Shown here: one piece after another, positions 1 to 64,000 of the stretch
Layout of the letters: each line of letters opens with the position of its first letter
Position numbering within the stretch: the first letter of the stretch is position 1
Origin: a virus
Direction: 5' to 3' (one strand)
Virus record (IMG/VR): IMGVR_UViG_3300032770_000005
Span: 1 to 64,000 of that record
Length of the DNA: 64,000 nucleotides
The notes under the pieces: model-generated
The model's input: only the letters and a program-made list of their open reading frames with translations
Databases searched by the model: none
What the model was told of the DNA's origin: nothing
Translations under genes and position numbers: made by a program

Positions 1-324
1 ACGGCCGGCGATCGGGGCACGGCCACGGCCGGCTACGCGGGCACGGCCACGGCCGGCGATCGGGGCACGGCCACGGCCGGCTACGCGGGCACGGCCACGG
101 CCGGCTACGCGGGCACGGCCACGGCCGGCTGCGCGGGCACGGCCACGGCCGGCGACTGGGGCACGGCCACGGCCGGCGACTGGGGCACGGCCACGGCCGG
201 CGACGCGGGCACGGCCACGGCCGGCGACTGGGGCACGGCCACGGCCGGCGATCGGGGCACGGCCACGGCCGGCTACGCGGGCACGGCCACGGCCGGCTGC
301 GCGGGCACGGCCACGGCCGGCGAG
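1..324 (+). repeat. 24-bp coding tandem repeat, about 13 units
   Basis: Unit ACGGCCGGC-NNNNNN-GGCACGGCC; only two codons vary between units. Confidence 0.95.
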
Positions 325-474
325 GGTGGCACACTGTCCGTGCGCTGGTGGGACGGCGACGCCTCGCGCTACCGCATCGCGAGCGCGGACGTCGGCGAGC
401 GCGAGGAGTGCAAGCCCGGCGTCGCGTACGTCGTGCGTGGCGGCAAGCTCGTGCGGAAGGACGGCCAACCGTGA
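1..474 (+). CDS. 5'-truncated phage protein with octapeptide repeats (TAG-[D/Y/C]-x-GTA)
   Basis: Frame 1 is open from base 1 to TGA at 472-474: TAGDRGTATAGYAGTA... then GGTLSVRWWDGDASRYRIASADVGEREECKPGVAYVVRGGKLV. Not in the ORF track because the start lies outside the window. Confidence 0.8.
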   Translation, partial: TAGDRGTATAGYAGTATAGDRGTATAGYAGTATAGYAGTATAGCAGTATAGDWGTATAGDWGTATAGDAGTATAGDWGTATAGDRGTATAGYAGTATAGCAGTATAGEGGTLSVRWWDGDASRYRIASADVGEREECKPGVAYVVRGGKLVRKDGQP

Positions 475-629
475 CGCTGAAGGACCCGCGCACGACGCTG
501 GTCGCGGATCTCGCGGTCGACGCGATCGCGATCGACGATCTGCTCGACACCTACCGCAGCGCCGCGCGCGACGCGGGCCGACATCGTGACCGACCTCGAA
601 GGGGACTCAACGGTCTGGATCGTCCGTGA
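471..629 (+). CDS. small hypothetical protein
   Basis: GTG start overlaps the upstream stop (GTGA); codon usage matches neighbours. Confidence 0.5.
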   Translation: MTLKDPRTTLVADLAVDAIAIDDLLDTYRSAARDAGRHRDRPRRGLNGLDRP

Positions 630-685
630 AGAGATCGTCAAGTCATTCGCCTTCAAGGCGCAGCACCACGACGAAGGAGTCGACG

Positions 686-1012
686 ATGTTCGACGATGAC
701 GAGATCGAAGGTTGCGAGAACGAGGACGGCGACTGGGAGTCGTTGGGGCTCACGCCACTGGAGCGCGCGATCGAGCAGGAGCGCGAGATGCTCCGTACGA
801 TCCGCGATCAAGATCGCGAGATCCGCAAGCTGCGCAAGGAGCTTGCGAAGACGCTGACGCAGGCGGTGGCTGCGACGGAGCGCTCGTCGGCGATGCTGCT
901 GCACGCGGCGCTTGCCGGCGCGTTCACAAAGGAGTCCGTAGCTGCAATGCCCGAGGATCGTCCCGCCACCATGGGAGCGGCGCTCGCGGCCGCCGCGGCG
1001 CGCCGACGATGA
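686..1012 (+). CDS. hypothetical coiled-coil protein
   Basis: AAGGAG RBS then ATG 686; ATGA coupling to the next gene. Confidence 0.75.
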   Translation: MFDDDEIEGCENEDGDWESLGLTPLERAIEQEREMLRTIRDQDREIRKLRKELAKTLTQAVAATERSSAMLLHAALAGAFTKESVAAMPEDRPATMGAALAAAAARRR

Positions 1013-1434
1013 CCACGAAGCCGCGACGGCTCTCCGAGAAGACGGTGATCCGCATCCTCGCGGAGTACAACCTGCCACGACGCGTGCGCGATCACCTCGC
1101 CACGCTCGGCGATCTCGTGTGGACGAACCAACATCTCGACCGCACCGACGTGTTCTGGTGTTCCGCTTCCTATCGCGGCCTGGTCGTGCTCACGACGTGC
1201 GGGCCGCTCGGTGTCACCGTGTACGAAGACTGGATCGCGTGCGTCTTCGACGATGCCGACCTCGGGCACGCCGCCGTCGACGCCTCGATGCCGAGCGGCA
1301 AGTGGAACCATCACGCATTCGTCGGCTACTGCCATCGGCCCACCTCGCGCGACGAGATCATCCAGAAGCTCGACACCATGCTCGCGAACTTCAAGAGGCG
1401 CCTCGGGTGGATCACCGACCGGAGCGCCACGTGA
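1009..1434 (+). CDS. hypothetical protein
   Basis: ATGA and GTGA coupling at both ends. Confidence 0.7.
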   Translation: MTTKPRRLSEKTVIRILAEYNLPRRVRDHLATLGDLVWTNQHLDRTDVFWCSASYRGLVVLTTCGPLGVTVYEDWIACVFDDADLGHAAVDASMPSGKWNHHAFVGYCHRPTSRDEIIQKLDTMLANFKRRLGWITDRSAT

Positions 1435-1676
1435 AGCCGCCGCGAAGCCCTACGACACCGTCATCGTCGCCCGCCCTCGACTTCGCTCGCGGCGCGCTGA
1501 CTGGCTTGCGCGCCCGGTACGGCAGCTGGCCGAAGGTCCGCGAGGCCGTCCGGCGTCTGGCGGCCGATCCCCACAGCCCGCTCCAGGGCCCCGACGTGTT
1601 CCTCCGCGACCTCGGGGCTTCGATCGGCTGGGAGAAGGTGCTGCGGCTGATCGCCGAGCTGGAGCAAGCGTCATGA
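1431..1676 (+). CDS. hypothetical protein
   Basis: Coupled start and stop within the operon. Confidence 0.6.
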   Translation: MKPPRSPTTPSSSPALDFARGALTGLRARYGSWPKVREAVRRLAADPHSPLQGPDVFLRDLGASIGWEKVLRLIAELEQAS

Positions 1677-2140
1677 AGCGGCACGCGGCGATCATGGAGG
1701 CGCGCGACTTCCGGCACGCGCTGGGACTCCGCGGCTACAGCCTCAAGAACAGCCAGGACGGTGCGCACGAGCTGTACCACGCACTCACGTGCGGCCTTCC
1801 GCTGCACGGCGGTACGTGGTTCGAGCGCGAGTGCCTCAACTACGCAATCGAGCGCCGCTTCCCTGGCATCGAGCGCTGGTGGAACGAGGTGGAGGCCCGC
1901 GTGGTCGAGCGCCTCGTCTGCACGCGACTCGGAGCCGAGGACGAACTGCTCGGCTTCGACGAAGCGCTGTACCTCTCGCTCGACGAGGCGAAGCACTTCG
2001 GCGTTCCCTACGCCAGCTTCGCCAGCACACGCCGATACGCGATCACCTTCGGGACGTCCAAGCGCGCCCGCGCGGCGGTCGATCTCTTGCTCGCGTACGC
2101 AAAGCGCGAAGCGTCCATCGGAGCCTCGGACTGGACATGA
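1673..2140 (+). CDS. hypothetical protein
   Basis: ATGA coupling; contains AHELYH (HExxH-like). Confidence 0.7.
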   Translation: MKRHAAIMEARDFRHALGLRGYSLKNSQDGAHELYHALTCGLPLHGGTWFERECLNYAIERRFPGIERWWNEVEARVVERLVCTRLGAEDELLGFDEALYLSLDEAKHFGVPYASFASTRRYAITFGTSKRARAAVDLLLAYAKREASIGASDWT

Positions 2141-2424
2141 AGCGCAAGCCGAACATGCACGAGCGTCGCGCGCTGATGTATCTGCGTCGCGGCAACATGA
2201 TCGGCGGCCGGACCGTCGAGGCGCTGGTGCGCGAGGCGGCGGACGCCATCGATCCCGAGGTCACCCACGGCATTCGCGGCCTCGGCGTCGCGCTGCCGGC
2301 GATGGCCTCGGCCCTCAGGCTTCTCTCGGAAGCGTACGCCGAGGCGGCCTCCGCGCTGGCCGTGCAGCAAGAGCGAGATGCGGCGCGAGCGCGAGCCAAG
2401 AACAGGAGCAGGAGCGAGCGATGA
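2137..2424 (+). CDS. hypothetical protein
   Basis: ATGA coupling. Confidence 0.65.
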   Translation: MKRKPNMHERRALMYLRRGNMIGGRTVEALVREAADAIDPEVTHGIRGLGVALPAMASALRLLSEAYAEAASALAVQQERDAARARAKNRSRSER

Positions 2425-2633
2425 TCCACTACAGCGGCGATCGGATTCGTGTCACGCGCGGCACGCATGCAGGGGAGCGCGGCGTCATCGTCAGCGCCAA
2501 CCAGCGCAAGGTGCGCATCCTGCTCTTCAACGGCGAGCGCATCACGCTCACCAAGCTCCGCAGCGCGGGGCGCGACTCGTTCGTGAACATCTCCGGCGAG
2601 CGCGAGGCGCAGAACGCGCGAGGTGGACGGTGA
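2421..2633 (+). CDS. small KOW/SH3-like protein
   Basis: GDRIRVTRGTHAGERGVIV matches the KOW motif pattern. Confidence 0.65.
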   Translation: MIHYSGDRIRVTRGTHAGERGVIVSANQRKVRILLFNGERITLTKLRSAGRDSFVNISGEREAQNARGGR

Positions 2634-3817
2634 GCCCGACCAGCAAGACCGCGCCCAGCGAGGCCGCGCCGGCGCTCATCGCCGTGCAGCTCTGCATCGA
2701 GGCCCACATCCCCGTCATGCTCCGCGGAGGCTCGGGCTCGACGAAGAGCGCGACCGTCAAGGCGCTCGCTCGGGCGCTCGACCGGAAGCTCTGGACGATC
2801 TGCCTCTCGACCCGTGAGCCGCACGACCAGGGCGGCCTGCCTGCCGTCGTGACCAACCAGCTCGGCGAGAAGCGCCAGCAGCATCTACCGCCGCAGTGGG
2901 CGAGCGAGCTGTGCGAGGCCGGCGGCGGCATCGTGTTCTTCGACGAGATCACCGCGGCCTCCGCGCAGGTCATGAACAGCGCCCTGCGCGTGATTCAGGA
3001 CGGCATGGTCGGCGACAGCACTGCGCTCCCAGCAGCGACGTCGTTCGTGCTCGCGGGCAACACGCCTCAGACGAACGTGGGCACGATCGATCTGACGGCC
3101 GGCGTCGCCAATCGTAGCTGTCACGTGCGCTGGATGCCGCCGTACGCCAGCTGGCGGCGCGGCATGCTGACGGGCTTCGCTCCGCTCTCCATCACCCCAC
3201 TGCCGGCCACGTGGAAGGACGGCGTCCAGGCCATGCGCGAGCTGGTCATCGACTTCCTCGACGCCGAGCCGACCATGGCCTACGCGGAGCCCGAGGACCC
3301 CCAAGAACAGGGCCGCGCCTGGCCCTCGTATCGCACGTGGGAGCTGACGGCGACCGCGCTCGCGGCAGCGAAGGCAGCTGGGCACCAACCGACGGGCGTC
3401 GTGGCCCGGCTCTTGGTGGGAGGGCTCGTCGGCGAGGCCGCGCAGCGTGCCTTTGCGTCGTGGCTCACGAGGCCCGCGTTGCCGTCGCTCAGCTCGCTGT
3501 TCGCCGCGCCCCAAACGGTCGCGCTGCCGATGAAGCAGGACGAGCTGATCGCAACGCTGGCGATGGTCGCGGACGGCTGGCGCCCTCCGGAGGGCCAGCT
3601 CGGCGCCGTCGAGCAGCGCTACCAAGCGGCCTGGACGATCGTCGGCCGCGTGCTCTCCAGCAACCAGCCCGGGCTCGGCATCGCGGCTGCTCGCGCGCTC
3701 ATGGCCGAAGCGCCCGAAGCGCTCAACCGCAAGCCCGCCGGCGCCTACGCCGAGGGCCTCAAGCTCGCGGGCAAGCACCTCCGCCGCGCTGGCGTCGACC
3801 ACGGGCGCGCGCGATGA
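2630..3817 (+). CDS. MoxR-like AAA+ ATPase
   Basis: Degenerate Walker A (GGSGSTKS), Walker B (IVFFDEI), LAGN sensor, ANR arginine finger, WPSYRTWE. Confidence 0.85.
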   Translation: MSPTSKTAPSEAAPALIAVQLCIEAHIPVMLRGGSGSTKSATVKALARALDRKLWTICLSTREPHDQGGLPAVVTNQLGEKRQQHLPPQWASELCEAGGGIVFFDEITAASAQVMNSALRVIQDGMVGDSTALPAATSFVLAGNTPQTNVGTIDLTAGVANRSCHVRWMPPYASWRRGMLTGFAPLSITPLPATWKDGVQAMRELVIDFLDAEPTMAYAEPEDPQEQGRAWPSYRTWELTATALAAAKAAGHQPTGVVARLLVGGLVGEAAQRAFASWLTRPALPSLSSLFAAPQTVALPMKQDELIATLAMVADGWRPPEGQLGAVEQRYQAAWTIVGRVLSSNQPGLGIAAARALMAEAPEALNRKPAGAYAEGLKLAGKHLRRAGVDHGRAR

Positions 3818-3842
3818 CCTTCGTCGCGCTTGCGCTCCGCGT

Positions 3843-3869
3843 GCAACATACGCTACATACGCAACACAC
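3843..3869. promoter_or_regulatory. three tandem 9-bp operator-like units
   Basis: GCAACATAC GCTACATAC GCAACACAC in an intergenic gap; the same unit recurs at other promoter-like sites. Confidence 0.6.
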
Positions 3870-3899
3870 CGCGCACGGCGCGACACGAGAGGCCCGACG

Positions 3900-4193
3900 A
3901 TGACGATCAGGAGCGATGCGCGGCGCGAGTATGAAGTCACGCTCCGCGACGGAGAACTGCGGGCCATCGTGGCGGTCGAGGGGCGCTGGGTCGCGGGCTC
4001 GATCGCGTACGGACCGCCAGAGAGCCCCGACGCGTGGGTCATGAGGGCGTGGCAGAGCTACGACGACGGGCACGAGGACGGCGTGAGGCAGGAGCGCAAG
4101 CTCGACCCCGACGCGCTCGACGAAGATGACCGGGAGGCGCTGCTCGACGAGGCGCTCATGAGGGACGAGGCAGTGCTCGCCGGCGCTCGATAG
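3900..4193 (+). CDS. hypothetical protein
   Basis: GAGAGG RBS, acidic ORF. Confidence 0.65.
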   Translation: MTIRSDARREYEVTLRDGELRAIVAVEGRWVAGSIAYGPPESPDAWVMRAWQSYDDGHEDGVRQERKLDPDALDEDDREALLDEALMRDEAVLAGAR

Positions 4194-4203
4194 GGAGACA
4201 GCC

Positions 4204-4730
4204 ATGACCGAACACGCTCAGATGGTTCAAGACCAGCGCAAGAAGATTCGGAAGGCGCTGGCCAAGGCGCTCGCCGAAGAGCCGACCTTCAAGGTCGAAG
4301 GCGAGTACATCAACGACGAGGTGAGGTGCGCGTTCTGCGCGGCCTCATCGTACTTCATCAGTGGTCGTGGTGATCGCATCGAGGTAGCGCCGCGTCGCCA
4401 CGGCACGTTCCGCCGTCGCGCCTGGCGACTGATGCTGGGGACCCCCGACGGGCTCAAGGCGGCGCTCGCCACGATTCCCAAGGTCATCGAAGCCGTCAAG
4501 AAGGGGCTCGCGACAACCGAGGAGCTGAGGGCCGACGCTCGTGCTGTGGACGCGGCCAACGGGAGGGCGCGGGCCACGTTCGCCGCGTACGGCATCGACG
4601 TGGAGGGCCTCGCCGCTGATGGTCCGCAGGTCCGCATCTACGGTGGCAGGGCGCGCGTGTCCTTCAACGCGTCCTACGACGATCCGGAGCAAGCGGCGAG
4701 GGTCTACGTCGCGCTTCGGGAGGCGCTGCG

Positions 4731-4734
<4 letters not shown>
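4204..4734 (+). CDS. hypothetical protein
   Basis: GGGAG RBS and coupled stop. Confidence 0.7.
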
Positions 4735-5348
<614 letters not shown>

Positions 5349-5375
5349 CGACGCATCTCCGGCAGGACGAACGCG

Positions 5376-6611
5376 ATGTCTGAAGATCTGCTCGCCAAGT
5401 TCGAGGAGGCGCGATCGCGGCTCACGTTCGCACGACCGTACTTCACGGCCGCTGCGTACAAGCTGAAGCTGATCGTCACGCCCGAGGCTGCGAGCCTGCA
5501 CGTGGACACGTACGGCCGGCTGTACGCGGCGCCGGGCTGGCTCGCGCGGTACGACGTGGGCGTCGTCGCGACGGGCATCGCGCACGAGCTGCATCACATC
5601 CTGCGAGACCACGCGGGCCGCGGGAAGACCATCGGCGTAGTGCCGGCCACGCGGGCCGCATGGAACGAAGCATGCGACTGCGAGATCAACCCCGGCCTCA
5701 TGGACGACTGCGTCGGCCAGCAGCCCGTCCTGCCCGTGCTCCCGCCCGAGTGGTGTCTCCGGCCCGAGCAGTTCGGCATGGAGGTGGGGTCCGTCGCCGA
5801 GCGGTACTTCTCCGAGCGAGTGCGGCAGCGCGCGATGAGCATGGACCGTGGCGAAGAGCGCGGACGCACGGCGGACGGCTGCGGCTCCGGGGCCACCGGG
5901 GTCGAGGCGCCGTGGGAGGTCGCGCAGAGCGCGGCCGAGGGCCTTGATGACGCTCAGCTCTGGCAGCTGCGGCGCGACACTGCGCAGGCTGTGATCGAGC
6001 ACACTGCGCGAGGCTCTGTGCCCGGAAGCCTCGTCGACTGGGCAACGGACCTGCTGCGGCCGAAGCAAGTGCCGTGGGACCGGATGCTCGGATCGCTGAT
6101 GCGGCGTGGGGTCCAGCAGGGCGGCAGTGTGCTGCACTCTAGCTACTCGCGCCTCTCGCGGCGGCAAGACGTCTACGGCGAGCTGCTCATGCCGAGCTAC
6201 AGGCGGGTGTCGCCGACGATGGCGTTCGTCCGAGACACCTCGGAGAGCATGCAGCACGTCACCGCGCTCGTGCGTGGAGTGGTCGAGCAAGTCTGCGCCC
6301 ACACGGGCAGCGCGCTGACGCTCATCGACGTGGACGTGGAGGTTCAGGAGGTCCGGCAGGTCTCGTCTGGGCGCATCGCCGCTCACGGCGGCGGCGGGAC
6401 GGACATGCGCGTAGGCATCGAGCGAGCCTTCGCTCATCCTCGCCCGGTGGACGTCGCCATCGTGTGCACCGACTGCGACACGCCTTGGCCGGCGCGACGG
6501 CCTCGCGGTCACGTGATCGTAGCGGCTGTCGGAGCCGCGGATGCCTACCTCGACATGGTGCCGAGCTGGGCGCAGGTGGTGCGGGTCGAACAAGCAGGAG
6601 AAGCTCTGTGA
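5376..6611 (+). CDS. DUF2201-like metallopeptidase with C-terminal vWA domain (MoxR partner)
   Basis: HELHHIL (HExxH), WNEACDCEIN, MIDAS-like DTSESM, GGGGTDM, CTDCDTPWP. Confidence 0.85.
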   Translation: MSEDLLAKFEEARSRLTFARPYFTAAAYKLKLIVTPEAASLHVDTYGRLYAAPGWLARYDVGVVATGIAHELHHILRDHAGRGKTIGVVPATRAAWNEACDCEINPGLMDDCVGQQPVLPVLPPEWCLRPEQFGMEVGSVAERYFSERVRQRAMSMDRGEERGRTADGCGSGATGVEAPWEVAQSAAEGLDDAQLWQLRRDTAQAVIEHTARGSVPGSLVDWATDLLRPKQVPWDRMLGSLMRRGVQQGGSVLHSSYSRLSRRQDVYGELLMPSYRRVSPTMAFVRDTSESMQHVTALVRGVVEQVCAHTGSALTLIDVDVEVQEVRQVSSGRIAAHGGGGTDMRVGIERAFAHPRPVDVAIVCTDCDTPWPARRPRGHVIVAAVGAADAYLDMVPSWAQVVRVEQAGEAL

Positions 6612-7063
6612 AGAAGAAGAACGAGATGGCCGGTGATTCCTTCGACGAGATCCACGAGAAGCGGATGGCTGCGGCGCACCGCCTCTCCGGCGCCGAGTGC
6701 GAGGTCGACCGCCTCAAGAAGCGTCGGGAGGTCGCGGAAGCGGAGATGAAGCGGACGAACACGCTCGTGCGCGAACTGCGGGCTCAGATCCGCCATCTGA
6801 GCGCCTGCGCGCTGTCAGCGCCCCTCGACGAGCGAGAGGCCGCTCTCATGCTGCTGTCGTCGGCCGAGCGGCAGGAGCCCGAGCTGGCGCTGGAGATGCA
6901 CCGAGCGCAGACGGAGGGCGGAACGGCGGCGGCGCTGCTGCGCCGTGCCGAGGGCGAGCTGGAGGTCGCTGCGAAGCAGTACCGAGCGCTCCTGTCGCGG
7001 CCCGAAGACGACGCGGAAACCGACAGCGTGCAGGCCGAGGCGCAGGTCGAGGTGCAGTCGTGA
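6608..7063 (+). CDS. hypothetical coiled-coil protein
   Basis: AGGAG RBS and GTGA coupling. Confidence 0.65.
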   Translation: MKKKNEMAGDSFDEIHEKRMAAAHRLSGAECEVDRLKKRREVAEAEMKRTNTLVRELRAQIRHLSACALSAPLDEREAALMLLSSAERQEPELALEMHRAQTEGGTAAALLRRAEGELEVAAKQYRALLSRPEDDAETDSVQAEAQVEVQS

Positions 7064-7728
7064 AGAGCCTGGCCAAGAGCAAGATCTGCTGCGGCACGAC
7101 GCGCCACACGGTCGAGCTGTTCGCGGACGGTTCGCTGACGTGCGAGTGCGGCACGGCGGGGCTCGACCATGGCGCGGCGATCGCCGGCACGCTGGCGCTC
7201 GGTGGCGCTGGCGGCGTGCGCGGCTGCGCGGGGCTCGCGGCACTCGTGCACGGTGCGCCCGCGCTCGCGCGAGAGGTCTGCGGAGCGAAGGAGCCGGCGT
7301 ACGGCAGCTGGCGTCCGCTCGTCGAGGCGTACCGGACCAACCCGGTGTTCGTGGCAGCGATCGCGCTCGCCGCCGCTGCGCGCGAGCCGGTCCACGAGCG
7401 CATCCGGGACGCGACGCGGCAGGTGAGCTTCGGGCACGGGCTCAGCCAGCGCGCGTTCGAGCGACGGCACCTCCGCTTCATGTGGGACGTCACGCCGAGC
7501 GAGCTGAATCGCTTCGTCGTCGCCTCGTTCGCCGACGATCGCTGGGACATCCCGTACACGCCCGACTGGCTCAGCTCGGTGACCGAGCCGGTCGTGGACG
7601 GCCGGTTCGTCTGCGGGCGCGGCGAGGACGGCACGCTCTTCGTCATCACCCAGCATCCCGACGGCGAGGCCTGGTGGGTCATGCCGCATCGGCTCGTCGA
7701 CGGGCGGCTGGTGGAGGCGGCTGCATGA
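7060..7728 (+). CDS. hypothetical protein
   Basis: Coupled at both ends. Confidence 0.65.
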   Translation: MKSLAKSKICCGTTRHTVELFADGSLTCECGTAGLDHGAAIAGTLALGGAGGVRGCAGLAALVHGAPALAREVCGAKEPAYGSWRPLVEAYRTNPVFVAAIALAAAAREPVHERIRDATRQVSFGHGLSQRAFERRHLRFMWDVTPSELNRFVVASFADDRWDIPYTPDWLSSVTEPVVDGRFVCGRGEDGTLFVITQHPDGEAWWVMPHRLVDGRLVEAAA

Positions 7729-8150
7729 TCCCCGTCGAACGCCTGGACGCTCTCGATGTTGCTATCAAGCGCGATGAGGTGCTGCGGGGCGCATGGGCTC
7801 GCAAGCGCAACGGGCGCCAGCTGGCGTGCCTGCTCGGGCACATCTCGCCTGAGGCTGCCGCAGCGAAGGATGCGAGCGCATGCCCGGCCGAGACGCTCGA
7901 CCCGTGGTTGGCGCACCTGCTGCCGTACATCGACGACGCATGCTCACGCCGTCGTCGCTACGAGTTCCTGCGACGCACAGCGGCGGTGCTGCGGCGCTGG
8001 CACCAGCTGCCTGCCGGAGTGCGCCGGCGACTCGACTACGAGTGCCGCGCGATTGCGGTACGTGAGTCGCGGCTAGTTTCCGCTGCCGACCGGGTCATCA
8101 ACCAGATGCTCACCGCCATGGAGCGCGAATGCGCGAAGGTGACGACATGA
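7725..8150 (+). CDS. 'MIPxERLDALD' family paralog 1 (variable core deleted)
   Basis: Shares the conserved N-terminal block and the DRxIxQMLTAMERECAKV end with six other copies. Confidence 0.8.
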   Translation: MIPVERLDALDVAIKRDEVLRGAWARKRNGRQLACLLGHISPEAAAAKDASACPAETLDPWLAHLLPYIDDACSRRRRYEFLRRTAAVLRRWHQLPAGVRRRLDYECRAIAVRESRLVSAADRVINQMLTAMERECAKVTT

Positions 8151-8788
8151 TCCCGGTCGAACGCCTCGATGCTCTGGACCGTGCGATCGAGCACGGGCAG
8201 GTTCTGCGCCACGAGTGGGCCCTGCTCGGGCACATCTCGCCGGAGGCTGCCGCAGCGAAGGATCCGTTCGCGTGCCCAGCCGAGACGCTCGATGCGTGGT
8301 TCGCGCAGCTGCTGCTGTTCATCGACGACAGATGCTCGCTCGAACGTCGCTACGAGTTCCTGCGCCGTGTGGCGGTCGTGCTGCGCCAATGGGACAGCCT
8401 CCCGTCGGAGGTCAGGTCGCGTCTCGACTACGAGTGCCGCGCGATTGCGGTACGTGAGGCTAGACAGCACATCCCAGCGAGCGAGGAGCCGTCGCTCGCG
8501 GCGCTCGACGTCGTGCTCGCGCTACTCGATCGGGCGAGCACGAGCGGTGAAATCAGCGAGCAGGAGTGGTTGGCGGCGGGACGGGCGGCGTGGTGGCCAT
8601 GGTTGGCGGCCTCGTTCGCGAAGGAGTGGGCGGCGGTGGGGGCGACGACGTGGGCGGCGCGGGCAACGGGGCGAGCGGCGGCGGCGGCACGAGCATCCGA
8701 GGAGGCCGCAGCGTCCGCCGATCGCATGATCGACGCGATGCTCACCGCCATGGAGCGCGAGTGCGCGAAGGTGGCAGCCGGCCGATAG
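8147..8788 (+). CDS. 'MIPxERLDALD' family paralog 2
   Basis: Same conserved blocks with an Ala/Trp-rich core. Confidence 0.8.
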   Translation: MIPVERLDALDRAIEHGQVLRHEWALLGHISPEAAAAKDPFACPAETLDAWFAQLLLFIDDRCSLERRYEFLRRVAVVLRQWDSLPSEVRSRLDYECRAIAVREARQHIPASEEPSLAALDVVLALLDRASTSGEISEQEWLAAGRAAWWPWLAASFAKEWAAVGATTWAARATGRAAAAARASEEAAASADRMIDAMLTAMERECAKVAAGR

Positions 8789-8789
8789 C

Positions 8790-10550
8790 ATGGGCACGCG
8801 AGCGTACAAGTACGTCATCCGGGCTCCGGTCTCGAACCGAGAGCTGATCGTCGAGCAGATGAAGGCGGCCCACCACTACCGCAACAAGCTCGTCGAGATC
8901 GAACGCATGCGCCGTCAGGCGCAGAGGGCGCTGCTGTCGTCGGCCACGCCGGTCGCCGAGGCCGAAGCCTCGCTCGCTTCGATCCTCCACGACCTCGAAG
9001 AGGCCGTGAAGGAGATCAAGGCCTACAAGCAGAACAAGCGCGCCGGCAAGGTTCCCGAGGAACTGCGCACGAAGGTCAGCATGCTGCGCGTGCGTCGGAG
9101 GGACGCGCTCGTCGCTCATCGACAGGCGCGGCTCGCCAGCAAGGAGACGCAGAAGACGGAGGCCATGACGGTCGACGCGCTCGCGGCCGACCAGCGCAAG
9201 GCGGCGCGGGCCTCGTGCGGCGTCTACTGGGGCACGTACCTGCTGGTCGAGAGCGCCGACCAGCAAGCGCGCAAGGACACGCCCCTCTACGACGGCGGCG
9301 AGCCGAGCGATCCTCGGTTCACCCCCTGGACGGGCGAAGGTCAGATCGGCGTCCAGCTCCAGCACGGCATGAGCGTCGGCGAGCTGTACGAGCCCAACAC
9401 GCTCGTTCAGCTCATCCCGCACGAACGCATCACGGTGAAGGGCCCGGCCACGAGCAAGCGTGCCGCCCGTCGCCAGTACTGCCATCTGCGGATGCGCATC
9501 CAGAGCAACGAGGCGCGCGATCCGATCTGGGCCGAGTGGCCCATGGTCATGCACCGACCGCTGCCGCCCGACGGCCGCGTCAAGCGGGTCATCGTTCAAC
9601 GGCGGCGTGTCGGCGCACACGAGGAGTGGAGCGTCGTCTTCTCCTGCGAGGCCGACTACCGCCGCATCGACAACGCCCGTGACGGCGTCGTGGGGCTCGA
9701 CATCGGGTGGCGCATGCGGCCCGATGGTCAGATCCGAGTCGGCGCCTGGGCCGGCTCCGACGGGCAGCGGGGCGAGGTCCTGCTCCCGCCGCGGCTGATC
9801 ACGGCGATGAGCAAGCCCGACGAGCTGCGCTCGGTCCGCGACAAGGCGTTCGACCGCGCCCGGGCTGAGCTGAAGCAGTGGATTCAGCAGGCCCCCTACG
9901 TCCCCACCTGGATGCGCGAGCGAGCGCAGTGGGTCGATCGCTGGAAGTCGCCGGGGCGTCTCGCCGGCATCGTCAGGACCTGGGCCGGGCTGCGCTTCGA
10001 GGGTGACCGGGAGATCTACGACCGCATGGAGGCCTGGCGCTACCACGACTTCCACCTCTGGAACTGGGAGTGTCATCAGCGCGAGACGTCAAAGCGGTGG
10101 CTGAAAGACTTCTATCGCGTGGTCGCCCGCGACCTCGCCCGCCGCTACGAGCGGCTCGTGATCGAAGAGTTCGACCTGCGACCCCTGGCGCGTAGGCCCA
10201 TGGTCGAGGACCACGACCCTACGCACCGGCTCACCAACGCCACGCGCCACCTCGTGGCGCCCTCGATGCTGCGCGAGTGCGCGATGCAGGCGTTCTCCAC
10301 CGTCGAGCAGGTCGACGCGACCAACACGACCCGCGCCTGCCGTCACTGCGGCACGATCAACTCCTGGAACGCCGCCGAGGAGGTCACCCACCAGTGCGTC
10401 TCGTGCGGCGCCGTCTGGGACCAGGACGACAACGCGGCAGACAACATCCGCATGCGCTCGGGCACGGGCAAGGTCGTCGGAGGAGAGAGGCCGACAGAGC
10501 GAGGAGGAAGCTGGGCACGGCGCAAGGCTGCTGCCAAGAACGCTGCTTGA
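8790..10550 (+). CDS. cas12m: Cas12m-like (type V-M/V-U1) effector A, 586 aa
   Basis: N-terminal QMKAAHHYRNKLVEIER and GVYWGTY...WTGEGQIGVQLQ blocks; MHRPLP; RuvC-I GLDIGWR, RuvC-II LVIEEFD, zinc finger CRHC..CVSC, RuvC-III WDQDDNAA; 36-nt repeats start at its stop codon. Confidence 0.75.
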   Translation: MGTRAYKYVIRAPVSNRELIVEQMKAAHHYRNKLVEIERMRRQAQRALLSSATPVAEAEASLASILHDLEEAVKEIKAYKQNKRAGKVPEELRTKVSMLRVRRRDALVAHRQARLASKETQKTEAMTVDALAADQRKAARASCGVYWGTYLLVESADQQARKDTPLYDGGEPSDPRFTPWTGEGQIGVQLQHGMSVGELYEPNTLVQLIPHERITVKGPATSKRAARRQYCHLRMRIQSNEARDPIWAEWPMVMHRPLPPDGRVKRVIVQRRRVGAHEEWSVVFSCEADYRRIDNARDGVVGLDIGWRMRPDGQIRVGAWAGSDGQRGEVLLPPRLITAMSKPDELRSVRDKAFDRARAELKQWIQQAPYVPTWMRERAQWVDRWKSPGRLAGIVRTWAGLRFEGDREIYDRMEAWRYHDFHLWNWECHQRETSKRWLKDFYRVVARDLARRYERLVIEEFDLRPLARRPMVEDHDPTHRLTNATRHLVAPSMLRECAMQAFSTVEQVDATNTTRACRHCGTINSWNAAEEVTHQCVSCGAVWDQDDNAADNIRMRSGTGKVVGGERPTERGGSWARRKAAAKNAA

Positions 10551-11246
10551 TCAAAGAGGCTGCGCGGCGCCTTGAAGACCGCGAACACGGAGAAGGAAGG
10601 TGCCCCGATGAACGCGAAGAGTGAGACCGACACCTATGTCTACGTGGCCGGAGCGTCGGCGGAGATCGAGCGAGCCGAGCGGATGATCGCGATCGTGCGC
10701 AGCTTCGCGAAGATCGCGTACGACTGGACGGCGGCGATGCGCCGGCACGGCCCCGACTGGGCGCTGCCGATCGACGTGCTGCGAGGGGAGTTGCAGCGCA
10801 ACCTCGACGCCGTGGACTCGTGCGAGGCGCTGCTCGTGCTCGTGCCGGCGCAGCCGATCCAGACGCATGGCGCGTGGTGGGAGTGCAGCCGAGCGAAGGC
10901 GTGGAACGACCTGATCGCCGGTCCGAGCACAGCGCACGGCCCCGGCGACCCAGGCCAGCCACGCAAGTTCATCCTGGTCTCGCTACCGAACGACAAGACG
11001 CCCTGCCCGGTCTGGCTTCAGTGCTTCGCAGATCACGTGGAGGTTTCGGACGAACTGGCGGCCGCCTATCTGCGCGGCGTGGTGGAGCAACGAAGGGCCA
11101 TCGCCCGATAGCGCGAAGCGCGAGGTAGAGAGGCTGCGCGGCGCCTTGAAGACCGCGACTCATTGTTTGCGTCCTTGAAGCACGGGCCCGCGTGTGCGAA
11201 CGTTTGGGCACGCAGAGAGGCTGCGCGGCGCCTTGAAGACCGCGAC
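10551..11246 (+). CRISPR. mini-array of repeat family A: 3 repeats, one 51-nt spacer and one gene-sized interval
   Basis: Identical 30-nt core AGAGGCTGCGCGGCGCCTTGAAGACCGCGA at 10555-10584 and within the 36-mers 11124-11159 and 11211-11246. Confidence 0.75.
10608..11111 (+). CDS. nucleoside 2-deoxyribosyltransferase/nucleotide N-hydrolase-like protein, lying between CRISPR repeats
   Basis: YVAG...YDWT...LDAVDSCEALLVL...GAWWE pattern; AAGGAAGG RBS. Confidence 0.6.
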   Translation: MNAKSETDTYVYVAGASAEIERAERMIAIVRSFAKIAYDWTAAMRRHGPDWALPIDVLRGELQRNLDAVDSCEALLVLVPAQPIQTHGAWWECSRAKAWNDLIAGPSTAHGPGDPGQPRKFILVSLPNDKTPCPVWLQCFADHVEVSDELAAAYLRGVVEQRRAIAR

Positions 11247-11269
11247 GGTTGACGCCGATTGGCGAACGC

Positions 11270-11617
11270 ATGGCCATCTCGATCAAGCCCGGCCGCTGGC
11301 TCCTCGACTGCTCTCGTCGCAAGACCCGCGGCGCCATCGCGCTCGTCGGCTCCGGCGGCACGCTTCCGAAGCAGTTCGAGACGATGCTCTCGCGCATCGC
11401 TCGCGAAGAGGTCGGGCCCGCCTACCTCGGCAAGGAACGCGGCTCGATGCACGCCGCACTGCGCTCGATGCAGGGCAGCTACGTGCTCATTACGAGCGGC
11501 CGCATCATGTTCGTCAGCGACGCCAAGGGGCTCCGAGCAGCCATGCGCAGTGCAGGCTGGAGCGTGCCGCAGCACGCTCTAAGCACCGCGTTTCCGGCTC
11601 TGTTCGGTAGTGGTTGA
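11270..11617 (+). CDS. hypothetical protein
   Basis: ORF starting 23 nt after repeat 3. Confidence 0.6.
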   Translation: MAISIKPGRWLLDCSRRKTRGAIALVGSGGTLPKQFETMLSRIAREEVGPAYLGKERGSMHAALRSMQGSYVLITSGRIMFVSDAKGLRAAMRSAGWSVPQHALSTAFPALFGSG

Positions 11618-11642
11618 CTCAACTCACGCAACATACTACCGT
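11614..11642 (+). promoter_or_regulatory. sigma70-like promoter with two 9-bp units in the spacer
   Basis: TTGACT-17nt-TACCGT; TCAACTCAC GCAACATAC fill the spacer. Confidence 0.65.
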
Positions 11643-11686
11643 CCGAACCGCTCGCGATGCCAACTGCGAGCGGAGAGGACGAACGA

Positions 11687-12001
11687 GTGACAGCGCCGAA
11701 CGCAATGAAGCAAGCTGGTCTGCTCTCCGTCACGGAGGTCGCGCGCCAGCTCGGGCTTCATCGCACGACGGTCTGGCACAAGATCCGGCACGGGGAGATC
11801 GTAGCGACGCCGGTCACCGAGCGCTTCGTGGGCATCTCGCCGAAGGCGCTCGACGCCTATAAGGCCGAGTTCGTGGGCGTGTATCGTTCGTCGCGCAAGG
11901 GCAAGCGCGTCGCGAACGGCAGGAGCGTCAGTAGCACGAAGAAGTCGACGTCTGTCAGGAAGCCGCGTCGCACCAAGGCGCGGCAAAGGAGCGAGTCATG
12001 A
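11687..12001 (+). CDS. excisionase-like HTH DNA-binding protein with basic tail
   Basis: LLSVTEVARQLGLHRTTVWHKIRHGEI. Confidence 0.8.
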   Translation: MTAPNAMKQAGLLSVTEVARQLGLHRTTVWHKIRHGEIVATPVTERFVGISPKALDAYKAEFVGVYRSSRKGKRVANGRSVSSTKKSTSVRKPRRTKARQRSES

Positions 12002-13092
12002 GCGAGCAAGAGCAGAAGAACGAAGGCGTACCGGCCGGAGCGGAGATCGTACCCGTGCCCCCGAGGCGGGTCACCGATCAGCAGCTCGAAGACGCGGGCC
12101 TGATGATGCCCACCGTGGATCCGAGCGTGCTCCGCGCCGCATTCCAGAAGCGGATGGAGGTCCTGACGTCCATCCTCGATCCGAACCGCGACTTCGTCTA
12201 CACGATCCACTTCGTCGACCGCGAGGGCGGCGAGCAGCGCCGCTACGTCCAGCGGCTCGATCACGCGAGCGAACTCGCGACAGCGACCAAGGGCACGTAT
12301 ACCGCCCATCCGCGCAAGAGCGGCGTGCTGAAGCTCGCCCAGGCGCTCGGCATCGAGTGCCGGCTCATCGAGCGCATCGGCCTGCCGAACGACCCGAGGG
12401 CCGAGTTCTCGTCCGTGCGCTACATGGCGACCCACACCCGGACCGGCCGCAAGGAGGAGGGCATCGGGGCCTGCTATCTCTCGGAGAAGAAGGGCCTCCA
12501 GCGGCACGCGTGCATCTCCCTCGCGGACACGCGCGGCTACACCCGCGCCGTGCTTCGATGCGCGGGCTACGACAACGTGGGCGCCGAGGAGATGGAGTCC
12601 GTCGGCATCAGCACCGAGGAGGTGTCGATCGAGGCGCCTCTTCCCCCCGTCCGGCGCCGTCCGCCCGCGAGCCTCGGCGACGGCGAGCACTACGACGAGC
12701 CCGTCGCTGCGCCGGCGGCCGCTGCACCCGTTCCGGCGCACGCGCACAGGCCCGCGCACGCGTCGCCGCAGCAGGCGCCCGCGACGCAGCCGATGCGTCC
12801 GGCGACGCAGCCGGCTGCGCAGGCCAGCCAGACGCAGGCCCCGGCCAGCCCGGCGGCGGCTGCGCCGGCGCCAGATCCTGTGCCCATCTCGGAGACGTCC
12901 CCTGCCGTGGGCGGCCTCATCACCAACGCCCAGGCTGGCATCCTGTCCGATCTGCTGCTGCAAAAGCTCGGCAGCTTCGATCGCGCTCGTGGCTGGCTGA
13001 AGGAGCGCTTCGGCATCGAGCGTTCGATTCATCTGCCCGAGCACAAGCTGGGCGAGGCGACGAAGGCACTGGAAGCGATGGAGGTACCCTGA
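11998..13092 (+). CDS. putative single-strand annealing protein
   Basis: KSGVLKLA...GIGAC...SLADTRGYTRAV...AEEM, a Pro/Ala linker, and its position next to SSB and helicase genes. Confidence 0.55.
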   Translation: MSEQEQKNEGVPAGAEIVPVPPRRVTDQQLEDAGLMMPTVDPSVLRAAFQKRMEVLTSILDPNRDFVYTIHFVDREGGEQRRYVQRLDHASELATATKGTYTAHPRKSGVLKLAQALGIECRLIERIGLPNDPRAEFSSVRYMATHTRTGRKEEGIGACYLSEKKGLQRHACISLADTRGYTRAVLRCAGYDNVGAEEMESVGISTEEVSIEAPLPPVRRRPPASLGDGEHYDEPVAAPAAAAPVPAHAHRPAHASPQQAPATQPMRPATQPAAQASQTQAPASPAAAAPAPDPVPISETSPAVGGLITNAQAGILSDLLLQKLGSFDRARGWLKERFGIERSIHLPEHKLGEATKALEAMEVP

Positions 13093-13094
13093 CC

Positions 13095-13613
13095 ATGGTG
13101 CAGGTAACGGCGAAGCAGAACGTTCGAGACGCGGTGGCCCCACAGCGGGAGAGCATCCCACCGGGTTGGTATCACGCCCTCATCGTGGCCGCGAAGGGCG
13201 GGATGACTCGCAGCACCAAGGTGGGGCCCAAGCCGCTCCTGACGCTGGAGATCGAGTACCAGATCGTGAAGACGGACGCGGCCTCCGTGATCACCGGTGA
13301 GGACGACAAGAAGTACGCCGGTCGCCGTGTCTGGCAGGCGTACATCCTGGAGGAGATCACCACCAACCCGAGCTGGTCGCAGGGCGAGAGCTTCCGCATC
13401 CAGCAGCTGATCGCCGCCACGCACATCGAGCACGCCTTCGCGGTCGACGGCAGCGTCAGCTTCAACAGCGACCACCTCGTCAACAAGGGCGTGAAGATCA
13501 ACATCAACCAGAAGCTCGGCACACCCAAGCAGCCGAACGACCCCGTGCCGGTGTTCAACAACATCGAGAGGGTCGACTCCATCGAGCAGGTGCCCGACTC
13601 CAAGCTGGTCTGA
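13095..13613 (+). CDS. DUF669-like phage single-stranded DNA-binding protein
   Basis: IPPGWYHALI...LEIEYQIV...YAGRRVW pattern. Confidence 0.65.
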   Translation: MVQVTAKQNVRDAVAPQRESIPPGWYHALIVAAKGGMTRSTKVGPKPLLTLEIEYQIVKTDAASVITGEDDKKYAGRRVWQAYILEEITTNPSWSQGESFRIQQLIAATHIEHAFAVDGSVSFNSDHLVNKGVKININQKLGTPKQPNDPVPVFNNIERVDSIEQVPDSKLV

Positions 13614-13623
13614 GCAAAGCACG

Positions 13624-15750
13624 ATGGGCGTCGTTCGTGCACCTGCGGTCGTCCGCGCTCTGCCGCTGCGCGAACTCTCCGACCGGATGTGGACGCCGCA
13701 GCCCGACGGCTCGCCCGACGTGTACGTGACGAGTCAGATCGAACCGTCGGAGCTTGCTCTCGAAGGCATCACACCTGCGTCGGCAGAGAGCGCAGCTCTT
13801 CAGCGGCACCAGCTCGGTTGGCAGACGCCGGAGCTGCGACCGTACCAGCAGGCATCGGTGGAGGCGATCTTCGACGCCTGGGCGGCGGGCAAGAAGGCGC
13901 CTCTACTGTGCCTCGCCACGGGCACCGGCAAGACCATCGTCGCCGGCGAGGTCATCCGCCGGTACTACGAAGCGCACCGGCGGCACAAGATCTGGTTCCT
14001 CGCCCACCGCGAGGAACTGCTCGACCAGGCGCACACGAAGATCCGCGTGTTCGCCCCCATGGTCACGATGGGCATCGTGCAGAGCCGACGCAACAGCGTC
14101 GCCTGCGACGTGACCATCGCCTCGATCGACACGTTGGGGGGCGAGCGCCGGCTAGAGCAGGCGCTCAGCGGCGTGAACCTCGACACGGGACAGCACGCCT
14201 CGCCTCCCGGCCTCGTCATCATCGACGAGGCACACCACACGGTGGCGCCGAAGTACATGAAGGTCATCGCGCGCCTGCGCGAGAAGAACCCGAACGTGCT
14301 GTTCCTCGGGCTCACCGCGACGCCGGGACGAGCCGACGGCACGGCGCTCGACCAGGTGTTTGACACGGTCGCGTACCAGCTCAACGTGTTCCACGCGATC
14401 GAACTGGGCGCCCTCGTCCCGCCCGTGGGCCACAAGATCAACCTCAACGTCGACCTGCGGGTCATCCCTACCGAGAACGGCGACTTCAAGAAGGCTCCGC
14501 TCTCCAAGGTGCTGAACCAGGACAAGGTGCGGAGCCAGGTCTGTACTGGCTACCAACGCTACGGCGAGAACCGCAAGATGCTGGGCTTCGCCGTCGACGT
14601 CGCTCACGCTCACGCGCTCGCCGAGACCTTTCGGTCGGCGGGCATCGCGTCCCGTGCCATCGACGGCAAGATGGCCAAGAAGGAGCGCGACCAAGTGCTC
14701 CGGGACTTCACTGACGCCAAGACGCGCGTGCTCTGGTCGTGCGAGACCCTCACCGAGGGCTACGACGACCCCAGCATGCTGGGCATCCTCCAGGTGCGGC
14801 CCACGAAGAGCCAGGCGCTCTATCAGCAGATCGTGGGACGCGGTCTACGGCCCTCCCCGGGCAAGCTCGACTGCTTGGTCCTCGACTGCGTCGGCAACAG
14901 CGACTCGCACAAGCTCGTGCAGCTCGCGTCGCTCGCCGGCTTCGGCGAGGAGGCGTCCGGCGATGGGCCTGGGCCCGCGGCCGAAGATCCGCCGGTCATC
15001 ACCGCCGCGACCGTGGGGCAGATCAGCGCGACCGAGATCAACTTCCGGACGCTCGCGCGCCGGCGCCGGACGAAGTGGACGTGGCACGAGACGCGCTACG
15101 GGTGGACGGTCTCGCTGCCGAACGTCGGCTACTTCCTGATCAGCTGGATGGACCAGGCCCACACGACGACCAACATCCACTTCCACGACATGCGGGCGGA
15201 CAAGCGCGGCACCAAGCCTGCTCAGCTGAACCACAATCCGCTCGACTTCCAGATGGCCTACAGCCTGGTCGAGGCTGAGCTAGACCGGATGTTCACGGCG
15301 AAGGCCAATCGTACGACTGCGGACTCGCCGGACTCGGCATTGACCATGCCGCCGGAGGTGCTCGATGCGCTCTACGACGAGCAGGGCTCGCTCTTCACGG
15401 GAGAGGAGTTGGTTCGCAATGACGCCGAGTGGCGCACACGGGCCCTGACGAGTCGTCAGCGCCAGCTGCTCGACAGCCTAGGCGTGCGGCTCGATAAGAT
15501 GCCCGCCACCGCCGGCGAGGGGGCAGACCTCGCCACCGTGCTCATCGTCGAGCGCGACGCGAAGATGCGCGAGCCGGCCACGCTCAAGCAGCGGGAGTTC
15601 ATCATGCGGCACAAGCTCACGAGCAACGACGAGGCCGCAGCCATGACCAAGCGGCAGGCGAGCGCGCTCATCGTGCCGCACTTGAAGAAGCTCCAGGCAC
15701 AGCGCCGGACCGAGGGGCACGAGGACTTCGAGGCCGATGCGCCAGATTGA
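13624..15750 (+). CDS. SF2 DEAH-box helicase (Irc3/ResIII-like)
   Basis: LRPYQ, ATGTGKT, DEAHH, TATP, TEGYD, QIVGRGLR. Confidence 0.93.
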   Translation: MGVVRAPAVVRALPLRELSDRMWTPQPDGSPDVYVTSQIEPSELALEGITPASAESAALQRHQLGWQTPELRPYQQASVEAIFDAWAAGKKAPLLCLATGTGKTIVAGEVIRRYYEAHRRHKIWFLAHREELLDQAHTKIRVFAPMVTMGIVQSRRNSVACDVTIASIDTLGGERRLEQALSGVNLDTGQHASPPGLVIIDEAHHTVAPKYMKVIARLREKNPNVLFLGLTATPGRADGTALDQVFDTVAYQLNVFHAIELGALVPPVGHKINLNVDLRVIPTENGDFKKAPLSKVLNQDKVRSQVCTGYQRYGENRKMLGFAVDVAHAHALAETFRSAGIASRAIDGKMAKKERDQVLRDFTDAKTRVLWSCETLTEGYDDPSMLGILQVRPTKSQALYQQIVGRGLRPSPGKLDCLVLDCVGNSDSHKLVQLASLAGFGEEASGDGPGPAAEDPPVITAATVGQISATEINFRTLARRRRTKWTWHETRYGWTVSLPNVGYFLISWMDQAHTTTNIHFHDMRADKRGTKPAQLNHNPLDFQMAYSLVEAELDRMFTAKANRTTADSPDSALTMPPEVLDALYDEQGSLFTGEELVRNDAEWRTRALTSRQRQLLDSLGVRLDKMPATAGEGADLATVLIVERDAKMREPATLKQREFIMRHKLTSNDEAAAMTKRQASALIVPHLKKLQAQRRTEGHEDFEADAPD

Positions 15751-16402
15751 CCACTTCGGCCTGTGGAACGAGCAGCCGATCGTCGTCATCGACACGGAGA
15801 CGACGGGGTTCGTCGCGACGCAGGGCGACAAGATGGTCCAGCTCGCGGCCGTTCGCGTCGAGCGTGGCGCCGTCACGGCTCGCTGGAACACGCTGCTCAA
15901 TCCGGAGCGGCCGATCCCCTCCGAGGCCAGTCAGATTCACGGCGTGTGGGACCACGACGTCTACGATGCGCCACGATTCTGCGACGTGGTCCTGTCGTTC
16001 ATCATGTTCGTGGACGGCTGTGTCCCATGCGCGTACGGGCAGCTGTTCGATCGCGGCTTTCTCCGGGCCGAGCTGTTCGATCTCGGGCTCGCCGACATCG
16101 ATGTGCCGATCGTCCAGTGGCCAAACTGGATCGACCCGCTCGTGTGGGTACGTTCGCTCGACCGGTTCGTCGCCGGCAGCGAAGGCAACTCGCTCGTGCA
16201 TGCGTGCAAGCGGCGCGGCATCGAGATCGCGAACGCGCACAGTGCGCCCGAGGACGCCGAGGCCACTGCGAAGTTGCTCATGCTGCTCGCGCCGGAGATC
16301 GGGCTCTGCACGGCCAGCGAGCTGATCCGGCGGCAGCCGTACCTGAACGATGCCCATCGACGTCGGAGGGAGGCCGCTCGGGCCCAGGGTCGCCCGTGCT
16401 AG
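15737..16402 (+). CDS. DEDDh 3'-5' exonuclease (DnaQ-like)
   Basis: VIDTETTG, FDRGFL, AHSAPEDA. Confidence 0.9.
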   Translation: MRQIDHFGLWNEQPIVVIDTETTGFVATQGDKMVQLAAVRVERGAVTARWNTLLNPERPIPSEASQIHGVWDHDVYDAPRFCDVVLSFIMFVDGCVPCAYGQLFDRGFLRAELFDLGLADIDVPIVQWPNWIDPLVWVRSLDRFVAGSEGNSLVHACKRRGIEIANAHSAPEDAEATAKLLMLLAPEIGLCTASELIRRQPYLNDAHRRRREAARAQGRPC

Positions 16403-16415
16403 CGCGGGGTCGCCC

Positions 16416-17543
16416 GTGCTGACGCCAGCGGACAAGGTCCGTCTGCTGCGCGAGGCGACCCGAGGCGCCTCCGACTGCTACGCGCTCCGGGCGCAGCCAT
16501 CGTGGCGCCCCGTCTACAGCGCGCTGCCCGACGAGATCGTGCTCATGCACCTCAGCGGGGAGGTGGAGATCGGAGCCTACCCGCTGATCCCCAACGGGAG
16601 CGAGCTGCCGCGGGTCTGGTGGATCGCAGCTGACTTCGACGGGAAGAGGCCCGGCTGCAACTGGGAGAGCGACGTCCAACGCTTCATGGAGTACCTCGTC
16701 GAGACCGGTGCGAACATCCTGATCAACCGGTCGCGCTCGGGCCTCGGCACTCACGTGCGCGTGCTGTTCGCCGAGCCGGTGCCGGCATGGATGGCCCGCC
16801 GATGGATGACCGGCTGGCTGGAGGAGTCCGGCGTCGTGAGCGAGTTCGACGAGGAGGTCCCCACCAGCTTCGATCGGCTGATCCCCCCGCAGGACACGCT
16901 CCTCTCGGGCCTGACCCGTGATGGCTATCGGCGACCGGGCAATCTGATCGGAAGCCCGATGCACGCAGGCCTCGCTCGCGCATGCGGCGGCACGCTGCCC
17001 ATCGCGCCCGAGGCGGCCGTGCAAGGCGACTTCGCGCCCGACGGCAAGCACTGGGAGCACCTCATCCGAGCGCTCGATGGCCGCGCGTGGGGAGAGGCCG
17101 AGCTGGCCCGAGCGCTGGCGGACAGCCCGGGCAAGCCCGACCTCGTGCCGCCAGCCGCCGCGCCGTCACATCCGCCGGTGCGTCACCATCTTCCGGTCGT
17201 AGACAGCGACGATGCGATCTACTTCAACCGGCGCTGGTGCGAGTTCTTCGTGATGATGGAGAAGAACGGGCACCAGAGCTACAACATGTGGCTCGCGCTC
17301 GTGTCTCAGCTGCATCGCTTCGGCGCCGCTGGTCGTCAGGCGTTCCACGACATCAGCGCCGTCGATCACCGCTACGACAGCAAAGAGACCGACCGGATGT
17401 GGGACACCACGCAGAACCTACCGATGCGCTGCGACCGCATTGCTGACCGAGGATGGCGCTGTCCGCACCTCGGGACGCGTCGCTGCGCCGGCGCCGTCGC
17501 TCCTACGTACCTCTTCGAGCACGCGCGCTACGAGCCGAAATAG
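16416..17543 (+). CDS. archaeo-eukaryotic primase with PriCT-like C-terminus
   Basis: HLSG..EIGAYPL, ADFDG, RSRSGLGTHV, GNLI, YNMWLALV...AFHDIS...RYD. Confidence 0.8.
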   Translation: MLTPADKVRLLREATRGASDCYALRAQPSWRPVYSALPDEIVLMHLSGEVEIGAYPLIPNGSELPRVWWIAADFDGKRPGCNWESDVQRFMEYLVETGANILINRSRSGLGTHVRVLFAEPVPAWMARRWMTGWLEESGVVSEFDEEVPTSFDRLIPPQDTLLSGLTRDGYRRPGNLIGSPMHAGLARACGGTLPIAPEAAVQGDFAPDGKHWEHLIRALDGRAWGEAELARALADSPGKPDLVPPAAAPSHPPVRHHLPVVDSDDAIYFNRRWCEFFVMMEKNGHQSYNMWLALVSQLHRFGAAGRQAFHDISAVDHRYDSKETDRMWDTTQNLPMRCDRIADRGWRCPHLGTRRCAGAVAPTYLFEHARYEPK

Positions 17544-17582
17544 ACCTTGCGAGTTAGTTGGGTGTGTAGTAACAACCTCGCC

Positions 17583-17927
17583 ATGACCGCCAACAACTAC
17601 ATCCGCACGCAGGGTCACAACGCAGGCAAGGAGAACCCCTTCCAGCCGCTCTGGTTCTTCTTCGACGAGCGCGACCACGAGCAGGTCGACGCTGCGCGTG
17701 TCCAGATGCTGGCGATGCGCAAGCAGCGCATGGCGAGCGGCCGCTTCGTGCGCGTCGTGATCTACCGCCCCTTCCACTCTCTCGCGGTGGATGGCGTCAT
17801 CGGCTCGCTGTCGTCCTCGGCGTTCTACGAGGACGAGGACGTCGCCGTGAAGGCGGCCAACATCAAGCCGCCGCCTTCCCTGAGCGCGAACGCGCCGCGG
17901 GTCGTCGGCTCGCTCGACCAGGAGTGA
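17583..17927 (+). CDS. hypothetical protein
   Basis: ORF downstream of a promoter-like site at 17547-17575. Confidence 0.65.
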   Translation: MTANNYIRTQGHNAGKENPFQPLWFFFDERDHEQVDAARVQMLAMRKQRMASGRFVRVVIYRPFHSLAVDGVIGSLSSSAFYEDEDVAVKAANIKPPPSLSANAPRVVGSLDQE

Positions 17928-18046
17928 CCGATGTCAGTCGGCATCTGCTTGGGCTCGGCGGCGATCGGAATCTGGTGGGTTGTTGCTGAACTCAGCAACA
18001 TCCACAAGGCCCTGAAGCGCATCGCTGATGCGCTGGAGGAGCGGCG

Positions 18047-18859
18047 GTGACGGCTCGTAGGCCCGCACGCGCTCGTAGGCCGTCGCGGGCGAGGAAGCAA
18101 GCGCGACGGGTGTACTTCAAGCGCCATCACGACGACGAGATCGTCGACGACGTACGCATCGTGTGCGTGCCGCGCTACAAGACGAGTGGGTTGAGCGGGG
18201 ACGAGTGGCGCGTCTCGTACCGCATGACGCTCTCTCGGAAGGGCACGAAGCTCTACGAGCGCTACTACAACAGCCTCTCGGACGCCATCTCGCATCTGCC
18301 GTGGGTGCGGCGGACGATGTTCGAGGAGCCCGCCGAGGGCGTGCCGGAAGACGCATGGCCGCAGCGCATCGAGCGCGACCGCATTACCTGCCACCAGCCG
18401 GGCTGTGCGGAGTTCGCGACGGTGGTGTACCGGCTCAAGGCTGAGTATGCGAGCGACGGGGAGGGCCCGCTGCCCGAGGCGGGCATCGAGCATCGCGTGG
18501 CCTTCTGCGCGAGGCATTCTACGCGTGGCAACTGCGGCCGCGAGGACTCGGACGCCAACTACGAGCTGGTATCCGGCAGCGCGATGCCGGTGCCGGCGTC
18601 CGACGTTCGAGCAAACATCTTCGGCGGAGAGGTCGACCTGACGGACGACGACGACGACGACGACGTGTCCATCGAGACATTCTCGAAGTTGACGAAGGCC
18701 GAGAAGGTCGAGTTCCTCTACGAAAGGTATGGGATCCCGAAAGGCCAGGCGAGGTCGAAGAACGCGGCTGGCCTCATCGAGATCTACGAGGACTGCGCAC
18801 GAGACGCGGAGCGCCATGCGGTGATCGCCCGCCCGGCGAGCAAGCCCCCGGGAACATGA
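18047..18859 (+). CDS. hypothetical protein with Cys/His motifs
   Basis: CHQPGC...FCARH; strongly biased codon usage. Confidence 0.7.
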   Translation: MTARRPARARRPSRARKQARRVYFKRHHDDEIVDDVRIVCVPRYKTSGLSGDEWRVSYRMTLSRKGTKLYERYYNSLSDAISHLPWVRRTMFEEPAEGVPEDAWPQRIERDRITCHQPGCAEFATVVYRLKAEYASDGEGPLPEAGIEHRVAFCARHSTRGNCGREDSDANYELVSGSAMPVPASDVRANIFGGEVDLTDDDDDDDVSIETFSKLTKAEKVEFLYERYGIPKGQARSKNAAGLIEIYEDCARDAERHAVIARPASKPPGT

Positions 18860-19031
18860 TCACCTCGGTCAACATCGGCGAGCGCGTGCGTGTCGGCAGG
18901 TCATGGTGGACGGTGATCGCCACGTTCGCGGGTGGCCAGATCGAAGTCTGCTGCACCGTTCCCACGCGCACCGGCCCAGCAGTCGAGACGCGCCGCATCG
19001 GGGTGGTGGAAGTCAGAGAGAGGCGGACCTG

Positions 19032-19277
19032 ATGAGCGATACAGAGCGGGAGGATGACAACCATCGCTACATTCGTGAGGAGCTGAAGAGGCTGCGCGAA
19101 GCGGTGAAGACCAAGGGCCTCGCTCCTGGCGAGTGGGTTTGCGGCCTTCTCGCAGAGGCAATCGAACTCGCTGGCGCCATGGACGAGCTGGAGTGGTTGG
19201 ACGCGACGTATCGACTGATGTTCGGGGGCGTGACCAAGCTGCGGCAGCAGCTGAACGCCCGGAAGAGCCTGTCGTGA
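19032..19277 (+). CDS. hypothetical protein, tandem duplicate 1
   Basis: HRYIREELKRLR...LAGAMDELEWLDATYRLMF, paralogous to 19321-19557. Confidence 0.7.
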   Translation: MSDTEREDDNHRYIREELKRLREAVKTKGLAPGEWVCGLLAEAIELAGAMDELEWLDATYRLMFGGVTKLRQQLNARKSLS

Positions 19278-19320
19278 CGCGCCGCATCGGGGTGGCGGAA
19301 GTTCGTGAGAGGCGGACCTG

Positions 19321-19557
19321 ATGAGCGACCAGACGAAGCTGGAAGAGGACCATCGGTACGTTCGTGAGGAGCTGGAGAAGCTACGCGCAGCAATGAGGGC
19401 CAAGGACGTCGCTCCTAGGGAGTGGGCGTTCGGCCTTCTCGCGGAGGCCCTCGGGCTCGCCGGCGCCATGGATGACCTGGAGTGGCTGGATGAGACGTAT
19501 CGACTGATGTTCGAGCGTGTGCGGCAGAAGCTGAACGACCGAAAGAACATGTCGTGA
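19321..19557 (+). CDS. hypothetical protein, tandem duplicate 2
   Basis: HRYVREELEKLR...LAGAMDDLEWLDETYRLMF. Confidence 0.7.
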   Translation: MSDQTKLEEDHRYVREELEKLRAAMRAKDVAPREWAFGLLAEALGLAGAMDDLEWLDETYRLMFERVRQKLNDRKNMS

Positions 19558-20279
19558 CGAAGCACTATCGGCTGCATCAGGGCGACTGCGTGGAGTGGCT
19601 CGCATCGCTCGACGACGAGAGCGTCGACATGGTCGACACCGACCCCGCCTACGAGTCGCTGGAGAAGCACCGTGCGGTCGGCACCACGACGCGTCTCAAG
19701 GAAAGCAAGGGCAGCAGCAACGTCTGGTTCCCCATCTTCCGGAACGAGCGATTCCCCGAACTGTTCGCGCAGATGTACCGCGTGCTCCGCAAGGACCGTC
19801 ACCTGTACATGTGGTGCGACTTCGAGACGGCGCTCGTCGCCGTGCCGATCGGCCGCGCGAGCGGGTTCACGTTCTGGAACGCGCTCACCTGGGTCAAGGT
19901 GAAGGAGCGCCACGTCGTGCGTGGTGATGAGCTGGAAGCCGCCGACGTCCGCGCCGGCATGGGCTACCACTGGCGACGGTCGACCGAGCTGGTCCTCTTC
20001 TTCGAGAAGGGCAAGCGGCAGCTGAACGACCGGAGCTGGGTCGACGCGCTGCCGTTCCCGCGCGTGAGCGGCTACCCGACCGAGAAGCCCGTCGGCCTGC
20101 ACCGGCGGCTCATCGAGAACAGCACGGGCCCAGGCGAGATCGTCGTCGATCCGTTCATGGGCTCGGCCAGCTGCGGCGAAGCGGCGCTCGGCCTCGACCG
20201 GAGCTTCTGGGGCTGCGATGTGACGGACCTCAGTCTCTCCATCGCCAGCAAGCGCCTGTCGAAGTATCCGACTGGATAG
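19554..20279 (+). CDS. orphan DNA N4-C/N6-A methyltransferase (beta class)
   Basis: GDC, TDPAY (DPPY variant), YPTEKP, VVDPFMGSAS. Confidence 0.88.
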   Translation: MTKHYRLHQGDCVEWLASLDDESVDMVDTDPAYESLEKHRAVGTTTRLKESKGSSNVWFPIFRNERFPELFAQMYRVLRKDRHLYMWCDFETALVAVPIGRASGFTFWNALTWVKVKERHVVRGDELEAADVRAGMGYHWRRSTELVLFFEKGKRQLNDRSWVDALPFPRVSGYPTEKPVGLHRRLIENSTGPGEIVVDPFMGSASCGEAALGLDRSFWGCDVTDLSLSIASKRLSKYPTG

Positions 20280-20954
20280 GTGACCGACATGATTCCGACC
20301 GAACGCCTGGACGCTCTCGATGTTGCTATCAAGCGAGGCGAGGTGCTGCGTAGGCGATGGACCCGCAAGACGAAGGATGGGCGGGAACTGGCATGCTTGC
20401 TGGCCCACGTATCGCCGGCAGTCGCCTTACGGCAGGACGCGAGCGCGTGCCCGGCCGCGACGCTCGACCGGTGGTTCGCCTTCTTGCTGCTGTTCATCGA
20501 CGACCGATGCTCGCTACGACGACGGACCGGGTTCTGCGCCGCACAGCGGCGGTGCTGCGGCGCTGGCACCGGCTGCCCGCCGTAGTGCGCCGGCGACTCG
20601 ACTACGAGTGTCGCGCGATTGCAGTGCGTGAAGCACGGCGGCACGTAGCAGCAGGCGCGACGGGCCAGCTTGCTGCGATCGATCGCGTGCTCGCACTACT
20701 CGACCTGGCTGCGGACGGCCACAAGGTCAGCAGGCAGAGGTGGAAAGCGGCTGCCGCGGAGGCTGGGCGGGCGGCGCTAGCAGCGGACGGCGCGACGCTC
20801 GAAGCTGCGTGGGCGGCGCTAGCAGACGGCGCGACGCGCGAAGCTACGCGCATCGCAGCATTGGTAGCTGATCAGGCGGCGGTTCCGTGGACAGGGTAGT
20901 GGGTCAGTTTGAGTTTTAGCTGGCGCACGCGACGGTTCTGCCGACGATGCGCAC

Positions 20955-21284
20955 ATGGCCGACATCCTCAGGGCGCGGCATTCGTGGCGCCGGCAGCAGG
21001 ACCCGAACAGCGCGGTCCGCGCGAGCGACCTGACCGAGGATGAACAGCAGCACGTCCGCCGCGCTCTGCACTTCCTGATGAAGCGTCTCGGTGGCCGCAC
21101 GGCGCTCGCCAAGGCGATGCGCACGAAGCTCACGACGGTCGCCAGCTCGCTCAAGCCCCAGCGCGGCGTGTCCGCTGGAACTGCGCTCCGTGCGGCACGG
21201 GCCGCCGGGCGTCCGGTCGAGGAGCTACTCGCCGGCGCCTATCCGCCGCCAGGCGCCTGCCCGTACTGCGGTCGCTGCGACTAG
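20955..21284 (+). CDS. IS passenger: HTH-like regulator with C-terminal CxxC
   Basis: LGGRTALAKAM...VSAGTALRAARAAG.PVEELL...CPYCG. Confidence 0.6.
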   Translation: MADILRARHSWRRQQDPNSAVRASDLTEDEQQHVRRALHFLMKRLGGRTALAKAMRTKLTTVASSLKPQRGVSAGTALRAARAAGRPVEELLAGAYPPPGACPYCGRCD

Positions 21285-21475
21285 CGTCGACGCTGGGCCT
21301 TGCGAACCGCAGTGCGCCGCCGAGACGCGCGTACCGCACGCTTGCCTGAACGTCGCTTCGTCGTTGCGCTCGGCGGCGCGGCTTCACTGGCCTCATCACC
21401 CATCGTGGCCGCGACGACGGTCGCGAAGGCGATCTCGTTCACGTCGCGCGACGCGAGGTTCTTGCGCTGCTTCAT
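21281..21475 (-). CDS. IS passenger: small basic protein
   Basis: RDVNEIAFATVVAAT followed by a Lys/Arg tail. Confidence 0.5.
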   Translation of the reverse strand: MKQRKNLASRDVNEIAFATVVAATMGDEASEAAPPSATTKRRSGKRAVRASRRRTAVRKAQRRR

Positions 21476-21511
21476 GCAGAGCAGGATCGCACAAGGCGCC
21501 CGAGACGTCAG

Positions 21512-21892
21512 TCAGAAGACGCGCTCGACCTGCGGCGCGATGAGCTGACACTCGCCCCCCGATTGGCCGGCCTGCGGATGCGCGTCGAAGCGGACCGTCG
21601 TGGTCTCCTGCGGCCCCAACGTCACCGAGGTCGAGCCGTCGATCTGACGGCCGCCGCCGGGATAGAAGCCGATGAACTGAACCGTGAAGATGCCGCCTTC
21701 GGGATCGAGGTTCGCGACCGTGGCGGTCACGTGAATGTTGGTCGAGAGCAGCTCGCGTTGGGGAGTGCAGGACGAGATCTGACCGCGCAGCTGCACCATC
21801 CGTGCACGCGCCTGCGATCGCGCCGTAGACCACGAGCCGCTTCCGATGAGCACCGACGAGAGCATGAGTGCGACGAGCATCCACCTGTTCAT
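21512..21892 (-). CDS. IS passenger: secreted small beta-sandwich protein
   Basis: GGAGG RBS, signal peptide, VTATVAN...FYPGGGRQIDG...LGPQET. Confidence 0.6.
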   Translation of the reverse strand: MNRWMLVALMLSSVLIGSGSWSTARSQARARMVQLRGQISSCTPQRELLSTNIHVTATVANLDPEGGIFTVQFIGFYPGGGRQIDGSTSVTLGPQETTTVRFDAHPQAGQSGGECQLIAPQVERVF

Positions 21893-21994
21893 GACGCCTC
21901 CGTTCGTGCCACCAGACGTGGCAGTAACGGATACTATTCACATCGGTTGCTATCAACAACTGTTTCAAGGTCGGCGCGATGACGAGCCTGCGCG

Positions 21995-22285
21995 GTGTCC
22001 GTGCCGCGTACCTCGAAGCCCACCGCTGCCGCAATCCGCTCTCTCGCTGCGAACGTCCGCACGCTGCGCGAGCGGCGCGGCATCACGCAGGAGAGCGCCG
22101 CGGAAGCCGCGGGCGTCAGCTACATCTATTGGCGTCAGCTGGAGCGCGGCACGGCCGCGAATCCGTCGCTCGGCGTCCTCGTGGCGCTCGCTGTAGCGCT
22201 GGGCGTCGAGCCCATGGAGCTGCTCCGGACCAGAGCTGCCATGCCTCCAAGGCCGCCCGGACGACCTCGGACACGCCGGAAGTAA
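21995..22285 (+). CDS. IS passenger: XRE-family HTH regulator
   Basis: NVRTLRERRGITQE..AEAAGVS..YWRQLERG...NPSL.VL.ALA.ALGV. Confidence 0.85.
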   Translation: MSVPRTSKPTAAAIRSLAANVRTLRERRGITQESAAEAAGVSYIYWRQLERGTAANPSLGVLVALAVALGVEPMELLRTRAAMPPRPPGRPRTRRK

Positions 22286-22651
22286 GTTGCGTAAGTTGTA
22301 AGTACCTGGAACCGGTGACGGAGCTGATAGCGACGGCGGCACCGCGCCCACATGTCCGCACCCGTGGTCGCGGGTCGCAAAACATGCGCCGCGCTCAAAA
22401 AAGCTCGACGGCCGATCGCTAGATCGTGCGGGGATCCGCGATTTGTCTGGGCGGTAATCCCTCGGATTTTCACGAAGATCACCCGGCGACTAGTGCGGGC
22501 TCCGCGTGCAAAAGTCGATCTCCGTCCGGAACCGATCCAGATCTACGGAGCGCCGGCTAGACCGGCGTGCGGCGACGAATGTCTAGGGACAGCACCACCT
22601 GTTTCCGAGACCCGAATCGACGCGTTCCGCCACCCGCAACAGGAGTCCACG

Positions 22652-22897
22652 ATGTCGTTTCACGTCGTTTCGGTTCGCTATCCGCACGCCGGCCTAGCCG
22701 GCGATCCTACTGTCCGGGTATGCGTTGCGCCGGGAGCTTGCGCCAGCGCATCCGCACCTACACCGGCAGCTGTTGGCGAGGTCATCCGCTCCGTCCTCGG
22801 TTCGACTGGAGTTACCGTGGTCGCGCTGGGCGCCGGATACCTTGGCGGACAACTGCTCGCGAAGTTGCTTAGCGGCTCGACCGGAGGCCGCCGATGA
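22652..22897 (+). CDS. IS passenger: hypothetical membrane protein
   Basis: AGGAG RBS and hydrophobic C-terminus. Confidence 0.5.
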   Translation: MSFHVVSVRYPHAGLAGDPTVRVCVAPGACASASAPTPAAVGEVIRSVLGSTGVTVVALGAGYLGGQLLAKLLSGSTGGRR

Positions 22898-23094
22898 CCC
22901 TGTACAAGCCCGGCGAAAAGGTGCCCCGCTCGGGCATCTACAGGGTCGCGCACGATAGTCATCACGTCGAGCACGAGGTGACCTGCGTGTGGGGCGACAG
23001 GTTTCCGCCGTGCAATCACTGCGGCATGGCTCCCCGCTTCGTTCTAGTTCGCTCCGCGACCCACGTCGCCAACCACAAGCAGTTCAAGAGGTAG
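22894..23094 (+). CDS. IS passenger: YjzC-like protein
   Basis: YKPGEKVPRSGIY...GDRFPPC. Confidence 0.75.
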   Translation: MTLYKPGEKVPRSGIYRVAHDSHHVEHEVTCVWGDRFPPCNHCGMAPRFVLVRSATHVANHKQFKR

Positions 23095-23245
23095 TCGCCT
23101 CACGTAGCGCCACGGACAGCAGCCAACTCGACAGCGAGAGCCCGGATTTTCGGGCTCTCGCTGTTAGGAGCACCTTCTGCCGGACCGTCACCCGCAGCCG
23201 AATCATCTCGTCTTTCGTGGCCGGCTTCTTCTGCGATCTAGTCAT
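23084..23245 (-). CDS. IS passenger: ribbon-helix-helix protein divergent from the transposase
   Basis: KDEMIRLRVT..QK..L...A..SGLSLSSWL; palindromes ATGTAGCTACAT (23253-23264) and CATGTG-N3-CACATG (23262-23276) lie in the divergent gap. Confidence 0.7.
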   Translation of the reverse strand: MTRSQKKPATKDEMIRLRVTVRQKVLLTARARKSGLSLSSWLLSVALREATTS

Positions 23246-23317
23246 CCGTGCAATGTAGCTACATGTGCGCCACATGCAAGCGTCAGTAGCCTGTAGTCAC
23301 AACCGTCCCACGGCCGT

Positions 23318-24181
23318 ATGCGCACTCTCTCTGCCGCTCAGCGCCGTCGGATCGTCGCAGCACTCGTCGAAGGCAACAGTATCCGTGCCACGTGCCGCAT
23401 GACGGGCATTGCGAAGGGCACAGTGCTGAAGTTGCTAGTGCAGCTGGGCGCTGTCGCTCGTGCGTACCACGACGAGCACGTCCGCGCGCTCGCGAGCAGG
23501 CGCATCCAGTGCGATGAGATCTGGTCCTTCGTTCATGCGAAGGAGAAGAACGTCCGGCCGGAGTTGCGCGGGACGCCGGGCATCGGCTCTGTCTGGACGT
23601 GGACGGCGATCGATGCGAACACGAAGCTGATCGTCGGCTACCACGTCGGCACGCGCGACGCGACATGCGCGTACGAGTTCATGCACGACGTGGCGGCGCG
23701 CCTCTCGAACCGCGTGCAGCTGACGACCGACGGGCACCGCGCGTACCTGTCTGCCATCGAGGCCGCGTTCGGCCCCGACGTCGACTACGCGATGCTCGTG
23801 AAGATGTACGGCGCGGTGCCGCAGGACGAGTCGCGCTACAGCCCGCCGGCCTGCATCGGGATCGAAATGGTGCCGGTGACGGGCGAGCCGGAAAAGAAGC
23901 ACATCTCGACGTCGTACGTCGAGCGGCAGAACCTGACGATGCGGATGAGCATGCGCCGGTTCACACGCCTCACGAACGCGTTCAGCAAGAAGTGCGAGAA
24001 CCACGAGCACGCGATCGCGCTGCACTTCCTGCACTACAACTTCTGCCGCGTGCACCAGACGCTGCGCGTGACGCCCGCGATGGAGGCCGGGCTCGCCGAT
24101 CACGTCTGGGATCTGGACGAGATCATCGCGCTCCTGCCGAAGCCGACAGTGGCGCCGTGGGGCTCGAAGAACCGCGTCTAG
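23318..24181 (+). CDS. IS1-family DDE transposase
   Basis: N-terminal HTH, QCDEIWSFV, WTWTAID, TTDG, TSYVERQNLTMR..MRRFTRLTNAFSKK. Confidence 0.92.
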   Translation: MRTLSAAQRRRIVAALVEGNSIRATCRMTGIAKGTVLKLLVQLGAVARAYHDEHVRALASRRIQCDEIWSFVHAKEKNVRPELRGTPGIGSVWTWTAIDANTKLIVGYHVGTRDATCAYEFMHDVAARLSNRVQLTTDGHRAYLSAIEAAFGPDVDYAMLVKMYGAVPQDESRYSPPACIGIEMVPVTGEPEKKHISTSYVERQNLTMRMSMRRFTRLTNAFSKKCENHEHAIALHFLHYNFCRVHQTLRVTPAMEAGLADHVWDLDEIIALLPKPTVAPWGSKNRV

Positions 24182-24570
24182 CCGTGGAGCCACGACGCGA
24201 GCGCCGCCACTGCCGTAGCAACAGCGGTGAAGATCGAGACGAGGAGCGCCGTCACGGCGATGCGCCTGTCGTGAGCGCGCTGGTCGGCGAGCCTCTCCTC
24301 GGCCGCGTCAGCGCGCATCTCTGCCCGGATGGTGTGAACGTTACTACGGGCGCGTTCCAGATCATGCCGCACGAGCGCAAGCTCCCGCTCGGCACGCCAC
24401 ACCAGACCGAGCGGTGGAATGCCCTGCCGAGCGTGAAGTTCGGCGATCTTCACGAGCAGTTCGCGCTCGCGTGCTTCCAGCTTGTCCTCTTTGGCCAACG
24501 CAGTCGCAAGCTGCTCCCGCAGCGGCGTTGGATCGACCAGCACGCGCGCGAGAGTACAGCAACATCTCAA
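24178..24570 (-). CDS. IS passenger: coiled-coil protein with C-terminal TM helix (start uncertain)
   Basis: ORF converging on the transposase, with a hydrophobic C-terminus. Confidence 0.5.
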   Translation of the reverse strand: MRCCCTLARVLVDPTPLREQLATALAKEDKLEARERELLVKIAELHARQGIPPLGLVWRAERELALVRHDLERARSNVHTIRAEMRADAAEERLADQRAHDRRIAVTALLVSIFTAVATAVAALASWLHG

Positions 24571-24757
24571 ACTGACCCACTACCGTGGACAGCCATGGAA
24601 GCTGCGTTTTTTGTGTCGTTGACGGCGCTCGTTGCAATGCGGGGAAAGAAGGCCGTGGCGCGACGAGATGAGCATCGCGTGGAAGAGGCAGCGGCCGATC
24701 GCATGATCGACCAGATGCTCGCGGCGATGGAACAGCGCGTCGGACGCTCGTAGCGCG

Positions 24758-25006
24758 TCACGTCTTGTGGAGGTCGTCCGGCGGGACGTGGGGCACCGTT
24801 TCGAGCGCCTCGATGACCCTGGAGGCGCTCTCGCGTGCCGCTGCTGCATGCTGGGCAGCCTGCGCGATCGACGGCAGCATCCGCTCGCTCTGCCGACGGC
24901 GCGTCCTCAGCTCGCCGCGGAGCGCGATCCACGAGTCCCATGCCGGCTGCCCACGCAGCGCGCTGTCGAGCGCCGCGATGTGCCGGTCGAGTTCGTCCCG
25001 ATCCAT
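24758..25006 (-). CDS. hypothetical protein
   Basis: TAGCAT -10-like hexamer 8 nt before the ATG. Confidence 0.5.
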   Translation of the reverse strand: MDRDELDRHIAALDSALRGQPAWDSWIALRGELRTRRRQSERMLPSIAQAAQHAAAARESASRVIEALETVPHVPPDDLHKT

Positions 25007-25060
25007 GGGCGACAATGCTACCCGCCCTTGACTCGGAAGGCGACCTCGCGGCATCGTAAC

Positions 25061-25091
25061 GACGAAAGGCTCCCCGAAGGGAGCCTCCGTC
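25061..25091 (-). terminator. hairpin, likely an intrinsic terminator on the minus strand
   Basis: AGGCTCCC-CGAA-GGGAGCCT; the minus strand gives a cUUCGg loop followed by a short U-rich tail. Confidence 0.55.
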
Positions 25092-25196
25092 GGTCGGGGT
25101 AGGAGTATGCAGCTCCGGGTCCCCGACTAGGTGACCGATGAACACCTGTCAGACACCCTACCAACTCGCCCTGCCCGTGTCCAGCGTGGGACGCCC

Positions 25197-28100
25197 ATGA
25201 GCGTGCAGGTCCCGGTCCGCTCGGCGCCCGCGCTGCGGCGGCTCTACGACCGGTACAGGCATGCGAGCGCGGCCAGCCTCGTCGTGACCAAGCGCAAGCC
25301 GGGAGAATGGCTCCGCGTGGCCCCTGGCAGCTCCGACGGCGCTGACCTGGCGGCCGCGCTCGGTGTCGATCTCCAGGACCACGAGGCGACCGATGACGCC
25401 CTGAGAGCGATCTCCGGGCGCGACCTCGCCTGGTTCCTGAGCGTCACCTACGCGCTCGACGTGCGCCTCTCCTGGTGGCGCAGCAAGCGCAGTGCCTCCG
25501 TGAACCTCAAGTTCTGGGTCTGCCCGCCAGACAGCAGATCCACCGGGCGCGAAGCGAGCCGTCACGAGCTGCCTGAGCCAGTCGAACGCGCAATGACCCT
25601 GCAACTTGACGACACAGCAACCCAGGCCGGCATTTCGAGCGAAAACGGAATTCCAGTCGTCTGCCGGCCTGGGTATGGTGTGCCACTTTCGGACGAGTGG
25701 CCGGTGACGGAAGGCGAAGTTGTGCCACTTCCGGACGACGAGCCGGTTTCAATGACACTGCCCGACGGATCGCCGCTGCCGGACCTGTCGGACATGCTCG
25801 ACGGATGGGAGATCGCGCAGCGGACGGACCTCGTCGACGGCGACTCTCTCGACGCGCTTTTCCCCTCCGTCCCGGTCGACTTCGACGCGGTGATCGCGGA
25901 CGCCGAGGTTGAGGTTGCGCTTCGTCAGATCCGCGCGAACGCCGAGGCCATCGCGGCCTCGCCGCTGCCCAAGCGCGAGCAGCTCATCGCACCGTGGAAG
26001 ACGATCGCCGAGCGCGTCGTCGGCGAGACGGTCGACTACGCTCGCCACTTCCGTGCGACGAGCGCAAAGCAGCAGCTCGTCGTGCTCGCGCCGTCGCCGG
26101 GCACCGGCAAGACCGTCGGCATGACGCAGGTCGCGCGCGACGAACAGCTCCATCGCCGACGCGTCGGCTACGCGGTGAAAGATCGCGAGTCGATCCCCGA
26201 AGCTGTCGCTCGTCTCCAGGACGGCGACCGAGGCGTGCGGCTGATCGTGATCGAGGGACGGCACGAAGGGAACTGCGTCGCGATGCCCGAGGTCGCTGCC
26301 GCAACGAACGCCGGCTACTCGCCAGCGACGACAGTCTGCCCGTCGTGCGAGAAGTATCCGCGCACCGAGCGGTCGGCATCCTACGCGTGCGCCTACTATC
26401 GCTCGCGCATCGACGCGTACCGAGCGCATCGGCTCGCACGCTTCGGTCAGGTGCCGCCGATCATCGTCACGACCCACGCGTCGGCGGTGCAGGGCAGCAT
26501 GATCATCGACAAGCGCTGGCAGGAGTTCTGGCGCTTCGACTCGTTGCTCATCGACGAGGACCCGACCGATGCGTTCGTCGAGACCGCGCAGATCGCCGAG
26601 ACCGCCCTGACCTTCTGGAAGCTCGACGAGAAAGGACAGCCGACGGCTTCGTCGCTCGGCACGACGGTCTTGCGCGAGGCGATGCAGCTTGCTCGTGTCG
26701 AGCGCAACGAGTGCGCGAGCCGTCAGTGGTGCGCGCCACACTCCGACGAGCCGAGCCCCGTCCACACGCGCGAGTACGGGTCCGCCTACGCGGGCGTCGA
26801 GCTACACCGACTGCTCGATGCCGTCGCACGCAAGCACGGGCACAGCGCAGAAACCATCGCTGCGGCAGTGGTAAACGACTACGCCGAGCAGCCGATGAAG
26901 GGCGAGGTCATGAGCATGGATGCGGTCGCGCTCGCCGAGAAGTACCCGGTGCGCACGCTCGCGCACGTGTACGCGGCGCTGCGAGCCGAGATGACGAGCG
27001 TGCTTGAGGCGCGAGCGGCCGGCATGGCGATCGAGCCCGCCTACCAGGTGCACCTCGACCTCGTGCTCGACGACCGCGACGAGGTCCATGGCGTCGTCAC
27101 GGTAAGGCGCATCCGAACGTACGCGGTCGCCGACACGAACATCTGGATCGGAGACGCGTACGCCGACGTGAACCACTACCGTCGGCTCTTGCCGGGGCGA
27201 GAGCTGCACCTGGTCGACCATCGAGCGGTCTGGCCCGTCGACGCGACGCTCGTGCGGATGATCTGCCACGCGGGCGTGAGCGAGATCGACAACCAAGCGA
27301 AGTTCCGGCTGCACCTCGACACGAAGCTGCGTCCGGTGCTCGAACTGGAGGCGGGACGCTCCGTGCTCTTCTACGTGCACAAGGTGCTGCGCGACGAGCT
27401 ACGTGAGTGGCTCGACGCGAACGACTTCGGGCTCGACCGCTACCACATCGAGCACTGGGGCTCCGGACGCGGCAAGGACATCTACCGCGACGTCGACACG
27501 TTCGTGGCGGTGACGGAGTACGTGCCGAGCCTGAGCGGCATGCTGCACGAGGCGAACTTCCTCGCGAGCGTCGCGAGCGAGAGCAACACGCGCATCGAGC
27601 ACTGGTCGGCGACCGCACGTCAGCAGCGACGTGGACCGACGAGCTTCGCCGCGTCGCTTGCAGACGCGCACCCCATCTACGCCGCGACCGTCGCGCGCAA
27701 GGCGACCGACGAACTCGCGCAGGCCGTGCACCGCATCCGCCCTGCGATCCCCAGCGAGCGTCCCAAGCGCGCCTACGTGCTCGGGCATCGGATCCCGTGG
27801 ACTCAGGAGCTGCTCGCGGCGACGTGCGCCACCGCGATCATCGCCGAGGAGAACGACGTCGTCGTGGAGGTCGAACAGGCGAGCGTCGGTCGCGGCTCGC
27901 GCATCGAACTCGCGTCAGGACTCGTGTGTCTCTCAGCCGCCGAAGTCGCTCTGATCGTCGAGGACTCGTTCCAGCTGTACGGTTGCTGGTCGAACGCGTT
28001 CGCGCATATGCTCGTCTCGTGCCAGAGCTGGCGCGATATATCGGTGGCACAGTCTGCCCATCAGAGTGACGCGCTTTTGCTCCAATTACATGTTCTAGGA

Positions 28101-28370
28101 GCAACGCCGCGCAACCTCGCTCAAGTCCTCGCTCCTCCCAGCAACTGGCACGAGCTGTCGGAGCGCGTACGCCACAGCAGTCGCACGTACGCTCGCGGTG
28201 TGGAGCTGGCTGTGCAGCACCTGAGCGCAGCTGCACCGCTGGGCTCTGGCACAGCTCCGCACCCGGACCACCGGGGTGGCAGAGGCTACCAGTACTGGGG
28301 CTCCGGGGAGCGCTTCGAGAAGATCCTCAGGGCGCACTACACCCACACCGCAGAGAGGGTCCCCTTCTGA
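25197..28370 (+). CDS. large helicase-like replication protein with a Cys cluster
   Basis: Walker A PSPGTGKT, Walker B LLIDEDP, NC...CPSC...CAYY, GRGKD, ELAQAVHRIR. Confidence 0.65.
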   Translation: MSVQVPVRSAPALRRLYDRYRHASAASLVVTKRKPGEWLRVAPGSSDGADLAAALGVDLQDHEATDDALRAISGRDLAWFLSVTYALDVRLSWWRSKRSASVNLKFWVCPPDSRSTGREASRHELPEPVERAMTLQLDDTATQAGISSENGIPVVCRPGYGVPLSDEWPVTEGEVVPLPDDEPVSMTLPDGSPLPDLSDMLDGWEIAQRTDLVDGDSLDALFPSVPVDFDAVIADAEVEVALRQIRANAEAIAASPLPKREQLIAPWKTIAERVVGETVDYARHFRATSAKQQLVVLAPSPGTGKTVGMTQVARDEQLHRRRVGYAVKDRESIPEAVARLQDGDRGVRLIVIEGRHEGNCVAMPEVAAATNAGYSPATTVCPSCEKYPRTERSASYACAYYRSRIDAYRAHRLARFGQVPPIIVTTHASAVQGSMIIDKRWQEFWRFDSLLIDEDPTDAFVETAQIAETALTFWKLDEKGQPTASSLGTTVLREAMQLARVERNECASRQWCAPHSDEPSPVHTREYGSAYAGVELHRLLDAVARKHGHSAETIAAAVVNDYAEQPMKGEVMSMDAVALAEKYPVRTLAHVYAALRAEMTSVLEARAAGMAIEPAYQVHLDLVLDDRDEVHGVVTVRRIRTYAVADTNIWIGDAYADVNHYRRLLPGRELHLVDHRAVWPVDATLVRMICHAGVSEIDNQAKFRLHLDTKLRPVLELEAGRSVLFYVHKVLRDELREWLDANDFGLDRYHIEHWGSGRGKDIYRDVDTFVAVTEYVPSLSGMLHEANFLASVASESNTRIEHWSATARQQRRGPTSFAASLADAHPIYAATVARKATDELAQAVHRIRPAIPSERPKRAYVLGHRIPWTQELLAATCATAIIAEENDVVVEVEQASVGRGSRIELASGLVCLSAAEVALIVEDSFQLYGCWSNAFAHMLVSCQSWRDISVAQSAHQSDALLLQLHVLGATPRNLAQVLAPPSNWHELSERVRHSSRTYARGVELAVQHLSAAAPLGSGTAPHPDHRGGRGYQYWGSGERFEKILRAHYTHTAERVPF

Positions 28371-29086
28371 TGTCGCGGCTAAGTCGCTCCAGGATGCCCC
28401 AGGCCGCGTCGGAGCCCCGAGACGCCGCGAACGTCGTCGAGCACGTCCTGACGGTCCCCGAGGCGCTCCTGGCTTGGGCGGCGGAACCTGCGCGGGCGAT
28501 CGCCATGGCTCGACCCTACGCAGCGGAGGTCACGCAGCTGCTCAGCCGTGGCGAGTTGTCACAGCCCGAGACCGAGGTCTTGCTCAACCGGCTCGAAGCG
28601 ATCGCCTCGGAGGCGGTCCGCGAGGGTCGCGCGGACCTGCTCGTCGGGCTCGACGTCCAGACGGCGGAGTGGCTGGGGCTCACGTTCGTCGTCGAGGCCG
28701 CCCACGGGCCGATGGAGGTCGGGCCGGACCCGGCGACCCAAGCGTTCCCCGCTCGCGAGCCCGAGTGGACCTTCGGCGAGGTCGCGGTCGTTGCCGCCGC
28801 CGGGCCCGATGCCGTCGATCTCGCCGTGCGCGCCAAGGCCCTGCTCGCTCAGGCGTTCGGTCCGGATGCCGACGAGGACGGTCGAGACTTCACGTGCCCC
28901 CGCATCCGGGCCGTGACGCTCGCGGAGCCCGAGTCGTGCATCGCTTGCGCTGGTCCGCTTCGGGCTGTTAGTGTTCGCAGCAGCGCGGGCGCCTACTGCG
29001 TGCGCTGCTGGAGCGAGCTGACGTCGCGCTTGCCCAGCCACCTCGTCGAGATCTTGCAGAAGGCCCCGAAGTCGAAGCGCACATGA
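28370..29086 (+). CDS. hypothetical protein with C-terminal zinc finger
   Basis: CIAC...YCVRC; TGATG coupling. Confidence 0.65.
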   Translation: MSRLSRSRMPQAASEPRDAANVVEHVLTVPEALLAWAAEPARAIAMARPYAAEVTQLLSRGELSQPETEVLLNRLEAIASEAVREGRADLLVGLDVQTAEWLGLTFVVEAAHGPMEVGPDPATQAFPAREPEWTFGEVAVVAAAGPDAVDLAVRAKALLAQAFGPDADEDGRDFTCPRIRAVTLAEPESCIACAGPLRAVSVRSSAGAYCVRCWSELTSRLPSHLVEILQKAPKSKRT

Positions 29087-29841
29087 GGGACTCCTCCGGA
29101 ACAGGGACACGTGGCGCCGAGTTCGGCGAGGTGCAGCCGACTCTGCCGAATGCGCTGCTGAGGGTTGGCGGCAAAGACCCCACCGTACGCATCGACCTCG
29201 GCAACGATCAGGACACGCTGGAGAACGGGCTCATCGTCCAGGTCACGCCCGACGGCGCGTTCAGACCTGGCCAGCAGGTGATCTTCTACCTGACGGTCTA
29301 CAACGGATCGGCGACGCAAGATCCTGCCGCGCCCTGGATCAACTTCGTCCGGCTCAAACCGTGGTTCAAGAGACCGACGCTGGAGAAGCGCGGTCCGGGC
29401 GACGCCGGCAACACCGCGGTCGTGCCTCCGGGCTTTGGGTGGATCGGCCCGGACGAGAACACGTTCGGTTCTGGTCCGATCGCAGCGCCCGCGCAGTCGT
29501 CCGTGAAGGCCGAGAACAACAGGCTCGTGTGGTTCCCCGTCCCGAAGATGTTCGACACGAACGAGTGGTCGACGAACACGCCGCCGCCCGCGATCGCGCC
29601 TCCGCGGCACTCCGACTCGATCTTCCTCGACGACGTCTGGACGATGTACCTCCAGGACCCGAACAACCCCGCCTACGCGGCGACGCGGGGCCTCACGCAG
29701 CCGAACTACGGCCGTAGCGCGAGCTTCATGTACGTGTCGCACGGCTACGCGCTCGGCCTGACTCACCAGTTCACGCTGAACACGACCGGAACAGTGCCGC
29801 ACCTGTTCATCGACATCTCGTGGGTGACAGGGACTCTCTGA
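29083..29841 (+). CDS. putative virion structural protein
   Basis: Pro/Gly/Thr-rich, beta-like ORF heading the spike cluster. Confidence 0.55.
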   Translation: MRDSSGTGTRGAEFGEVQPTLPNALLRVGGKDPTVRIDLGNDQDTLENGLIVQVTPDGAFRPGQQVIFYLTVYNGSATQDPAAPWINFVRLKPWFKRPTLEKRGPGDAGNTAVVPPGFGWIGPDENTFGSGPIAAPAQSSVKAENNRLVWFPVPKMFDTNEWSTNTPPPAIAPPRHSDSIFLDDVWTMYLQDPNNPAYAATRGLTQPNYGRSASFMYVSHGYALGLTHQFTLNTTGTVPHLFIDISWVTGTL

Positions 29842-29899
29842 GGTGTTGCCGCCACGGTGGCGGGCAAGGACGCGACTCGTACAACCGTAGAGAGACCTG

Positions 29900-31585
29900 A
29901 TGGGCTCCAGATACGAAATCCACATCGGGCCGCAGGGCTCTGGAGGCAGCGGGCCACCGCCAACCGTGGACGACCACTTCGCTCCCAAGTATCTCGTGGG
30001 CAACGTGCCAGCCGGTGATCCGAACGCCGCGCAGGCAGCGCCGTTCGTGTACATCCCCGATCCGGGCGACGGCAGCGGCATCGCTGCCGCGCTGGCCCAG
30101 CCGAACGGCCCTGGCGATGTCTGGATCAGACCCGGGACCTACGACCTCGGCGCGGGCACCACTCCGCCGCTGTTCGTGCCGACTGGTGTGCGCGTGCAGG
30201 GCTCGGGGCAGTCGACGATCGTGAAGGGCAAGACGACCGGCGACCAGGGCGTCTTCGTGCTGTCGCTCGGCTCGACGCTGTCGCACCTTCAGTGCGAGGT
30301 CACGGCATCGGACGCGGGGAGCGTCACGTCGATCGCACTGATCCGCTCGATCAGCGCGCTGCTCATCGAGGACGTGCAGGTCACGTTCGCGACCGCGGCT
30401 GGCGGTGTGCTGCGACAGGGCATTCGTCTGGAGGCGACAGCTGGCGCTCCGAAGCAGACGAACGTTCGGAACGTGAACATCGTGTGCACGACGACACCGA
30501 CTGGCATCGGCAGCCCGACGGCGTGTATGTGGGTCGATGGTACGCCGCCCACGCAGGCATACGGAGATCTCGATACCGTCTTCTGCCAGGGTGGTGACGT
30601 CGGCGTCATCAACAACGGCCTGTTCATCGGCGACAACATCGTCCTGTTGAACTGGTACCAGTACGGCATCTGGACCCAGCCCGGCTCCGGTGGCGCGCTC
30701 AGTCAGATCCTCAACGGGTACGTCATCGCGAACCCGGCTCCGTCCGCCAACCCCATAGGGGTCTACGTGCAAGCAGGCGGTCTGGCCGCTCGATCGGTCT
30801 CGCTTCAGCTCGGCGCGACTGCTGGAGGCGTCGGTGTGGCCATCGACGGGGCGAGCGGGCAGGTCAACTTCGGCACCATCGAGAACTGCACGATCAGCTG
30901 CGACACGATCGGCGTCAAGCTGGGCAGTTCCGGCGGCCTCGCGGTCAACGGCACTACGGTGCGCGACTGCGAGATCGTCACGGGTCAGTACGGCGTGCTG
31001 GGCGGCAACCTGTCGACCTCGCACATCACCGACAACGACATCACGTTGAACTCGGGTGGCAGCCAGTCTCCGGTCGCCGGCATCCAGCTCGTGAGCGGTG
31101 GCACACGCGACACGGTCGAGGACAACGCGATACAGGTGAACGACGGCGCCGGCGCAGCGTACGCCATCGACAGCGCCGCGGCGGAGGTCACGATCTCGGG
31201 CAACGCGATCATCGGCACCGGGGCGGGCGGGATTCACGTGCACGGCCAGCGCCACACGTGCGTCGGCAACGTCATCCAGGCCAACGCCATCGGGACCCCG
31301 TGGACTGCGATCCGTGTCGAGGCCGGTGCTGGCTGCACCGTCGTCGGCAACTCGTGCAGCAACTCGAACGCCTACACGCTTGCTCCCATCGTGATGGCGG
31401 CCGACCTCTGCACGATCGGAAACAACATCACGTCCGTGACGTCTGGTGCTCCGGGCGCGACGCCGGGCATCTCGATCAGCGGCAGCAACAACACCTGTCT
31501 CGGCAACACCTGCAACGGGTCGAACACGGTGCCGGTGTCCGACACAGGCCTCGGCAACGACGTCGCACACAACATCGGCGTGTAA
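29900..31585 (+). CDS. right-handed beta-helix (pectate-lyase-like) spike or depolymerase
   Basis: IAAAL...DVWIRPGTY...GVRVQGSG.STI opening, then repeated IxGN/VxGN strands. Confidence 0.75.
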   Translation: MGSRYEIHIGPQGSGGSGPPPTVDDHFAPKYLVGNVPAGDPNAAQAAPFVYIPDPGDGSGIAAALAQPNGPGDVWIRPGTYDLGAGTTPPLFVPTGVRVQGSGQSTIVKGKTTGDQGVFVLSLGSTLSHLQCEVTASDAGSVTSIALIRSISALLIEDVQVTFATAAGGVLRQGIRLEATAGAPKQTNVRNVNIVCTTTPTGIGSPTACMWVDGTPPTQAYGDLDTVFCQGGDVGVINNGLFIGDNIVLLNWYQYGIWTQPGSGGALSQILNGYVIANPAPSANPIGVYVQAGGLAARSVSLQLGATAGGVGVAIDGASGQVNFGTIENCTISCDTIGVKLGSSGGLAVNGTTVRDCEIVTGQYGVLGGNLSTSHITDNDITLNSGGSQSPVAGIQLVSGGTRDTVEDNAIQVNDGAGAAYAIDSAAAEVTISGNAIIGTGAGGIHVHGQRHTCVGNVIQANAIGTPWTAIRVEAGAGCTVVGNSCSNSNAYTLAPIVMAADLCTIGNNITSVTSGAPGATPGISISGSNNTCLGNTCNGSNTVPVSDTGLGNDVAHNIGV

Positions 31586-31588
31586 CCC

Positions 31589-33244
31589 ATGGCGATCAGA
31601 ACACCGGGTCTTCAGGTCAGATCTCAGTACCACGCGTACTGGGGTCAGTACGCCACGACGACGGCGCTGCCGAACGGGTCCGGAGCGCCACTGCCGGCGG
31701 CCGACTTCGATCTCGAAGCGGGTGATACGGCGTATGTCACTGGGGCGCCGGCTGGGCTCTACGAGTGCATTTCGGCGGGCACGCCTGGCGGCGGTGACGC
31801 GGTCTGGGCGGGCGTCGGCATCGGTCCCTGGTCGAGCGTGCTCTACGTGGACGGCGTGCGCGGCAACGACACGACCGGCCAGCGGGGCAACATGAGCTTG
31901 CCGTTTTTGACGCCGCAGGCCGCGCTCAACGCGATGCAGACTGGCGATGTGGTGACCCTGGCGCCGCAGACGTTCGTCCTGAACGCGCCTCTCACGGTGC
32001 CGGCGGCGGTCAGCTATGGGTCCTGCTACGGCTACCTCGGCGCGACATTCGGGCGGGCCAACTCGTTCTCCGATGGCATGCGCACCGTGCTCGTGGCGAA
32101 CGGCATCGCGGAGCAGTGGAATCTGAGCGCGACCGGCGCGGGCGTCGGGCTCTCGGCCTTCACGATCGGCGCGATGCTGCTCGGTCCGACAAACAACCAC
32201 TTCGTCTTCGCGACGACGCAGAACGTGCTGTGCGATGGGACGCTCTACGGAGCGCCGACGTCGACGTTCATGAACAATGGTCTCTGTCTCGACAGGATCC
32301 AGATCAACGACGCGCCGTCGCTGTCGGTCGTCTTCAAGTACGTCCGAACGGCCACGATTCAGGACTGCAACTTCGCTTCTGGTGCCATCTCTCTGACGGG
32401 TGGTGCCACGACCATCATGCGAACGTTCGCCCGTGCGCTGCCGTGTACGATCATCGGTGACACGACGGATCCGCTGTCGCCTACCAACTTTCCGCAGCTG
32501 TCCATTCTGATTGCCAGCATCGTCGGTGGATCTGGCGCCTCGGCGACGGTTACGTTCACCGGACAGAGCGCGCTCGTCGTCGACGACACGAGCAGCGTTG
32601 GTGGTCTACGTAGTCAGAACTTGGCGGTCAACGGTGCGTTCGTGCCGTCGATGTCGTGTACAGGCAACATTGGAGGCGCAGGCGCAAGCGGGGGGTTCCA
32701 GGCCGGCATCGACTTCAAGACGAGTGGACTACCGGATACGGCCACGGTGCTCACCTTCGACCTGCGGGGATCCAAGTGGATGGATCTTGGTGGCGCGGGC
32801 ATCGGCGGCGTACCTGCGATTCGCGCCATCGTCACGGGGGCTGCTCCGGCGAACTTCCAGACGATCAAGTGTGACGACACCACGGCGCTTCCGGGTATCC
32901 TCATCCTCGCTGACAGCAAGATTCACATCACCGGTCGCGGGGCCATCTGGCCGCAGATGGTGCTCCAGACCCCGGGGACGACGACCGCAGACGGCGACAT
33001 CATCCCGCCTGCGATCTCGGGCACCATCGACCTGCACGCCGGCGGCACCGTCGCGCAGACCTGGGTGGGCCTCGGCTACGCGGGCTTCGTTCGTGCGGGC
33101 GCGGCGCCCGACGTCGTGCTCCTCACGTCGAGCGCTCAGGGCGCCGACGCCGTCGTGAAGTCGCCTGCGACCACGGGCTTCACCACTGTCTCGACCGCGG
33201 TCGCGGGCAACACCGCAGCCAACTGGGAAGCGATCTGGAAATGA
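31589..33244 (+). CDS. putative spike/fibre protein
   Basis: QYHAYWGQY N-module; LYVDGVRGND..G....PFLTPQAAL...GDVV beta-helix opening. Confidence 0.65.
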   Translation: MAIRTPGLQVRSQYHAYWGQYATTTALPNGSGAPLPAADFDLEAGDTAYVTGAPAGLYECISAGTPGGGDAVWAGVGIGPWSSVLYVDGVRGNDTTGQRGNMSLPFLTPQAALNAMQTGDVVTLAPQTFVLNAPLTVPAAVSYGSCYGYLGATFGRANSFSDGMRTVLVANGIAEQWNLSATGAGVGLSAFTIGAMLLGPTNNHFVFATTQNVLCDGTLYGAPTSTFMNNGLCLDRIQINDAPSLSVVFKYVRTATIQDCNFASGAISLTGGATTIMRTFARALPCTIIGDTTDPLSPTNFPQLSILIASIVGGSGASATVTFTGQSALVVDDTSSVGGLRSQNLAVNGAFVPSMSCTGNIGGAGASGGFQAGIDFKTSGLPDTATVLTFDLRGSKWMDLGGAGIGGVPAIRAIVTGAAPANFQTIKCDDTTALPGILILADSKIHITGRGAIWPQMVLQTPGTTTADGDIIPPAISGTIDLHAGGTVAQTWVGLGYAGFVRAGAAPDVVLLTSSAQGADAVVKSPATTGFTTVSTAVAGNTAANWEAIWK

Positions 33245-33861
33245 CGCCCACGCACGATCTCTTGCTCGCGAGCCGTGGTTGGTGCGCAACCATCCGGGAG
33301 CGGCACGCGCTCGACCAGCTCGCGCACAAGGAAGGCCGCGCTCATCAGAAGGTCGACCCCGAGGCGCATCCCGACCTCGTGCCCGGCATCGGCGAGAACG
33401 GCCAGGTGACGGCGTGGGTCACGAACTGGATCGCCTTCCGCATCCGGCGCGTGGCCATCGAGCAGTCGCAGGCCAAGAGCAACGCCGAGCGCGTCCTCGC
33501 CGAGCTGCCGGAAGAGCACGCTGCACGCGTGCGTGACGAGTGGGCCATGCGCGACTACGGCGCGACGCACGAGGTCACGCGTGCCCGTATCGCCGCACTG
33601 AGGGCCAAGGTCGAGGTCGACCCGAACCGCACCGAGGCAGATCGCGCGGAGATCCTCAAGATGCTCGACGAGCAGCAGTCGTTTCTCACGCGGCACGAGA
33701 CGACGGCGGTCGGACGGGCAGCGCTGGAGCGCAGCGAGGCGGAGCAGACGCTCGCTGATGCGAATGCGTACCTGAGCGTCGCGCAGAACGACCTCATCCT
33801 GCACTACCGGACGCAGCTCGAAGGAGAGCTGAAGGCCGCCGGCGCGACGAGCACGACATGA
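33241..33861 (+). CDS. hypothetical coiled-coil protein
   Basis: ATGA coupling on both sides. Confidence 0.7.
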   Translation: MTPTHDLLLASRGWCATIRERHALDQLAHKEGRAHQKVDPEAHPDLVPGIGENGQVTAWVTNWIAFRIRRVAIEQSQAKSNAERVLAELPEEHAARVRDEWAMRDYGATHEVTRARIAALRAKVEVDPNRTEADRAEILKMLDEQQSFLTRHETTAVGRAALERSEAEQTLADANAYLSVAQNDLILHYRTQLEGELKAAGATSTT

Positions 33862-35582
33862 GCACTACGACGGCCGGCGCCTACCAGAAGATCATCCAGT
33901 ACCACGCGTACTGGGGCCAGTACGTGTGGAACGCGGGCGCCGTGAACACGTTCGACGGTCGGACTTCCGACGTCGGCTCGACCAATCTGCCGAATGCGCC
34001 GGGCAACCCGCTGGCAGCGCCGTTCTTCCAGAAGCTCCAGTCGGGCGACACGGCTTCGACGACGGAGGCGAGCGCGGACGGGAGTCAGATCGGCCTCTGG
34101 GTCTGCATCTACCCGGGCGCAGCGCCTGGGGACGGGCTCGCGGTGTGGGCCCGCAGCGACAACGCGCACACGATTCGCGATGCTCACGTCATCGTGGTGG
34201 GCCAGAGCGGATGGCTCGCGGGGCTGGCGAATGCCGGGCAGCCGCCGCTCCCGGCCAACAACCTCGACCTTAGCCTCGCGACGGGCGACGTCGCCTCGGT
34301 GACGTGCGACTACCTCGACGCGGGCGACGGCGCGGAGTTCGAGCAGGCGCTGCTCGCGGCCGCGGCGTCGGGCTCTCCGATCGACGTGCGCTTGCGCCCG
34401 TGCGACATCGAGCTGACGGGAACGACGACGGTGCCGGTCACGCTGCCCGCCGGCTGCCGGCTCATCGGCGCTGGCATGCACGTGAGCACGATCGCGAGTC
34501 GCTCGGCCGTCGGAGACGACCAGAGCACGCTGATCGTCGAGGCCGAGGCCGAGTGCATCGACGTCGGGTTCGTGAGCCCGAAGGTGACGGGTGGCGCGCC
34601 CGGCGGCACGAACACGTTCGTCGTGAGCGCCGGCGGCGCGTACACGCGGTTCAAGAACTGCTACTTCGAGCTGGATGGTGCAGCGCGAGTCGCTTACGTC
34701 GCGCTCCTCGATGCGACGGCGACCGCGCTCGTGATGGACTGCTCGTTCCTCGGTGAGGACCAGACGAGCAACGCGACTCCGGGCACCGCGGTCTGGATGG
34801 GAGATCCGAGCGGCAGCTTCGTCACGCCCGACCACGACTTCGTGGTGCGCGGGTGCACGTTCGACACGTGGAACCGGCTGCTGTTCGTGTACGAGGCGAC
34901 CCGGGGCTCGATGTACGACTGCGAGGGCATCGTCGTGCGTCCGAACGACGGCGCCATCGGCGTGACGTGGACGGGGACTGGCGGCGGTGGGGGCGATCCT
35001 ACGGTGCGGGTCGACAACGTGCGCGTCTACGTCTCGCCCACCGAGGCCGGCGGCGACACGGCCTACTACGGCATCCTGCTCACGCAGAACCGTGGCAGCG
35101 ACACGATGGAGGCGCTCCAGTTCAGCGGCGTGCAGGTCATCTTCCTCGCGGGTGGCACGACTGTTCCTCGGTACGGCTACAGCATCAACGCCGGCTCCAG
35201 CGGCGTGCTCCAGGGCATGACGCTCGTCGGCGGCTCGGTGTTCGGGCACACGATCGGCATCGCCGTGAACGCGAACGGCGGCGGCACGGTCGAGGACGGT
35301 TCGATCGCCGCCGTGGCGCTCGGGACCCCGACCACGCTGGGCGGCGTCCCGGGGACGCAGATTCGCCTTCAGCAAGGCGGCGGCCTACTGTCGACGTTCG
35401 GCGTCTACAACTGCGCCGCACGCAACGCGCCTGCCGGCGGCTACGGCATCGACCTCGAAGCGGCTACGCCGTCGCTGCTCAAGAACACGATCGTCGTCGG
35501 CAACAACATCGTGCCCTCGGGCGGCACGGCGTTCCGCGACCAAGGGACCGGCACCGAGGCCGGCCACAACATCGAGTCGTGA
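33858..35582 (+). CDS. putative beta-helix spike protein
   Basis: QYHAYWGQY N-module shared with 31589; DxGDG and terminal HNI motifs shared with 29900. Confidence 0.7.
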   Translation: MSTTTAGAYQKIIQYHAYWGQYVWNAGAVNTFDGRTSDVGSTNLPNAPGNPLAAPFFQKLQSGDTASTTEASADGSQIGLWVCIYPGAAPGDGLAVWARSDNAHTIRDAHVIVVGQSGWLAGLANAGQPPLPANNLDLSLATGDVASVTCDYLDAGDGAEFEQALLAAAASGSPIDVRLRPCDIELTGTTTVPVTLPAGCRLIGAGMHVSTIASRSAVGDDQSTLIVEAEAECIDVGFVSPKVTGGAPGGTNTFVVSAGGAYTRFKNCYFELDGAARVAYVALLDATATALVMDCSFLGEDQTSNATPGTAVWMGDPSGSFVTPDHDFVVRGCTFDTWNRLLFVYEATRGSMYDCEGIVVRPNDGAIGVTWTGTGGGGGDPTVRVDNVRVYVSPTEAGGDTAYYGILLTQNRGSDTMEALQFSGVQVIFLAGGTTVPRYGYSINAGSSGVLQGMTLVGGSVFGHTIGIAVNANGGGTVEDGSIAAVALGTPTTLGGVPGTQIRLQQGGGLLSTFGVYNCAARNAPAGGYGIDLEAATPSLLKNTIVVGNNIVPSGGTAFRDQGTGTEAGHNIES

Positions 35583-35908
35583 TGCGCAGCCGACTCAGCG
35601 CCGCGGAGCGCGCAGCCACCTTGCGCCCGGTGCTCTTGAGCGGCATCGGCCGCGGCGGCGGCTACGTCGACCCGAAGACGCTCGCGGAAGTCGCAGAGCT
35701 GCTCGGCACGACCGAGGAAGACATCAGCGTGCTCCGCTACGGCCGCGCCTCGACGGCCGTGATGCTGATGTCGTTCACGCAGCAGCTCGATCGGGAACGC
35801 GGGCCGAACAAGAGCGCGACGCTCGTGCTCCAACGGTTCGCAGGCAAGCCGGTCACGGTGCGCGGCGACGTCGTCTGCTTTCCCGCAGGCGCTCCGTTCA
35901 GCTGCTGA
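35582..35908 (+). CDS. hypothetical protein
   Basis: TGATG coupling. Confidence 0.55.
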   Translation: MRSRLSAAERAATLRPVLLSGIGRGGGYVDPKTLAEVAELLGTTEEDISVLRYGRASTAVMLMSFTQQLDRERGPNKSATLVLQRFAGKPVTVRGDVVCFPAGAPFSC

Positions 35909-35910
35909 AT

Positions 35911-35944
35911 GTGAGTTGCGTGTGTTGCGTATGTAGCGTACGCT
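35911..35944. promoter_or_regulatory. three tandem 9-bp units plus a -10-like hexamer
   Basis: GTGAGTTGC GTGTGTTGC GTATGTAGC, then TACGCT 6 nt before ATG 35951. Confidence 0.6.
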
Positions 35945-35950
35945 CCGCGC

Positions 35951-36838
35951 ATGATGACTGGTGTCCCGATGCGCTCCGAGAGGTGGTTGGTGGCGTGCGG
36001 CGCGTTCTGCGCGGCAGCGTGCTGGGTGGCTGGGTGCGCGCCGACGCCTGACGTTCTGCTCGACGTGTCGCCCGCGGCAGACGCTGCGCCGACCGGCGAT
36101 GCCGGCTTCGTGGTCGACGCAGCGGATGCGGGCATGCTCGATGTCGACGGGGCCGTCGCGGGCGACGCGGATGCGCTCGGTGCGATCGACGCTGCCACGA
36201 GCGATGGTGACGGCGGCGCGACTGACGCCGCGAGTGCGAGCGATGCCGGCGTCGACGCGTCGTCGCCGGCGGTCGACGCCGCGAGTGCACTGTGCGGCAA
36301 CGGCTACATCGACCCGGGCGAGGTCTGTGACCCGGGCGAGGTCTATCCGGATGGCGGCACCATGCCGATCACCGACTCGCCGTGGTGCCACGGGTGCACT
36401 GTGATCGGATGTCCTGGCGGCGGCATCGATCCCGTCACGAACTGGTGCGTGGTGGTCGCCGAGGGCATGGCTCCAGATCCGTCCACGATCAGGCCCGCAA
36501 CGCGATGGCCGATGGTCTACTGGGACACCGCTGCCGAGCTGACGGGGCTGCTCACGGCGATCGCGGCGATTGGTCCGGACGAGCAGGGCCAGGTCGCGCT
36601 CAGGCGATTCGGCGGCGTGACGGGCACCTGGTACATGTACCGAGAGGACGGGACGTCGTTCGTTCCTACCGACATGCCCGCGTGGGTCGAGCGCTTTCCG
36701 CTGGCAGATCCGTCCTACTGCGCCGAGCTGCACCAGGCGGCTTCCGGCGCCCTGAGCCTCCAGCAGACGACGTGCGGGCGCGCCACTGACGTGAGCGCGC
36801 AGTTCGTGTTCTCGCCGCCGCCCGGCATCGCTCATTGA
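35951..36838 (+). CDS. lipoprotein with Myxococcus-type Cys-rich repeat
   Basis: Lipobox VAGC, DA(G/S) linker repeats, LCGNGYIDPGEVCDPG. Confidence 0.7.
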   Translation: MMTGVPMRSERWLVACGAFCAAACWVAGCAPTPDVLLDVSPAADAAPTGDAGFVVDAADAGMLDVDGAVAGDADALGAIDAATSDGDGGATDAASASDAGVDASSPAVDAASALCGNGYIDPGEVCDPGEVYPDGGTMPITDSPWCHGCTVIGCPGGGIDPVTNWCVVVAEGMAPDPSTIRPATRWPMVYWDTAAELTGLLTAIAAIGPDEQGQVALRRFGGVTGTWYMYREDGTSFVPTDMPAWVERFPLADPSYCAELHQAASGALSLQQTTCGRATDVSAQFVFSPPPGIAH

Positions 36839-36857
36839 AAAACAGAGAGGCCTGTGC

Positions 36858-37898
36858 GGCGCGAGGCCAGTGCGGGGGCTTCGTGCCTGCGACTACTGCG
36901 CCGCATGCCGCGCTGTGGTCCCAGCCGCCGCCGAGCGAGCCAGTGCGGGGGCCTCATGCCCGCGACATGCCAGCGCAGTGGCTTGGTGCCTGCGACGCTT
37001 GTCTCCTCGGCCGTCGGTGCCGTCAGTCGCGAGGCCAGCGCAGGGGCCTGATGCCTGCGGCCGTGTTGCGAAGCCTGCGCAGAGCCGAGTGCCTGCGACT
37101 GGCGCGTGACGAGATCGGCTCTACCTTAGGCGGTAAGCCGCGAGGCCGGCGCGGGGGCTTGGTGCTCGCGACGTGCGGTCCGAGCACGCACCGGCAACGC
37201 CTGTGTTTGCAGGGCCAGCGCGGGGGCCGAGTGCCCGCGACCCCACTTCTGCGATCCTTCGAGGCCAGCGCGAGGGCATCGTGCTCGCGACCGCGGATCC
37301 GTGCTCGCGACCGCGGATCGCGGTGAGGATCAACGAGCCCGGCCGCAGGGGGCATCGTGCCGTCGCGAAGCCAGCGCGGGGGCCGAGTGCTCGCGACGAG
37401 GTCGTGGGGTGCCCGTGCTCGTGGTCATGAAGCCAGGCCGGCGCGAGGGCTTAGTGCTTGCGACGAGAACTGTGAGCACCACGTCGGCTCAGCAGAAGGC
37501 CAGCGCGGGGGCCGTGTGCCTGCGACGGCGAGCCGGGCGCGCACCGACAGTGGACCGTCATCCGTCGCGAGAGGCCAGCGCGGGGGCCGAGTGCCCGCGA
37601 TTGTCTCGTCGCGGTCATGTTGTTGCGACGACATCATCGTTGCAGGGCCAGCGCGGGGGCCTGATGCCTGCGACTGGGCCGTTGCAGCGCGGTGCGAGTG
37701 CCTGTGTCGCGAGGCCAGCGCGAGGGCTTCGTGCTCGCGACGCAGGGTTCGCCTCCAGAAGCGCGCGGCGCGTGCTCCTCCTCGTCGCGAGGCCAGCGCA
37801 GGGGCCTGGTGCCTGCGACTGGAGATCTGCCATTGTCGTTGCCGGCGCCGTCGATGAGGCCGGAAATCACGCCAGCGCGAGGGTCTCGTGCTCGCGAC
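36858..37898 (+). CRISPR. orphan array of repeat family B, about 16 heterogeneous repeats
   Basis: Repeat 3' ends at 36893, 36966, 36996, 37061, 37099, 37172, 37241, 37291, 37397, 37464, 37526, 37601, 37674, 37741, 37819 and 37898; core GCCAGCGC(G/A)(G/A)GGGCNNN(G/A)TGC(C/T)(C/T)GCGAC. Confidence 0.88.
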
Positions 37899-37956
37899 AT
37901 CACAGGAACGCGACCACGGCTTGGCGCCGAGGGGCCGGCCCGGTACGATGCGAGGC

Positions 37957-38727
37957 ATGACGACCCGCCGAGGCATGCTCTGGAAGACGCCGTGGAAGAG
38001 AGATCGCAACAAGGCGCCCCTGCCTCCCGGCGGCGAGATGGCCTTCTTCCAGAACTTCGACTCCGGCGCGAACAGTTCCGCGTACAAGAGCGTCGGCAAC
38101 ACGATGCTCGGGCAGTCGCTGCCGTTCTGGTTCGGCGCAGTGAGCGCGCAGCAGAACACGCTCACCAACTTCTTCGGCGCGGTCCCCGGCGCCGGCTTCG
38201 GCTTCTCAGCAGGGCTGCTCGGTGGCACGGCTGGCCTCGTCTCGGGCAATGCTGAGGCGGCTCCGAGCCTCGTCTCCAACGGCCAGCTCGCGGTCAGGCC
38301 TGCCGCCGGCACGATCGCGGTCGTCGCCATCCTGGCGATCGTCGAGCAGGCCGGCGCGGGCTACCGGCTCACGACGTACTTCTGTCGGCTCGGGCAGCCG
38401 ATCAAGCAGACCGTGACGCCCTACGCGCCGCCCGGCGCGACGCAGCTCGTTCTGTCCGCGAGCACCGGGCTGATCCACGGCGCAGCCGGCGGAGCCGGCG
38501 TGCCGACCGCCGCCCAGGTCCAGTCGTGGTTCCAGCAGCTGAAGCTGAACCGCGAGGTCGGGGAGATCCCCGGCCTCACGTCGCACCTCTACTCCGCTAC
38601 GAGCGTCTATCCGCTCGTGCCGGCCGTGCTACCGAACGGAGCGGGCGGCCAGAACATGGACTACACGGTGATCGCTGGCGCGCCGACACCGACCAACGTG
38701 CTGCTCGCCGTGTCGTTCCCCTGGTGA
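37957..38727 (+). CDS. hypothetical (possibly structural) protein between the two orphan arrays
   Basis: TTGGCG-17-TACGAT promoter at 37921-37949; Gly/Ala/Pro-rich ORF. Confidence 0.7.
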   Translation: MTTRRGMLWKTPWKRDRNKAPLPPGGEMAFFQNFDSGANSSAYKSVGNTMLGQSLPFWFGAVSAQQNTLTNFFGAVPGAGFGFSAGLLGGTAGLVSGNAEAAPSLVSNGQLAVRPAAGTIAVVAILAIVEQAGAGYRLTTYFCRLGQPIKQTVTPYAPPGATQLVLSASTGLIHGAAGGAGVPTAAQVQSWFQQLKLNREVGEIPGLTSHLYSATSVYPLVPAVLPNGAGGQNMDYTVIAGAPTPTNVLLAVSFPW

Positions 38728-38758
38728 ACGTGTCGGACACGTTGTAGGCTGCTCGTCC

Positions 38759-39205
38759 ATGAGCAACGACGCCTTCAACCGCGGCATCTTCAGCGAGCAG
38801 AAGGGCGTGCTCGACGACGCCTTCCAGAACGCGACGGGCGTCGAGCACGCGACCGGCGATCTCAAGGAGGGCATCAGAGAGAACGTCGAGATGGGCGGCG
38901 TGCGCCTCATGAGCGACTGCAACTACTGCGGGCTCCAGTGGCGCGGCATCGTGAAGTGGCCCGAGATCGCCGGCTTCTTCACCGGTCAGCAGGTGCCGGG
39001 CACCCAAGCGATCAGACCCGGCGTGGCCAGCGCCTTCGGTTGCAGAAAATGCAACAGCGTCAACAAGTTCCTGATGCCGTGGGCGGACATCAACCGGTAC
39101 GTGGCGATGGGCGTGGAGATGGGTGCGCTGCCGCGAGACATCTACAAGGTCCGCGAGCAGATCATGGCGCAGCGCGCCGCGCAGAGATCTGCACGCGGCA
39201 GATGA
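38759..39205 (+). CDS. hypothetical protein with two CxxC motifs
   Basis: CNYCG...CRKC; preceded by the palindrome AACGTGTCGGACACGTT. Confidence 0.7.
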   Translation: MSNDAFNRGIFSEQKGVLDDAFQNATGVEHATGDLKEGIRENVEMGGVRLMSDCNYCGLQWRGIVKWPEIAGFFTGQQVPGTQAIRPGVASAFGCRKCNSVNKFLMPWADINRYVAMGVEMGALPRDIYKVREQIMAQRAAQRSARGR

Positions 39206-40118
39206 CCGACATGCCTGCGCAGGGCCTCGTGCCTGCGACGCACAGCGCCGTGCATCGGCCTCAATCGCGAGGCCAGCGCGAGGGCCTCATGCTCGCGACG
39301 ACCCACGCGTGCTCTACAGGCAGGGGCCGAGGCCTGCGACCAAGAAAAGCGAGGCGCATCCGAAAGTCTGTCCGCATGCAGAAGTCTGTCCGCATGCAGA
39401 AGTCCGTCCGCAGATCGGCAGTCGCCAGGCCAGCGCGGGGGCTTCGTGCCTGCGACTTGCAGTGGGAGATCATGTCCGCCGTTGCATGCCAGCGCAGGGG
39501 CTACCTGCCTGCGACGCCCAGGCTCCGCGCGTGTTTGAGGCCAGCACGAGGGCCTCGTGCTCGTGACTCCCGTGCGGCCAGTTCTTGCTCGCTCGCGAAC
39601 CGTCCGCTTGACGACGGACGCCCCAAGGCCAGCGCGGGGGCCGAGTGCCTGCGACTTGCAGTGTGAGCAGTGTGAGATCAGATGGCGGCGCGCATGTAGA
39701 GAGCGTGGCGGCAAACACGGCCGGCGAGGCCGGCCCGTGACCGAGCGAGCGGCAGCGAACGGTAGCTCATTGCATCTTCTTCCGGGGACGATGGGTGGCC
39801 GCGCTGTCGTGGCTGCGACGGAGTTGCTGCTCCGTGGTAGTCCGGCGAGATCACGGGTCGGCCTCACCGACCGACTGCCGATCCTGCGACGCAGATCTGA
39901 GAACGACGCGCATCACGCCAGCGCGAGGGCCGCATGCTCGCGACAAGCGCTCGAACTCTACTAAGCCAGCGCAGGGGCCGCATGCCTGCGACGAGCACGC
40001 TCGCGATGACGCTCGCCGTCGCTCGGCTCGAAAGGCCATCGCGGGGCATCGTGCCCGCGACATGTGGACGGACGAGTTTCTTTTACAAGGCCAGCGCAGG
40101 GGCCCGTGTACCTGCGAC
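39205..40118 (+). CRISPR. orphan array of repeat family B, about 11 clear repeats plus eroded remnants
   Basis: Repeat 3' ends at 39239, 39299, 39340, 39456, 39515, 39567, 39655, 39944, 39992, 40061 and 40118. Confidence 0.82.
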
Positions 40119-40138
40119 GTCTATGGAGGCTGGGCCTC

Positions 40139-40549
40139 CTAGTCGGTCCACCCAAGAGCGAGCAGGCGCCGACGCGCGACGTCTCGATACCCCTGGACCG
40201 CACCGATCGCGTAGATCAGCGTGCCGCGCTCCTTCAACGTGAGTCCGCGAGTGGCCGCGGCGGCATCCATCATCGATAGCCTGGTGATCCAGGCCTCGAA
40301 GAACACGACATCGCCTCTGCGGATGGCATCGTAGGCATCACGCTCGCTGGTGTCGTAGAGGTTCTTGCCCCAGAGAACCACGAACTGCGGCAGTCTGCTG
40401 TACGGCACCGTGTGGCCGGGGCCCCACATCGCGTCTCGCAGGTTGCGCCACTGCGACAGAAAGCCGTGTGCCGAGCGCGAGCGCTTGAGTGAGCGCGGAA
40501 CCGCGTCGATGACCTTGGGCAGGTGATAGACGCTGGGCCTGCCGCTCAT
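40139..40549 (-). CDS. hypothetical protein
   Basis: ATGA coupling with the phosphatase. Confidence 0.6.
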   Translation of the reverse strand: MSGRPSVYHLPKVIDAVPRSLKRSRSAHGFLSQWRNLRDAMWGPGHTVPYSRLPQFVVLWGKNLYDTSERDAYDAIRRGDVVFFEAWITRLSMMDAAAATRGLTLKERGTLIYAIGAVQGYRDVARRRLLALGWTD

Positions 40550-41028
40550 CGCTGGGCGAGAAGAAACTGCTCGAACATGGGGTTCGCGAGCGCCTCTTCT
40601 CCACCGCCGAGCTTGCGATGTCGGCGCACGACCGCGATCGCCTGCTGTGGCGTCCAGGTCGGGTAGAGCTGGAGCAGCGTCAGGGCGACGAGGAGGCCAG
40701 ATCTGTTCTTCCCTTGCATGCACGTCACGAGCACGCGCTTGCCGTGGCGCACAGCGCGGGCGATCTGCGCCGCGCTTTGCCAGAGCACGGGGATGACGTC
40801 GCGCGGGACGGGACGGTAGATGTCGTCGTCCATCGGCACGCGCAGGACCATCTTCCCGGCTGGCGCCACGAGCTTCGGCTGCGCTTCCATCGCCGAGTAG
40901 ACGATGACGTCGAAGAAGCTGAACAGCCGAGGGTCCGCGCCCGGGTACGCGCCCTGCGCGAGGTGATCGCGTACGATCCAGTTCCAGTCCCGGTAGCTCA
41001 CGAGCAGATGGTAGAACTTGTCCGACAC
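40546..41028 (-). CDS. dual-specificity/protein tyrosine phosphatase
   Basis: VLVTCMQGKNRSG (CX5R), PMDD acid loop, AIAVVRRHR...NPMFEQFL. Confidence 0.88.
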   Translation of the reverse strand: MSDKFYHLLVSYRDWNWIVRDHLAQGAYPGADPRLFSFFDVIVYSAMEAQPKLVAPAGKMVLRVPMDDDIYRPVPRDVIPVLWQSAAQIARAVRHGKRVLVTCMQGKNRSGLLVALTLLQLYPTWTPQQAIAVVRRHRKLGGGEEALANPMFEQFLLAQR

Positions 41029-41052
41029 CGTCGCAACGGGTACGGTCGGGAC

Positions 41053-41352
41053 ATGCCCGTGTACTCAGACACCGAGAGCGTCGACGAAGACCTGATGCGA
41101 GTGCTGACTGGCATCCGTGACCGCCAGCTCGACCTCGTGATCCTCATCGGCGCTGCGTGCGTCGACCGTCCGAACGGCGGCGCACTCGCCGAGTACGTCG
41201 TCGCCCGACCTCGAACCGGCGAGCCCGAGGTGCCGCCCGACCGGCTCTACGCGATGCTCAAGTCGTCGGCCCAGCACCTGCGGGCGATGGCGGCGAGCAT
41301 GGACCAGATGGCCGACACGATCGCGTCTCCGCCGTCCGAAGACCTGAACTGA
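41053..41352 (+). CDS. hypothetical protein
   Basis: TTGTCC-17-TACGGT ending 6 nt before the ATG. Confidence 0.55.
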   Translation: MPVYSDTESVDEDLMRVLTGIRDRQLDLVILIGAACVDRPNGGALAEYVVARPRTGEPEVPPDRLYAMLKSSAQHLRAMAASMDQMADTIASPPSEDLN

Positions 41353-41976
41353 TCACGCGCGGGCGCGTCGCCGGCGAACGACCGCGACCAGGACGAGCGC
41401 GAGCGCCCCGACCGCGGTAGCGCCGATGGCGATCGCGACGCCCATGCCGGCGCCTCCACGGGCCGCCTGGTCCATCACCGTCGCCATCGCCTGACCCCAG
41501 CCCTGCGCGGAGGTGGGCGTGAGGTGCCAGCCGAGCGAGTCGCGCGGCAGCGAGGTCGGCGTGCTCGGGTACGCGTCGATGTAGTTCGCGCCGAAGATCG
41601 CCTGGTTCTGCGTCCGCAGCGCATCTCCCACTTGCTGCGACGGCTGGCCGCTGCTCGTCGGCGAGGCGTCCGGCGGGTACTGCGGCGGACCGCTCATGTA
41701 GACGGGCGCGTGCACGCTGTCACGCATCTGGACGAGCGCGTTGCTCGTGGCCGTGCCGGCCGGGCTGTTGTGCCCGAAGATGAGCAGGACGAGATCGTTC
41801 TGAGCGGCCAGCGACGTGTACTGGTTCCAGAGCGACGGCGTGTTGACGTACGTGACGGGCGAGTCGCCGTCGTTGTGGATCTGCGTCACGGTGTGCCCAA
41901 GCGCGACGAGCGCGGCCTTCGCGGCGGCGCCGGGGTTGCCGGCCTGCGAGTCGCCGATGATCAGGATGTTCGCCAC
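41353..41976 (-). CDS. SGNH/GDSL hydrolase with C-terminal TM helix and Arg tail
   Basis: IIGDSQ, FGHN, DSLGWHLT. Confidence 0.8.
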   Translation of the reverse strand: MANILIIGDSQAGNPGAAAKAALVALGHTVTQIHNDGDSPVTYVNTPSLWNQYTSLAAQNDLVLLIFGHNSPAGTATSNALVQMRDSVHAPVYMSGPPQYPPDASPTSSGQPSQQVGDALRTQNQAIFGANYIDAYPSTPTSLPRDSLGWHLTPTSAQGWGQAMATVMDQAARGGAGMGVAIAIGATAVGALALVLVAVVRRRRARA

Positions 41977-41977
41977 G

Positions 41978-42268
41978 TCAGCGTCTCCGCTTGCTCGTCC
42001 GACGACCGCGAGGCGAGGACACGTTCTTCTGCACGACCGGCACGACGTACTGAGCTTCGAGCGCCGACAGTGTCGGCTTCGGCGCCGGCGACGGCGTGAC
42101 GTAGACCGCGTATGAGGTCTTGCTCGCTCGGCTCCGCGAGGGCAGCTCCTCGATCTTGCCGAACCAGTTGCCCACGCTCTGGAGCTTCCAGCCTATGAGC
42201 GCGTTGACCGCGTTCGCGGGCGTGGTCCAGCGTCCGATCTCCAGCCAGTTGTCGTCGTCCTTGCTCAT
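41978..42268 (-). CDS. hypothetical protein with basic tail
   Basis: GGAG RBS and ATGA coupling. Confidence 0.55.
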   Translation of the reverse strand: MSKDDDNWLEIGRWTTPANAVNALIGWKLQSVGNWFGKIEELPSRSRASKTSYAVYVTPSPAPKPTLSALEAQYVVPVVQKNVSSPRGRRTSKRRR

Positions 42269-43464
42269 CCGAGTCTCCGTGGTCGCGACGGCCGCCCGCC
42301 GCAGCTGATGCACTGTACGTCGTTCACGCCGTACTCGATCGACCGACCGAACACGTGTTCGGCGATCTTGTCGGCGCGACGCTCGATGCTCTCGGGCAGC
42401 CGTCCGTAACGGCGCTCGACCGCGGCGCGTCCGAACCGGAACTCCACCGCGTGCCCGAACTCGTGCGCCACGAGGCCATCGATGTACGCCTGCGGCAGCT
42501 GCTCCGTCTTCGCGGCGAACGCGATGACGAGCGGGTCACCCTTCTTGCAGTAGCCGAACTGCCGCTCGGAGCCGTGGCCGTTGTCGCTGGCCGCATGCTC
42601 GTCGAGGTGCAGCTCTACGGTGCCGAGGTCCGGCCACTCGCGCGCCGCCGCATCGAAGTGCCGATCGAAAGATCGGCGCACGCGCTCCATCGAGCCGTTG
42701 TGGGCTAGTGGCACCTGGGGGCCACGGACTCGGCGCACGCGCTCGTGAACCGACGGCTCACCGAAGTCGATGATGACGGGCATGTCGCGCTGGATCGACC
42801 ACCTGACGTTCTCGATGTGCAGGTCTTCCGCGTGCACGCCACGCGCGGCCAGCCAATCGTAGCCCGCCAAGATGGTCCCCATCATGGCGTCAGCGTAGGC
42901 GCGCTCGCGCTCCCGAACGCGAGCCTCCTTGGGGTCGTTGCCAAGACGGGCTGTCCACTGCGGCACCACAGCATGGAGGCTCTTGATACCGCCGACACGG
43001 TCGAAGCACTGCCACTCGGACATCCGTTCGAGAGCTAGCTGGAGCAAGAGGAAGGCATGGGCGCGCTGCTCTTCTCCGGGTTGCTCGGCCGTGCCTTCGG
43101 CGAGGATCAGGTATCCGCTGGCACGACCCGGCATCCGCCAGACGCCGTAGACCTGAACGAGGCCCGGCACGGGTGCCTTGGCTCCGGCCACTAGCGCCGC
43201 GGCCCGGGCGTCGCTGACGTCGAACGTGTACTTGAGCACGCGACCGTTGGGTAGCCACCAGGCACGTGCGTACGCGCCTTTGCCAGCGAGGTGCTCGTCG
43301 TCCAGCCAGTCGGGCGGCACGTCCAGCTCGCGCAGCAGCCCGGTCATCGACCGCAGCTTGAGGGTCCAGTAGCCCTCGTCGGCCGGAGGCTGTCCGTTCG
43401 CGGTGACCCCCGCAGCGGCCTGGAGCGCTGGCGACAGGCTGACGATCTTCGGGTTCGACCGCAC
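42265..43464 (-). CDS. protein-kinase-like domain fused to a zincin metallopeptidase-like domain
   Basis: AGKGAYARAW, VLK, DLHIENV, IIDFG; then VAHEFGHAV...ERRAD. Confidence 0.75.
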   Translation of the reverse strand: MRSNPKIVSLSPALQAAAGVTANGQPPADEGYWTLKLRSMTGLLRELDVPPDWLDDEHLAGKGAYARAWWLPNGRVLKYTFDVSDARAAALVAGAKAPVPGLVQVYGVWRMPGRASGYLILAEGTAEQPGEEQRAHAFLLLQLALERMSEWQCFDRVGGIKSLHAVVPQWTARLGNDPKEARVRERERAYADAMMGTILAGYDWLAARGVHAEDLHIENVRWSIQRDMPVIIDFGEPSVHERVRRVRGPQVPLAHNGSMERVRRSFDRHFDAAAREWPDLGTVELHLDEHAASDNGHGSERQFGYCKKGDPLVIAFAAKTEQLPQAYIDGLVAHEFGHAVEFRFGRAAVERRYGRLPESIERRADKIAEHVFGRSIEYGVNDVQCISCGGRPSRPRRLG

Positions 43465-43473
43465 GAGGCGATC

Positions 43474-44301
43474 TTACCGCAGGGACATCGTGCCGTCCTT
43501 CTTGAACTCCACCATCGCGCCCGGGTGCAGATGCGTGAAGCCGACCTGCGCGAGCACCGTCATGCCGCTCGGGCTCGCGAGCAGCATGTCGAGGACCACG
43601 GCGTCCATCTGCATCTCGCGGTGCAGCGTCAAGATCAGCTCGGTCCAGTCGGCGGGACGCCAGCCGCGGTGATCCAGGATGTGCTCGCGCACGCGATCGA
43701 GCAGCTGGGGCGACTCCGCCGGCGGCCTCGTAGGCTCGCCATCGTCGGTCGTCTCGCCATCGTCGGGCTGCTTGCTGAACCAGAGGAGCGACTCGACGTC
43801 CAGATCTTCGGGGTCTTCCCCCGCGGCCAGCGCGTCGAGCGCTTCCTGGGGCCGCTGGATGCGCACGGGTGCACGCGGTGCGGGCGCCGGCGCCGGGGCC
43901 GCGATCGCGGGCTCGATCGCGCCAGCGGCGACGGCTTCCGCGAGCGTCGTAGGAGGATGCTCGACGGGCATGCGCGCGAGCCAGGGATGGTCGCGCATGC
44001 GCTCGGGGGCTGCGGTCAGCACCAGGTCTTCGGCTCGCGTGAGCGGCGTTGCCGCGTCCCGATAGAGGTCGAGGTGCACGGCGAGCGGCGACTTCTTGTG
44101 GTCGGCAGCCCCGGCAAGCGCCGCGGTCGCCATGCCCTGGCGAACGCCCTCGCTGAAGGCCCAGGTCTCCATCTTGGCGACGTTGCGGAGCACCTCGGAG
44201 ATCACCTGTGGCGATGCTCCGCAGGTTGCGAGGCGCAGGTACATCTCGACCTTGAGCGCCGAGTATCGCCGTTCGTCTTCTTCGAGTCGGAAGTTCGGCA
44301 T
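43474..44301 (-). CDS. hypothetical protein
   Basis: Long ORF with biased codon usage in the minus-strand operon. Confidence 0.65.
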   Translation of the reverse strand: MPNFRLEEDERRYSALKVEMYLRLATCGASPQVISEVLRNVAKMETWAFSEGVRQGMATAALAGAADHKKSPLAVHLDLYRDAATPLTRAEDLVLTAAPERMRDHPWLARMPVEHPPTTLAEAVAAGAIEPAIAAPAPAPAPRAPVRIQRPQEALDALAAGEDPEDLDVESLLWFSKQPDDGETTDDGEPTRPPAESPQLLDRVREHILDHRGWRPADWTELILTLHREMQMDAVVLDMLLASPSGMTVLAQVGFTHLHPGAMVEFKKDGTMSLR

Positions 44302-44323
44302 CAGCTGACCGCCGCCACGATGG

Positions 44324-44560
44324 TCACAGCTCTTCCTCGTCGAGCGCGTCGCCCAGGCCGCCGCTCTCGTCGTCGTCGTCGGGATCGAAGATCCCGGCCT
44401 TGCCCTTGTCCTCGCCGTACTCGGCAGCGCGCTCGCGCAGCGCTCGCGCGAACATGATCGACCACGCCTCGATGGTCTTCGGCTTCTGGTCGAGCCCCGC
44501 GATGATGTCGCCGGCGTTGGCTTCGAGCCACTCCTCGAACTCGTCGAATAGCACGCGCAT
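44324..44560 (-). CDS. small acidic hypothetical protein
   Basis: Preceded by TTGACC...CATACT on the minus strand. Confidence 0.55.
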   Translation of the reverse strand: MRVLFDEFEEWLEANAGDIIAGLDQKPKTIEAWSIMFARALRERAAEYGEDKGKAGIFDPDDDDESGGLGDALDEEEL

Positions 44561-44642
44561 GCGGCGAGAGTATGAAGAACGTGTCCGACAGGTCAAGTCC
44601 CAGATCTCGCCTCGCCTGTCCTCGCGGTGTAACCTCTCGGAC

Positions 44643-45479
44643 ATGAGCTACAGGGCCGTCCGACTCGTGCGTTCGGCGCCACGCCGCGTCTACGTGCGGC
44701 GCGGCCTTGGATTGCGGCGCGGCCTTGGGCAGTCGGTCCCAGCGACACCGGACCTCACGCAGTGGCGGCAGGACGTGTCGCTGGCCGCGCAAGCCGGCAT
44801 CCCGGTACTCGCGCTCAAGGCGATCCGCTCGAACGAGTCCGGCGGCGACCCGAGCGTCATCCGCTTCGAGTCGAGGATCTTCAACGACCTGACGAACAAC
44901 CAGTACGCCTCGCAGCCGGCGTTCTCGGGCGGTGCTGGCTACAGCGGGACGGGCACGTCGCTGCCGAACGCCTTTCAGCAGGCCTACCGGCTCGATCCGA
45001 CGAACGCCGTGAACGCTACGTCGTGGGGCGCCTACCAGGTGCTGCTGCGTGACGCGGGGCCGCAGATCTGGGCGCAGGCCGGCAACGACCCCGCCCGCTT
45101 CATCCAGATGTTCAACGCCGACCCCGCGAGCGTGAGCGAGCAGATCTTGGTGAGCTGGTTCAAGAACCCGCAGCACGCTGCGGCACAGCAGGCGGCGCAG
45201 CAGTACGACTGGGTCACCCTTGCGCATCACTACAACGGCTGCGCGCTGCCGTGCGACACGTACGCAGGCCGGCTGGAGGACGCCTACAACGCGTGGCTGC
45301 CGCAGTGGCAGATCGTGCAGCCCGAGCTGGCCCAGCAGGCCGCCTACATCGCGATCGGCGTGGGCGCGGTCGGCATCCTCGCGCTCGCGGGGCTCACCTA
45401 CGCGATCATGCGCCGCCGTCGTCAGCGAGCTGCGGCTGCGGCGGCACCCGCTCCAGCGGCGGCACCTGCCGCGGCCTGA
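44643..45479 (+). CDS. N-acetylmuramidase (DUF3380-like) with C-terminal TM helix and Arg tail
   Basis: AIRSNESGG, IRFESRIF, ATSWGAYQVL, DWVTLAHHYNG, YAGRLEDAY. Confidence 0.82.
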   Translation: MSYRAVRLVRSAPRRVYVRRGLGLRRGLGQSVPATPDLTQWRQDVSLAAQAGIPVLALKAIRSNESGGDPSVIRFESRIFNDLTNNQYASQPAFSGGAGYSGTGTSLPNAFQQAYRLDPTNAVNATSWGAYQVLLRDAGPQIWAQAGNDPARFIQMFNADPASVSEQILVSWFKNPQHAAAQQAAQQYDWVTLAHHYNGCALPCDTYAGRLEDAYNAWLPQWQIVQPELAQQAAYIAIGVGAVGILALAGLTYAIMRRRRQRAAAAAAPAPAAAPAAA

Positions 45480-45658
45480 CCTATCGGGGACCGAACACGA
45501 GAGCGCCGATCGCCGCGACCTCTCTTGGTCCGACGATGCCGCCTGCTTCCGAGGCGTTCGCGCGTTGCTCCCAGGTCTTACGTGACATCGCGAACGCCCG
45601 GCGCTCGGCATCGTCGAGAAGCGCGATGCGGCAGCGCTGCTTCAGCTCGTGGCGCTCC

Positions 45659-46708
45659 TCATCCGTCATCGATCGCGGCCGCCGCCTGCGCGGCAGCCTT
45701 CGCTCGGACCTGGTTCAAGAGGTCTTCGACGCTCTTCGGGGGGCCCTTCATCCGACCGAGGTAGATCGCGGTCGTGTTCGGGTTCTCCTGTCCGAGCTGC
45801 TGCTGGATGGACTGGATCACCTCGCCGGCCTCGTCGAGGTCGTGGGCGAAGGCGTGACGGATGCCGTGCGTGTGCACTCGGTCGGGCGAGATCCCCGCCG
45901 TGACGGCGGCGCGCTTCACGATCACTCCGATCTGGTTCGGGTTCATGCAGCGGTGCGGGTCGAGGTGCATGTAGGAGCCGGGCCGGATCATCGGGCCGAA
46001 GACAGCGGAGTCGGGTCTGAGCGAGGAGAGGCGGTTGCTCGTGATCCAGTGCTTGCGCATCGCGTTGTAGGCCACCGTGGGCAGGTGGAACTGCTTGACC
46101 TTGCCGCCCTTGACCTTGATCCGGTACGAGCGCGGCTCGGTCTCGATGTCGAGGTCGCGCACGCGTAGGTTTGCGGCTTCGGCACGCCGGCGTCCTGTGA
46201 AGGCCAGGAACACGAGCACGGCGTAGTCGCGGCGCCCGATGGGATCGGTCGGGAGCGCACGGAGCATCTTCTGGAGGTCGACACGGTCGACTGGTTTGCT
46301 GCGTCCGTACGGAGACGGCGTGATGTCCTTGCGTGGGACGAGGCGGAAAGGGTTCGACGTGAGGAGCGGCTTTCCGCTCGTGTCCGGGGGCCGAGCGAGG
46401 AAGTCGAAGAACGCGGTGCACGCGGCGAGTCTCGTGCTGATCGTGCCGTCACTGAGGTCACGGCTGCGGAGCCACTTCTTGTAGTAGGCGGCCTCGGCGA
46501 CCGTGATGTTCTCTGGGCAGCGCCAGTTCCACAGCTCGAAGAACTCGCGGATCGCAAAGCCGTAGGTCTTGGCGGTGTTGGGCGTCTTGCTCATCAAGAA
46601 GCCCGCGAGCGCGATCATGTAGAGCTTGGACGCTCCGGGGTCGCCACCTCCGAAGGCCAGCATGTCGGCCGCAGACCCGGGCGCCGTGCTTCGTACGACG
46701 ATGTCCAC
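45659..46708 (-). CDS. tyrosine recombinase/integrase
   Basis: SAM-like N-domain; TGRRRAE (R), KGGK (K), HGIRH (HxxR), LGQ, TTAIY (Y). Confidence 0.9.
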   Translation of the reverse strand: MDIVVRSTAPGSAADMLAFGGGDPGASKLYMIALAGFLMSKTPNTAKTYGFAIREFFELWNWRCPENITVAEAAYYKKWLRSRDLSDGTISTRLAACTAFFDFLARPPDTSGKPLLTSNPFRLVPRKDITPSPYGRSKPVDRVDLQKMLRALPTDPIGRRDYAVLVFLAFTGRRRAEAANLRVRDLDIETEPRSYRIKVKGGKVKQFHLPTVAYNAMRKHWITSNRLSSLRPDSAVFGPMIRPGSYMHLDPHRCMNPNQIGVIVKRAAVTAGISPDRVHTHGIRHAFAHDLDEAGEVIQSIQQQLGQENPNTTAIYLGRMKGPPKSVEDLLNQVRAKAAAQAAAAIDDG

Positions 46709-46755
46709 TGTCCAAGGTTAGCATGCACTTGCAGGCCGAGAACCTGTCTGACACC

Positions 46756-47007
46756 ATGTCGCTGTCGTCGGAGAAGCTGAAGGAGCACATGAACATCGGC
46801 GAGCTGGTCGAGAGCGGACGCGTGAAGAGCGACCTGAAGCTCAAGGTACGGGTTCCGGCGCGACTCCAGGACAAGTACGGCGTGCACACGCGCGGCATCT
46901 ACGCGGGGCTCAAGCCGAAGGAGCCGGGCAGCCGCGTCCAGCTCGTGTACGTGCGCGTGAACGGCAGGCGCCTGACCTTCCGGCCGCAAGATCTCGAACT
47001 CGCATGA
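46756..47007 (+). CDS. hypothetical protein
   Basis: Divergent from the integrase; basic. Confidence 0.6.
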   Translation: MSLSSEKLKEHMNIGELVESGRVKSDLKLKVRVPARLQDKYGVHTRGIYAGLKPKEPGSRVQLVYVRVNGRRLTFRPQDLELA

Positions 47008-47255
47008 CGGCCTCCGCGCTCGTCGTCGCGCTCGTCACGTTGGTGATGGTGCTCGGGACGGCCTGGGTCGTCGGTCAGGCGATGCTCGCGTATTGGATCG
47101 TGCGCGCGTCTCCGCCGCGGCCGGTCGCGGTAGCCGTGTGTTGGCGCTGGGACTCATGGGTTGCGACAGATGCGCCGCAGCAGCCTGGCCTGTGCGTAGT
47201 GCATGACGTGGGGCCCGTGCGCGTCTTCGTGCTCTACGGCGCGCCGAGCGAGTGA
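47004..47255 (+). CDS. small membrane protein
   Basis: Hydrophobic N-terminus and ATGA coupling. Confidence 0.5.
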   Translation: MTASALVVALVTLVMVLGTAWVVGQAMLAYWIVRASPPRPVAVAVCWRWDSWVATDAPQQPGLCVVHDVGPVRVFVLYGAPSE

Positions 47256-47297
47256 GTTGAAAGAACGCTTGACGCTCCCGTCTGCGTAGGGTACGGC
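47252..47297 (+). promoter_or_regulatory. conserved promoter block GTGAGTTGAAAGAAC..TTGACG-17-TA
   Basis: Near-identical block at 55544-55588 and a related one at 51714-51767. Confidence 0.65.
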
Positions 47298-47303
47298 GAC
47301 AGA

Positions 47304-47993
47304 GTGATCCCCACAGAGCGACTGGACGCGCTGGACCGGGCCATCGAGCGCGGGGAAGTGCTGCGCAACGACTGGGCCCGGGAACAGGATGGTCATCAGC
47401 TGGCGTGCCTGCTCGCACATCTTTCGCCAGAGGTGGCGGTGGAGAAGTCGGCGGACGCCTGCCCCGCCAAGACCCTCGACCCGTGGTTCGCGCACCTGTT
47501 GCCGTGGATCGATGACGCGTGCTCACTCGAACGACGCGACGAGTTCCTGCGTCGCACGGCGGCGGTCCTGCGGCGCTGGGACGCACTGTCAGCCGAGACG
47601 CGTTGCCGGCTCGACTACGAATGTCGCGCGATTGCGGTGCGAGAGTCGCGGCTACGTGTGTCCGCGAGCGAAGAGCAGGCGCTTGCGGCAGTCGACGGCA
47701 TGCTTGCGTTGCTAGACCGGGCGGCCGTGGGCGGTGAGGTCAGCGCGCAGGAGTGGTCGGCGGCGGCGGCGACGGCGCGGGCGGCGGCCGCACAGGAGTG
47801 GTCGGCGGCGGCGGCGGCGGCGGCCGCGCAAGTGCGGGCGGCGGCGGCGGGGGCGGCCGCGTGGGCGGCGCGGGCGGCACCGGCTTCGGCGCGGGCGGCA
47901 GCAGCGGCTTGGGCGCGGGCGGCGGCGTCCGATCGAATGATCGACCGCATGCTCACCGCCATGGAGCGCGAGTGCGCGAAGGTGACGCCATGA
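47304..47993 (+). CDS. 'MIPxERLDALD' family paralog 4
   Basis: Conserved family blocks with a poly-Ala core. Confidence 0.8.
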   Translation: MIPTERLDALDRAIERGEVLRNDWAREQDGHQLACLLAHLSPEVAVEKSADACPAKTLDPWFAHLLPWIDDACSLERRDEFLRRTAAVLRRWDALSAETRCRLDYECRAIAVRESRLRVSASEEQALAAVDGMLALLDRAAVGGEVSAQEWSAAAATARAAAAQEWSAAAAAAAAQVRAAAAGAAAWAARAAPASARAAAAAWARAAASDRMIDRMLTAMERECAKVTP

Positions 47994-48673
47994 TCCCTAC
48001 GGAACGGTTGGACGCGCTGGACCGGGCCATCGAGCGCGGGGAGGTGCTGCGCAACGACTGGGCTCGGGAGCAGGACGGTCGCCAGCTCGCGTGCCTGCTC
48101 GCGCATCTTTCGCCAGAGGTGGCGGTGGAGAAGTCGGCGGACGCCTGTCCGACCAAGACGCTCGACCCGTGGTTCGCGCATCTGCTGCCGTGGATCGACG
48201 ATGCGTGCTCGCTGGAGCGCCGCGACGAGTTCTTGCGTCGCACGGCGGCAGTGCTGCGGCGCTGGGACGCGCTGTCGGCAGAGACTCGGCGGCGTCTCGA
48301 CTACGAGTGCAGGGCGATCGCGGTGCGAGAGGCGCGGCTGCACGTGTCTGCGAGCGAAGAGCAGGCGCTTGCGGCGATCGACAGCATGTTCGCGTTGCTC
48401 GACCGCGCGATCGCGGGCGGTGAGGTCAGCAAGCAGGAGTGGTCGGCGGCGGCGGCGTCGGCGCGGGCGGTGGTCGCACAGGAGTGGTCGGCGCCGGCGG
48501 CGGGGGCGGCAGCGGCCGCGCAAGTGCGGGCGGCGGCGGCGCGTGCGGCACAGCTGGCGACTGAGGCGGTGTTGGCGCCCGAGGTGGCGGCTCAGGCGAT
48601 GGCGTCCGATCGCATGATCGACCAGATGCTCTCCGCCATGGAGCGCGAGTGCGCGAAGGCGGCGGTGACATGA
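47990..48673 (+). CDS. 'MIPxERLDALD' family paralog 5
   Basis: Near-identical to paralog 4 over the N-terminal two-thirds. Confidence 0.8.
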   Translation: MIPTERLDALDRAIERGEVLRNDWAREQDGRQLACLLAHLSPEVAVEKSADACPTKTLDPWFAHLLPWIDDACSLERRDEFLRRTAAVLRRWDALSAETRRRLDYECRAIAVREARLHVSASEEQALAAIDSMFALLDRAIAGGEVSKQEWSAAAASARAVVAQEWSAPAAGAAAAAQVRAAAARAAQLATEAVLAPEVAAQAMASDRMIDQMLSAMERECAKAAVT

Positions 48674-48882
48674 AGCTCGTGCATGCGATCAAGCTGGCGC
48701 GTCAGTGCAGCCTGAACGAGCCGCTCACGCCTGAGCAGATGATCGCGATCTTCGTACTAGCCGAGCTGGGCGACCGGGTCGCGAAGGCAAAGCCGACCGT
48801 GCGAGCGCTGTATCGTGCCATCGACACGGAAGACCTGAACCAGCAGGAGCTGTTGGTCGGGACCGAGAAGGTCGAGGAGTAG
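48670..48882 (+). CDS. hypothetical protein
   Basis: ATGA coupling. Confidence 0.6.
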   Translation: MKLVHAIKLARQCSLNEPLTPEQMIAIFVLAELGDRVAKAKPTVRALYRAIDTEDLNQQELLVGTEKVEE

Positions 48883-49104
48883 GTGGAGGAGTGCGAGCTG
48901 TGCGCTCAGCCGGTCTCCGTCGAGCGTGTGATCGAACGCCCGAGCGCGGGGGAGATCGCCTACCTGACGAAGTTCTTCTGGGTCATCGACCCGGCGCGGC
49001 TCGTGTTCTGCAACGCCATCTGCCGGCGCCGCTGGCACAGCTTGCGGCGGCGAGCTACATGGATGGCCCATTCGGCCGACTGCATGTGCGCTGAGTGTCT
49101 GTAG
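48883..49104 (+). CDS. small Cys-rich protein
   Basis: CELC...CNAIC...CMCAEC; GAGGAG RBS. Confidence 0.55.
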   Translation: MEECELCAQPVSVERVIERPSAGEIAYLTKFFWVIDPARLVFCNAICRRRWHSLRRRATWMAHSADCMCAECL

Positions 49105-49145
49105 GGTTCGAGAGGAGACAGGCTCCTCTCCTGATGGAGTGTGCG

Positions 49146-49532
49146 ATGGGTAAGAAGGTGTTCGTGGGCGGTCTGCCTTGGGCGATCGACGATCAAGAGC
49201 TGGCGAACGTGTTCAAGCAGGTCGGTGCGGTCGTCGAAGCGAAGGTCATCACCGACCGCGAGACCGGCCGGTCCCGTGGGTTCGGGTTCGTGACGTTCGC
49301 GAGCGAAGATGCGGTGCCGCTCGCCATCAAGGAGTTCGACGGCGCCGAGCTGCAAGGTCGCAGGATCAACGTCAACGAGGCGCAGGAGCGCTCGGGCGGT
49401 GGTGGCGGCCCACGGCACTCCGGCGGCGGGGGCGGCCATCAGCAGGCGCCGCGTGGCGGAAACAGCGGCGGCGGGCGCCGCGATCGCGACGAGGGTCGCC
49501 GCGGCCGACGGCGCGAGCACGACGACTGGTAG
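49146..49532 (+). CDS. RRM RNA-binding protein with Gly-rich tail
   Basis: RNP2 VFVGGL, RNP1 RGFGFVTF, ITDRETGRS, GRRINVNEA. Confidence 0.93.
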   Translation: MGKKVFVGGLPWAIDDQELANVFKQVGAVVEAKVITDRETGRSRGFGFVTFASEDAVPLAIKEFDGAELQGRRINVNEAQERSGGGGGPRHSGGGGGHQQAPRGGNSGGGRRDRDEGRRGRRREHDDW

Positions 49533-49582
49533 TCCTGGGCTGCGCGACGGGAGAAGCGGACCGGCTGTAGTACAATCCGTCC

Positions 49583-50032
49583 ATGGCCCTCGACGCGCAG
49601 AAGGACTTGATCTGGCTCTGGGGACAGCTCTGGACGACGCTGGCCGTGTCGATGCTCATCTACGGCGGCGACGTGACGAGCGAGCGGCTGTGGCGCACCC
49701 TGGTCCCGGCGACGCGAGAGGTCTTCGGCGGCAAGGAACCGGACAGCCTGCCGATGTACTTTCGCGTCTGGTACGCGACCCGGGCCGCTCATCCGCTCGT
49801 CGCCGGCGCGCTCGCCAGTCTTCTCCCGATTCCGCATCCCGTCTGGGTAGCGAGCCCGGTCACGGCGATGATCTGGTTCGCGCTCGCCGGCATGGGCAAC
49901 GGTCAGGTGCACCTGCTGGTCGACGGCCTCACCGAGCAGACGCAGAAGATCGTGGGCCTGCTTGCGGACTGGGTGCGCCGTAGGCTGGGGCTCCGCTCGT
50001 CAGAGCCTCCGAGGGAAGACCGCGACCGATGA
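49583..50032 (+). CDS. multi-TM membrane protein (holin-like)
   Basis: Two to three hydrophobic segments and a charged C-terminus. Confidence 0.5.
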   Translation: MALDAQKDLIWLWGQLWTTLAVSMLIYGGDVTSERLWRTLVPATREVFGGKEPDSLPMYFRVWYATRAAHPLVAGALASLLPIPHPVWVASPVTAMIWFALAGMGNGQVHLLVDGLTEQTQKIVGLLADWVRRRLGLRSSEPPREDRDR

Positions 50033-50241
50033 CGACGCCCGAGACGTACGCCGCTCGCGTGAACAAGCTGCTCGACCAGCTCGACGTGCCGCTGGTGAAG
50101 CTGCACGTGTACCCGGAGGATGTGACCGTGGCGGGCGAGCAGGTCGTGATGTCGATGAGCGTGCTCGATGCCCGCTTGCGACTGGAGGTCAGCTGCTCAA
50201 CGCTCGAACTGGTCCTTGCGCTACTTGAGGAAGTACAGTGA
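50029..50241 (+). CDS. hypothetical protein
   Basis: Coupled ORF. Confidence 0.55.
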   Translation: MTTPETYAARVNKLLDQLDVPLVKLHVYPEDVTVAGEQVVMSMSVLDARLRLEVSCSTLELVLALLEEVQ

Positions 50242-50606
50242 CGCGTACCGAAGTGGCTCTGCTCGTGACCGCCGCCGTGATCCTCGTGGTCCTCGGCTTC
50301 GCAGCTGGTCACGGTTGCCGGCCGCCGCCCCCACCGCCGCCGTCCTCCACCGTCACCGGCATCGATGCGGGACCGGGCGAGCGCACGATCGACGACCGCC
50401 TCGATGGGTCGGTGCAGTACAACGAGCAGCTCATGCAGGGCATCGAGCACAAGTTCCAGGACGACATCGCTGCCTTCGACGACCAGCAGCGCGCTGACTA
50501 CCAGCGCTTGCGTGGGCAGGACCTCGAAGCCGCGGCGCGGAGCCTCAGCGACTGGAATCACCAGCGACGAGCCGATGCGGGCGCGTCGAGCACGACCTCG
50601 CCATGA
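50238..50606 (+). CDS. membrane-anchored protein with Pro linker
   Basis: N-terminal TM, GC motif, poly-Pro, helical C-terminus. Confidence 0.6.
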   Translation: MTRTEVALLVTAAVILVVLGFAAGHGCRPPPPPPPSSTVTGIDAGPGERTIDDRLDGSVQYNEQLMQGIEHKFQDDIAAFDDQQRADYQRLRGQDLEAAARSLSDWNHQRRADAGASSTTSP

Positions 50607-50851
50607 GGACGACGGGCATGCCTCCGTACGACGAACGAGAGCGGACGGAGCATCAGTACGTCTGCGAGCAGTGCGGGCGTGCCGGATACGAGTGGCCTAC
50701 GGAGCTTCTGGCGAACGAGGTCGAGTGCATGGCCTGCGTGGAGTTGCGTCGGCGCGTCGCGCGACGCGAGGCTGAGTGGATCTTGTGGAAGGCGATGGTG
50801 AAGCTCGGCCGTCTTCCGGATCCCTTTGCGCCAGCGATCGCCAGTCGGTAG
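50603..50851 (+). CDS. small zinc-ribbon protein
   Basis: CEQC...CMAC. Confidence 0.55.
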   Translation: MRTTGMPPYDERERTEHQYVCEQCGRAGYEWPTELLANEVECMACVELRRRVARREAEWILWKAMVKLGRLPDPFAPAIASR

Positions 50852-50883
50852 CCGCGCTCCGCGGAGCGCGTTACGCTGCGCCG

Positions 50884-51399
50884 ATGCGGTACGTCACCGT
50901 CGCGGTGCTGTTCTGGTTGGTCGCGCCTGTGATCTGCGCGCAGGCGCCTGCTGCGCCGCCGTCCGCTGCTTCAGCGGTCGCTGCGGTGTCGACCGACCAG
51001 TTCCAGCTGCCGGTCCCTGGCGACATCCTGCCGCTGCATCGTGGTCAACCGGCGCCGCAGGACGGCCTGCTCGTCGCTGAGGACGACATGCTGCACATCC
51101 GGCAGGAGTACGACCGGATGCGGTTCCTGCTCGGGCTCATGACCCAGCACGACAGCGAGGTCTGCGACGTGCGCGTGCAGACCGAGCAGGCACGCACGCA
51201 GGCGGCGACCGACCGCCTGACGCTGACCAATCAGCTGTGGACGGCGCGGCAGCAGGAGCTGCTCGCTTCGATCCAAGCCGCCCAGCATCAGGCGCAGCAG
51301 GCGGCGCAGCGCGAGTGGTACGAGTCGCCGGCGCTGTGGGCGGCCATCGGCGTGGTGCTTGCCACCGTCGTCTACGCCGCGGTCGTAGAGGTGCGCTGA
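50884..51399 (+). CDS. secreted coiled-coil protein with C-terminal TM helix (spanin-like topology)
   Basis: Signal peptide, Gln/Ala coiled coil, WYESPALWAAIGVVL. Confidence 0.55.
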   Translation: MRYVTVAVLFWLVAPVICAQAPAAPPSAASAVAAVSTDQFQLPVPGDILPLHRGQPAPQDGLLVAEDDMLHIRQEYDRMRFLLGLMTQHDSEVCDVRVQTEQARTQAATDRLTLTNQLWTARQQELLASIQAAQHQAQQAAQREWYESPALWAAIGVVLATVVYAAVVEVR

Positions 51400-51400
51400 G

Positions 51401-51733
51401 GTGCGCCACGCCAGTGTTCAGGTCCCCGGGCGCGTGCTGTCAGTGCTGGTGCCCGAGACGTCCGCCGAGTTCCGCGACGGGGTGAACACGAGGGACTTCC
51501 GCGGCTACGACGGCATGCTGTTCGACTACCGCAGCCCGCAGCTCGTGGCGATCACCATGGAACAGACGCCCATCCCGCTTCAGCTGACGTTCTTCGGCGC
51601 GGACCGGCTCGCGCACACGGTCATTGCGGCCCCGCCCTTCAGCGGCATCTATCGGGCAAACTGGCCGTCGCGGTGGGTCATGGAGACGCGCACGCCCACG
51701 TACCGCGTCGGCGATGAGTTGCGTGTGTTGTGA
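51401..51733 (+). CDS. DUF192-family protein
   Basis: GMLF...MEQTPIPLQLTFF...WVME...VGDEL. Confidence 0.75.
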   Translation: MRHASVQVPGRVLSVLVPETSAEFRDGVNTRDFRGYDGMLFDYRSPQLVAITMEQTPIPLQLTFFGADRLAHTVIAAPPFSGIYRANWPSRWVMETRTPTYRVGDELRVL

Positions 51734-51776
51734 GAACCTTGACGCCGCTGCCACGGCAAGGTACACGCGTTCTCTT

Positions 51777-52235
51777 GTGAGCGACGTGCGCCCGGAGATC
51801 GTCTCGTTCGCCTGGCTGATGGAGCAGAAGCTCCGACAGAGCGACGTGGCGGACGCGGACGAGCGCGAGGCCGAGCAGATGGTGACGCGGCTGATGGCAT
51901 CGTCGCGTGAGCTGGTCTCGGCGATGCGCCGGAAGTCCGGAGTGGACGTCATTCGTCGCGAGGCCGCGGGGCTCGCCACCGACGCCATGAAGATCGCGTC
52001 GTTTGCAGAGCGCGTCGACGGCTACGACGGGCCGGACGTGTTCGAGCTGTTGAAGGGGAACAGCGCCGTCGTCTTCGACCGTGACGGGGAGGTCGTTGCG
52101 GCGGTGATCCCGGGCCCGCCTAGCGACGACATCGTCAGTCGCGGCGCGCTGATCGCTGCATGGCTGATGTGTGTGGACCGCGACAAGCTCGACGTGCTGG
52201 TGGCGGAGATCTTCCCGTCCGGAGCGAAGAGCTGA
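51777..52235 (+). CDS. hypothetical protein
   Basis: Follows the TTGACG promoter block. Confidence 0.65.
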   Translation: MSDVRPEIVSFAWLMEQKLRQSDVADADEREAEQMVTRLMASSRELVSAMRRKSGVDVIRREAAGLATDAMKIASFAERVDGYDGPDVFELLKGNSAVVFDRDGEVVAAVIPGPPSDDIVSRGALIAAWLMCVDRDKLDVLVAEIFPSGAKS

Positions 52236-52489
52236 TGGCGATGTCTCTCGTCGAGCGCGTTCGCAGGTTCAAGAACACGACCGGCACGTGCTCGTGGGGC
52301 GGCGCGCACGCAGGGCTCCATCCGGATGCGTGCGTCTGCAATCGAGAACCGGATGCGTATCCGGGGACGCCGCACACGCACTACGATGAGCCGCCGCACG
52401 AGTGTGCGCGCTGCGGGTGCACGGCGTACCAGCCGTGGCTCACGCTCGACTTCGTCATCCCGGGTCTGACCGTGGAGCCTACGACATGA
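52235..52489 (+). CDS. small Cys/His-rich protein
   Basis: TGATG coupling. Confidence 0.55.
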   Translation: MAMSLVERVRRFKNTTGTCSWGGAHAGLHPDACVCNREPDAYPGTPHTHYDEPPHECARCGCTAYQPWLTLDFVIPGLTVEPTT

Positions 52490-53265
52490 TTCCGCTCGAA
52501 CGCCTCGATGCCCTTGATGCCGCGATCGAGCGCGGGGAAGTGCTGCGTGGTGAGTGGACTTGCGAGGAGGACGGGCGCCAGCTGGCGTGTCTGCTCGCGC
52601 ATGTCTCGCCTGAGGTGGCGACGGCGAAGTCGGTGTCCGCCTGCCCCGCCAAAACGCTCGACCCGTGGTTCGCGCATCTGCTGCTGTACATCGACGATGA
52701 GTGCTCGCTCGAACGTCGCGACGAGTTCCTGCGACGCACGGCAGCAGTGCTACGGCAGTGGCACCGGCTATCCACGGAGACGCGCCGGCGGCTCGACTAC
52801 GAATGCAGAGCGGTTGCGGTCCGTGAGGTGAGGCCACACGTGCCGCTGAGCGAGGCGCAGATGATTGTGGCGATCGACAGCGCCCTCTTGCTGATTGCCA
52901 GAGCATGCGCAGGCGAGGTACTCAGCGAGCAGGAAGGGGAGGCGGTGCGCTGTTCGTTGTTCGCCGTAGACGAGGCGATGCAGTTGGCAGCGACGGCGGC
53001 GGTCCGGTCGGTGGCAGCTAGCGCGTTGCCGTGGGCAGAGCGAGCGGTGTGGTCGTCGTCGTCGACGGTGGATCCCGCGGCAGCTGCGAATGCTGCGCGA
53101 GCGGCAACGCGAGCGGTGGTGGCATTCGCGTTCGATGTGCTGGAGCCGGCAGGCTCGGCGGCGGCGGTCGCGGCGTGGACTGCGTCCGCAGAGGCGTCCG
53201 CAGATCGAATGATCAACCAGATGCTCTCCGCCATGGAGCGGGAGTGCGCGAAGGTGGCGGCGTGA
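52486..53265 (+). CDS. 'MIPxERLDALD' family paralog 6
   Basis: Conserved family blocks. Confidence 0.8.
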   Translation: MIPLERLDALDAAIERGEVLRGEWTCEEDGRQLACLLAHVSPEVATAKSVSACPAKTLDPWFAHLLLYIDDECSLERRDEFLRRTAAVLRQWHRLSTETRRRLDYECRAVAVREVRPHVPLSEAQMIVAIDSALLLIARACAGEVLSEQEGEAVRCSLFAVDEAMQLAATAAVRSVAASALPWAERAVWSSSSTVDPAAAANAARAATRAVVAFAFDVLEPAGSAAAVAAWTASAEASADRMINQMLSAMERECAKVAA

Positions 53266-53582
53266 TCTCCGTGGTCGACGTCGCAACGGAGAAGGAGTTC
53301 CTCGACCGCGCGACGGCCGCCGGCACTACGGTCCACGTTCTTCGGACCACCGCGGTTGCTCCTGTGCCGCTCGGAGGCGGGACAGTGCTCCTGCGTTCTG
53401 CCATCGCGCTCCAGTACTCGTTCGAGACCCATTCCGAGAACGGTGATACGCGGTGGGTGTATCGCGAGCGCTGCGTCGCGGATGAGCATGGCATCGTGGA
53501 CCTCTCGAACGTTTTGCTCACGCGGATCGCGGACGCAGGCGTTCCTACGGTCGTGTTCACGCAGCGCAGCGGGTCGCTATGA
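53262..53582 (+). CDS. hypothetical protein
   Basis: GTGA/ATGA coupling between two paralogs. Confidence 0.6.
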   Translation: MISVVDVATEKEFLDRATAAGTTVHVLRTTAVAPVPLGGGTVLLRSAIALQYSFETHSENGDTRWVYRERCVADEHGIVDLSNVLLTRIADAGVPTVVFTQRSGSL

Positions 53583-54385
53583 TTCCGGTCGAACGCCTCG
53601 ACGCCCTTGATGCCGCGATCGAGCGCGATGAGGTGCCGCTTGCATGGAAGAAAGAGCAGGGCGGACGGGTACTCTTGTCCTTCCTCGCTCACCTTTCTCC
53701 GGTGTTTGCGGCGCAACCGTCTTGGGGGCTCCTGACGAGCCGACCCGGCGACTCGTTCTACTACGGCTTGGTCGAGGGGACGCTCGACCCGTGGCTTGCT
53801 GAGCTACTTGAGTGGATCACGCGTACCGGCTCGCCTGAGCGGCGCGACCGCGTTCTGCGTCGCACGGCGGCAGTGCTGCGGCGCTGGGACGCGCTGTCGG
53901 CAGAGACGCGACGCCAGCTCGACTACGAGTGCAGGGCGATCGTGGTGCGCGAGGCTAGACAGCACGTACCGGAGAGTGAAGAGCGCTCGCTCGCGGCGAT
54001 CGACAACGTGCTCGCGTTGCTCGATCGCGCGATCGCTGGTGGCGAGGTCGGCGAGCGGGAGTGGTCGGCGGTGGAGGCGAGCGGGATTGCAGAGGCGCAG
54101 GCATTGAGCGCACGAGGGGGGAGCGTTCGCGCGCGAGGAGGGGACATTCATGACATTCGCGTAGCGTGGCAGGCTACACAGGCCGCATACGTTGCGTGCG
54201 AGCGGTTGCCAAGGGCCGCCAAGTACGCAGTGTATCGTGCAGTAGATGCGGCGCCGTTGACACTGGTACCGCGGCCGCCTGACGGGACACATTGGTACTT
54301 TTATGCACAATGTGTAGTTGCCGACCGGATCATAGACCAGATGCTCACCGCCATGGAGCGCGAATGCGCGAAGGTGACGACATGA
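53579..54385 (+). CDS. 'MIPxERLDALD' family paralog 7 (most divergent)
   Basis: Conserved blocks with two divergent, less GC-rich inserts. Confidence 0.8.
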   Translation: MIPVERLDALDAAIERDEVPLAWKKEQGGRVLLSFLAHLSPVFAAQPSWGLLTSRPGDSFYYGLVEGTLDPWLAELLEWITRTGSPERRDRVLRRTAAVLRRWDALSAETRRQLDYECRAIVVREARQHVPESEERSLAAIDNVLALLDRAIAGGEVGEREWSAVEASGIAEAQALSARGGSVRARGGDIHDIRVAWQATQAAYVACERLPRAAKYAVYRAVDAAPLTLVPRPPDGTHWYFYAQCVVADRIIDQMLTAMERECAKVTT

Positions 54386-55275
54386 GTCAGCCCGTGTGGC
54401 GTGAGTTCCGTGGGTACTCCGGATGTCTGGTCGCAGGCAGCCTGCGCGTGCTCGATCCACGTCATCCGAGCGAGCACTTCTCGTGCGCGGCGTACCTGAC
54501 GGCGCAGGTCGAAGCTCCCTACTACGGCATGGTGCAGTCCTACGACGGTGCCGGCATCAGCGCTGGGCTCTTGCACAGCATCCTCATCTATCCCGCCACC
54601 ATGGAGCAGGGTGAACTGGGGCCGGTGACGGCATCGCTGCTCGACGCGCTCGGGCCAAGCGGCACCTCGCTCACGAGCCTGCTCGCGGCACAGGGCTGGC
54701 ACCTCGACCAGGGCGGCGTCTTCCGTGACGCGTCCGGCGCGGCGGTATCTGGACAAGCGCTCCGCAACTGGGCCGCGCCGCCTGACGGCAAGGTGCCGCA
54801 GTCGGGGCCCGAGTGGGATCAGGCATGCCAGGTCGCCTCCGCGTTCCATGCCTGCTTTTCGGACCCTGTCGGATTCGACGTCCAGGAGCAGCAGGCCGTG
54901 AAGTGGCTGCTCGCACGCTGCGGGCACGGCGTCGCGCTGAGCGCGTATCAGCACTTCCTGCCGGCCGGCAAAGCGCTGGACGGTCTCGCCGTCGCGGACC
55001 TGCCGCCGCCGGTGCACGTCGCCATGTGCGTCTTCAACAGTTTTCTCGTGAACAGTCCGGCAGTCGCGCTGCGCTGCTTGTCGGTGACGAGCCTGAACCA
55101 AGACCCGTCGTCGTTCGCGCACCAGCTGATCCGACGGCTCGGGACCGAGGGGCGCGACGTCTGGCACGACCAGCCGGGCGACGGGAACGACCGCTACGAT
55201 CGCACGCGCGTCGCGGCGTGGATGCGGCCAGATCTGTTCCCCGGCTGCCACGACCTGATGCCGCAGGACCTGTAG
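54382..55275 (+). CDS. possible lysozyme-like/peptidoglycan-active protein
   Basis: VE...YGMVQSYDGAGISAGLLH resembles lysozyme-fold motifs; weak call. Confidence 0.45.
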   Translation: MSQPVWREFRGYSGCLVAGSLRVLDPRHPSEHFSCAAYLTAQVEAPYYGMVQSYDGAGISAGLLHSILIYPATMEQGELGPVTASLLDALGPSGTSLTSLLAAQGWHLDQGGVFRDASGAAVSGQALRNWAAPPDGKVPQSGPEWDQACQVASAFHACFSDPVGFDVQEQQAVKWLLARCGHGVALSAYQHFLPAGKALDGLAVADLPPPVHVAMCVFNSFLVNSPAVALRCLSVTSLNQDPSSFAHQLIRRLGTEGRDVWHDQPGDGNDRYDRTRVAAWMRPDLFPGCHDLMPQDL

Positions 55276-55533
55276 GTGAGCGAGCCGGTCCCCGTGTTTC
55301 TGGGTCCCGTGCTCCTCGGCCGTCGCGTCGAGCTGGTGCTGGCCGGCAGCTACAAGGAGGAGCGTGGCGTCGTGATCGGGCTGTCGCCGCACAGGTCCAT
55401 CCGGCTCGTGCCGGAGCATGCTGCGCGATACGACGCGAAGATCGGCGCCTGGCTGCCGACGAGGCCGCTGTCGGGCGAGTGGGTCCGCCATCGAAACGAG
55501 CTGCTGCGTGTCACCGTGCTCGACGTTCCGTGA
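55276..55533 (+). CDS. hypothetical protein
   Basis: KOW-like GRRVELVLAGSYKEERGVV. Confidence 0.55.
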   Translation: MSEPVPVFLGPVLLGRRVELVLAGSYKEERGVVIGLSPHRSIRLVPEHAARYDAKIGAWLPTRPLSGEWVRHRNELLRVTVLDVP

Positions 55534-55606
55534 GCCGACGCGAGTGAGTTGAAAGAACCTTGACGCCGCGCCCGCGACTACGTAGAGTCGGCGTTGCGGA
55601 GTCAAG

Positions 55607-55813
55607 GTGAAGTCCGAGCACGACATGGATGAGGCGAAGGAGGCGGAGCACGCGCGCCGGTCCTTGGCACTCGCTGCTGGCGTGTGGCTCACCATCGGCG
55701 TCGTCACGATCGTCCTCCTTTCTGCCAGCATCGATCCACCGTGGCCGCGGTGGCTGGTTGGCGGATCATTCTTCGTGGCCGGCTGCTGGGCGCAGTGGAA
55801 GTCGCTGCCGTGA
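55607..55813 (+). CDS. small two-TM membrane protein
   Basis: Follows TTGACG-17-TAGAGT and a GGAG RBS. Confidence 0.55.
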   Translation: MKSEHDMDEAKEAEHARRSLALAAGVWLTIGVVTIVLLSASIDPPWPRWLVGGSFFVAGCWAQWKSLP

Positions 55814-56577
55814 CGCCGGAACGCAAGGCCGAGTGCTACCGCATCGTCAGCGAGCGGTTCGCCGCGGGCGAGTACGACTACGTGAGCCGAGATCTGCTCG
55901 ACGCCCTCGACGAGGCGCTCGCGGTGCAGGTGAGCATCGCGGAGGCCATGGGCCGCGAACCTTCGGACGGCAGCGACCTCGTGGAAGCCGTGCGACGGCT
56001 GGTGCGAGAGCGAGGCGAAGCGCTCGAAGACGCCACGCTGTGGCGGCAAGAGCAGGCGGAGATCGACGCAGATCAGAGCGCGGTTGACGACTGGCTCGCC
56101 GAGAACGCGCGCATCCGCGCCATGCCGGAGGCCGAGCGAACCGCCGCCGTCGCCGATGCGGTTGCCCGCGGCGTGTTCGAGGACGAGTCAGATCCGTCCC
56201 GGTACGTCGACATCGAGAACCACACGAAGCAGATCGCGGCGGCGATGCCTGCGTTTGTTCGCGCGCTCACGGCCGAGAAGGAGCAGCGTCGTCGGGCGGA
56301 GAAGGCCGAGCGCGAGCGCGATGAGGCGCGGCAAGCGGCCGAGACGTGGGAGCGTAACGAGACGCAGGCTCTCGTCGACGGGGCACGGATGCAGGAGCGC
56401 GCAGAGCGAGCCGAAGCCGCACTGCGCGACACGTGCGTCCGGGTCGCGGACGCGGTGCGGTTCGCCGTGATCCTGCGAGGGGCCGCGCCGCCCTCCGACG
56501 AGGACCTTGCGGCGATCGTGGACAACGTGCTCCGAGGTCAGCGGGGGACGACGACGACGCGTGGAGGTGGTCAGTGA
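55810..56577 (+). CDS. hypothetical coiled-coil protein
   Basis: GTGA coupling; RAEKAERERDEAR heptads. Confidence 0.7.
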   Translation: MTPERKAECYRIVSERFAAGEYDYVSRDLLDALDEALAVQVSIAEAMGREPSDGSDLVEAVRRLVRERGEALEDATLWRQEQAEIDADQSAVDDWLAENARIRAMPEAERTAAVADAVARGVFEDESDPSRYVDIENHTKQIAAAMPAFVRALTAEKEQRRRAEKAERERDEARQAAETWERNETQALVDGARMQERAERAEAALRDTCVRVADAVRFAVILRGAAPPSDEDLAAIVDNVLRGQRGTTTTRGGGQ

Positions 56578-56921
56578 CCTCGGAAGAACGTGAAGCCAGC
56601 ATTCGAGACATGTGCACGCTCGTGCTCGCGGGCGAGCGCGTGCCAGCGGCGTGGGGAGACGTGGCGTTCTTGCTCACTCTGCTCGACGCCGCCCGGAAGC
56701 AGTCGGTCGTCACCGAGCAAGGCCCGGCGGGCGCGTGGAGCGAGACCGGAACCGTCATCGAGCGCGCCCATCAGGCGGGCAAGGTAGGCGACTTCGCGGC
56801 ACTCGTGAGGCTGTGCCTGGACCGCGGGACGGATGCGCTCTTCTACGCAGTGTCCGAGGGCGGCAGCGTGTTCTGCTTCGCCGAGAGCGACATCGTCGAC
56901 CTGCTGGCGGCGGATGACTGA
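56574..56921 (+). CDS. hypothetical protein
   Basis: GGAGG RBS and coupling. Confidence 0.6.
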   Translation: MTSEEREASIRDMCTLVLAGERVPAAWGDVAFLLTLLDAARKQSVVTEQGPAGAWSETGTVIERAHQAGKVGDFAALVRLCLDRGTDALFYAVSEGGSVFCFAESDIVDLLAADD

Positions 56922-57352
56922 TGAACGCGCCCGACATGACGTCCCTCTCGCGCCGAGATCGCGCCGCCATCTTGCTGGCGTTGACGTGGATTCGCGTCAC
57001 GCCTGGTCGCGGTGGCGGTCCGCTGCTGGCGCGGGAGCAGGCGTGCGAAGCGCTGCGGATGGGAGGCAAGGGGGCGAAGGCGATCGCTGAGGCCGTGGCC
57101 AGCGCGAACTCGGAACTGGCGTCCGAGATGGCACGCAACGGCGACTTGTCATCGGAGGCACGCTATCTGGACGTGCTCGCCACGAACCGGCGGCTGGTCC
57201 GCGCCCGCCTCGCGCTCTTCCTGCGGACCGTCGTGCGCGTTGACGACGACGATTACGGATGTTGGGACGGAGACCGCGGTGGATGGTTGCCGCGGCCGTA
57301 TCATGCTCTCTGGGAATCCGCACCACCGCATCGAAAGAAGGTCAGCCAATGA
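56921..57352 (+). CDS. hypothetical protein translationally coupled to Cas12m-like effector B
   Basis: TGATG start; ATGA overlap with 57349. Confidence 0.6.
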   Translation: MNAPDMTSLSRRDRAAILLALTWIRVTPGRGGGPLLAREQACEALRMGGKGAKAIAEAVASANSELASEMARNGDLSSEARYLDVLATNRRLVRARLALFLRTVVRVDDDDYGCWDGDRGGWLPRPYHALWESAPPHRKKVSQ

Positions 57353-59214
57353 GCGTCAAGGTCTATCGCTATGGTTTGGGCGCACCGGTCGAGAACGAAG
57401 CGTTGGTGCGGGCGCAGCTGCGTGCGGCGCATCACTACCGCAACGCGCTCGTCGAGGTCGAGCGGTGGCGCCGCGCCGAGCACCGACGACTGCTCGGTGC
57501 GCATCCGGGCGTCGGGCCGGCGGAGGCCGCGGTGACGCTCGCCCATGCGGTGCTCGACGAGGCGTTGACCGCCGTCAAGCGCGTGAAGGGGGCGAGTCGC
57601 AGCGGTGCGGTGCCGTCGGAGTTGCGCGCTGCGCTCCATGTGGCGCGCTCCCGCAAGGCCGATGCCGTGCGAGCGTTCCGAGAGGCGCGAGCGGCGCTGC
57701 GCGGAGACGAAGCGCTGAACGCCGAGCGGGCGCGCGTCGACGAGACGGCTGCTCAGCGGCGGAAGGCCCTCCGAGCGTCCTGCGGCGTCTACTGGGGCAC
57801 GTACCTCGGGATCGAAGCGGCGGATGAGCAGTCGCGCAAGCAGCCGCTCTACGACGGCGCGGAGCCGCTCGACCCGCGGTTCATGCCGTGGACGGGCGAA
57901 GGACGTGTCGGCGTTCAGTTCCAGGGCGGCCTCGCGGTCGACCAGGTGGTGGACGACACGCGCATGAGGATCGAGGACGCGCAGCCGGTGCGCGTCTCAA
58001 AGCTCGGGCGCGTGCTGCCTCAGCGTGATCCGTCGAGCAAGCGATCCGCCCTCCGCCGCTACGCGACGCTCGCGCTGCGCGTCGGGTCCGACGACGATCG
58101 TGGGCCCGTGTGGGCTCGCTGGCCGCTCGTGCTGCACCGGCCGCTCCCCGAGGGCGGCGTCCTCAAGTGGGCACACGTCTCGCTCCGGCGGATCGGTCCG
58201 CGCGAGGAGTGGTCGCTGCTTTGCACCGTCGAGAGCGAGGACCGTCGCCCGCTGCCGCCGCTCGAAGCCGGAGCGGTCGCGGTCGATCTCGGGTGGCGGC
58301 AGATGGACGACGGCTCCGTGCGCGTCGCCTACTGGCTGGGCCAGGACGGGCAGGAGGGCGAACTGCGGCTCTCGCCGCGCGACCTCTCCGGGCTCTCGAA
58401 GGCGGACGAGGTGCGGGCTGTCCGCGACCGCGCCTTCGATGCCGCGCGCCGCGAGCTGCGTGAGTGGCTCGCCACGAACCCTGGTCGACCGTGGCTGAGG
58501 ACGAGGTGCGAGTGGATCGACCGGTGGAAGGCGCCGGGCCGGCTCGCCGCGACGGTCGTGCAGTGGCGCGCGGACGGCTTCCGCTTCGAGGGCGACAAGG
58601 AGATCTTCGTGAAGCTCGAAGCGTGGCGCAAGCAGGACAAGCACCTCTGGTGCTGGGAGACGTCGCAGCGCACGGGCGCGCTGCGAGCGAGGAAGGATCT
58701 GTACCGCCGCTTCGCGTGTGACCTGGCGCGTCGCTACCGCACGCTCGTGATCGAAGACTTCGACATGCGCGAGGTGTCGCGCCGACCTGCCGCGGACGAA
58801 GCGGCCGGCAACGCTGCCGCGCGGTCGATGAGGCAGCGGGCAGCGCCGAGCGAGGCTCGTCTCGCGCTCGTGCACGCGTTCCGCGACGTGTCGAAGCAGG
58901 ACCCCGCCGACACGACCCACGACTGCCACTCGTGCGGGTCGCGCGAGCAGTTCGATCAGGCGGCCGAGCTGGTCCATCGCTGCGGAGCGTGCGGCACCGA
59001 GTGGGACCAGGACCGGAACGCGGCTATCAACCTGATGCGTCGCGCGAGCGATGCCGGTGCTCTCGGAGAAGGCGGGGTCGCTCGCGAGCCGCGAGAGGCC
59101 AACGATTTCGAGGCGAAGCCCGCGGGCCGATGGGCGCGAGCGAAGGCGAAGAAGGCCGCTCGCATCGCGCAACAGGCGACCGCTCGCGAAGCGGCGCCCA
59201 GTGACGCGGAATGA
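57349..59214 (+). CDS. cas12m: Cas12m-like (type V-M/V-U1) effector B, 621 aa
   Basis: QLRAAHHYRNALVEVER, GVYWGTY, WTGEGRVGVQFQ, LHRPLP, RuvC-I AVDLGWR, RuvC-II LVIEDFD, CHSC..CGAC, RuvC-III WDQDRNAA; the array starts after a 19-nt gap. Confidence 0.82.
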   Translation: MSVKVYRYGLGAPVENEALVRAQLRAAHHYRNALVEVERWRRAEHRRLLGAHPGVGPAEAAVTLAHAVLDEALTAVKRVKGASRSGAVPSELRAALHVARSRKADAVRAFREARAALRGDEALNAERARVDETAAQRRKALRASCGVYWGTYLGIEAADEQSRKQPLYDGAEPLDPRFMPWTGEGRVGVQFQGGLAVDQVVDDTRMRIEDAQPVRVSKLGRVLPQRDPSSKRSALRRYATLALRVGSDDDRGPVWARWPLVLHRPLPEGGVLKWAHVSLRRIGPREEWSLLCTVESEDRRPLPPLEAGAVAVDLGWRQMDDGSVRVAYWLGQDGQEGELRLSPRDLSGLSKADEVRAVRDRAFDAARRELREWLATNPGRPWLRTRCEWIDRWKAPGRLAATVVQWRADGFRFEGDKEIFVKLEAWRKQDKHLWCWETSQRTGALRARKDLYRRFACDLARRYRTLVIEDFDMREVSRRPAADEAAGNAAARSMRQRAAPSEARLALVHAFRDVSKQDPADTTHDCHSCGSREQFDQAAELVHRCGACGTEWDQDRNAAINLMRRASDAGALGEGGVAREPREANDFEAKPAGRWARAKAKKAARIAQQATAREAAPSDAE

Positions 59215-59233
59215 TGGCGGATGCGAGCGGTCA

Positions 59234-60206
59234 GTTGCAGGGCCAGCGCGGGGGCCGAGTGCCTGCGACGCGTCCGCGAGCCCAACGACGCGATCCGCCT
59301 GCGCTGGCGTTGCAGGGCCAGCGCGGGGGCCGAGTGCCTGCGACGGGCGATCTCCGCGGCGTTCCGTCGCCGCTAAATCAGCGGGTTGCAGGGCCAGCGC
59401 GGGGGCCGAGTGCCTGCGACACGCCTGCGGACCTTCGAGTTCGGCTGCATGTCGCGAAGTTGCAGGGCCAGCGCGGGGGCCGAGTGCCTGCGACGTTGAG
59501 CAGATTGAAGGTGTTCACCCGCTTCGTCGCGGTTGCAGGGCCAGCGCGGGGGCCGAGTGCCTGCGACGTGGAGGCGGCGAAGACGAGCCGCCGGGGAATC
59601 TTTAGTTTGCAGGGCCAGCGCAGGGGCCTGGTGCTTGCGACTTCTGTCCGTGCTGCGGGCACAAGCCTGCGGAGTAGAGGTGCGAGGCCGGCGCGGGGGC
59701 CTGGTGCTCGCGACCCTCGGTAGCAATCGACCTTCGCGAGCGCGAGCGCCCAGTTGCATGGCCAGCGCGGGGGCCGAGTGCCCGCGACACCTCGGTGATG
59801 TAGCGCTTAGCGCCCGCGTCGCAGGGCCAGCGCGGGGGCCGAGTACCTGCGACCTCTCCAACTGCTCTTGCTCGGTCACGGTGATCTCCTGTTGCAGGGC
59901 CAGCGCGGGGGCCGTGTGCCTGCGACAAACCCCGCGTCGATGAGATCGTACTCGCCCACTCCGGTCGCGAAGCCAGCGCAGGGGCTTTGTGCCTGCGACG
60001 CCAGGCTCGCGAAGGTTGGGCGTGTCGATAGGCCGGCGCGGGGGCCTTGTGCCTGCGACCGTAGGTAGTCCTTCGTGACGCCCAGCATCTGGGCGACGTT
60101 GCAGGGCCAGCGCGAGGGCTTGGTGCTCGCGACAGCCGCTTCACGATCTCGAAGACCCTCTTCTCGTTGTGTGGCGAGGCCTGCGCAGGGGCCTTGTGCC
60201 TGCGAC
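59234..60206 (+). CRISPR. CRISPR array of repeat family B: 14 repeats, 13 spacers (24-40 nt)
   Basis: GTTGCAGGGCCAGCGCGGGGGCCGAGTGCCTGCGAC exact at 59234, 59309, 59385, 59459 and 59532; variants at 59605, 59679, 59753, 59818, 59891, 59964, 60024, 60098 and 60171. Confidence 0.97.
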
Positions 60207-60236
60207 CTCACGCCGCAGGGTGCATGCCTCGCCCAC

Positions 60237-60527
60237 TCAGAAGCCGTTGCGCATGAGCCAGAGCGCGCAGGCGCGGTCGGGATCACCGTACAGATCTGGC
60301 GTCGTGCACGGGTTCACGTCGTAGTAGTAGCCGTCGCTGTACCAGGGCCCGGTTCCCCACCACGGACCTCCCCACCATCCGCCCCCGCCGCCATAGAAAC
60401 GGCGCCCCCTGCGTCCGCGTCCGCGACCTCCGCCGCCATGCCAGCCCCCGCCGCCGTGGCCGCCCCCGCCACCTCCATGGCCACCGCCTCCGCCGCCCTT
60501 GCCGAGCCCGCGGTCGTGGTAGCTCAT
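60237..60527 (-). CDS. small Gly-rich protein
   Basis: MSYHDRGLGKGGGG...RGRGRR...WWGGPWW; ATGA coupling. Confidence 0.55.
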   Translation of the reverse strand: MSYHDRGLGKGGGGGGHGGGGGGHGGGGWHGGGGRGRGRRGRRFYGGGGGWWGGPWWGTGPWYSDGYYYDVNPCTTPDLYGDPDRACALWLMRNGF

Positions 60528-60769
60528 CGACGCGCCCGTCGACGGTTCGACGACATGTGGCGCGCAAGCCCGCGGCCCCACCAGCCGAGCCCGAAGCCGA
60601 CGAGGCCGGCGGCTGCGATGCCGAAGCCGGCACCGAAGGACAGCACCGAGGTCGTGACGTCTTGCCCGAGACCGGCGACCGCTGGCGGAGCGGCTGCCTG
60701 GCAACCGCAGCCGAGGCCGGCGAATGGGTAGCGGGCAGATCGCATCGCGCTCACGGAGGCGTAGGCCAT
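60524..60769 (-). CDS. small membrane protein with GLG motifs and Arg tail
   Basis: AGLGC, AGLGQ, TM helix, SNRRRARR. Confidence 0.6.
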   Translation of the reverse strand: MAYASVSAMRSARYPFAGLGCGCQAAAPPAVAGLGQDVTTSVLSFGAGFGIAAAGLVGFGLGWWGRGLARHMSSNRRRARR

Positions 60770-60792
60770 GGCGAGCATGGTAGCTCAGGACC

Positions 60793-61722
60793 GTGTACGC
60801 TTCCAAGCGCGTGCACCCGCTGGCAAAAGTAGCGCTGGGGATCCTCGGCACAGCGTACGCGCACGAGGTGATCGTCAAGCCGGGGCAGTATGCACGGCTC
60901 GCACGCTCGTACGCCGATCGCCGTGGCAAGCCGATGCTGGCCTTCGTTCCGCCGCGAGGTCACACGATCCAGTCGATCGTGTCTGCGCCCCTCGCGCTCG
61001 GAGACGTGAACCTGCATCCGGCAGCAGCAGCGGGACCGACAGGTCGCGGCCGAGTCGCGCGAGGCAACCCCTACGACATGCGCGGCGTGCCGAACAAGCA
61101 CTTCGCCTCGATCTTCAGCCACGGCCTTCTGGAGAACCTCGACCGACCAGACCTCGTGCTCGCTGAGTGGCACCGCGTGGCCGAGCGGCTCTTCATCGTC
61201 GTGCCGTCGTGGTGGACGCCGAACGCGTGGACCGCGAAGTGGAGGATCGATCCTCGGCTTCAAAGCGCGACGCCCGTCTGGGCGAAGTCGCCGCGATCTG
61301 TGCGGTTGCCGCAGCCGGCGCCGCGTGGCTATGCTCTTCCGACAACATGTCCGACACCTTCTCGTCCGACCCCGAAGACAGCTCCGGCCGCACGCCGGCC
61401 GCCGCGCCTGCCGGCGGTGAGACCTCAGGCCTCGGCGTCTCCGAGCCAGAGCCCGCCGTTCGACAGCGGGCCGTCTCCAGCATCGCCAGCGATGACGATG
61501 CCTCTTCTGCCGGAGGCCGCCCCTGGCCCCGGAACGGAAGTGCCGAGGATGTCGTCGGCGACCCAGCAGGACCTGGAGGAGCTGGCGCAAGCGAGCCGGA
61601 TGAACCAAGCGTCGCCGTCGATGGACGAGGAGCCGTTCCTGCCCGATCTGGTTACGCCCTCGTCCGAGTCGGTGGTCTCCTCGATGATGGTCGTGAGTGG
61701 GTCCGACGACACGGACTACTGA
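60793..61722 (+). CDS. degenerate class I SAM-methyltransferase-like protein with Pro-rich tail
   Basis: VPNKHFASIFSHGLLENLDRPDLVLAEWHRV. Confidence 0.55.
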   Translation: MYASKRVHPLAKVALGILGTAYAHEVIVKPGQYARLARSYADRRGKPMLAFVPPRGHTIQSIVSAPLALGDVNLHPAAAAGPTGRGRVARGNPYDMRGVPNKHFASIFSHGLLENLDRPDLVLAEWHRVAERLFIVVPSWWTPNAWTAKWRIDPRLQSATPVWAKSPRSVRLPQPAPRGYALPTTCPTPSRPTPKTAPAARRPPRLPAVRPQASASPSQSPPFDSGPSPASPAMTMPLLPEAAPGPGTEVPRMSSATQQDLEELAQASRMNQASPSMDEEPFLPDLVTPSSESVVSSMMVVSGSDDTDY

Positions 61723-61965
61723 GCGATCAGATCTTCACGCGGTCCGTCGCCGTGAAGTACGCGCAGCAGAAGGCGCGGGAGGAGCAGGACGGGTACCTGA
61801 CCGTGATCGATCCGCACGGCCGTTGCGCCGCGATCTTCACGCGCACCGGCAGCGCTCCGACATCCGACACGGCGCGCTACATCAAGCGCGTGCTCGCGCG
61901 GAGCGGCCTGTTGGTGAAGCGCACGAGCCGTCCGAACCGCGCGAAGAGACGCACGAGCCGACGGT

Positions 61966-62247
61966 ATGACGATGCTGGAGAGCAGGGTCAACGCGGTCGA
62001 AGCGCGACGCGTGCTGGGCGTCACGCAAGAAGCGTTCGCTGGCATCCTCGGCGTGTCGTTCGTGACCGTGAACCGGTGGGAGAACGGTCACGCGGTTCCT
62101 CTGCGGCCGGTGCAAGATCTCCTCGACGCCCTGCTTGCCGCCTCGTGTCGCGTCAGCCGCGAGAAGCTCAGGTCCGTGTGCACCCTCGATCGTCCCTCGT
62201 TTCTGCGAGAGCTGTACGCGCTGGCGTACCCGAGGCGGCGCAGGTGA
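61966..62247 (+). CDS. XRE-family HTH regulator
   Basis: RRVLGVTQEAFAGILGVSFVTVNRWENGHAVP. Confidence 0.88.
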   Translation: MTMLESRVNAVEARRVLGVTQEAFAGILGVSFVTVNRWENGHAVPLRPVQDLLDALLAASCRVSREKLRSVCTLDRPSFLRELYALAYPRRRR

Positions 62248-62311
62248 CACAGCACCCGCGTTCGGTCGGACCACCTTGCTTCGACCACTGTTTCCAGCGA
62301 AACTGCTCGAC

Positions 62312-62659
62312 ATGATGGCCAGAGGCTCGGCCGCGCTGCCTTCCTACACGCCCTCGCTGTACCTGCCCGGCTCGATGGGCCGCTACCGGCAGTACCCGCG
62401 CACCGTCGTCACACGCATCCCCGGCGCCGGCTACAAGGTCGGAAAGCTGGTCTGGGGCGAGCAGGTCCTGAACCTCGACGGCGCCGCGGTCGCGCCGTTC
62501 AACTACGCGTCCGTGCCTCTGCTCGGCCTGGGGCAGATCTTGCCGGCCGCGATGACGGCGAGCCCGCTGCTCGTGGCTGGCGCGCTCATCCTCATCTCGA
62601 ATCTCGCAAAGTCACGCGGCTCGGTCGCGAGCAACGCGCGCCGCCGGAGCCGACGATGA
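62312..62659 (+). CDS. membrane protein with GLGQ motif and Arg tail
   Basis: LLGLGQ, TM helix, SNARRRSRR. Confidence 0.6.
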   Translation: MMARGSAALPSYTPSLYLPGSMGRYRQYPRTVVTRIPGAGYKVGKLVWGEQVLNLDGAAVAPFNYASVPLLGLGQILPAAMTASPLLVAGALILISNLAKSRGSVASNARRRSRR

Positions 62660-63147
62660 GCTACGCGAAGGTGCTCACGGCCGCGCAGGCGAACGCTCAG
62701 ATGGGCTGGACGCCGGCGAAGATGCAGAGCTACTGGCGCCAGCGGGCGCAGCGATGCAGGGGCTTCGCCGACGAGGGCGCCTGCCTCGCTCGTGTCGCGC
62801 GCCATGCGCCGGTCACGATCGTGCCCGCAGGGCTTGGTCAGACGACCGCAGCTGACGTCGGCACGACGATCGCCGACGTCACGTCGGTCGTCGCCGGTCT
62901 GCTCGCGAACCCGGACCAGACGCTCCAGCAGCGGGGGCCGGCGATCGTGACCGCGCTCGACTCGTACGTCGTCGGCCCGCTCGTCGACGCGGCGGCGGCG
63001 CGTGCGACGCCCTATCTGGTCGGCTACCTGGGCCCGCCGGTCGTCGCGATGTACGTCATGGTCGCGCTGAGCACCTGGTTCTCGTACCAGGTCTTCGTTC
63101 AGAACCGCGACCGAGGTGTCGCGAAGAACAGGCGACGACGACGCTGA
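62656..63147 (+). CDS. membrane protein with GLGQ motif and Arg tail
   Basis: AGLGQ, TM helix, KNRRRRR. Confidence 0.65.
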   Translation: MSYAKVLTAAQANAQMGWTPAKMQSYWRQRAQRCRGFADEGACLARVARHAPVTIVPAGLGQTTAADVGTTIADVTSVVAGLLANPDQTLQQRGPAIVTALDSYVVGPLVDAAAARATPYLVGYLGPPVVAMYVMVALSTWFSYQVFVQNRDRGVAKNRRRRR

Positions 63148-63170
63148 GGGAAGGAGAGTCGGGGCACGCC

Positions 63171-63782
63171 ATGGCGATCAATCAGATCTCGAAGCAGGAC
63201 ATCATGCAGCTCGACCCGGTGCGTGCACGCGCAGGGCAGCGCTGGTGGCAGGAGACGGAACAGCGCGGCCGCATCGGCCGGCAGTCGGTGAACGCCGAGG
63301 AGGCAGCGCCGAAGACGTGGCTGCTCTGGAAGAACGCCTGGCAAGGCGAGGTCGAGGCGGTCATCGAGTGCGAGATCTACATCCAGCCGCGGGCGTCGGA
63401 CCCGCGTGAGATGGTCGGCGTCCTGCACGGGATGTGTCCGAAGTGCGGCGAGACGTTCCTCGTGCGTGAGGACAACAAGGAGATGGCGCTCGACTGGGTG
63501 ATCTATCGCGAGAGCAAGGGGCACCTCAGGGCATCGTGGGCGCAGTTCTGCCGCGAGCGAGGTCGATCGCCGCGGCAGGAGGACAAGATCGCAGTCGTGT
63601 CGTCGCCCGAGCGATGGCAGTGCGACTACTGCAAGAGCTGGTGCGTGCGTGTGACGGACTCCATCGCCATCACCGACATGACCGGCGCTACGCAGCTGTA
63701 CGTGACGGGCTCTCTCCGCAAGCGAGAGGACGGCACGGACGAGCTGGTGGTGGCGACGAAGGAGTCCGAGATCCTCCTCTGA
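63171..63782 (+). CDS. hypothetical protein with CxxC motifs
   Basis: AAGGAG upstream; CPKC, CDYC. Confidence 0.7.
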   Translation: MAINQISKQDIMQLDPVRARAGQRWWQETEQRGRIGRQSVNAEEAAPKTWLLWKNAWQGEVEAVIECEIYIQPRASDPREMVGVLHGMCPKCGETFLVREDNKEMALDWVIYRESKGHLRASWAQFCRERGRSPRQEDKIAVVSSPERWQCDYCKSWCVRVTDSIAITDMTGATQLYVTGSLRKREDGTDELVVATKESEILL

Positions 63783-63794
63783 CCGGAGAGCCGC

Positions 63795-64000
63795 ATGTCC
63801 TACCAGATTCAGTCGCGCACGTATCCCATCGGTCCCGGCTACTACCGGGAGCCGCAGACCTATCCGCTGTCGTACGGCATGCGGGGCATGGGCCAGCTCG
63901 CGCCGGCGCCGCCCGTGGCCACCGGCATCGGGGGCGCGGGCATCACGGTGCAGCAGATCGTGATCGGGGTCGTCGTGGTGATCATCGCGATCGTGGCGCT
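63795..64000 (+). CDS. 3'-truncated membrane protein with GMGQ motif
   Basis: GGAG RBS; MSYQIQ...GMRGMGQ...IVIGVVVVIIAIVA runs off the end of the window. Confidence 0.55.
   Translation, partial: MSYQIQSRTYPIGPGYYREPQTYPLSYGMRGMGQLAPAPPVATGIGGAGITVQQIVIGVVVVIIAIVA

Follow-up and report, generated by a model that had tools for sequence, protein, structure and literature searches.

Effector genes and repeat families

The window spans positions 1 to 64,000 of IMGVR_UViG_3300032770_000005, an environmental virus record of 152,857 bp. It contains genes for two related effector proteins, repeat units of two families (A and B), and genes situated between repeats:

8790..10550, + strand: effector A, Cas12m paralog of 586 aa, the fast-evolving copy (homology and conserved columns)
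10550..10585, + strand: family A unit 1, beginning at the effector A stop codon, 3' end ..GCGAA
10608..11111, + strand: putative NDT-like gene between A repeats, with RBS and ATG 22 nt after A unit 1
11124-11159 and 11211-11246, + strand: family A units 2 and 3, separated by a 51-nt spacer
36858..37898, + strand: family B cluster of 16 degenerate units, starting 19 nt past the upstream + strand gene
37975..39205, + strand: two protein-coding genes (250 and 148 aa) between B clusters, GC3 of 0.90 each
39205..40118, + strand: family B cluster of 10 degenerate units, starting directly at the upstream gene's stop codon
57349..59214, + strand: effector B, Cas12m paralog of 621 aa with RuvC residues D313/E469/D555 (homology and family alignment)
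59234..60206, + strand: 14-unit family B array that begins 19 nt past the effector B stop

The status of the record as a virus comes from IMG/VR; Pfam and PHROGs, run on ~40 of its largest proteins, recognized no capsid, terminase or portal protein, and the matches were to helicases, an AEP primase, MoxR/VWA proteins, an exonuclease, thymidylate synthase and glycosyltransferases. Rfam had no matches within the 64-kb window.

The effectors are Cas12m paralogs

Both effector ORFs encode proteins of ~600 aa in which CxxC...CxxC and RuvC motifs are visible, and their 45% identity across 576 residues agrees with a preliminary description of this DNA as carrying two paralogous RuvC proteins. An ATG upstream of effector B, at 57259, would extend it to 651 aa; its homologs align solely from the start at 57349. 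In phmmer searches of PDB chains, the Cas12m structure 23vw_A was matched by effector A with an E-value of 1.1e-66 (residues 10-560) and by effector B with 1.2e-67 (residues 37-598 of the 651-aa reading), while effector B matched Cas12m2 8hhl at 2.6e-27. Overall, Cas12m2 8hhl, GoCas12m 8pm4 and 23vu matched at 1e-22 to 1e-27, compared with just 1e-3 or worse for TnpB structures. Both have a C-terminal RuvC and a zinc-ribbon TNB domain, the latter matched by Pfam PF07282 (Cas12f1-like_TNB; E-values of 2-4e-09; residues 493-553 in effector A). An identity as IS200/IS605 TnpB was rejected, as the NCBIfam model guided_TnpB, with its cut-off of 100 bits, gave scores of 33 and 38, the IS200_TnpB model (cut-off 425 bits) gave 21-23, and the matches to TnpB models were confined to the C-terminal 120 residues. 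Judged on these comparisons of sequence, both effectors are members of the Cas12m family and not TnpB, an assignment already suggested in the preliminary description and upheld by the full-length matches to solved Cas12m structures.

The D-E-D RuvC triad is conserved across the clade in the family alignment, and effector A keeps all of the invariant columns, including the RuvC D/E/D, with a branch length of 1.02 versus 0.58 for effector B. As a separate observation, in a check of effector A for a mosaic composition, the signal placing A and B as sisters was traced to the two thirds of the protein that contain REC (support 0.97), and the WED/C-terminal part of A found no placement; this signal is a lead only because the partition was picked after the data were seen.

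Abundance and position of the repeat units

A profile search of both strands, in which degenerate units were counted, identified 88 family B units in the genome, 40 of them in the window, and family A has five units in the genome, giving ~93 units in 14 gene-free clusters. Ten near-exact copies of the B repeat were found at ≤3 mismatches, versus none in shuffled sequence. Beyond the window there are 48 further B units in nine clusters and two further A-like units; in a single operon gap at 100.4-100.6 kb, two A-like units are interleaved with one B unit. Solitary units lie at 85539 and 100490. These data bear out much of what had been described from the window: about 40 guides for family B, arrays of a distinct repeat variant directly after each effector (beginning 0-19 nt past the genes), and two more B arrays 19-22 kb from effector B, which correspond to the clusters at 36858-37898 and 39205-40118. 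The proposal of four dispersed arrays held as to dispersal and failed as to number, since the system is genome-wide, and the one or two guides ascribed to family A must be revised to three units in the window and five in the genome.

Most units are in arrays with the 72-76 nt period typical of CRISPR. In the array beside effector B the first five repeats are identical and their spacers are 37-40 nt, with degenerate repeats at the distal end. The distant clusters have degenerate repeats with irregular spacing of 30-177 nt (30-111 nt in the cluster at 36858-37898). At least 17 nt separates the handles, defined below, for 72 of 74 units, leaving two with a guide of <17 nt. The spacers are nearly all unique, with almost none common to two clusters.

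All 14 clusters are free of genes and 12 share the orientation of the gene on their 5' side; the cluster at 79946-80108 opposes both of its neighbors. Eleven clusters or units begin no more than ~35 nt from the stop of a same-direction gene, and in several clusters the last unit lies 22-76 nt upstream of the start of the next gene, so that the leader of that gene occupies the guide position. Unit 3 of family A, for example, is followed after 23 nt by the ATG of the next gene (11270). The cluster at 39205-40118 stops 20 nt short of a convergent gene. The array regions are non-coding, based on the flat GC1/2/3 of ~0.7 in the ORFs that overlap them versus 0.68/0.51/0.87 in real genes.

Genuine genes sit between repeat clusters at four places. 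The gene at 10608-11111 is protein-coding (GC1/2/3 of 0.66/0.49/0.87) and had no Pfam or PHROG matches; an atlas feature score of 0.91 and TM values of 0.67-0.77 to Nuc_deoxyrib_tr clusters provide a lead, and only a lead, that its product may resemble nucleoside 2-deoxyribosyltransferases. The pair at 37975-39205 had no PHROG matches, and its 148-aa member has a homolog in a relative of the same lineage (L004). A further gene that follows a handle or is flanked by handles is at 104082-104366. A 20-repeat array at 105.8-107.2 kb is preceded by a copy of the 3' end of the effector B gene that carries a frameshift; over the 190 nt upstream of this array, identity to that 3' end together with its leader is 83%.

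A conserved pseudoknot handle

Of the 36 nt of the repeat, the 28 nt on the 3' side form the conserved unit, which has a pseudoknot fold. Helix 1 (positions 9-11 with 20-22) and helix 2 (14-19 with 29-34) are together 98.4% paired, compared with 34-60% in slid controls. Double-sided changes were counted in 39 cells versus 7.0 in shuffles, with none of 500 shuffles reaching 39, although these counts may overstate selection since related repeat copies are not independent. The family A handle has a compensatory swap from C10:G21 to G10:C21. Outside the handle, the first 8 nt of the repeat have decayed freely. An alternative terminal stem was rejected, being only 64% paired and without covariation, and the folding of single repeats was not distinctive (z of -0.5 to -1.4). 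The PmCas12m crRNA pairs -28..-26 with -17..-15 and -23..-20 with -6..-3 (bioRxiv 10.64898/2026.03.26.714355), a geometry equal to that of the two interleaved helices of the viral repeat. A profile scan of both strands found no anti-repeat near either effector. The differences between the A and B handles make orthogonality of the two effector/handle pairs plausible.

Adaptation genes and relatives

The lack of cas1, cas2 and cas4 noted for the window extends to the full 152,857-bp record, in which there were no matches to Cas1, Cas2 or Cas4. Likewise, cas1 was found in none of 50 other Cas12m-carrying virus records. The missing adaptation genes are not a special feature of this virus, as their absence is the rule for type V-M (PMC11013384) and for viral Cas12m loci. 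The second effector, on the other hand, is unusual, based on the fact that all 50 of these records have exactly one full-length Cas12m.

We found 172 homologs, and 55 IMG/VR contigs with a relative, nearly all having an array directly 3' of the gene; the IMG/VR relatives were retrieved with the alignment as query. The repeat family is present on many environmental contigs. Dispersed clusters recur in the lineage relative L003 and in IMGVR_UViG_3300031965_000004, and the unrelated complete viruses with Cas12m have one tidy array each. For the two true lineage relatives, L001 and L004, dispersal was viewed within +/-10 kb of the locus.

Spacer targets

The spacer search of viral databases that had been suggested yielded no protospacers: the array regions had no matches in GenBank phages (50,697 records) and three leader-proximal 24-nt spacer seeds had none in IMG/VR. 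Nor did any spacer match 1.5 Mb of related loci, or the virus's own genome at ≥90% over 25 nt. The best self-match of a spacer (34 nt, 91%) was discarded as a degenerate repeat-like stretch. Array B1 gave only weak GC-rich matches in 401 Planctomycetota genomes. Spacer 1 of B1 matched 29/32 in two orthologous NTP_transf_5 genes, which we treat as chance because similar matches elsewhere fall in unrelated ORFs. When the A guides were compared with all promoter regions of the genome there was no match of ≥12 nt, and shorter ones were indistinguishable from chance. The earlier proposal of split roles, in which B would be a defence and A a dedicated regulator, thus gained no support from these searches.

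Proposed function and origin of the system

We propose, with a probability of about 0.7 for the account as a whole, that this large environmental virus carries a type V-M (Cas12m) CRISPR system without adaptation genes, present as two paralogous effector/handle pairs. Its working unit would be the 28-nt pseudoknot handle followed by a guide of at least 17 nt. The units are most likely transcribed by read-through of the viral operons rather than from leaders of their own, based on their location in intergenic gaps, mostly right after the stop of a same-direction gene. The effectors would excise the handles from these read-through transcripts, and the resulting crRNAs would, by analogy with the family, guide PAM-dependent DNA binding and silencing. 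Four tested D-E-D Cas12m variants bound DNA without cutting it (PMC11013384), so the triad alone cannot settle between binding and cutting. Competing mobile elements or the host would be the most likely targets.

Spacers close to the effectors are uniformly 37-40 nt long, which suggests that adaptation machinery acting in trans built the arrays in the past. The arrays would then have spread through segmental duplication, in one case carrying the 3' end of the effector gene along; genes would also have come between the repeats, and the repeats diverged with their fold kept. The locus illustrates how arrays may evolve without adaptation genes, through repeat drift, duplication and scatter, and the arrival of genes in between.

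The positions of the units also bear on a different role, in which the handles work chiefly on transcripts of the virus itself instead of guiding the effectors to foreign DNA. Handles in polycistronic RNA would be bound or cut by Cas12m, which would punctuate operons and release or regulate the genes that are flanked by handles or follow them (such as the NDT-like gene, the pair at 37975-39205 and 104082-104366), with different paralogs reading the A and B handles. The eleven clusters or units close behind a stop, the last units just ahead of gene starts, the genes between clusters at four places, the solitary units and the interleaving of A and B units in one operon gap are all in keeping with such a role. 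However, the 72-76 nt period and unique spacers of most units, and the single tidy array of unrelated complete Cas12m viruses, argue against it as the main function, which we consider unlikely; it is, moreover, compatible with guide use. In a more elaborate form, which we also regard as doubtful, the two Cas12m and two handle variants would constitute a genome-wide RNA code acting on viral transcripts: handles at operon ends and before genes would let Cas12m cut and hold these transcripts, repeat-flanked genes would come off as mRNAs that begin with a handle and are controlled by the effector, with each operon delivering its own guide set at its own time in infection. The locus makes it testable whether a viral Cas12m acts on its own transcripts besides foreign DNA.

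It is less probable still that only the effector-adjacent arrays work and that the other clusters are decaying, functionless relics of array duplication. Degenerate, irregularly spaced distant repeats, the pseudogenized effector fragment by the largest distant array (duplication followed by decay) and the failure to find any target would fit this explanation. Against it, 98.4% of pairing persists and double-sided changes clearly exceed those in shuffles, while the 5' 8 nt outside the handle decayed; the clusters are strictly intergenic and oriented along transcription; and the pattern recurs in L003 and IMGVR_UViG_3300031965_000004. We give very little credence to the scattered units being RNA decoys that, like an RNA anti-CRISPR, soak up the Cas12m of the host or of a competing virus. 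Viral solitary repeat units are known to act in this way (PMC10651486) and the repeat family is widespread on environmental contigs, but this virus encodes matching effectors directly beside the same repeats and most of its units have a full-length spacer. In addition, the repeat matches in Planctomycetota MAGs, which are single units or are on a probably mis-binned 70%-GC contig, gave no host with this system.

Comparison with known systems

The locus resembles described type V-M Cas12m systems (MmCas12m2, GoCas12m, MsCas12m and PmCas12m; PMC10442227, PMC11013384, bioRxiv 10.64898/2026.03.26.714355) in having a ~600 aa effector with full-length homology, a 36-nt repeat with two stems at the positions of the solved crRNA handle, and an array directly 3' of the gene without adaptation genes; D-E-D variants are also within the described family. 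It differs in that there are two diverged paralogs per genome, each with its own handle variant, and ~93 units in 14 intergenic clusters rather than one array, as well as in its highly degenerate repeats, the genes between them and its location on a virus. A phage Cas12m, MvCas12m of myxophage MV-1, has been reported previously in a 2026 preprint (bioRxiv 10.64898/2026.09.14.751636). As here, it is virus-encoded, has an intact D-E-D triad and an adjacent array, lacks cas1, cas2 and cas4, and has spacers for which no targets were found. Unlike the virus studied here, with its two effectors, genome-wide units and no recognizable structural genes, MV-1 carries a single effector with a single 8-spacer array, and its HK97 capsid protein, terminase and portal make it recognizable as a tailed phage.

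CRISPR repeats that lie outside a main array on a mobile element, alone or in pairs and often degenerate, are also known as the solitary repeat units and RNA anti-CRISPRs of viruses (PMC10651486) and as crRNA-like regulatory mini-arrays (bioRxiv 10.1101/2023.03.03.530964). In contrast to these, this virus encodes the matching effector and most of its units are in multi-unit clusters with full-length unique spacers, and the comparison of A guides with promoters at ≥12 nt found no partial match to cas promoters. Repeat mimicry of a system that is not self-encoded (RNA anti-CRISPR) was rejected on account of the cognate effectors in the same genome. Huge phages similarly carry arrays and no adaptation genes alongside Cas12j (CasPhi), which is likewise a type V effector, compact and self-processing. 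Cas12j belongs to a different Cas12 family and cuts DNA, and we know of no description of dispersed degenerate handles and duplicated effectors for it.

Base and epigenome editing already make use of Cas12m, a compact DNA binder that by nature does not cut. Two diverged effectors with distinct handles, occurring naturally in a single genome, are candidates for a pair of orthogonal channels, and the ~90 naturally varied handles, with the fold kept in all, provide a mutational map of handle tolerance.

Two Cas12m effectors

The two effectors and the repeat clusters discussed below are as follows (a unit is one repeat copy; a cluster is a gene-free group of units).

Effectors and family B clusters
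8790-10550: effector A, 586 aa
57349-59214: effector B, 621 aa
36858-37898: family B cluster, 16 units
39205-40118: family B cluster, 10 units
59234-60206: family B cluster, 14 units
72.6, 79.9, 85.5, 91.5, 95.9, 100.5, 103.8, 104.4 and 105.8-107.2 kb: nine further clusters, beyond the window

Effectors A and B are 45% identical across 576 residues, and both match almost end to end the solved chain 23vw_A (E 1e-66 and 1e-67), which was deposited as "CRISPR-associated DNA-binding protein Cas12m". Matches of both to Cas12m2 (8hhl), GoCas12m (8pm4) and 23vu have E values of 1e-22 to 1e-27, while TnpB structures reach only about 1e-3. These full-length matches support the earlier assignment of the proteins as Cas12m-like, and grouping with IS605 TnpB is not indicated because the NCBIfam TnpB models score just 33-38 bits on them against a cut-off of 100. 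Every tested feature places the system in type V-M.

Of the RuvC residues, D555 is invariant across an alignment of 37 family members, and conservation of D313 and E469 is 90% or higher; the catalytic triads of the characterized Mm and Go proteins are H-D-D and that of the Pm protein is N-D-D. Four D-E-D variants tested by Bigelyte et al. (PMC11013384) showed PAM-dependent binding and no cleavage, and an intact triad is therefore no proof of nuclease activity.

Scattered repeat units

Counted with a profile made from the family B core, there are 88 family B units in the genome, 40 of them inside the window. Family A has exactly five, three downstream of effector A and two degenerate ones, one on each side of a B unit (100,441-100,590, minus strand). 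The preliminary description of a dual Cas12m system with four dispersed arrays is thus confirmed, and its extent rises to about 93 units at 14 intergenic sites. No called gene (of 200, from a codon-position model) extends into any of the 14 clusters, and open reading frames across the clusters are not coding because their codon-position G+C is flat; real genes have GC1/2/3 values of 0.68/0.51/0.87.

Conservation is confined to the 3' 28 nt of the repeat (the handle), and the first 8 of its 36 nt are often unrecognizable in distant units. Two helices interleave in the handle, one joining positions 9-11 to 20-22 and the other 14-19 to 29-34; among 79 distinct copies 98.4% of their cells are paired, compared with only 34-60% in a slid-partner control. 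Both-sided changes occur in 39 cells, against 7.0 in shuffles, and none of 500 shuffles reached 39, although such counts overstate the independent events because the copies are related to each other. The end-to-end stem suggested by single-sequence folding was rejected, being 64% paired and lacking covariation. The helices lie at the same positions as those of the PmCas12m crRNA (-28 to -26 with -17 to -15, and -23 to -20 with -6 to -3; bioRxiv 10.64898/2026.03.26.714355). Family A and B handles differ at 12 of 28 positions, including a compensatory swap in helix 1 from C10:G21 in B to G10:C21 in A. The preservation of this fold, set against the decay of the 5' 8 nt, is hard to explain other than by selection on the RNA.

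Layout and expected expression

Twelve of the 14 clusters are co-oriented with the gene on their 5' side, and eleven clusters or units begin within about 35 nt of its stop codon, those after effector A (10550) and after the genes ending at 39205, 91480 and 104366 starting exactly at the stop. Since this leaves no room for a separate leader, the simplest inference is that the units would be transcribed by read-through from the upstream gene. At least 17 nt separate the handles in 72 of 74 units, which would suffice for a Cas12m guide because the PmCas12m optimum is 17 nt (bioRxiv 10.64898/2026.03.26.714355). Four of the gaps between repeat clusters contain real genes.

Genes between repeats
Between A units 1 and 2: NDT-like gene
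37975-39205: two genes
104082-104366: one gene
104.6-105.8 kb: two genes

The scattered units may serve as guides, as signals on transcripts of the virus itself, or in both roles. At 96132-96232, beyond the window, the space between two convergent genes holds a plus-strand and a minus-strand unit that face each other across 29 nt; in read-through RNA these two would pair into a duplex of roughly 30 bp.

No spacer targets were found in the virus itself, GenBank phages, 401 Planctomycetota genomes or the related loci, nor in an IMG/VR search with three seeds, and none of the genome's promoters was partially matched by the A guides. As no targets were found, we treat the proposed division of labor, with A as a dedicated regulator and B for defense, as hypothetical.

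Array growth and spread

Uniform repeats with spacers of 37-40 nt form the start of the effector B array (its first five repeats) and the effector-proximal half of the 20-repeat array, and the distal repeats are degenerate. Arrays that grew at the leader end in the past usually look like this. Upstream of the 20-repeat array, a 190-nt stretch (107,210-107,400, minus strand) shares 83% identity with the 3' end of effector B (the last 170 nt of the gene plus the 19-nt leader), and this copy is frameshifted. Because of this match, we consider at least this array to be a segmental copy that included the 3' end of the effector gene. Two units at 91.6-91.7 kb nearly duplicate two at 106.2-106.3 kb; all other spacers are unique.

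Comparison with other elements

The Cas12m family numbers 172 proteins at E ≤1e-10, with 40-50% identity, and a relative is encoded on 55 IMG/VR contigs, in nearly all of which an array lies directly 3' of the gene. Fifty of 50 related viral records have exactly one full-length effector copy and none has Cas1, so it is the pair of effectors, and not the absence of adaptation genes, that is unusual here. According to a preprint, the first Cas12m from a phage is that of a tailed myxophage, which has one such protein and an array of 8 spacers (bioRxiv 10.64898/2026.09.14.751636).

Two other complete viruses, of 124.6 and 192 kb, are unrelated to this one, with which each shares just 5 proteins; both have a single tidy array, made of 18-19 uniform repeats, and lack scattered units. 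Scattered degenerate units recur in three settings: IMGVR_UViG_3300031965_000004 (18 units at six sites, same repeat family), two metagenome contigs (L116 and L124) and a lineage relative (L003). In L003 the effector is followed by 30 or more degenerate A-like repeats at spacings of 50-177 nt; public calls place two minus-strand "genes" (8144-9959; 283 and 325 aa) over this 2.3-kb array, and they are probably spurious because they span degenerate repeats. In the true relatives, a 166-kb ENA scaffold syntenic around effector B and a 220-kb JGI contig, the effector-array cassette is placed differently among the shared genes. What is distinctive here is the second, diverged effector/handle pair together with about 93 fold-preserving units at 14 intergenic sites with genes interspersed.

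Two contigs from bacterial MAGs also have family B repeats. On a 4.7-kb Rhodopirellula sp. contig (L084), a lone handle (1847-1874, minus strand) lies about 50 nt from a sequence resembling the 3' end of a tRNA gene (GGTTCAAGTCC), and the site may mark one border of a tRNA-integrated element. A 43.8-kb contig in a "Brocadiaceae" MAG (L082) carries both a family B array and a Cas12m relative that shares 44% identity with B; the contig's G+C content (70.6%) is far from that of anammox genomes (about 40-45%), and it is therefore probably a mis-binned mobile element.

In a tree of 113 proteins, A and B are sisters (support 0.98), with branch lengths of 1.02 for A and 0.58 for B, yet B resembles the relatives' effectors (50-51%) more than it does A (46%). 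It is the REC-containing two thirds of the protein that carry the sister signal (support 0.97, for a partition picked post hoc, with the data already seen), and the WED/C-terminal part of A is unplaced. These results fit, but do not prove, a history in which the gene duplicated long ago and A then changed rapidly, also in the regions that bind the handle in solved Cas12m structures.

Other features of the virus genome

The 152,857-bp record, whose first 64 kb make up the window, is a single contig, listed in IMG/VR as a linear virus (CheckV completeness estimate 100%), with a G+C content of 65-72% throughout. No HK97 capsid, terminase or portal was recognized anywhere in the virus genome. In this widespread lineage, the strongest coding signal in the virus genome belongs to a 312-aa protein beyond the window (118112-119050, minus strand; neighbors 117370-118071 and 119247-120053), which has more than 200 homologs, none annotated, at 58-68% identity on contigs of 100-260 kb. 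Its AlphaFold2 model (pLDDT 66) predicts a beta sandwich preceded by a long N-terminal helix; the sandwich may resemble single-jelly-roll capsid proteins, if only weakly (polyomavirus VP1, E ~1e-2; a weak match to the SPV1 capsid, Z 6.3 over 131 residues).

Seven paralogous genes (7725-8788, 20288-20900, 47303-48673 and 52485-54385), each about 140-300 aa long and containing Gly/Ala-rich GGC tracts, have no Pfam or PHROG match; two are directly upstream of effector A and four are 3-10 kb upstream of effector B. A 289-nt tandem duplication (18982-19513, 82% identity) gives two adjoining genes of about 80 aa. At the extreme start of the contig (1-323), a 24-nt tandem repeat in 13.5 copies may represent a terminal structure, or else part of a coding repeat truncated by the contig end.

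Follow-up and report, generated by a model that had tools for sequence, protein, structure and literature searches.

A nucleoside deoxyribosyltransferase-like gene in the first spacer slot of a viral Cas12m mini-array

What is the role of a complete gene that is found in a position where a CRISPR array is expected to contain a spacer? Such arrays are usually seen as strings of short non-coding spacers preceded by their own leader. In the locus described here, a full protein-coding gene replaces a spacer in an apparently operon-embedded Cas12m array. It is located in an IMG/VR virus record of 152,857 bp with a GC content of about 68%, whose first 64 kb, analysed at full length, we refer to as the window. 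The original prediction had offered two answers to the question, namely that the repeats may be reused as Cas12-dependent mRNA processing sites, or that the gene was captured into the array as a cassette. The elements of the locus are listed below in the order of their position in the window.

8790–10550, plus strand: cas12mA, encoding a type V-M effector of 586 residues, which has a TNB zinc ribbon and whose RuvC triad is D-E-D
10550–10585, plus strand: R1, a 36-nt repeat with intact scaffold, which ends with AA and not with the invariant AC (covariance model 27.5 bits, E 1e-3)
10586–10607, plus strand: 22-nt leader of the NDT gene in the 'guide' position after R1, which holds the Shine-Dalgarno sequence GGAGAAGGAAGG
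10608 (ATG)–11111 (TAG), plus strand: NDT/DNPH1-fold gene of 504 nt (167 amino acids), which fills the first spacer slot
11124–11159, plus strand: R2, a canonical 36-nt repeat ending with AC (covariance model 33.8 bits)
11160–11210, plus strand: the only conventional spacer of system A, with a length of 51 nt (family norm 36–39 nt)
11211–11246, plus strand: R3, a canonical 36-nt repeat ending with AC (covariance model 31.9 bits)
11270–11617, plus strand: the next gene (ORF 11270), encoding 115 amino acids, with a GC3 of 0.82 and its ATG 23 nt after R3
11657–12001, plus strand: HTH_17 gene following ORF 11270, with further plus-strand genes beyond

The gene preceding the repeats had been taken for a cas gene, an assignment that is borne out by the match of residues 10–560 of its product to the PDB entry 23vw_A ('CRISPR-associated DNA-binding protein Cas12m') with an E-value of 1.1e-66. 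Matches were also obtained to the structure of Cas12m2 (8hhl, E 1e-23) and to the Pfam family PF07282. As judged by this homology, which extends over the full length to characterised Cas12m proteins, effector A is a type V-M Cas12m. The best of the 95 homologues that were collected share at most 45% of their residues with it, and a single-sequence scan of viral contigs for close relatives returned one locus with 35% identity. The whole virus contains two copies of cas12m only, the second of which, at 57259–59214 of the window, is 45% identical to cas12mA and is accompanied by an array of its own, in which more than 13 repeats are found. No Cas1 (PF01867) was detected in the virus and no adaptation genes are found at the cas12mA locus. 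In other regions of the window, we noticed a 24-nt tandem repeat with 13.5 copies (91% matches) at positions 1–323, which is the very start of the virus record, and a tRNA-Pro(CGG) called by ARAGORN at 28572–28668 whose 97 nt are unusually long for a tRNA.

The arrangement of the repeats is as originally described: R1 begins at the cas12m stop codon (TGA, 10548–10550), whose final A is at the same time the first base of the repeat, and a core of 30 nt, corresponding to positions 6–35 of the 36-nt repeat, is identical in R1, R2 and R3. A 29-nt repeat core is found exactly three times, in the window as well as in the whole 152,857-bp virus, where none would be expected by chance, and no further copies were detected elsewhere in the virus if up to three mismatches were allowed. 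A search of other viral and metagenome contigs for the core of R1–R3 found no carrier. R1 deviates only in its 5' tail and in its last base. The five differences between R1 and R2 are all confined to the six positions outside the 30-nt core, which has a probability of 6/376,992 under uniform placement and which implies that either the scaffold is under constraint or that only the core was copied.

The fold of the repeats was defined by their relatives. From contigs of viruses and genomes, we have gathered 54 related cas12m loci, of which 22 each contributed a single 36-nt repeat to the alignment on which a covariance model was built. The alignment contains a 3-bp helix (columns 9–11 with 20–22) and a 6-bp helix (columns 14–19 with 29–35), with 93.9% of the cells being paired and all nine pairs varying on both sides across the 22 loci. 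None of 500 shuffles matched this covariation and no slid register came near to it either. The pseudoknot and stem of the repeat constitute the scaffold that was solved for Cas12m2 (PMC10442227). In R1, R2 and R3, the pseudoknot and a stem of 5–6 bp are intact and all three match the covariance model; on the strength of this agreement in sequence, they are genuine type V-M repeats. Folds of minimum free energy computed for the repeats and their flanks were uninformative (z-scores −1.4 to +0.9) and, because the fold is a pseudoknot, it is covariation rather than folding energy that supports it.

The exception to this uniformity concerns the 3' end of R1. The final two bases of the aligned repeats, AC, are invariant in all 22 loci, and the base at position −1, which is C throughout the 22 repeat families, is A in R1. 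In Cas12m2, C(−1) is read base-specifically via His269 and Arg270 (PMC10442227), to which, as we infer, the invariant pair H255-R256 that is kept in Cas12mA corresponds. Since A(−1) replaces an invariant and base-specifically recognised residue, R1 may be bound or processed less well than R2 and R3, which weakens the assumption that it equals the other two repeats. By its sequence, R1 is best described as a scaffold-perfect yet slightly off-consensus repeat, whose A(−1) could either reflect decay or binding of the handle without arming a guide.

The position of R1 is in itself not exceptional. In each of 31 related loci, the array follows downstream of cas12m in the same orientation. Its first repeat starts 2–206 nt after the cas12m stop codon and, in 15 cases, no more than 40 nt away from it; in one locus (L055), it overlaps with the stop codon. 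R1 thus sits in the standard place of a first repeat in this family, and the anomaly of the locus consequently resides in the gene occupying the first spacer slot, which measures 538 nt compared to the usual 36–39 nt. The interval between R2 and R3 is 51 nt, so regular spacers of about 36–39 nt are absent from the cas12mA mini-array; the period of the arrays in relatives is 72–75 nt. Long intervals in a locus of Actinomadura (L058) were considered and rejected, since its array is degenerate with a spacing of about 70 nt.

The content of the slot had been predicted as an intact NDT-like reading frame with a ribosome binding site and about 23 and 12 nt of slack in an interval of roughly 540 nt. 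The measured values are 22 nt to R1, 12 nt to R2 and 538 nt in total, with a strong Shine-Dalgarno sequence in the leader, and the assignment of the protein stands as well. The protein itself has no direct sequence match in Pfam, PHROG, NCBIfam or the PDB. An exhaustive search recovered 178 relatives, and 38 of the 47 that were aligned match the Pfam family PF05014 (nucleoside 2-deoxyribosyltransferase), while the profile reaches structures of NDT and CMP hydrolases. An AlphaFold2 model of the protein (pLDDT 92) retrieved DNPH1 and NDT structures in Foldseek with a probability of 1.0 and TM-scores of 0.6–0.76. Glu92, the presumed catalytic residue, follows a G-x-W/T motif and is nearly invariant among the aligned relatives. 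Based on its predicted structure, the embedded gene encodes a member of the nucleoside 2-deoxyribosyltransferase/dNMP N-glycosidase superfamily with a Rossmann-like NDT fold. Its GC3 of 0.87 and its codon usage are like those of the rest of the virus, and the gene has therefore not been imported recently.

The closest homologues of this protein, with identities of 39–44%, are encoded in early or recombination modules of phages beside genes of integrases, ERF and PD-(D/E)XK proteins, and neither a cas12m gene nor a repeat scoring above 15.5 bits was found around them. The embedded gene is therefore a normal phage gene of the nucleotide-metabolism type, and the repeats flanking it are peculiar to this virus. 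By the same token, NDT was rejected as a Cas12m-associated gene. A peptide-pattern scan of viral contigs for the NDT-like protein found nothing, and no paralogues of either this protein or of the product of ORF 11270 were detected beside other arrays of the virus. The gap between the stop codon of the NDT gene and R2 is filled by a perfect 4-bp GC hairpin (CGCG-AAG-CGCG, 11112–11122), which is not statistically distinctive and which would become the 3'-terminal structure of the NDT mRNA after cleavage in the tail of R2.

The second interval has the layout originally described, with the 51-nt spacer (11160–11210) followed by R3 (11211–11246) and by an ORF starting 23 nt later with an ATG at 11270. 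No target of the spacer was found in the genome of the virus in searches with 18–22 nt and 3–5 mismatches allowed, and no meaningful 12-mer match was obtained. A 17-mer of the spacer has 116 hits in metagenomes and 23 in viruses, none of which extends past 19 nt, and we therefore regard these as chance matches. A decayed repeat hidden within the 51 nt was considered and rejected (local alignment score 18, p about 0.1 against the genome background). The product of ORF 11270 has no match in Pfam, PHROG or NCBIfam.

The locus is embedded in a long stretch of co-oriented genes: between 2378 and about 20585, every well-supported gene is located on the plus strand. cas12mA starts 1 nt after the gene at 8129–8788, and downstream genes overlap (12001/11998). 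A scan of the plus strand between 8000 and 13700 found no sigma-70-like promoter and no intrinsic terminator, a negative result that is weak because an E. coli-type consensus was applied to a virus with 68% GC. As the simplest reading of this arrangement, we infer that cas12mA, R1, the NDT gene, R2, the spacer, R3 and the next ORF would be co-transcribed. Tight junctions between genes are commonplace in phages, where they do not necessarily point to a function. The gene at 8129–8788, which abuts the start of cas12mA, belongs to a multi-copy paralogue family with members at 7725–8141, 20286–20743, 47295–48664 and 52483–54376 of the window and at 80116–80274 and 114877–115404 of the genome, and one fragment of these paralogues directly adjoins a minus-strand array at genome positions 79946–80108.

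The close apposition of genes and repeats is not confined to cas12mA. The covariance model detects about 96 repeats in about 13 clusters across the virus, in both orientations and nearly all of B-type, with each cluster being co-oriented with the gene upstream of it. The arrays tend to be eroded and heterogeneous, and hardly any pair of B-type repeats is identical. Three places bear on the arrangement described here.

36858–37898 and 39205–40118 of the window, plus strand: arrays C and D with B-type repeats, which bracket two genes (about 37957–38727 and 38759–39205)
104082–104366 of the virus genome (L061:282–566): ORF of 94 amino acids between B-type repeats at 103987–104022 and 104365–104400
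100441–100594 of the virus genome (L060:16541–16694), minus strand: mixed A/B mini-array, the second locus with A-type repeats

The final base of the stop codon in the gene at 38759–39205 is also where the first repeat of array D starts. The ORF at 104082–104366, which has a GC3 of 0.88 and belongs to no family, has a TGA that overlaps with the start of the next repeat and is a second single gene in spacer position. The mixed mini-array opens with a degenerate A-like repeat, whose start coincides with the TAG of the minus-strand gene at 100592–101110. A B-type repeat follows after about 36 nt and, 13 nt further on, an A-type repeat whose loop has 1 nt inserted and whose stem includes a G-U pair; the next gene comes after another 41 nt. 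This order of elements suggests that both effectors may draw on one transcript. The other genes that sit between repeats of this virus have no Pfam match.

Related features are found in loci of other contigs. In L017, the main array is followed, after 1.6 kb, by an ORF (8068–8382) whose TAG is located inside a repeat (8370–8405) and by another repeat; the coding statistics of this ORF are plausible and those of other ORFs in the same gap are poor. L040 contains a solitary repeat (7852–7887), located about 90 nt before the start codon of cas12m, which is possibly an autoregulatory cr-like unit, and an ORF of 213 amino acids between cas12m and the array. The region around this solitary repeat (L040:7808–7977) also includes a terminator-like hairpin preceding it. 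In L055 and L056, two contigs binned with Polyangiaceae MAGs, a single repeat follows the cas12m stop codon, in L056 at a distance of about 100 nt. This repeat (within L055:9869–9975 and at L056:2253–2288) is of the same GGC...GCC...TTGAA class as the A-type, the first 9 nt after it are common to both contigs and, in L055, a hairpin with a U-tract is found about 22 nt after the repeat; by its sequence this locus looks like a natural one-guide Cas12m locus. Flush interleaving of genes and repeats therefore recurs in this virus and, more loosely, in the Cas12m viruses L017 and L040.

How would an effector act on a transcript of this kind? In orthologues of Cas12m, the pre-crRNA is cut inside the repeat at a site upstream of the scaffold, in a process that depends on Mg2+ and on the protein and that is independent of RuvC (PMC11013384, PMC10442227). 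The orthologues bind DNA in a PAM-dependent manner without cleaving it, their handle is disordered from position −36 to −30 and the guide duplex comprises 17 bp (PMC11013384, PMC10442227). Because Cas12m proteins cut their own repeats, cutting of this polycistron by Cas12m is the likeliest consequence of the arrangement. We interpret the locus as a virus-borne type V-M Cas12m mini-array built into an operon, with cas12m-dependent cutting of the polycistron as its best-supported consequence, a reading which we consider probable, if only just.

In the proposed mechanism, a single polycistron would extend from genes upstream of cas12mA into genes of the replication module downstream. Cas12mA would bind the scaffold of the repeats, consisting of the pseudoknot and the stem, and cut the RNA in the 5' tail, 5–8 nt into each repeat. 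A cut at R1 would trim the cas12m mRNA to within a few nucleotides of its stop codon, so that hardly any 3' UTR would be left, and cuts in R1 and R2 would release an NDT mRNA headed by the R1 handle, with its ATG at +23 and its Shine-Dalgarno sequence falling into guide positions of about 5–16. Cuts at R2 and R3 would generate one crRNA composed of the R2 handle and the spacer, and the cut at R3 would yield a downstream mRNA in which the R3 handle comes first and the ATG is located at +24. Both the NDT and the downstream mRNA would then carry at their 5' ends a Cas12m-bound handle located 22–23 nt before the start codon. Such cutting might possibly serve to stabilise or mask 5' ends or to autoregulate cas12m, or it might merely be tolerated. 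The original proposal of Cas12-dependent processing sites is in line with the operon context, the published self-processing, the intact scaffolds and the recurrence of the layout, with cleavage itself being the conjectural part. The term 'reused' implies an adaptation that goes beyond the evidence.

The present order of elements presumably originated either from the insertion of a gene into the array or from an array being split by recombination between repeats. A serious rival, which we regard as possible though not probable, treats this event as a neutral accident, where the array acquired the NDT gene or was split by recombination between its repeats, R1 is a relic that has gone out of use by Cas12mA and the NDT gene is translated from read-through mRNA independently of Cas12mA. 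This reading would accommodate the exchange of the invariant C(−1) for A in R1, the single true spacer and the eroded A-type copies at genome positions 100441–100594, which suggest that system A is decaying, and the mostly eroded and heterogeneous state of the arrays in this virus, and it agrees with the nature of the NDT homologues elsewhere, which are ordinary phage genes without repeats nearby. However, it does not readily explain why the 30-nt scaffold of R1 equals those of R2 and R3 while their flanks differ, in a virus whose B-type repeats are almost never identical. Two identical direct repeats of 30 nt would also invite deletion of the gene between them, yet the NDT gene is intact, and the flush architecture is found in at least three other places in the virus.

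At the other extreme, Cas12m and its repeats might have been co-opted as post-transcriptional punctuation or control, with flush cuts, masking of the ribosome binding site and tuning of the NDT gene, the next gene and cas12m, which we consider unlikely. Still less likely appears a specific form of translational control, where the R1 and R3 handles bound to Cas12mA bury the leaders of 22–23 nt, and with them the Shine-Dalgarno sequence of the NDT gene, in the guide channel, and where rising levels of Cas12mA shut off the NDT gene and the next gene and trim its own mRNA. The overlap of the stop codon with the repeat tail, where cleavage is reported (PMC11013384, PMC10442227), would be compatible with such control. 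The same holds for the location of both start codons 22–23 nt after a repeat, just past the 17–20-nt guide segment held by Cas12m, and for the Shine-Dalgarno sequence at guide positions of about 5–16. Yet this spacing is found at two junctions only, with other genes starting 41–72 nt after B-type repeats, A(−1) of R1 may impair guide loading and we know of no precedent for Cas12m acting on mRNA.

Capture or exchange of the gene as a cassette, which had been proposed as the second explanation, would require that identical repeats serve as homology arms to swap genes between co-infecting viruses with the same repeat. The NDT gene is indeed bracketed by identical 30-nt direct repeats, repeats of the family occur at 13 loci and in both orientations, a scatter which suggests recombination activity, and the slots between repeats are filled by different and unrelated genes. 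We nevertheless find this explanation highly doubtful, with the R1–R3 repeat being present in no other viral or metagenome contig, no NDT homologue being flanked by Cas12m repeats, no recombinase being tied to the repeats and a GC3 that matches the virus. Finally, solitary phage repeats can act as Racrs (PMC10651486), but a role of R1 as an RNA anti-CRISPR-like decoy (a solitary repeat unit) against a Cas12m of the host or of a rival is very unlikely for a repeat that directly follows, in the same virus, the gene of its cognate effector, whose core matches the repeats of the mini-array of that effector and for which no host array was found among viral and metagenome contigs.

If Cas12m cuts these transcripts, as in our preferred reading, crRNA biogenesis and the maturation of viral mRNA would be one reaction, and a DNA-binding CRISPR effector would double as a factor that processes or masks mRNA. 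Type V-M CRISPR-Cas12m loci were reportedly described by Wu et al. in 2022. The present locus shares with those of MmCas12m (Cas12m2), GoCas12m, MsCas12m and TfCas12m (PMC10442227, PMC11013384) the fold family of the effector of about 600 amino acids, the 36-nt repeat with its pseudoknot, stem and 3'-AC, and the co-oriented array located directly downstream of cas12m. It further resembles them in the dispensability of a tracrRNA, the lack of an adaptation module and, by analogy, the processing of pre-crRNA by the effector itself. In contrast to the known systems, a coding gene of 504 nt with its own ribosome binding site occupies the first spacer slot, there is only one true spacer (51 nt), the setting is a viral operon and R1 lacks C(−1), and this virus contains two effectors and about 96 repeats distributed over 13 loci.

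Type V-M systems occur on plasmids and prophages (PMC11656645), and the Cas12m locus of the myxophage MV-1 contains one conventional array with eight spacers (bioRxiv 10.64898/2026.09.14.751636). The latter shares with our virus a phage-encoded Cas12m with a D-E-D triad, an adjacent array, the absence of cas1, cas2 and cas4 and the lack of an identified protospacer, but no genes between its repeats are reported. In cas loci, stand-alone repeats have been described as well as regulatory mini-arrays, CreTA-type modules among them (Shmakov et al. 2023, 10.1101/2023.03.03.530964). Similar to the locus in our study, these are repeat-like units outside of a normal array and beside cas or cargo genes, for which non-immune roles were proposed. 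They act by partial complementarity of a spacer to a promoter, whereas here a whole gene is placed between full repeats, and no cr-like match of the spacer at 11160–11210 to a promoter or 5' region was found in the 153-kb genome (18–22 nt, 3–5 mismatches). In the literature on stand-alone repeats, Racrs, type V-M systems and phage Cas12m, as far as our incomplete coverage extends, no protein-coding gene between CRISPR repeats is described; the locus is a new architectural variant of type V-M.

If the predicted cutting takes place, the locus would illustrate a new natural role for CRISPR repeats. A comparable principle is used in engineered operon insulation, where Csy4 sites are placed between cistrons, or where Cas12a is combined with crRNA arrays in the 3' UTRs of mRNAs. 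We know of no natural counterpart of such insulation by a CRISPR RNase that has been reported. The viral locus resembles these designs in the placement of repeats between cistrons and in the presence of effector and guides on one mRNA, with its cutting being predicted. In contrast to these synthetic constructs, its layout is natural, and, if it is cut as proposed, it would constitute a natural counterpart of insulation by Csy4 or Cas12a and offer a compact ready-made part for multi-gene constructs.

What the first reader, a model, noticed from the sequence alone, without database searches (positions are those of the whole stretch)
36858..37898. Orphan array with almost no two identical repeats, yet a hairpin kept by compensatory changes
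Seen: about 16 family-B repeats differ widely, but the stem arms co-vary: CGCGGG/CCCGCG, CGCAGG/CCTGCG, CGCGAG/CTCGCG and G-U wobble versions. Variation concentrates in the 3-nt loop (CGA, TTC, CTC, ATC, CTG, TTA) and the first 8 nt or so. Spacers range from 0-3 nt to about 40 nt, with one longer interval containing a 20-bp slippage duplication (37281-37319). Inference: this looks like selection for structure rather than decay. Diversified repeats could limit spacer loss by recombination while still feeding effector B in trans. Standard CRISPR finders may miss it.
Basis: partly seen in the sequence, partly recalled or inferred. Interest (0 to 1): 0.8.

Follow-up and report, generated by a model that had tools for sequence, protein, structure and literature searches.

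The report
Cas-less Cas12m array with diverged, structure-keeping repeats
A 1-kb stretch of a 153-kb virus is a real CRISPR array for the virus's own small DNA-binding Cas12m protein, and although all 16 of its repeats differ, paired mutations have kept the RNA fold that Cas12m grips, so the array has stayed under selection rather than simply decaying.

Summary
Window 36858-37898 holds 16 copies of a 36-nt repeat, and no two are identical.

**What it is**
- It is the repeat of the type V-M effector Cas12m at 57259-59214 (PDB 23vw_A, E 1e-67).
- It is one of 12 loci, 88 copies in all, in a complete 152.9-kb virus record. The record has two Cas12m genes and no Cas1 or Cas2.

**Structure**
- The six lower stem pairs are paired in 98.6% of cells genome-wide and in 89 of 90 cells in this array.
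- Four pairs carry double changes. Covariation survives a tree-aware null: 0/1000 genome-wide, 0/2000 in this array.
- G-U pairs outnumber mismatches 39 to 6. On the opposite strand 41 cells would be mismatches, so the fold is in the RNA.
- Conserved and variable positions match the solved Cas12m2 crRNA scaffold. The "hairpin" is its pseudoknot helix.

**Erosion**
- The array also shows erosion: three units with guides under 17 nt, broken repeat remnants and a 20-bp duplication.

**Interpretation**
- Best reading (0.6): an old array that has stopped growing, read through from the operon and still serving Cas12m in trans.
- Selection for diversity as such is not shown. Neighbouring repeats are no more different than random pairs.
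- No targets and no expression data were obtained.
- The scan has noted a Cas12m phage with dispersed repeats before, on other DNA (e1-3265627).

The parts
36858..37898 (+). Cas-less type V-M CRISPR array with 16 diverged 36-nt repeats. Repeat starts: 36858, 36931, 36961, 37026, 37065, 37137, 37206, 37256, 37362, 37429, 37491, 37566, 37639, 37706, 37784, 37863.
   Evidence: Repeat and model searches. There is no codon-position GC periodicity here, unlike the flanking genes. No Rfam family matches.
37280..37319 (+). Perfect 20-bp tandem duplication. It copies the 3' arm of repeat 37256-37291 plus the first 8 nt of its spacer.
   Evidence: family D7; period 20, 2.0 copies, 100%.
37325..37361 (+). 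Broken repeat remnant. The 5' arm and loop are kept. The 3' arm is lost and the remnant is fused to the next repeat.
   Evidence: Read from the sequence. It falls below the model threshold. The reading is inference.
37680..37705 (+). Repeat remnant with internal deletions, lying inside the 'spacer' between repeats 37639 and 37706.
   Evidence: Read from the sequence. The reading is inference.
35951..36838 (+). Upstream co-oriented gene (295 aa, no known family). Its stop codon lies 19 nt before the first repeat.
   Evidence: GC3 of 0.83. No Pfam, NCBIfam or PHROG hit. In L028/L029 its homologue (40% identity) is followed directly by a cas12m gene.
37888..38727 (+). Downstream co-oriented gene. 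The open frame starts at 37888, but the likely start is near 37975.
   Evidence: GC3 of 0.89-0.90. The peptide MLWKTPWK used places a Met near 37975.
39205..40118 (+). Second cas-less cluster of the same repeat family (10 copies), starting at the stop codon of gene 38759-39205.
57259..59214 (+). Cas12m effector B. The open frame starts at 57259. Alignments to relatives begin at residue 28-37, so the probable start is 57349.
   Evidence: PDB 23vw_A Cas12m, E 1.2e-67, and Cas12m2, E 3e-27. Pfam Cas12f1-like_TNB domain. 45% identical to effector A.
59234..60206 (+). Effector-adjacent array of the same family with 14 repeats. The first five are identical. The other nine are diverged but keep spacers of mostly 37-38 nt.
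8790..10550 (+). Cas12m effector A, a paralogue with its own repeat family.
   Evidence: Family-A repeats at 10553, 11127 and 11214.

Best explanation
The locus is a genuine type V-M (Cas12m) CRISPR array that has no effector gene of its own. It sits inside a plus-strand operon of a complete 153-kb virus.

**Shown**
- Its repeats belong to the family that lies directly downstream of the virus's Cas12m-B gene, and downstream of Cas12m homologues in unrelated contigs.
- Despite heavy sequence divergence, the repeats keep every element of the Cas12m crRNA scaffold:
  - a 6-bp helix (columns 14-19 with 29-34), kept by compensatory changes;
  - an invariant GCC/GG(C) second helix;
  - G13, A35 and C36.
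- The 5' 7-8 nt and the loop drift freely.

**Inferred**
- The array is transcribed by read-through from the upstream gene.
- Cas12m-B, made 20 kb away, binds each scaffold and cuts upstream of it. It uses the 17-20 nt that follow as a guide for PAM-dependent DNA binding that blocks transcription or replication of a target, a competing element or the host.
- The array is old and no longer grows. It has no leader-side run of identical repeats, and the virus has no Cas1 or Cas2.
- Units flanked by similar repeats were probably lost by misalignment deletion, leaving a set of mutually dissimilar repeats.
- About 11-12 of the 16 units still look competent. The rest are eroding.
For: **The system**
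- Effector identity: (E 1.2e-67 to Cas12m).
- The same repeat family lies within about 100-180 nt downstream of Cas12m homologues in L011, L016, L017, L026 and L014.
- There are 88 copies in 12 loci of the record. The record is complete and lacks Cas1 and Cas2.

**Covariation**
- 98.6% of cells pair and 4 of 6 pairs carry double changes. None of 500 shuffles reaches this, and partners slid by 1-3 columns collapse to 32-61% paired.
- Tree-aware null: pairing 0/1000 and mutual information 1/1000 genome-wide. For this array alone, 0/2000 and 8/2000.
- Independent replication in 34 distinct repeats from other contigs: 97.4% paired, 0/500.

**Strand and mode of selection**
- 39 G-U cells against 6 mismatches. 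On the other strand there would be 41 mismatches.
- The six pair-breaking events are all singletons. Fifteen G-U states were resolved to Watson-Crick pairs.

**Fit to the solved scaffold**
- In Cas12m2 the 5' 7 nt are disordered. A 6-bp pseudoknot helix joins -22..-17 to -8..-3. A G.A pair and the terminal AC are recognised. A 17-bp heteroduplex is enough (PMC10442227).
- Here, parsimony changes per column are 7-22 in columns 1-8 and 6-21 in the loop, against 0-3 at most scaffold columns; exceptions are column 12 (12), column 26 (10) and the coupled stem columns 17, 18, 30 and 31 (5-8).

**Second helix (columns 9-11 with 20-22)**
- 100% pairable.
- A9-U22 variants occur in L009, L014 and L024.
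- One pair is flipped in family A.

**Context**
- The array is non-coding and lies between co-oriented genes, 19 nt after a stop codon.
- 13 of 16 units have at least 17 nt before the next repeat.
- The effector-adjacent array also carries nine diverged repeats with spacers of mostly 37-38 nt.
Against: - There is no expression or processing evidence.
- No protospacer was found in the virus itself, in phage or plasmid collections, in IMG/VR (three 24-nt seeds) or in a related virus.
- Three units have guides under 17 nt. At least two repeat remnants and a 20-bp duplication show ongoing erosion.
- New pair-breaking events (6) are not much rarer than new wobble events (9). Selection is seen in their fate, not in their origin.
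- Two units have lost A35 or C36, and one has a stem mismatch.
- The degenerate 5' 8 nt might impair processing. The Cas12m cleavage mechanism is not understood (PMC10442227, PMC11013384).
- No promoter-like site was found, and read-through is inferred only.
- Selection during past divergence does not prove function today.
Confidence: 0.6

Rival explanations
1. Dead relic. The array once served a Cas12m gene that lay beside it. It is now a pseudo-array drifting to extinction. The preserved fold reflects selection in the past, not present use.
For: - In L028/L029 the homologue of the upstream gene is followed directly by a cas12m gene. An effector may therefore have been lost from this very site.
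- The 107-kb array still carries a remnant of a cas12m C-terminus plus a homologous leader. This shows that effector loss or partial duplication happens in this genome.
- Spacers are irregular, with remnants and a slippage duplication.
- No targets were found.
Against: - 89 of 90 lower-stem cells still pair, while the loop and 5' end are near saturation. A relic old enough to scramble the loops should have broken many stems.
- All six mismatches genome-wide are singletons.
- A cognate effector is present in the same genome.
Confidence: 0.2
2. Guide-independent RNA punctuation. The repeats are Cas12m binding and cleavage sites that cut or stabilise polycistronic viral transcripts. The 'spacers' are incidental.
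For: - Clusters start 0-21 nt after co-oriented stop codons at 5 loci, and 9 of 12 loci are co-oriented with the upstream gene.
- Units with almost no spacer keep intact folds.
- Single repeats flank whole genes in family A (10553 / 11127) and in L028.
- Five solitary copies are scattered in the complete virus G001, which also has a Cas12m.
Against: - Most intervals keep the CRISPR-like 26-43 nt length, and all spacers are unique.
- The co-orientation count is not significant on its own (9 of 12).
- Short-spacer units can be recent deletions.
Confidence: 0.12
3. Actively selected diversification. Repeat sequences were driven apart because non-identical repeats protect a fixed guide set from recombinational loss.
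For: - All 15 ungapped repeats are distinct. The mean longest identical run between neighbours is about 9 nt.
- The same diversification with fully compensated stems occurs in a relative: CGTGCG/CGCACG, CGCGTG/CACGCG and CGCGGC/GCCGCG in L028.
- The link between repeat mutation and spacer retention is proposed in the literature (PMC12839519).
Against: - Neighbours are no more different than random pairs (P 0.32 here, and not significant in any cluster).
- Passive survival of units with dissimilar repeats explains the same pattern without selection for diversity.
Confidence: 0.06
4. RNA anti-CRISPR decoys (Racr-like). The repeats soak up a Cas12m belonging to the host or to a rival element.
For: Viruses are known to carry solitary repeat units as decoys (PMC10651486).
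Against: - The virus itself encodes the cognate effector next to the same repeats. Decoys would therefore inhibit its own system.
- Most units carry guide-length spacers.
Confidence: 0.02

Closest known systems
Type V-M CRISPR-Cas12m loci (MmCas12m, Cas12m2, GoCas12m; PMC10442227, PMC11013384)
   Same: - Effector family.
- 36-nt repeat with the same scaffold geometry: a dispensable 5' end, a 6-bp pseudoknot helix, a second stacked helix and a terminal AC.
- Guide 3' of the repeat, no Cas1 or Cas2 nearby, effector gene immediately upstream of its array.
   Different: - The described loci have one homogeneous array beside the effector.
- Here one effector's repeat family is spread over 12 loci with 88 copies, most of them mutually different.
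- The flagged array has no effector beside it.
Myxophage MV-1 type V-M locus (bioRxiv 10.64898/2026.09.14.751636)
   Same: A virus-encoded Cas12m with an adjacent array and no adaptation genes. No protospacers were found.
   Different: - That report lists one consensus repeat and eight spacers, found with CRISPRCasTyper.
- It does not mention dispersed or diverged arrays.
- Whether MV-1 is this virus or a relative could not be established.
Virus-borne mini-arrays and orphan arrays served in trans (own knowledge: Medvedeva et al. 2019; Faure et al. 2019)
   Same: Cas-less arrays on a mobile element that rely on an effector encoded elsewhere.
   Different: Those arrays usually have near-identical repeats and one or two spacers that match related viruses. 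Here there are 16 diverged repeats and no matches.
Degenerate terminal repeats, and the link between repeat mutation and spacer retention (PMC12839519, PMC11472070)
   Same: Mutated repeats accumulate where deletion is rare. Dissimilar repeats are thought to resist misalignment deletion.
   Different: There it concerns one or two terminal repeats. Here essentially every repeat of an array is diverged, and it is compensated in the stem.
RNA anti-CRISPRs (Racr), viral solitary repeat units (PMC10651486)
   Same: Repeat-derived structured RNAs encoded by viruses outside canonical cas loci.
   Different: Racrs mimic the host's repeats and lack guides. Here the cognate effector is viral and most units keep guide-length spacers.

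Membership tests
Type V-M (Cas12m) CRISPR array | A cognate Cas12m effector is present | tested here: met
   Window 57259-59214 matches Cas12m structures (23vw_A, E 1.2e-67; Cas12m2 8hhl, E 2.6e-27). It carries the TNB domain. It lies 20 kb from the flagged array, not beside it.
Type V-M (Cas12m) CRISPR array | The repeat family is the one associated with that effector clade | tested here: met
   The same family follows Cas12m-B at 59234. It also follows Cas12m homologues (36-43% identity) in L011, L016, L017, L026 and L014.
Type V-M (Cas12m) CRISPR array | The crRNA scaffold architecture of the solved complexes: a disordered 5' end, a 6-bp pseudoknot helix, a stacked stem, a G.A pair and a terminal AC | tested here: met
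   Covariation and conservation profile, compared with the description in PMC10442227. The register differs by one nucleotide in the loop.
Type V-M (Cas12m) CRISPR array | Regularly spaced unique spacers of guide length | tested here: inconclusive
   All spacers are unique. 10 of 15 intervals are 26-43 nt. Three are under 17 nt and two are 70-75 nt and contain remnants.
Type V-M (Cas12m) CRISPR array | Transcription, Cas12m-dependent processing and loading of the units | not testable with these tools
No promoter-like site was found.
RNA anti-CRISPR (Racr) / solitary repeat unit | Mimics the repeat of a CRISPR system that the element itself does not encode, and lacks a guide | tested here: not met
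   The virus encodes the cognate Cas12m. Most units carry 26-43-nt spacers.
REP/BIME-like dispersed palindromes | Dispersed imperfect palindromes without unit spacing, acting at either strand | tested here: not met
   Copies within each cluster share one orientation, and the common start-to-start period is 62-79 nt. The fold is strand-specific: 39 G-U cells against 41 mismatches on the other strand.
Regulatory CRISPR-like RNAs (crlRNA / CreA type) | Degenerate repeats flanking a guide with a partial, PAM-flanked match to a promoter of the same genome | tested here: not met
   Seed matches of 11-14 nt in the virus's own genome barely exceed the reversed-sequence control (37 against 30; 12 against 6). 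None has a TTN flank, and none of 13 nt or more comes from this array. Host targets could not be searched.

The most novel reading that the evidence does not exclude
This virus, and at least three other Cas12m viruses, keep a hard-wired library of dozens of guide units. The units are scattered behind genes and expressed by read-through. Their repeats have been pushed apart in sequence while the pseudoknot is held by compensatory change. This makes the library resistant to recombinational loss. It would be a natural counterpart of engineered non-repetitive guide arrays, and a CRISPR system that evolves like a gene family rather than by adaptation.
Probability: 0.2. Interest if true: 0.8.

Novelty: new variant of a known kind. 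Interest (0 to 1): 0.6.

Why it matters
- It would show that a CRISPR array can persist long enough for nearly every repeat to diverge while staying usable. That gives a natural map of which scaffold positions Cas12m tolerates changing, which is useful for designing non-repetitive multiplex guide arrays for this compact DNA binder.
- Virus-borne Cas12m systems may be much larger than CRISPR finders report. Here there are 88 repeat units in 12 loci, against the single array a tandem-repeat search picks up.
- It raises the question of how arrays are built and kept in a virus that has no adaptation genes.

Tried and rejected
- **5'-3' terminal helix.** ViennaRNA prefers a helix between columns 1-8 and 29-36 for the canonical repeat. 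It is rejected: only 66% of cells pair, no better than shuffles (157/500).
- **Upper hairpin pairs.** C-A mismatches occur at 22-26 in 11 distinct repeats with no compensation.
- **Coding.** The region is not protein-coding. There is no GC3 periodicity in any frame.
- **Rfam.** No CRISPR-DR or other family matches.
- **Spacer targets.** None was found:
  - own genome;
  - phage and plasmid collections;
  - three 24-nt seeds in IMG/VR;
  - the related virus G001;
  - PAM-flanked partial self-matches.
- **Close relatives for an orthologous comparison.** The two flanking genes have no close relatives in viral contigs. The upstream gene has only 35-42% identical homologues.
- **Neighbour over-dispersion.** Not found.
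- **Expression evidence.** Relatives cannot be drawn for a virus record.
- **Import from other lineages.** This is unlikely. Many variants keep this genome's own 5' octamer (GTYGCRRG), whereas other lineages have different octamers.

Full report
**What is there**

Window 36858-37898 contains 16 copies of a 36-nt repeat. Spacing between successive starts is mostly 62-79 nt. The 28-nt core has no chance matches in shuffled sequence. The 15 ungapped copies all differ.

The region shows no codon-position GC periodicity, whereas both flanking plus-strand genes do, with GC3 of 0.83-0.90. No Rfam family matches. Tandem Repeats Finder reported the regular array at 59233-59568 but not this one.

The 20-bp duplication is at 37280-37319. 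The very short (2-3 nt, 14 nt) and long (70-75 nt) intervals are also real.

**Which system it belongs to**

- The window is the first 64 kb of a single 152,857-bp contig. It is held as a complete, linear virus record.
- The ORF at 57259-59214 is a Cas12m: PDB 23vw_A at E 1.2e-67, Cas12m2 at E 3e-27, and the Pfam TNB domain.
- An array of the same repeat family starts 19 nt after its stop codon.
- A paralogue at 8790-10550, 45% identical, has a different repeat family.
- Cas1 and Cas2 are absent from the record.
- A pattern scan of metagenome and genome contigs found the same repeat family in 20 other stretches. Where enough DNA is held, it lies just downstream of a Cas12m homologue and forms ordinary homogeneous arrays: L011, L016, L017, L026 and L014.

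This is therefore the cognate repeat of a Cas12m clade.

**Distribution in the genome**

A covariance model built from 79 copies finds 88 copies in 12 loci on both strands.

- Two arrays have a run of identical repeats at their upstream end: 59234-59567 and the upstream end of the minus-strand array at 105824-107209. Both have diverged repeats downstream.
- The flagged array has no homogeneous part.
- The 107-kb array is preceded by a remnant of the Cas12m-B C-terminus (residues 592-616, 80% identity) and a homologous leader.
- In contigs L028/L029 a 40% identical homologue of the gene upstream of the flagged array is followed directly by a cas12m gene, 47% identical to B.

Cas-less arrays in this lineage thus plausibly arise by loss or partial duplication of effector-array units. 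For the flagged array this is inference. No cas12m remnant lies next to it.

**Covariation**

Results for the helix between columns 14-19 and 29-34:

| Data set | Cells paired | Control |
|---|---|---|
| 70 distinct genomic repeats | 98.6%; 4 of 6 pairs with double changes | 0/500 shuffles; partners slid 1-3 columns give 32-61% |
| Flagged array alone, six pairs, tree-aware null | 0.989 against 0.879+-0.033 | 0/2000; mutual information 8/2000 |

- The tree-aware null uses a FastTree tree and Fitch changes per column, re-dealt to branches by length. The tree was built from all columns, which is the conservative choice.
- Rare double changes include A-U at pair 15-33 (39532), C-G at 17-31 (103809), A-U at 19-29 (72853), U-A at 17-31 (L024) and C-G at 19-29 (L026).
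- In L028 three neighbouring units have entirely different, fully complementary arms.

**Strand and mode of selection**

In the six pairs there are 375 Watson-Crick cells, 39 G-U cells and 6 mismatches. Read on the opposite strand, there would be 41 mismatches. The fold is therefore selected in the RNA of the strand that runs with cas12m.

On the tree, Watson-Crick pairs gave 9 wobble and 6 mismatch events. All mismatches are singletons. Fifteen wobble states moved on to Watson-Crick pairs, and 3 branches carry double changes. This is the usual picture of compensatory evolution with mildly deleterious or terminal mismatches. It also shows that erosion is ongoing.

**Fit to the solved Cas12m2 scaffold**

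Omura et al. (PMC10442227) describe a 36-nt scaffold with these features:

- the 5' 7 nt are disordered;
- a flipped-out A and a G.A pair precede a 6-bp pseudoknot helix between -22..-17 and -8..-3;
- a stem stacks on that helix;
- the terminal AC is recognised;
- 17 bp of guide suffice.

With a one-nucleotide shift, our columns map as follows: A12, G13 paired with A35, helix 14-19/29-34, and C36.

Parsimony changes per column are 7-22 in columns 1-8 and 6-21 in the loop, against 0-3 at most scaffold columns; the exceptions are column 12 (12 changes), column 26 (10) and the coupled stem columns 17, 18, 30 and 31 (5-8). In the flagged array, minor-allele density is 0.37 and 0.44 against 0.02-0.07 at the unpaired scaffold columns, and 0.11-0.14 in the two coupled helix arms.

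Columns 9-11 (GCC) and 20-22 (GGC) are invariant or nearly so, and complementary. Three observations support this second, crossing helix:

- an A9-U22 variant in L009, L014 and L024;
- G-U in three local copies;
- a flipped pair in family A.

C-A occurs at 22-26 in 11 repeats. The minimum-free-energy 5'-3' helix is also unsupported. The "hairpin" is thus the pseudoknot helix of the Cas12m crRNA.

**How competent the flagged array is**

I scored four criteria: scaffold columns intact, six pairs formed, AC present, and at least 17 nt before the next repeat.

- About 11-12 of the 16 units pass.
- 36931, 37026 and 37206 have too little guide.
- 36961 has a stem mismatch.
- 37065 carries an indel.
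- 37026 and 37566 have lost A35 or C36.
- Remnants at about 37325-37361 and 37680-37705, and the 20-bp duplication, show decay by deletion and slippage.

**Is diversity itself selected?**

Adjacent repeats are not more different than random pairs, here or in any other cluster. Many variants keep this genome's own 5' octamer, so they were not imported from the other lineages sampled.

Published analyses propose that mutated repeats lower misalignment deletion and so outlast others (PMC12839519; PMC11472070). Passive survival of dissimilar units in an array that no longer grows explains "no two alike". No selection for diversity is needed.

**Function**

No targets were found. No expression data could be obtained.

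The array starts 19 nt after a co-oriented stop codon. It is followed by co-oriented genes with no terminator-like or promoter-like site of note. Read-through transcription is therefore the simplest assumption.

The guide-independent alternative is that the repeats punctuate operon transcripts. It is kept as a rival because single repeats flank whole genes in family A, in L028 and in G001.

**Novelty**

Type V-M systems are known, and a Cas12m myxophage with one array has been reported.

What I could not find described is the scale of within-genome repeat divergence with compensated pseudoknot stems in cas-less arrays.

I rate it a new variant of a known kind, with interest 0.6.

Noticed in passing
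L003:6210-6410 (-), i.e. contig 107210-107410: The 20-repeat minus-strand array is preceded by a remnant of the Cas12m-B C-terminus (residues 592-616, 80% identity) and a leader homologous to the one at window 59130-59233. An effector-array junction was duplicated, or its effector was deleted.
   Followed up: partly
window 10553-11246: Family-A repeats bracket a whole gene. One repeat comes right after the Cas12m-A stop (10553-10585). Then comes a 179-aa ORF (10572-11111), then two more repeats (11127, 11214). The 'spacer' here is a gene.
   Followed up: partly
L028:70-3450 and L029: In a relative, the order is a DnaJ-domain gene (in L029), a homologue of window gene 35951-36838, a 601-aa Cas12m, and then single repeats on either side of a 165-aa ORF. 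Each repeat has a different but fully complementary stem.
   Followed up: partly
L006:5891-5926 and G001 (IMGVR_UViG_3300035208_005676, 103.5 kb): A complete virus with a Cas12m (36% identity, G001 62840-64594, minus strand) has five solitary copies of the repeat on the plus strand. The copy in L006 appears to lie inside an open reading frame.
   Followed up: no
contig 96132-96232 (L002:13132-13232): Two repeat units on opposite strands converge and share the same 29 nt of intervening DNA. One stretch could therefore be read as a guide from both strands.
   Followed up: no
window 1-323: At the very start of the contig there are 13.5 tandem copies of a 24-bp unit (91% matches). This may be a genome-end structure.
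   Followed up: no
window 18982-19513: A 289-bp unit repeated 1.8 times at 82% identity, inside the plus-strand gene block.
   Followed up: no
window 25131-39205: A 14-kb plus-strand operon of large proteins has no Pfam, NCBIfam or PHROG match, apart from one NosD beta-helix domain (29900-31585). Of three other large ORFs tested elsewhere in the contig, only a helicase (contig 75184-77478) matched a phage family.
   Followed up: partly

Follow-up and report, generated by a model that had tools for sequence, protein, structure and literature searches.

Two Cas12m paralogs with complete D-E-D triads in a bacterial virus: probable RNA-guided DNA-binding silencers

Two cas12m genes and their repeats in one viral genome

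The window analysed here covers the first 64 kb (64,000 nucleotides) of one virus record, IMGVR_UViG_3300032770_000005, which is 152,857 bp long and has a CheckV completeness of 100%. This 153-kb bacterial virus encodes two Cas12m paralogs, A and B. The gene for B (cas12m-B, 57349..59214, + strand) translates to a type V-M effector of 621 residues with the triad D313/E469/D555. The triad codons, all on the + strand, are those of the RuvC-I residue Asp313 in the motif AVDLGWR (58285..58287), the RuvC-II residue Glu469 in LVIEDFD (58753..58755) and the RuvC-III residue Asp555 in WDQDRNAA (59011..59013). The TNB zinc finger of B, CHSC...CGAC (C526, C529, C545 and C548; 58924..58992, + strand), matches the Pfam family PF07282 (Cas12f1-like_TNB) with an E-value of 2.2e-9. 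The ATG at 57349 overlaps the stop codon of the upstream open reading frame (ATGA), is preceded by a purine-rich, AAGAAGG-like ribosome site and gives an N-terminus that fits the family consensus (xVYRYGL). On these three features 57349 is the correct start; a longer reading frame from 57259 was not needed and was rejected.

The gene for A (cas12m-A, 8790..10550, + strand) translates to a 586-residue paralog with 46% identity to B and the triad D304/E459/D546. Sequence alignment places its RuvC-I Asp304 codon (GLDIGWR) at 9699..9701, the RuvC-II Glu459 codon (LVIEEFD) at 10164..10166 and the RuvC-III Asp546 codon (WDQDDNAA) at 10425..10427, again all on the + strand. Its TNB zinc finger, CRHC...CVSC (C517, C520, C536 and C539; 10338..10406, + strand), matches PF07282 with an E-value of 3.9e-9. 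The RuvC motifs that a first-pass annotation of the DNA had quoted for the two proteins, and the four-Cys zinc finger that it had noted in each, are all present in these translations.

Each gene is followed by CRISPR repeats, and the two sets belong to different repeat families. The array of B (59234..60206, + strand) begins 20 nt past the B stop codon and contains 14 repeats of 36 nt, which degenerate with distance from cas12m-B. Downstream of cas12m-A there are three family-A repeats (10553-10585, 11127-11159 and 11214-11246, spanning 10553..11246 on the + strand). The first lies directly behind the gene and is followed by an open reading frame of 167 residues (10608-11111), and the last two flank a single 54-nt spacer. 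Minimum free energy folds of both consensus repeats were no better than those of shuffled sequences (z -0.4 to -0.5). Cas12m repeats form a pseudoknot, so this result says little.

A profile search of the whole 152,857-bp genome found no Cas1 (PF01867), with control genomes scoring positive, and no partner nuclease or cas gene was recognised near A or B, the ten neighbouring open reading frames giving no Pfam match. Self-targeting was examined by comparing 68 candidate guides, defined as the 36-nt stretch following each A- or B-family repeat, with the whole genome. Searches with blastn-short gave only repeat-derived or chance-level matches for these guides, and a search with the first 18 nt of each, allowing up to two mismatches, gave one match in the genome, about the number expected by chance. 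A match would have favoured a non-cutting effector, and the search as performed is neutral evidence. That the 68 guides include no self-targeting spacer that would have demanded a non-cutting effector is an observation on the side opposed to silencing.

Family, fold and the acidic positions

Both proteins match the PADLOC profile for Cas12u1 (equivalent to V-M), A over residues 4-553 (E 1.2e-97) and B at full length, over residues 1-567 (E 6.5e-100). PDB Cas12m chains are matched with E-values of 1e-67 to 1e-22, the best being entry 23vw (E 1.5e-67 for B and 1.1e-66 for A), which was deposited as 'CRISPR-associated DNA-binding protein Cas12m'. A structure model was made for B, to which A is related by its 46% identity and the same motifs. 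The AlphaFold (AF2) model has a pLDDT of 92.1 and a pTM of 0.86, and has four long helices at residues 17-144. Foldseek aligned it over about 610 columns with Cas12m2 8hhl (TM 0.77/0.80) and with 8pm4 (TM 0.76/0.78); against TnpB the TM values were 0.38/0.61, with 0.38 on the query. The modelled B has the bilobed architecture of Cas12m, with WED, REC1, a coiled-coil REC2 insertion, RuvC and the TNB zinc finger, and the lengths of both effectors fall in the range of about 540-630 residues expected for the type. The NCBIfam guided_TnpB profile gave 33 and 38.3 bits for the two effectors, against a cut-off of 100, and matched the C-terminal 120 residues only. Size, fold, profile score and CRISPR linkage all speak against an identity as TnpB, which was rejected. 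The description of both proteins as Cas12m-like is borne out by the full-length Cas12u1 matches, the PDB Cas12m matches and, for B, the whole-length fold match. A and B are type V-M (V-U1) Cas12m effectors and add two viral members to the D-E-D group of Cas12m that is already known.

To align the two proteins with characterised Cas12m and TnpB had been proposed as a check, and the alignments identify the acidic residues as the true catalytic positions. In the phmmer alignment of B with Cas12m2 (PDB 8HIO), D313, E469 and D555 stand opposite H317, D485 and D579, the published RuvC active-site residues of MmCas12m2 (PMC10442227; PMC11013384), the Cas12m2 residue numbers having been assigned by manual counting with reference to Table S2 of PMC11013384. 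MsCas12m, fetched from plasmid NC_014214.1, has its motifs at D274 and D518 as published, and its D274/E429/D518 fall in the same alignment columns as the triads of A and B. The chain 23vw reads D316/E469/D560 opposite both triads. These numbers equal those of TfCas12m (D306/E459/D550) plus 10, and the chain lengths are 577 and 567 residues, from which we infer that 23vw is TfCas12m carrying a 10-residue tag. UnCas12m4a is also D-E-D in the alignment, and Bosea TnpB has D, E and D in the triad columns of A and B. In the model of B, D313 lies on the β-strand 309-318, E469 ends the strand 465-469 and D555 starts the helix 554-568, so that the modelled placement of the triad is that of the RNase-H/RuvC topology. 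The claim that both effectors keep a complete D-E-D triad is therefore upheld, as these residues align with the active-site positions of MmCas12m2, MsCas12m and 23vw, and so is its caveat that having all three residues is no proof of cleavage.

Relatives and the loss of triad residues

The best 120 database relatives of B share 37-52% identity with it. Among the 116 that were aligned, 97 are D-E-D, and the remainder have N, H or G at RuvC-I and/or D, P, H, A, G or T at RuvC-II. D-E-D Cas12m is common in viruses: a scan of IMG/VR found relatives on 69 viral contigs, 55 of 67 being D-E-D, a count biased at the RuvC-III position only because the RuvC-III motif was required. A single-protein scan of a genome collection matched only one deltaproteobacterial MAG. 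About 85% of relatives with 25-50% identity keep the RuvC-I Asp and the RuvC-II Glu, compared with a mean column identity of 25%, and the zinc-finger Cys columns are conserved in 159-183 of 183 sequences.

An approximate-likelihood tree of 171 non-identical sequences was built with FastTree and rooted on one TnpB, from a Bosea plasmid; ApCas12m lies outside this tree, and TfCas12m is represented solely through the PDB alignment. A and B group together as sister paralogs (support 0.98) inside a clade of 30 members, deep in the crown, in which 29 are D-E-D. The NDD lineage (Mk, Pp), the tested DED lineage (Ms, Un) and the mycobacterial HDD lineage split off below this clade, with supports of 0.87-0.95. 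Because these lineages diverge earlier, A and B are not early-branching, and the first-pass annotation's placement of them between TnpB and the silencing Cas12m proteins finds no support. On this tree, experimentally non-cutting lineages bracket A and B. Ms and Un, the D-E-D proteins of the tree that have been assayed, are only 31-37% identical to A and B, and neither falls within the immediate clade.

By parsimony over the 171 tips, the RuvC-I Asp has been lost independently at least 16 times, usually to N or H, and the RuvC-II Glu at least 15 times. The RuvC-III Asp shows no losses and is invariant in all 183 aligned relatives. One N-E-D relative (P0007), 50% identical to B, has an adjacent CRISPR array with a family-A-like repeat. 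Judged from these sequences, catalysis is dispensable in the Cas12m family, given the many RuvC-I and RuvC-II losses and the array linkage of P0007, and the combination of an invariant RuvC-III with repeated loss of RuvC-I and RuvC-II points to a metal-mediated role in strand binding.

Published assays and the probable role of the triad

The best-characterised Cas12m is as the annotation describes it: MmCas12m2 is H-D-D, substituted in both RuvC-I and RuvC-II, and does not cut (PMC10442227). As cited in that paper, Wu 2022 divided Cas12m into four clades, of which clade 3 (DED, NED) and clade 4 (DED, DND, NED) keep the canonical triad. Omura 2023 (PMC10442227) suggested that proteins of the DED clades 3 and 4 might be able to hydrolyse DNA. 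In the same study, changing the HDD triad of MmCas12m2 to DED did not restore cutting. Bigelyte 2024 (PMC11013384) tested eight Cas12m proteins, including four with D-E-D (Ms, Ap, Un and Tf). None of these four produced dsDNA breaks in a PAM-library capture assay, and purified MsCas12m left target DNA and RNA uncut and lacked collateral DNase and RNase activity. PAM-dependent DNA binding was reported to be conserved across the Cas12m effectors tested (PMC11013384). A protein in our IMG/VR set (L022) has the length (583 residues), triad numbering (D304/E457/D548) and N-terminal string of UnCas12m, so a virus-borne D-E-D Cas12m has already been assayed. The nuclease hypothesis had therefore been posed by Omura 2023 and answered in the negative for four members by Bigelyte 2024 before it was raised for the present sequence.

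We consider that A and B are probably RNA-guided DNA-binding silencers (a probability of roughly 0.7), whose RuvC pocket would clamp the non-target strand in a metal-dependent manner. Each effector would load crRNAs processed from the repeats of its own family, recognise a PAM-flanked dsDNA target, form an R-loop and stay bound, so blocking transcription or replication of the target instead of cutting it. The D-E-D residues are a state inherited from TnpB, and the triad would form a pocket that depends on magnesium, keeps hold of the displaced non-target strand and locks the R-loop in place. In Cas12m2, His317 and Asp579 coordinate a single Mg ion on a non-target-strand phosphate, making the site a DNA-binding pocket, and alanine substitution of D485 reduces both binding and silencing (PMC10442227). 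The pattern of loss among the relatives fits such a pocket and not obligatory two-metal catalysis, since the RuvC-III Asp is invariant and the RuvC-I Asp has repeatedly become N or H in array-linked genes. Several points weigh against silencing. The triad is preserved in all but one of the 30 members of the immediate clade, which indicates selection for something, and a role in binding is not the sole possible reason. A complete D-E-D site could in principle accommodate both metal ions. The D-E-D proteins assayed so far share only 31-37% identity with A and B and fall outside that clade, two of the proteins tested derive from thermophiles, and the buffers of the purified-protein assays are specified at 37 °C.

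The first-pass annotation read both effectors as possibly nuclease-active. On such a reading A and/or B would be true RNA-guided DNA nucleases or nickases, with an intact two-metal RuvC site cleaving the displaced DNA strand in competing phages, plasmids or the host. Acidic residues occupy all the catalytic positions beside an intact zinc finger, the triad persists in 29 of 30 members of the immediate clade and in both paralogs despite their 46% identity, hydrolysis has been proposed for the DED clades, and cutting would not be suicidal, as no self-targeting spacers were found among the 68 guides in the whole genome. Against this, none of the four D-E-D proteins assayed cuts dsDNA, MsCas12m lacks both cis and trans activity, MmCas12m2 stays inactive when given the DED triad, N or H stands at RuvC-I in close relatives that are linked to CRISPR arrays, and the deposited title of 23vw, the nearest solved structure, names a DNA-binding protein. 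DNA cutting by A or B is consequently unlikely, and the suggestion that they are candidate compact editors is likewise unsupported, as their D-E-D relatives bind without cutting. Were it true, A and/or B would be the first type V-M enzymes to cut or nick DNA, overturning the binding-only view, and would offer self-processing, tracrRNA-free editors of about 600 residues that use a single crRNA, as two paralogs with different repeat families.

It is also quite improbable that the triad is kept for cutting RNA, whether pre-crRNA or the virus's own mRNAs at scattered repeats, while DNA is only bound. Cas12c and Cas12j do use their RuvC site for pre-crRNA processing (PMC10442227), and heavy RNA processing would be expected here because B-family repeats number 65 in this genome and occur at many loci, in many cases behind co-oriented genes. 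However, MsCas12m D274A still processes pre-crRNA and processing by MmCas12m is reported to be RuvC-independent (PMC11013384), and relatives with N or H at RuvC-I retain their arrays. Least probable of all is a triad without present function, an ancestral TnpB state not yet eroded: the many independent losses would suit it, but retention of about 85% at RuvC-I and RuvC-II and of 100% at RuvC-III far exceeds neutral decay, and the D485 alanine substitution in Cas12m2 has a measurable cost to binding and silencing (PMC10442227).

Among known systems, A and B stand closest to the D-E-D Cas12m proteins already assayed (Tf, Ms, Un and Ap; PMC11013384). They have in common the family, domain order, triad, C4 zinc finger, GW motif after RuvC-I and an adjacent CRISPR array; those systems have no adaptation genes, and the genome of A and B is likewise without Cas1. 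UnCas12m shares with them an origin on a viral contig. A and B differ from the tested proteins in belonging to another, more crown-ward subclade, and in being two paralogs with different repeat families in one virus. They form a natural diverged Cas12m pair that could provide two possibly orthogonal compact DNA-binding platforms.

MmCas12m2 and GoCas12m (8HHL, 8HIO and 8PM4; PMC10442227) share the whole-length fold of B (TM 0.76-0.80). Their coiled-coil REC2 insertion is matched by the four long N-terminal helices of B, and their RuvC-III Asp and zinc finger are conserved in both viral proteins. The Arg-rich REC helix of MmCas12m2 is partly conserved: in the sequence alignment B R111 stands opposite Mm R112, whereas Mm R111 and R126 have no residue-for-residue match in B. 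Identity is only about 24-28%, and where MmCas12m2 and GoCas12m have His at RuvC-I and Asp at RuvC-II, A and B have Asp and Glu. TnpB (ISDra2, PDB 8H1J/8EXA; Bosea) has the RuvC D-E-D columns and the TNB zinc ribbon in common with A and B, but the viral effectors are about 200 residues larger, contain the REC2 insertion and are linked to CRISPR arrays. Other virus-borne Cas12m proteins, found in virus Rctr197k (KX853510), in myxophage MV-1 (MvCas12m; bioRxiv 10.64898/2026.09.14.751636) and on the 69 IMG/VR contigs, are 33-46% identical to A and B and resemble them in setting: large phage genomes that lack cas1, cas2 and cas4 and encode a D-E-D effector beside a CRISPR array.

Conserved positions around the RuvC motifs

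Several residues of effector B in and beside its RuvC-I and RuvC-III motifs are strongly conserved across the full alignment of 183 relatives. Within G315-W316-R317 (window 58291-58299), G315 occurs without exception, whereas W316 and R317 are each kept in 174-177 of the 183 sequences; within D553-Q554-D555 (window 59005-59013), the two aspartates D553 and D555 show little or no variation. Since conservation of G315, W316, R317, D553 and D555 persists in members that lack the RuvC-I and RuvC-II acids, these positions probably serve structural or nucleic-acid-contacting roles rather than catalytic ones.

The C-terminal tail and its second copy

Effector B ends in a tail of approximately 60 residues (562-621; window 59032-59211), a form of tail that effector A, its 586-residue paralog, does not have. 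Predicted confidence (pLDDT) is low at residues 581-589, which are followed by a basic helix at 594-614 (RWARAKAKKAARIAQQ). This tail is the portion of the protein that is present again in a duplicate at 107 kb.

The duplicate, on the minus strand at G000:C1:107174-107398 (locus L082 of the whole virus record, outside the window), has 83% identity to window 59044-59269, which comprises the final ~170 nt of cas12m-B and the first repeat. It heads the largest B-family array of the genome (105824-107209), and its reading frame is disrupted, being split over two frames. The copy looks like either what is left of the 3' end of a third gene resembling cas12m-B or a unit of effector tail plus array that recombination has duplicated.

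Distribution of the two repeat families

Counted at up to 11 mismatches over the whole genome, the B-family repeat is present in 65 copies at many loci and on both strands, those within the window lying at 36858-37819, 39264-39992 and 59234-60206. The family-A repeat was found in only three copies in the whole genome, every one behind effector A. Beyond the window and far from effector A, the two families abut on the minus strand at ~100450-100525: a gap of 16 nt separates a B-family repeat from the 20 nt that come after it, and these match the beginning of the family-A repeat exactly.

Relatives on other loci and phages

P0007, a CRISPR-linked N-E-D relative with 50% identity to effector B, is encoded at L006:791-2605 with a 10-repeat array upstream (L006:1-621), whose repeats (GCTGCGCGGCGCC...GCGAC) resemble family A, not family B. 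A D-E-D Cas12m homolog is also carried by the 197-kb phage Rctr197k (GenBank KX853510.1; 2953-4821), where it adjoins an annotated 1.5-kb CRISPR (4855-6369) and is itself annotated merely as "similar to transposase". A 2026 preprint describes the myxophage MV-1 as having the first phage-encoded Cas12m (bioRxiv 10.64898/2026.09.14.751636); this claim conflicts with Rctr197k, with UnCas12m (IMG/VR) and with 69 IMG/VR contigs.
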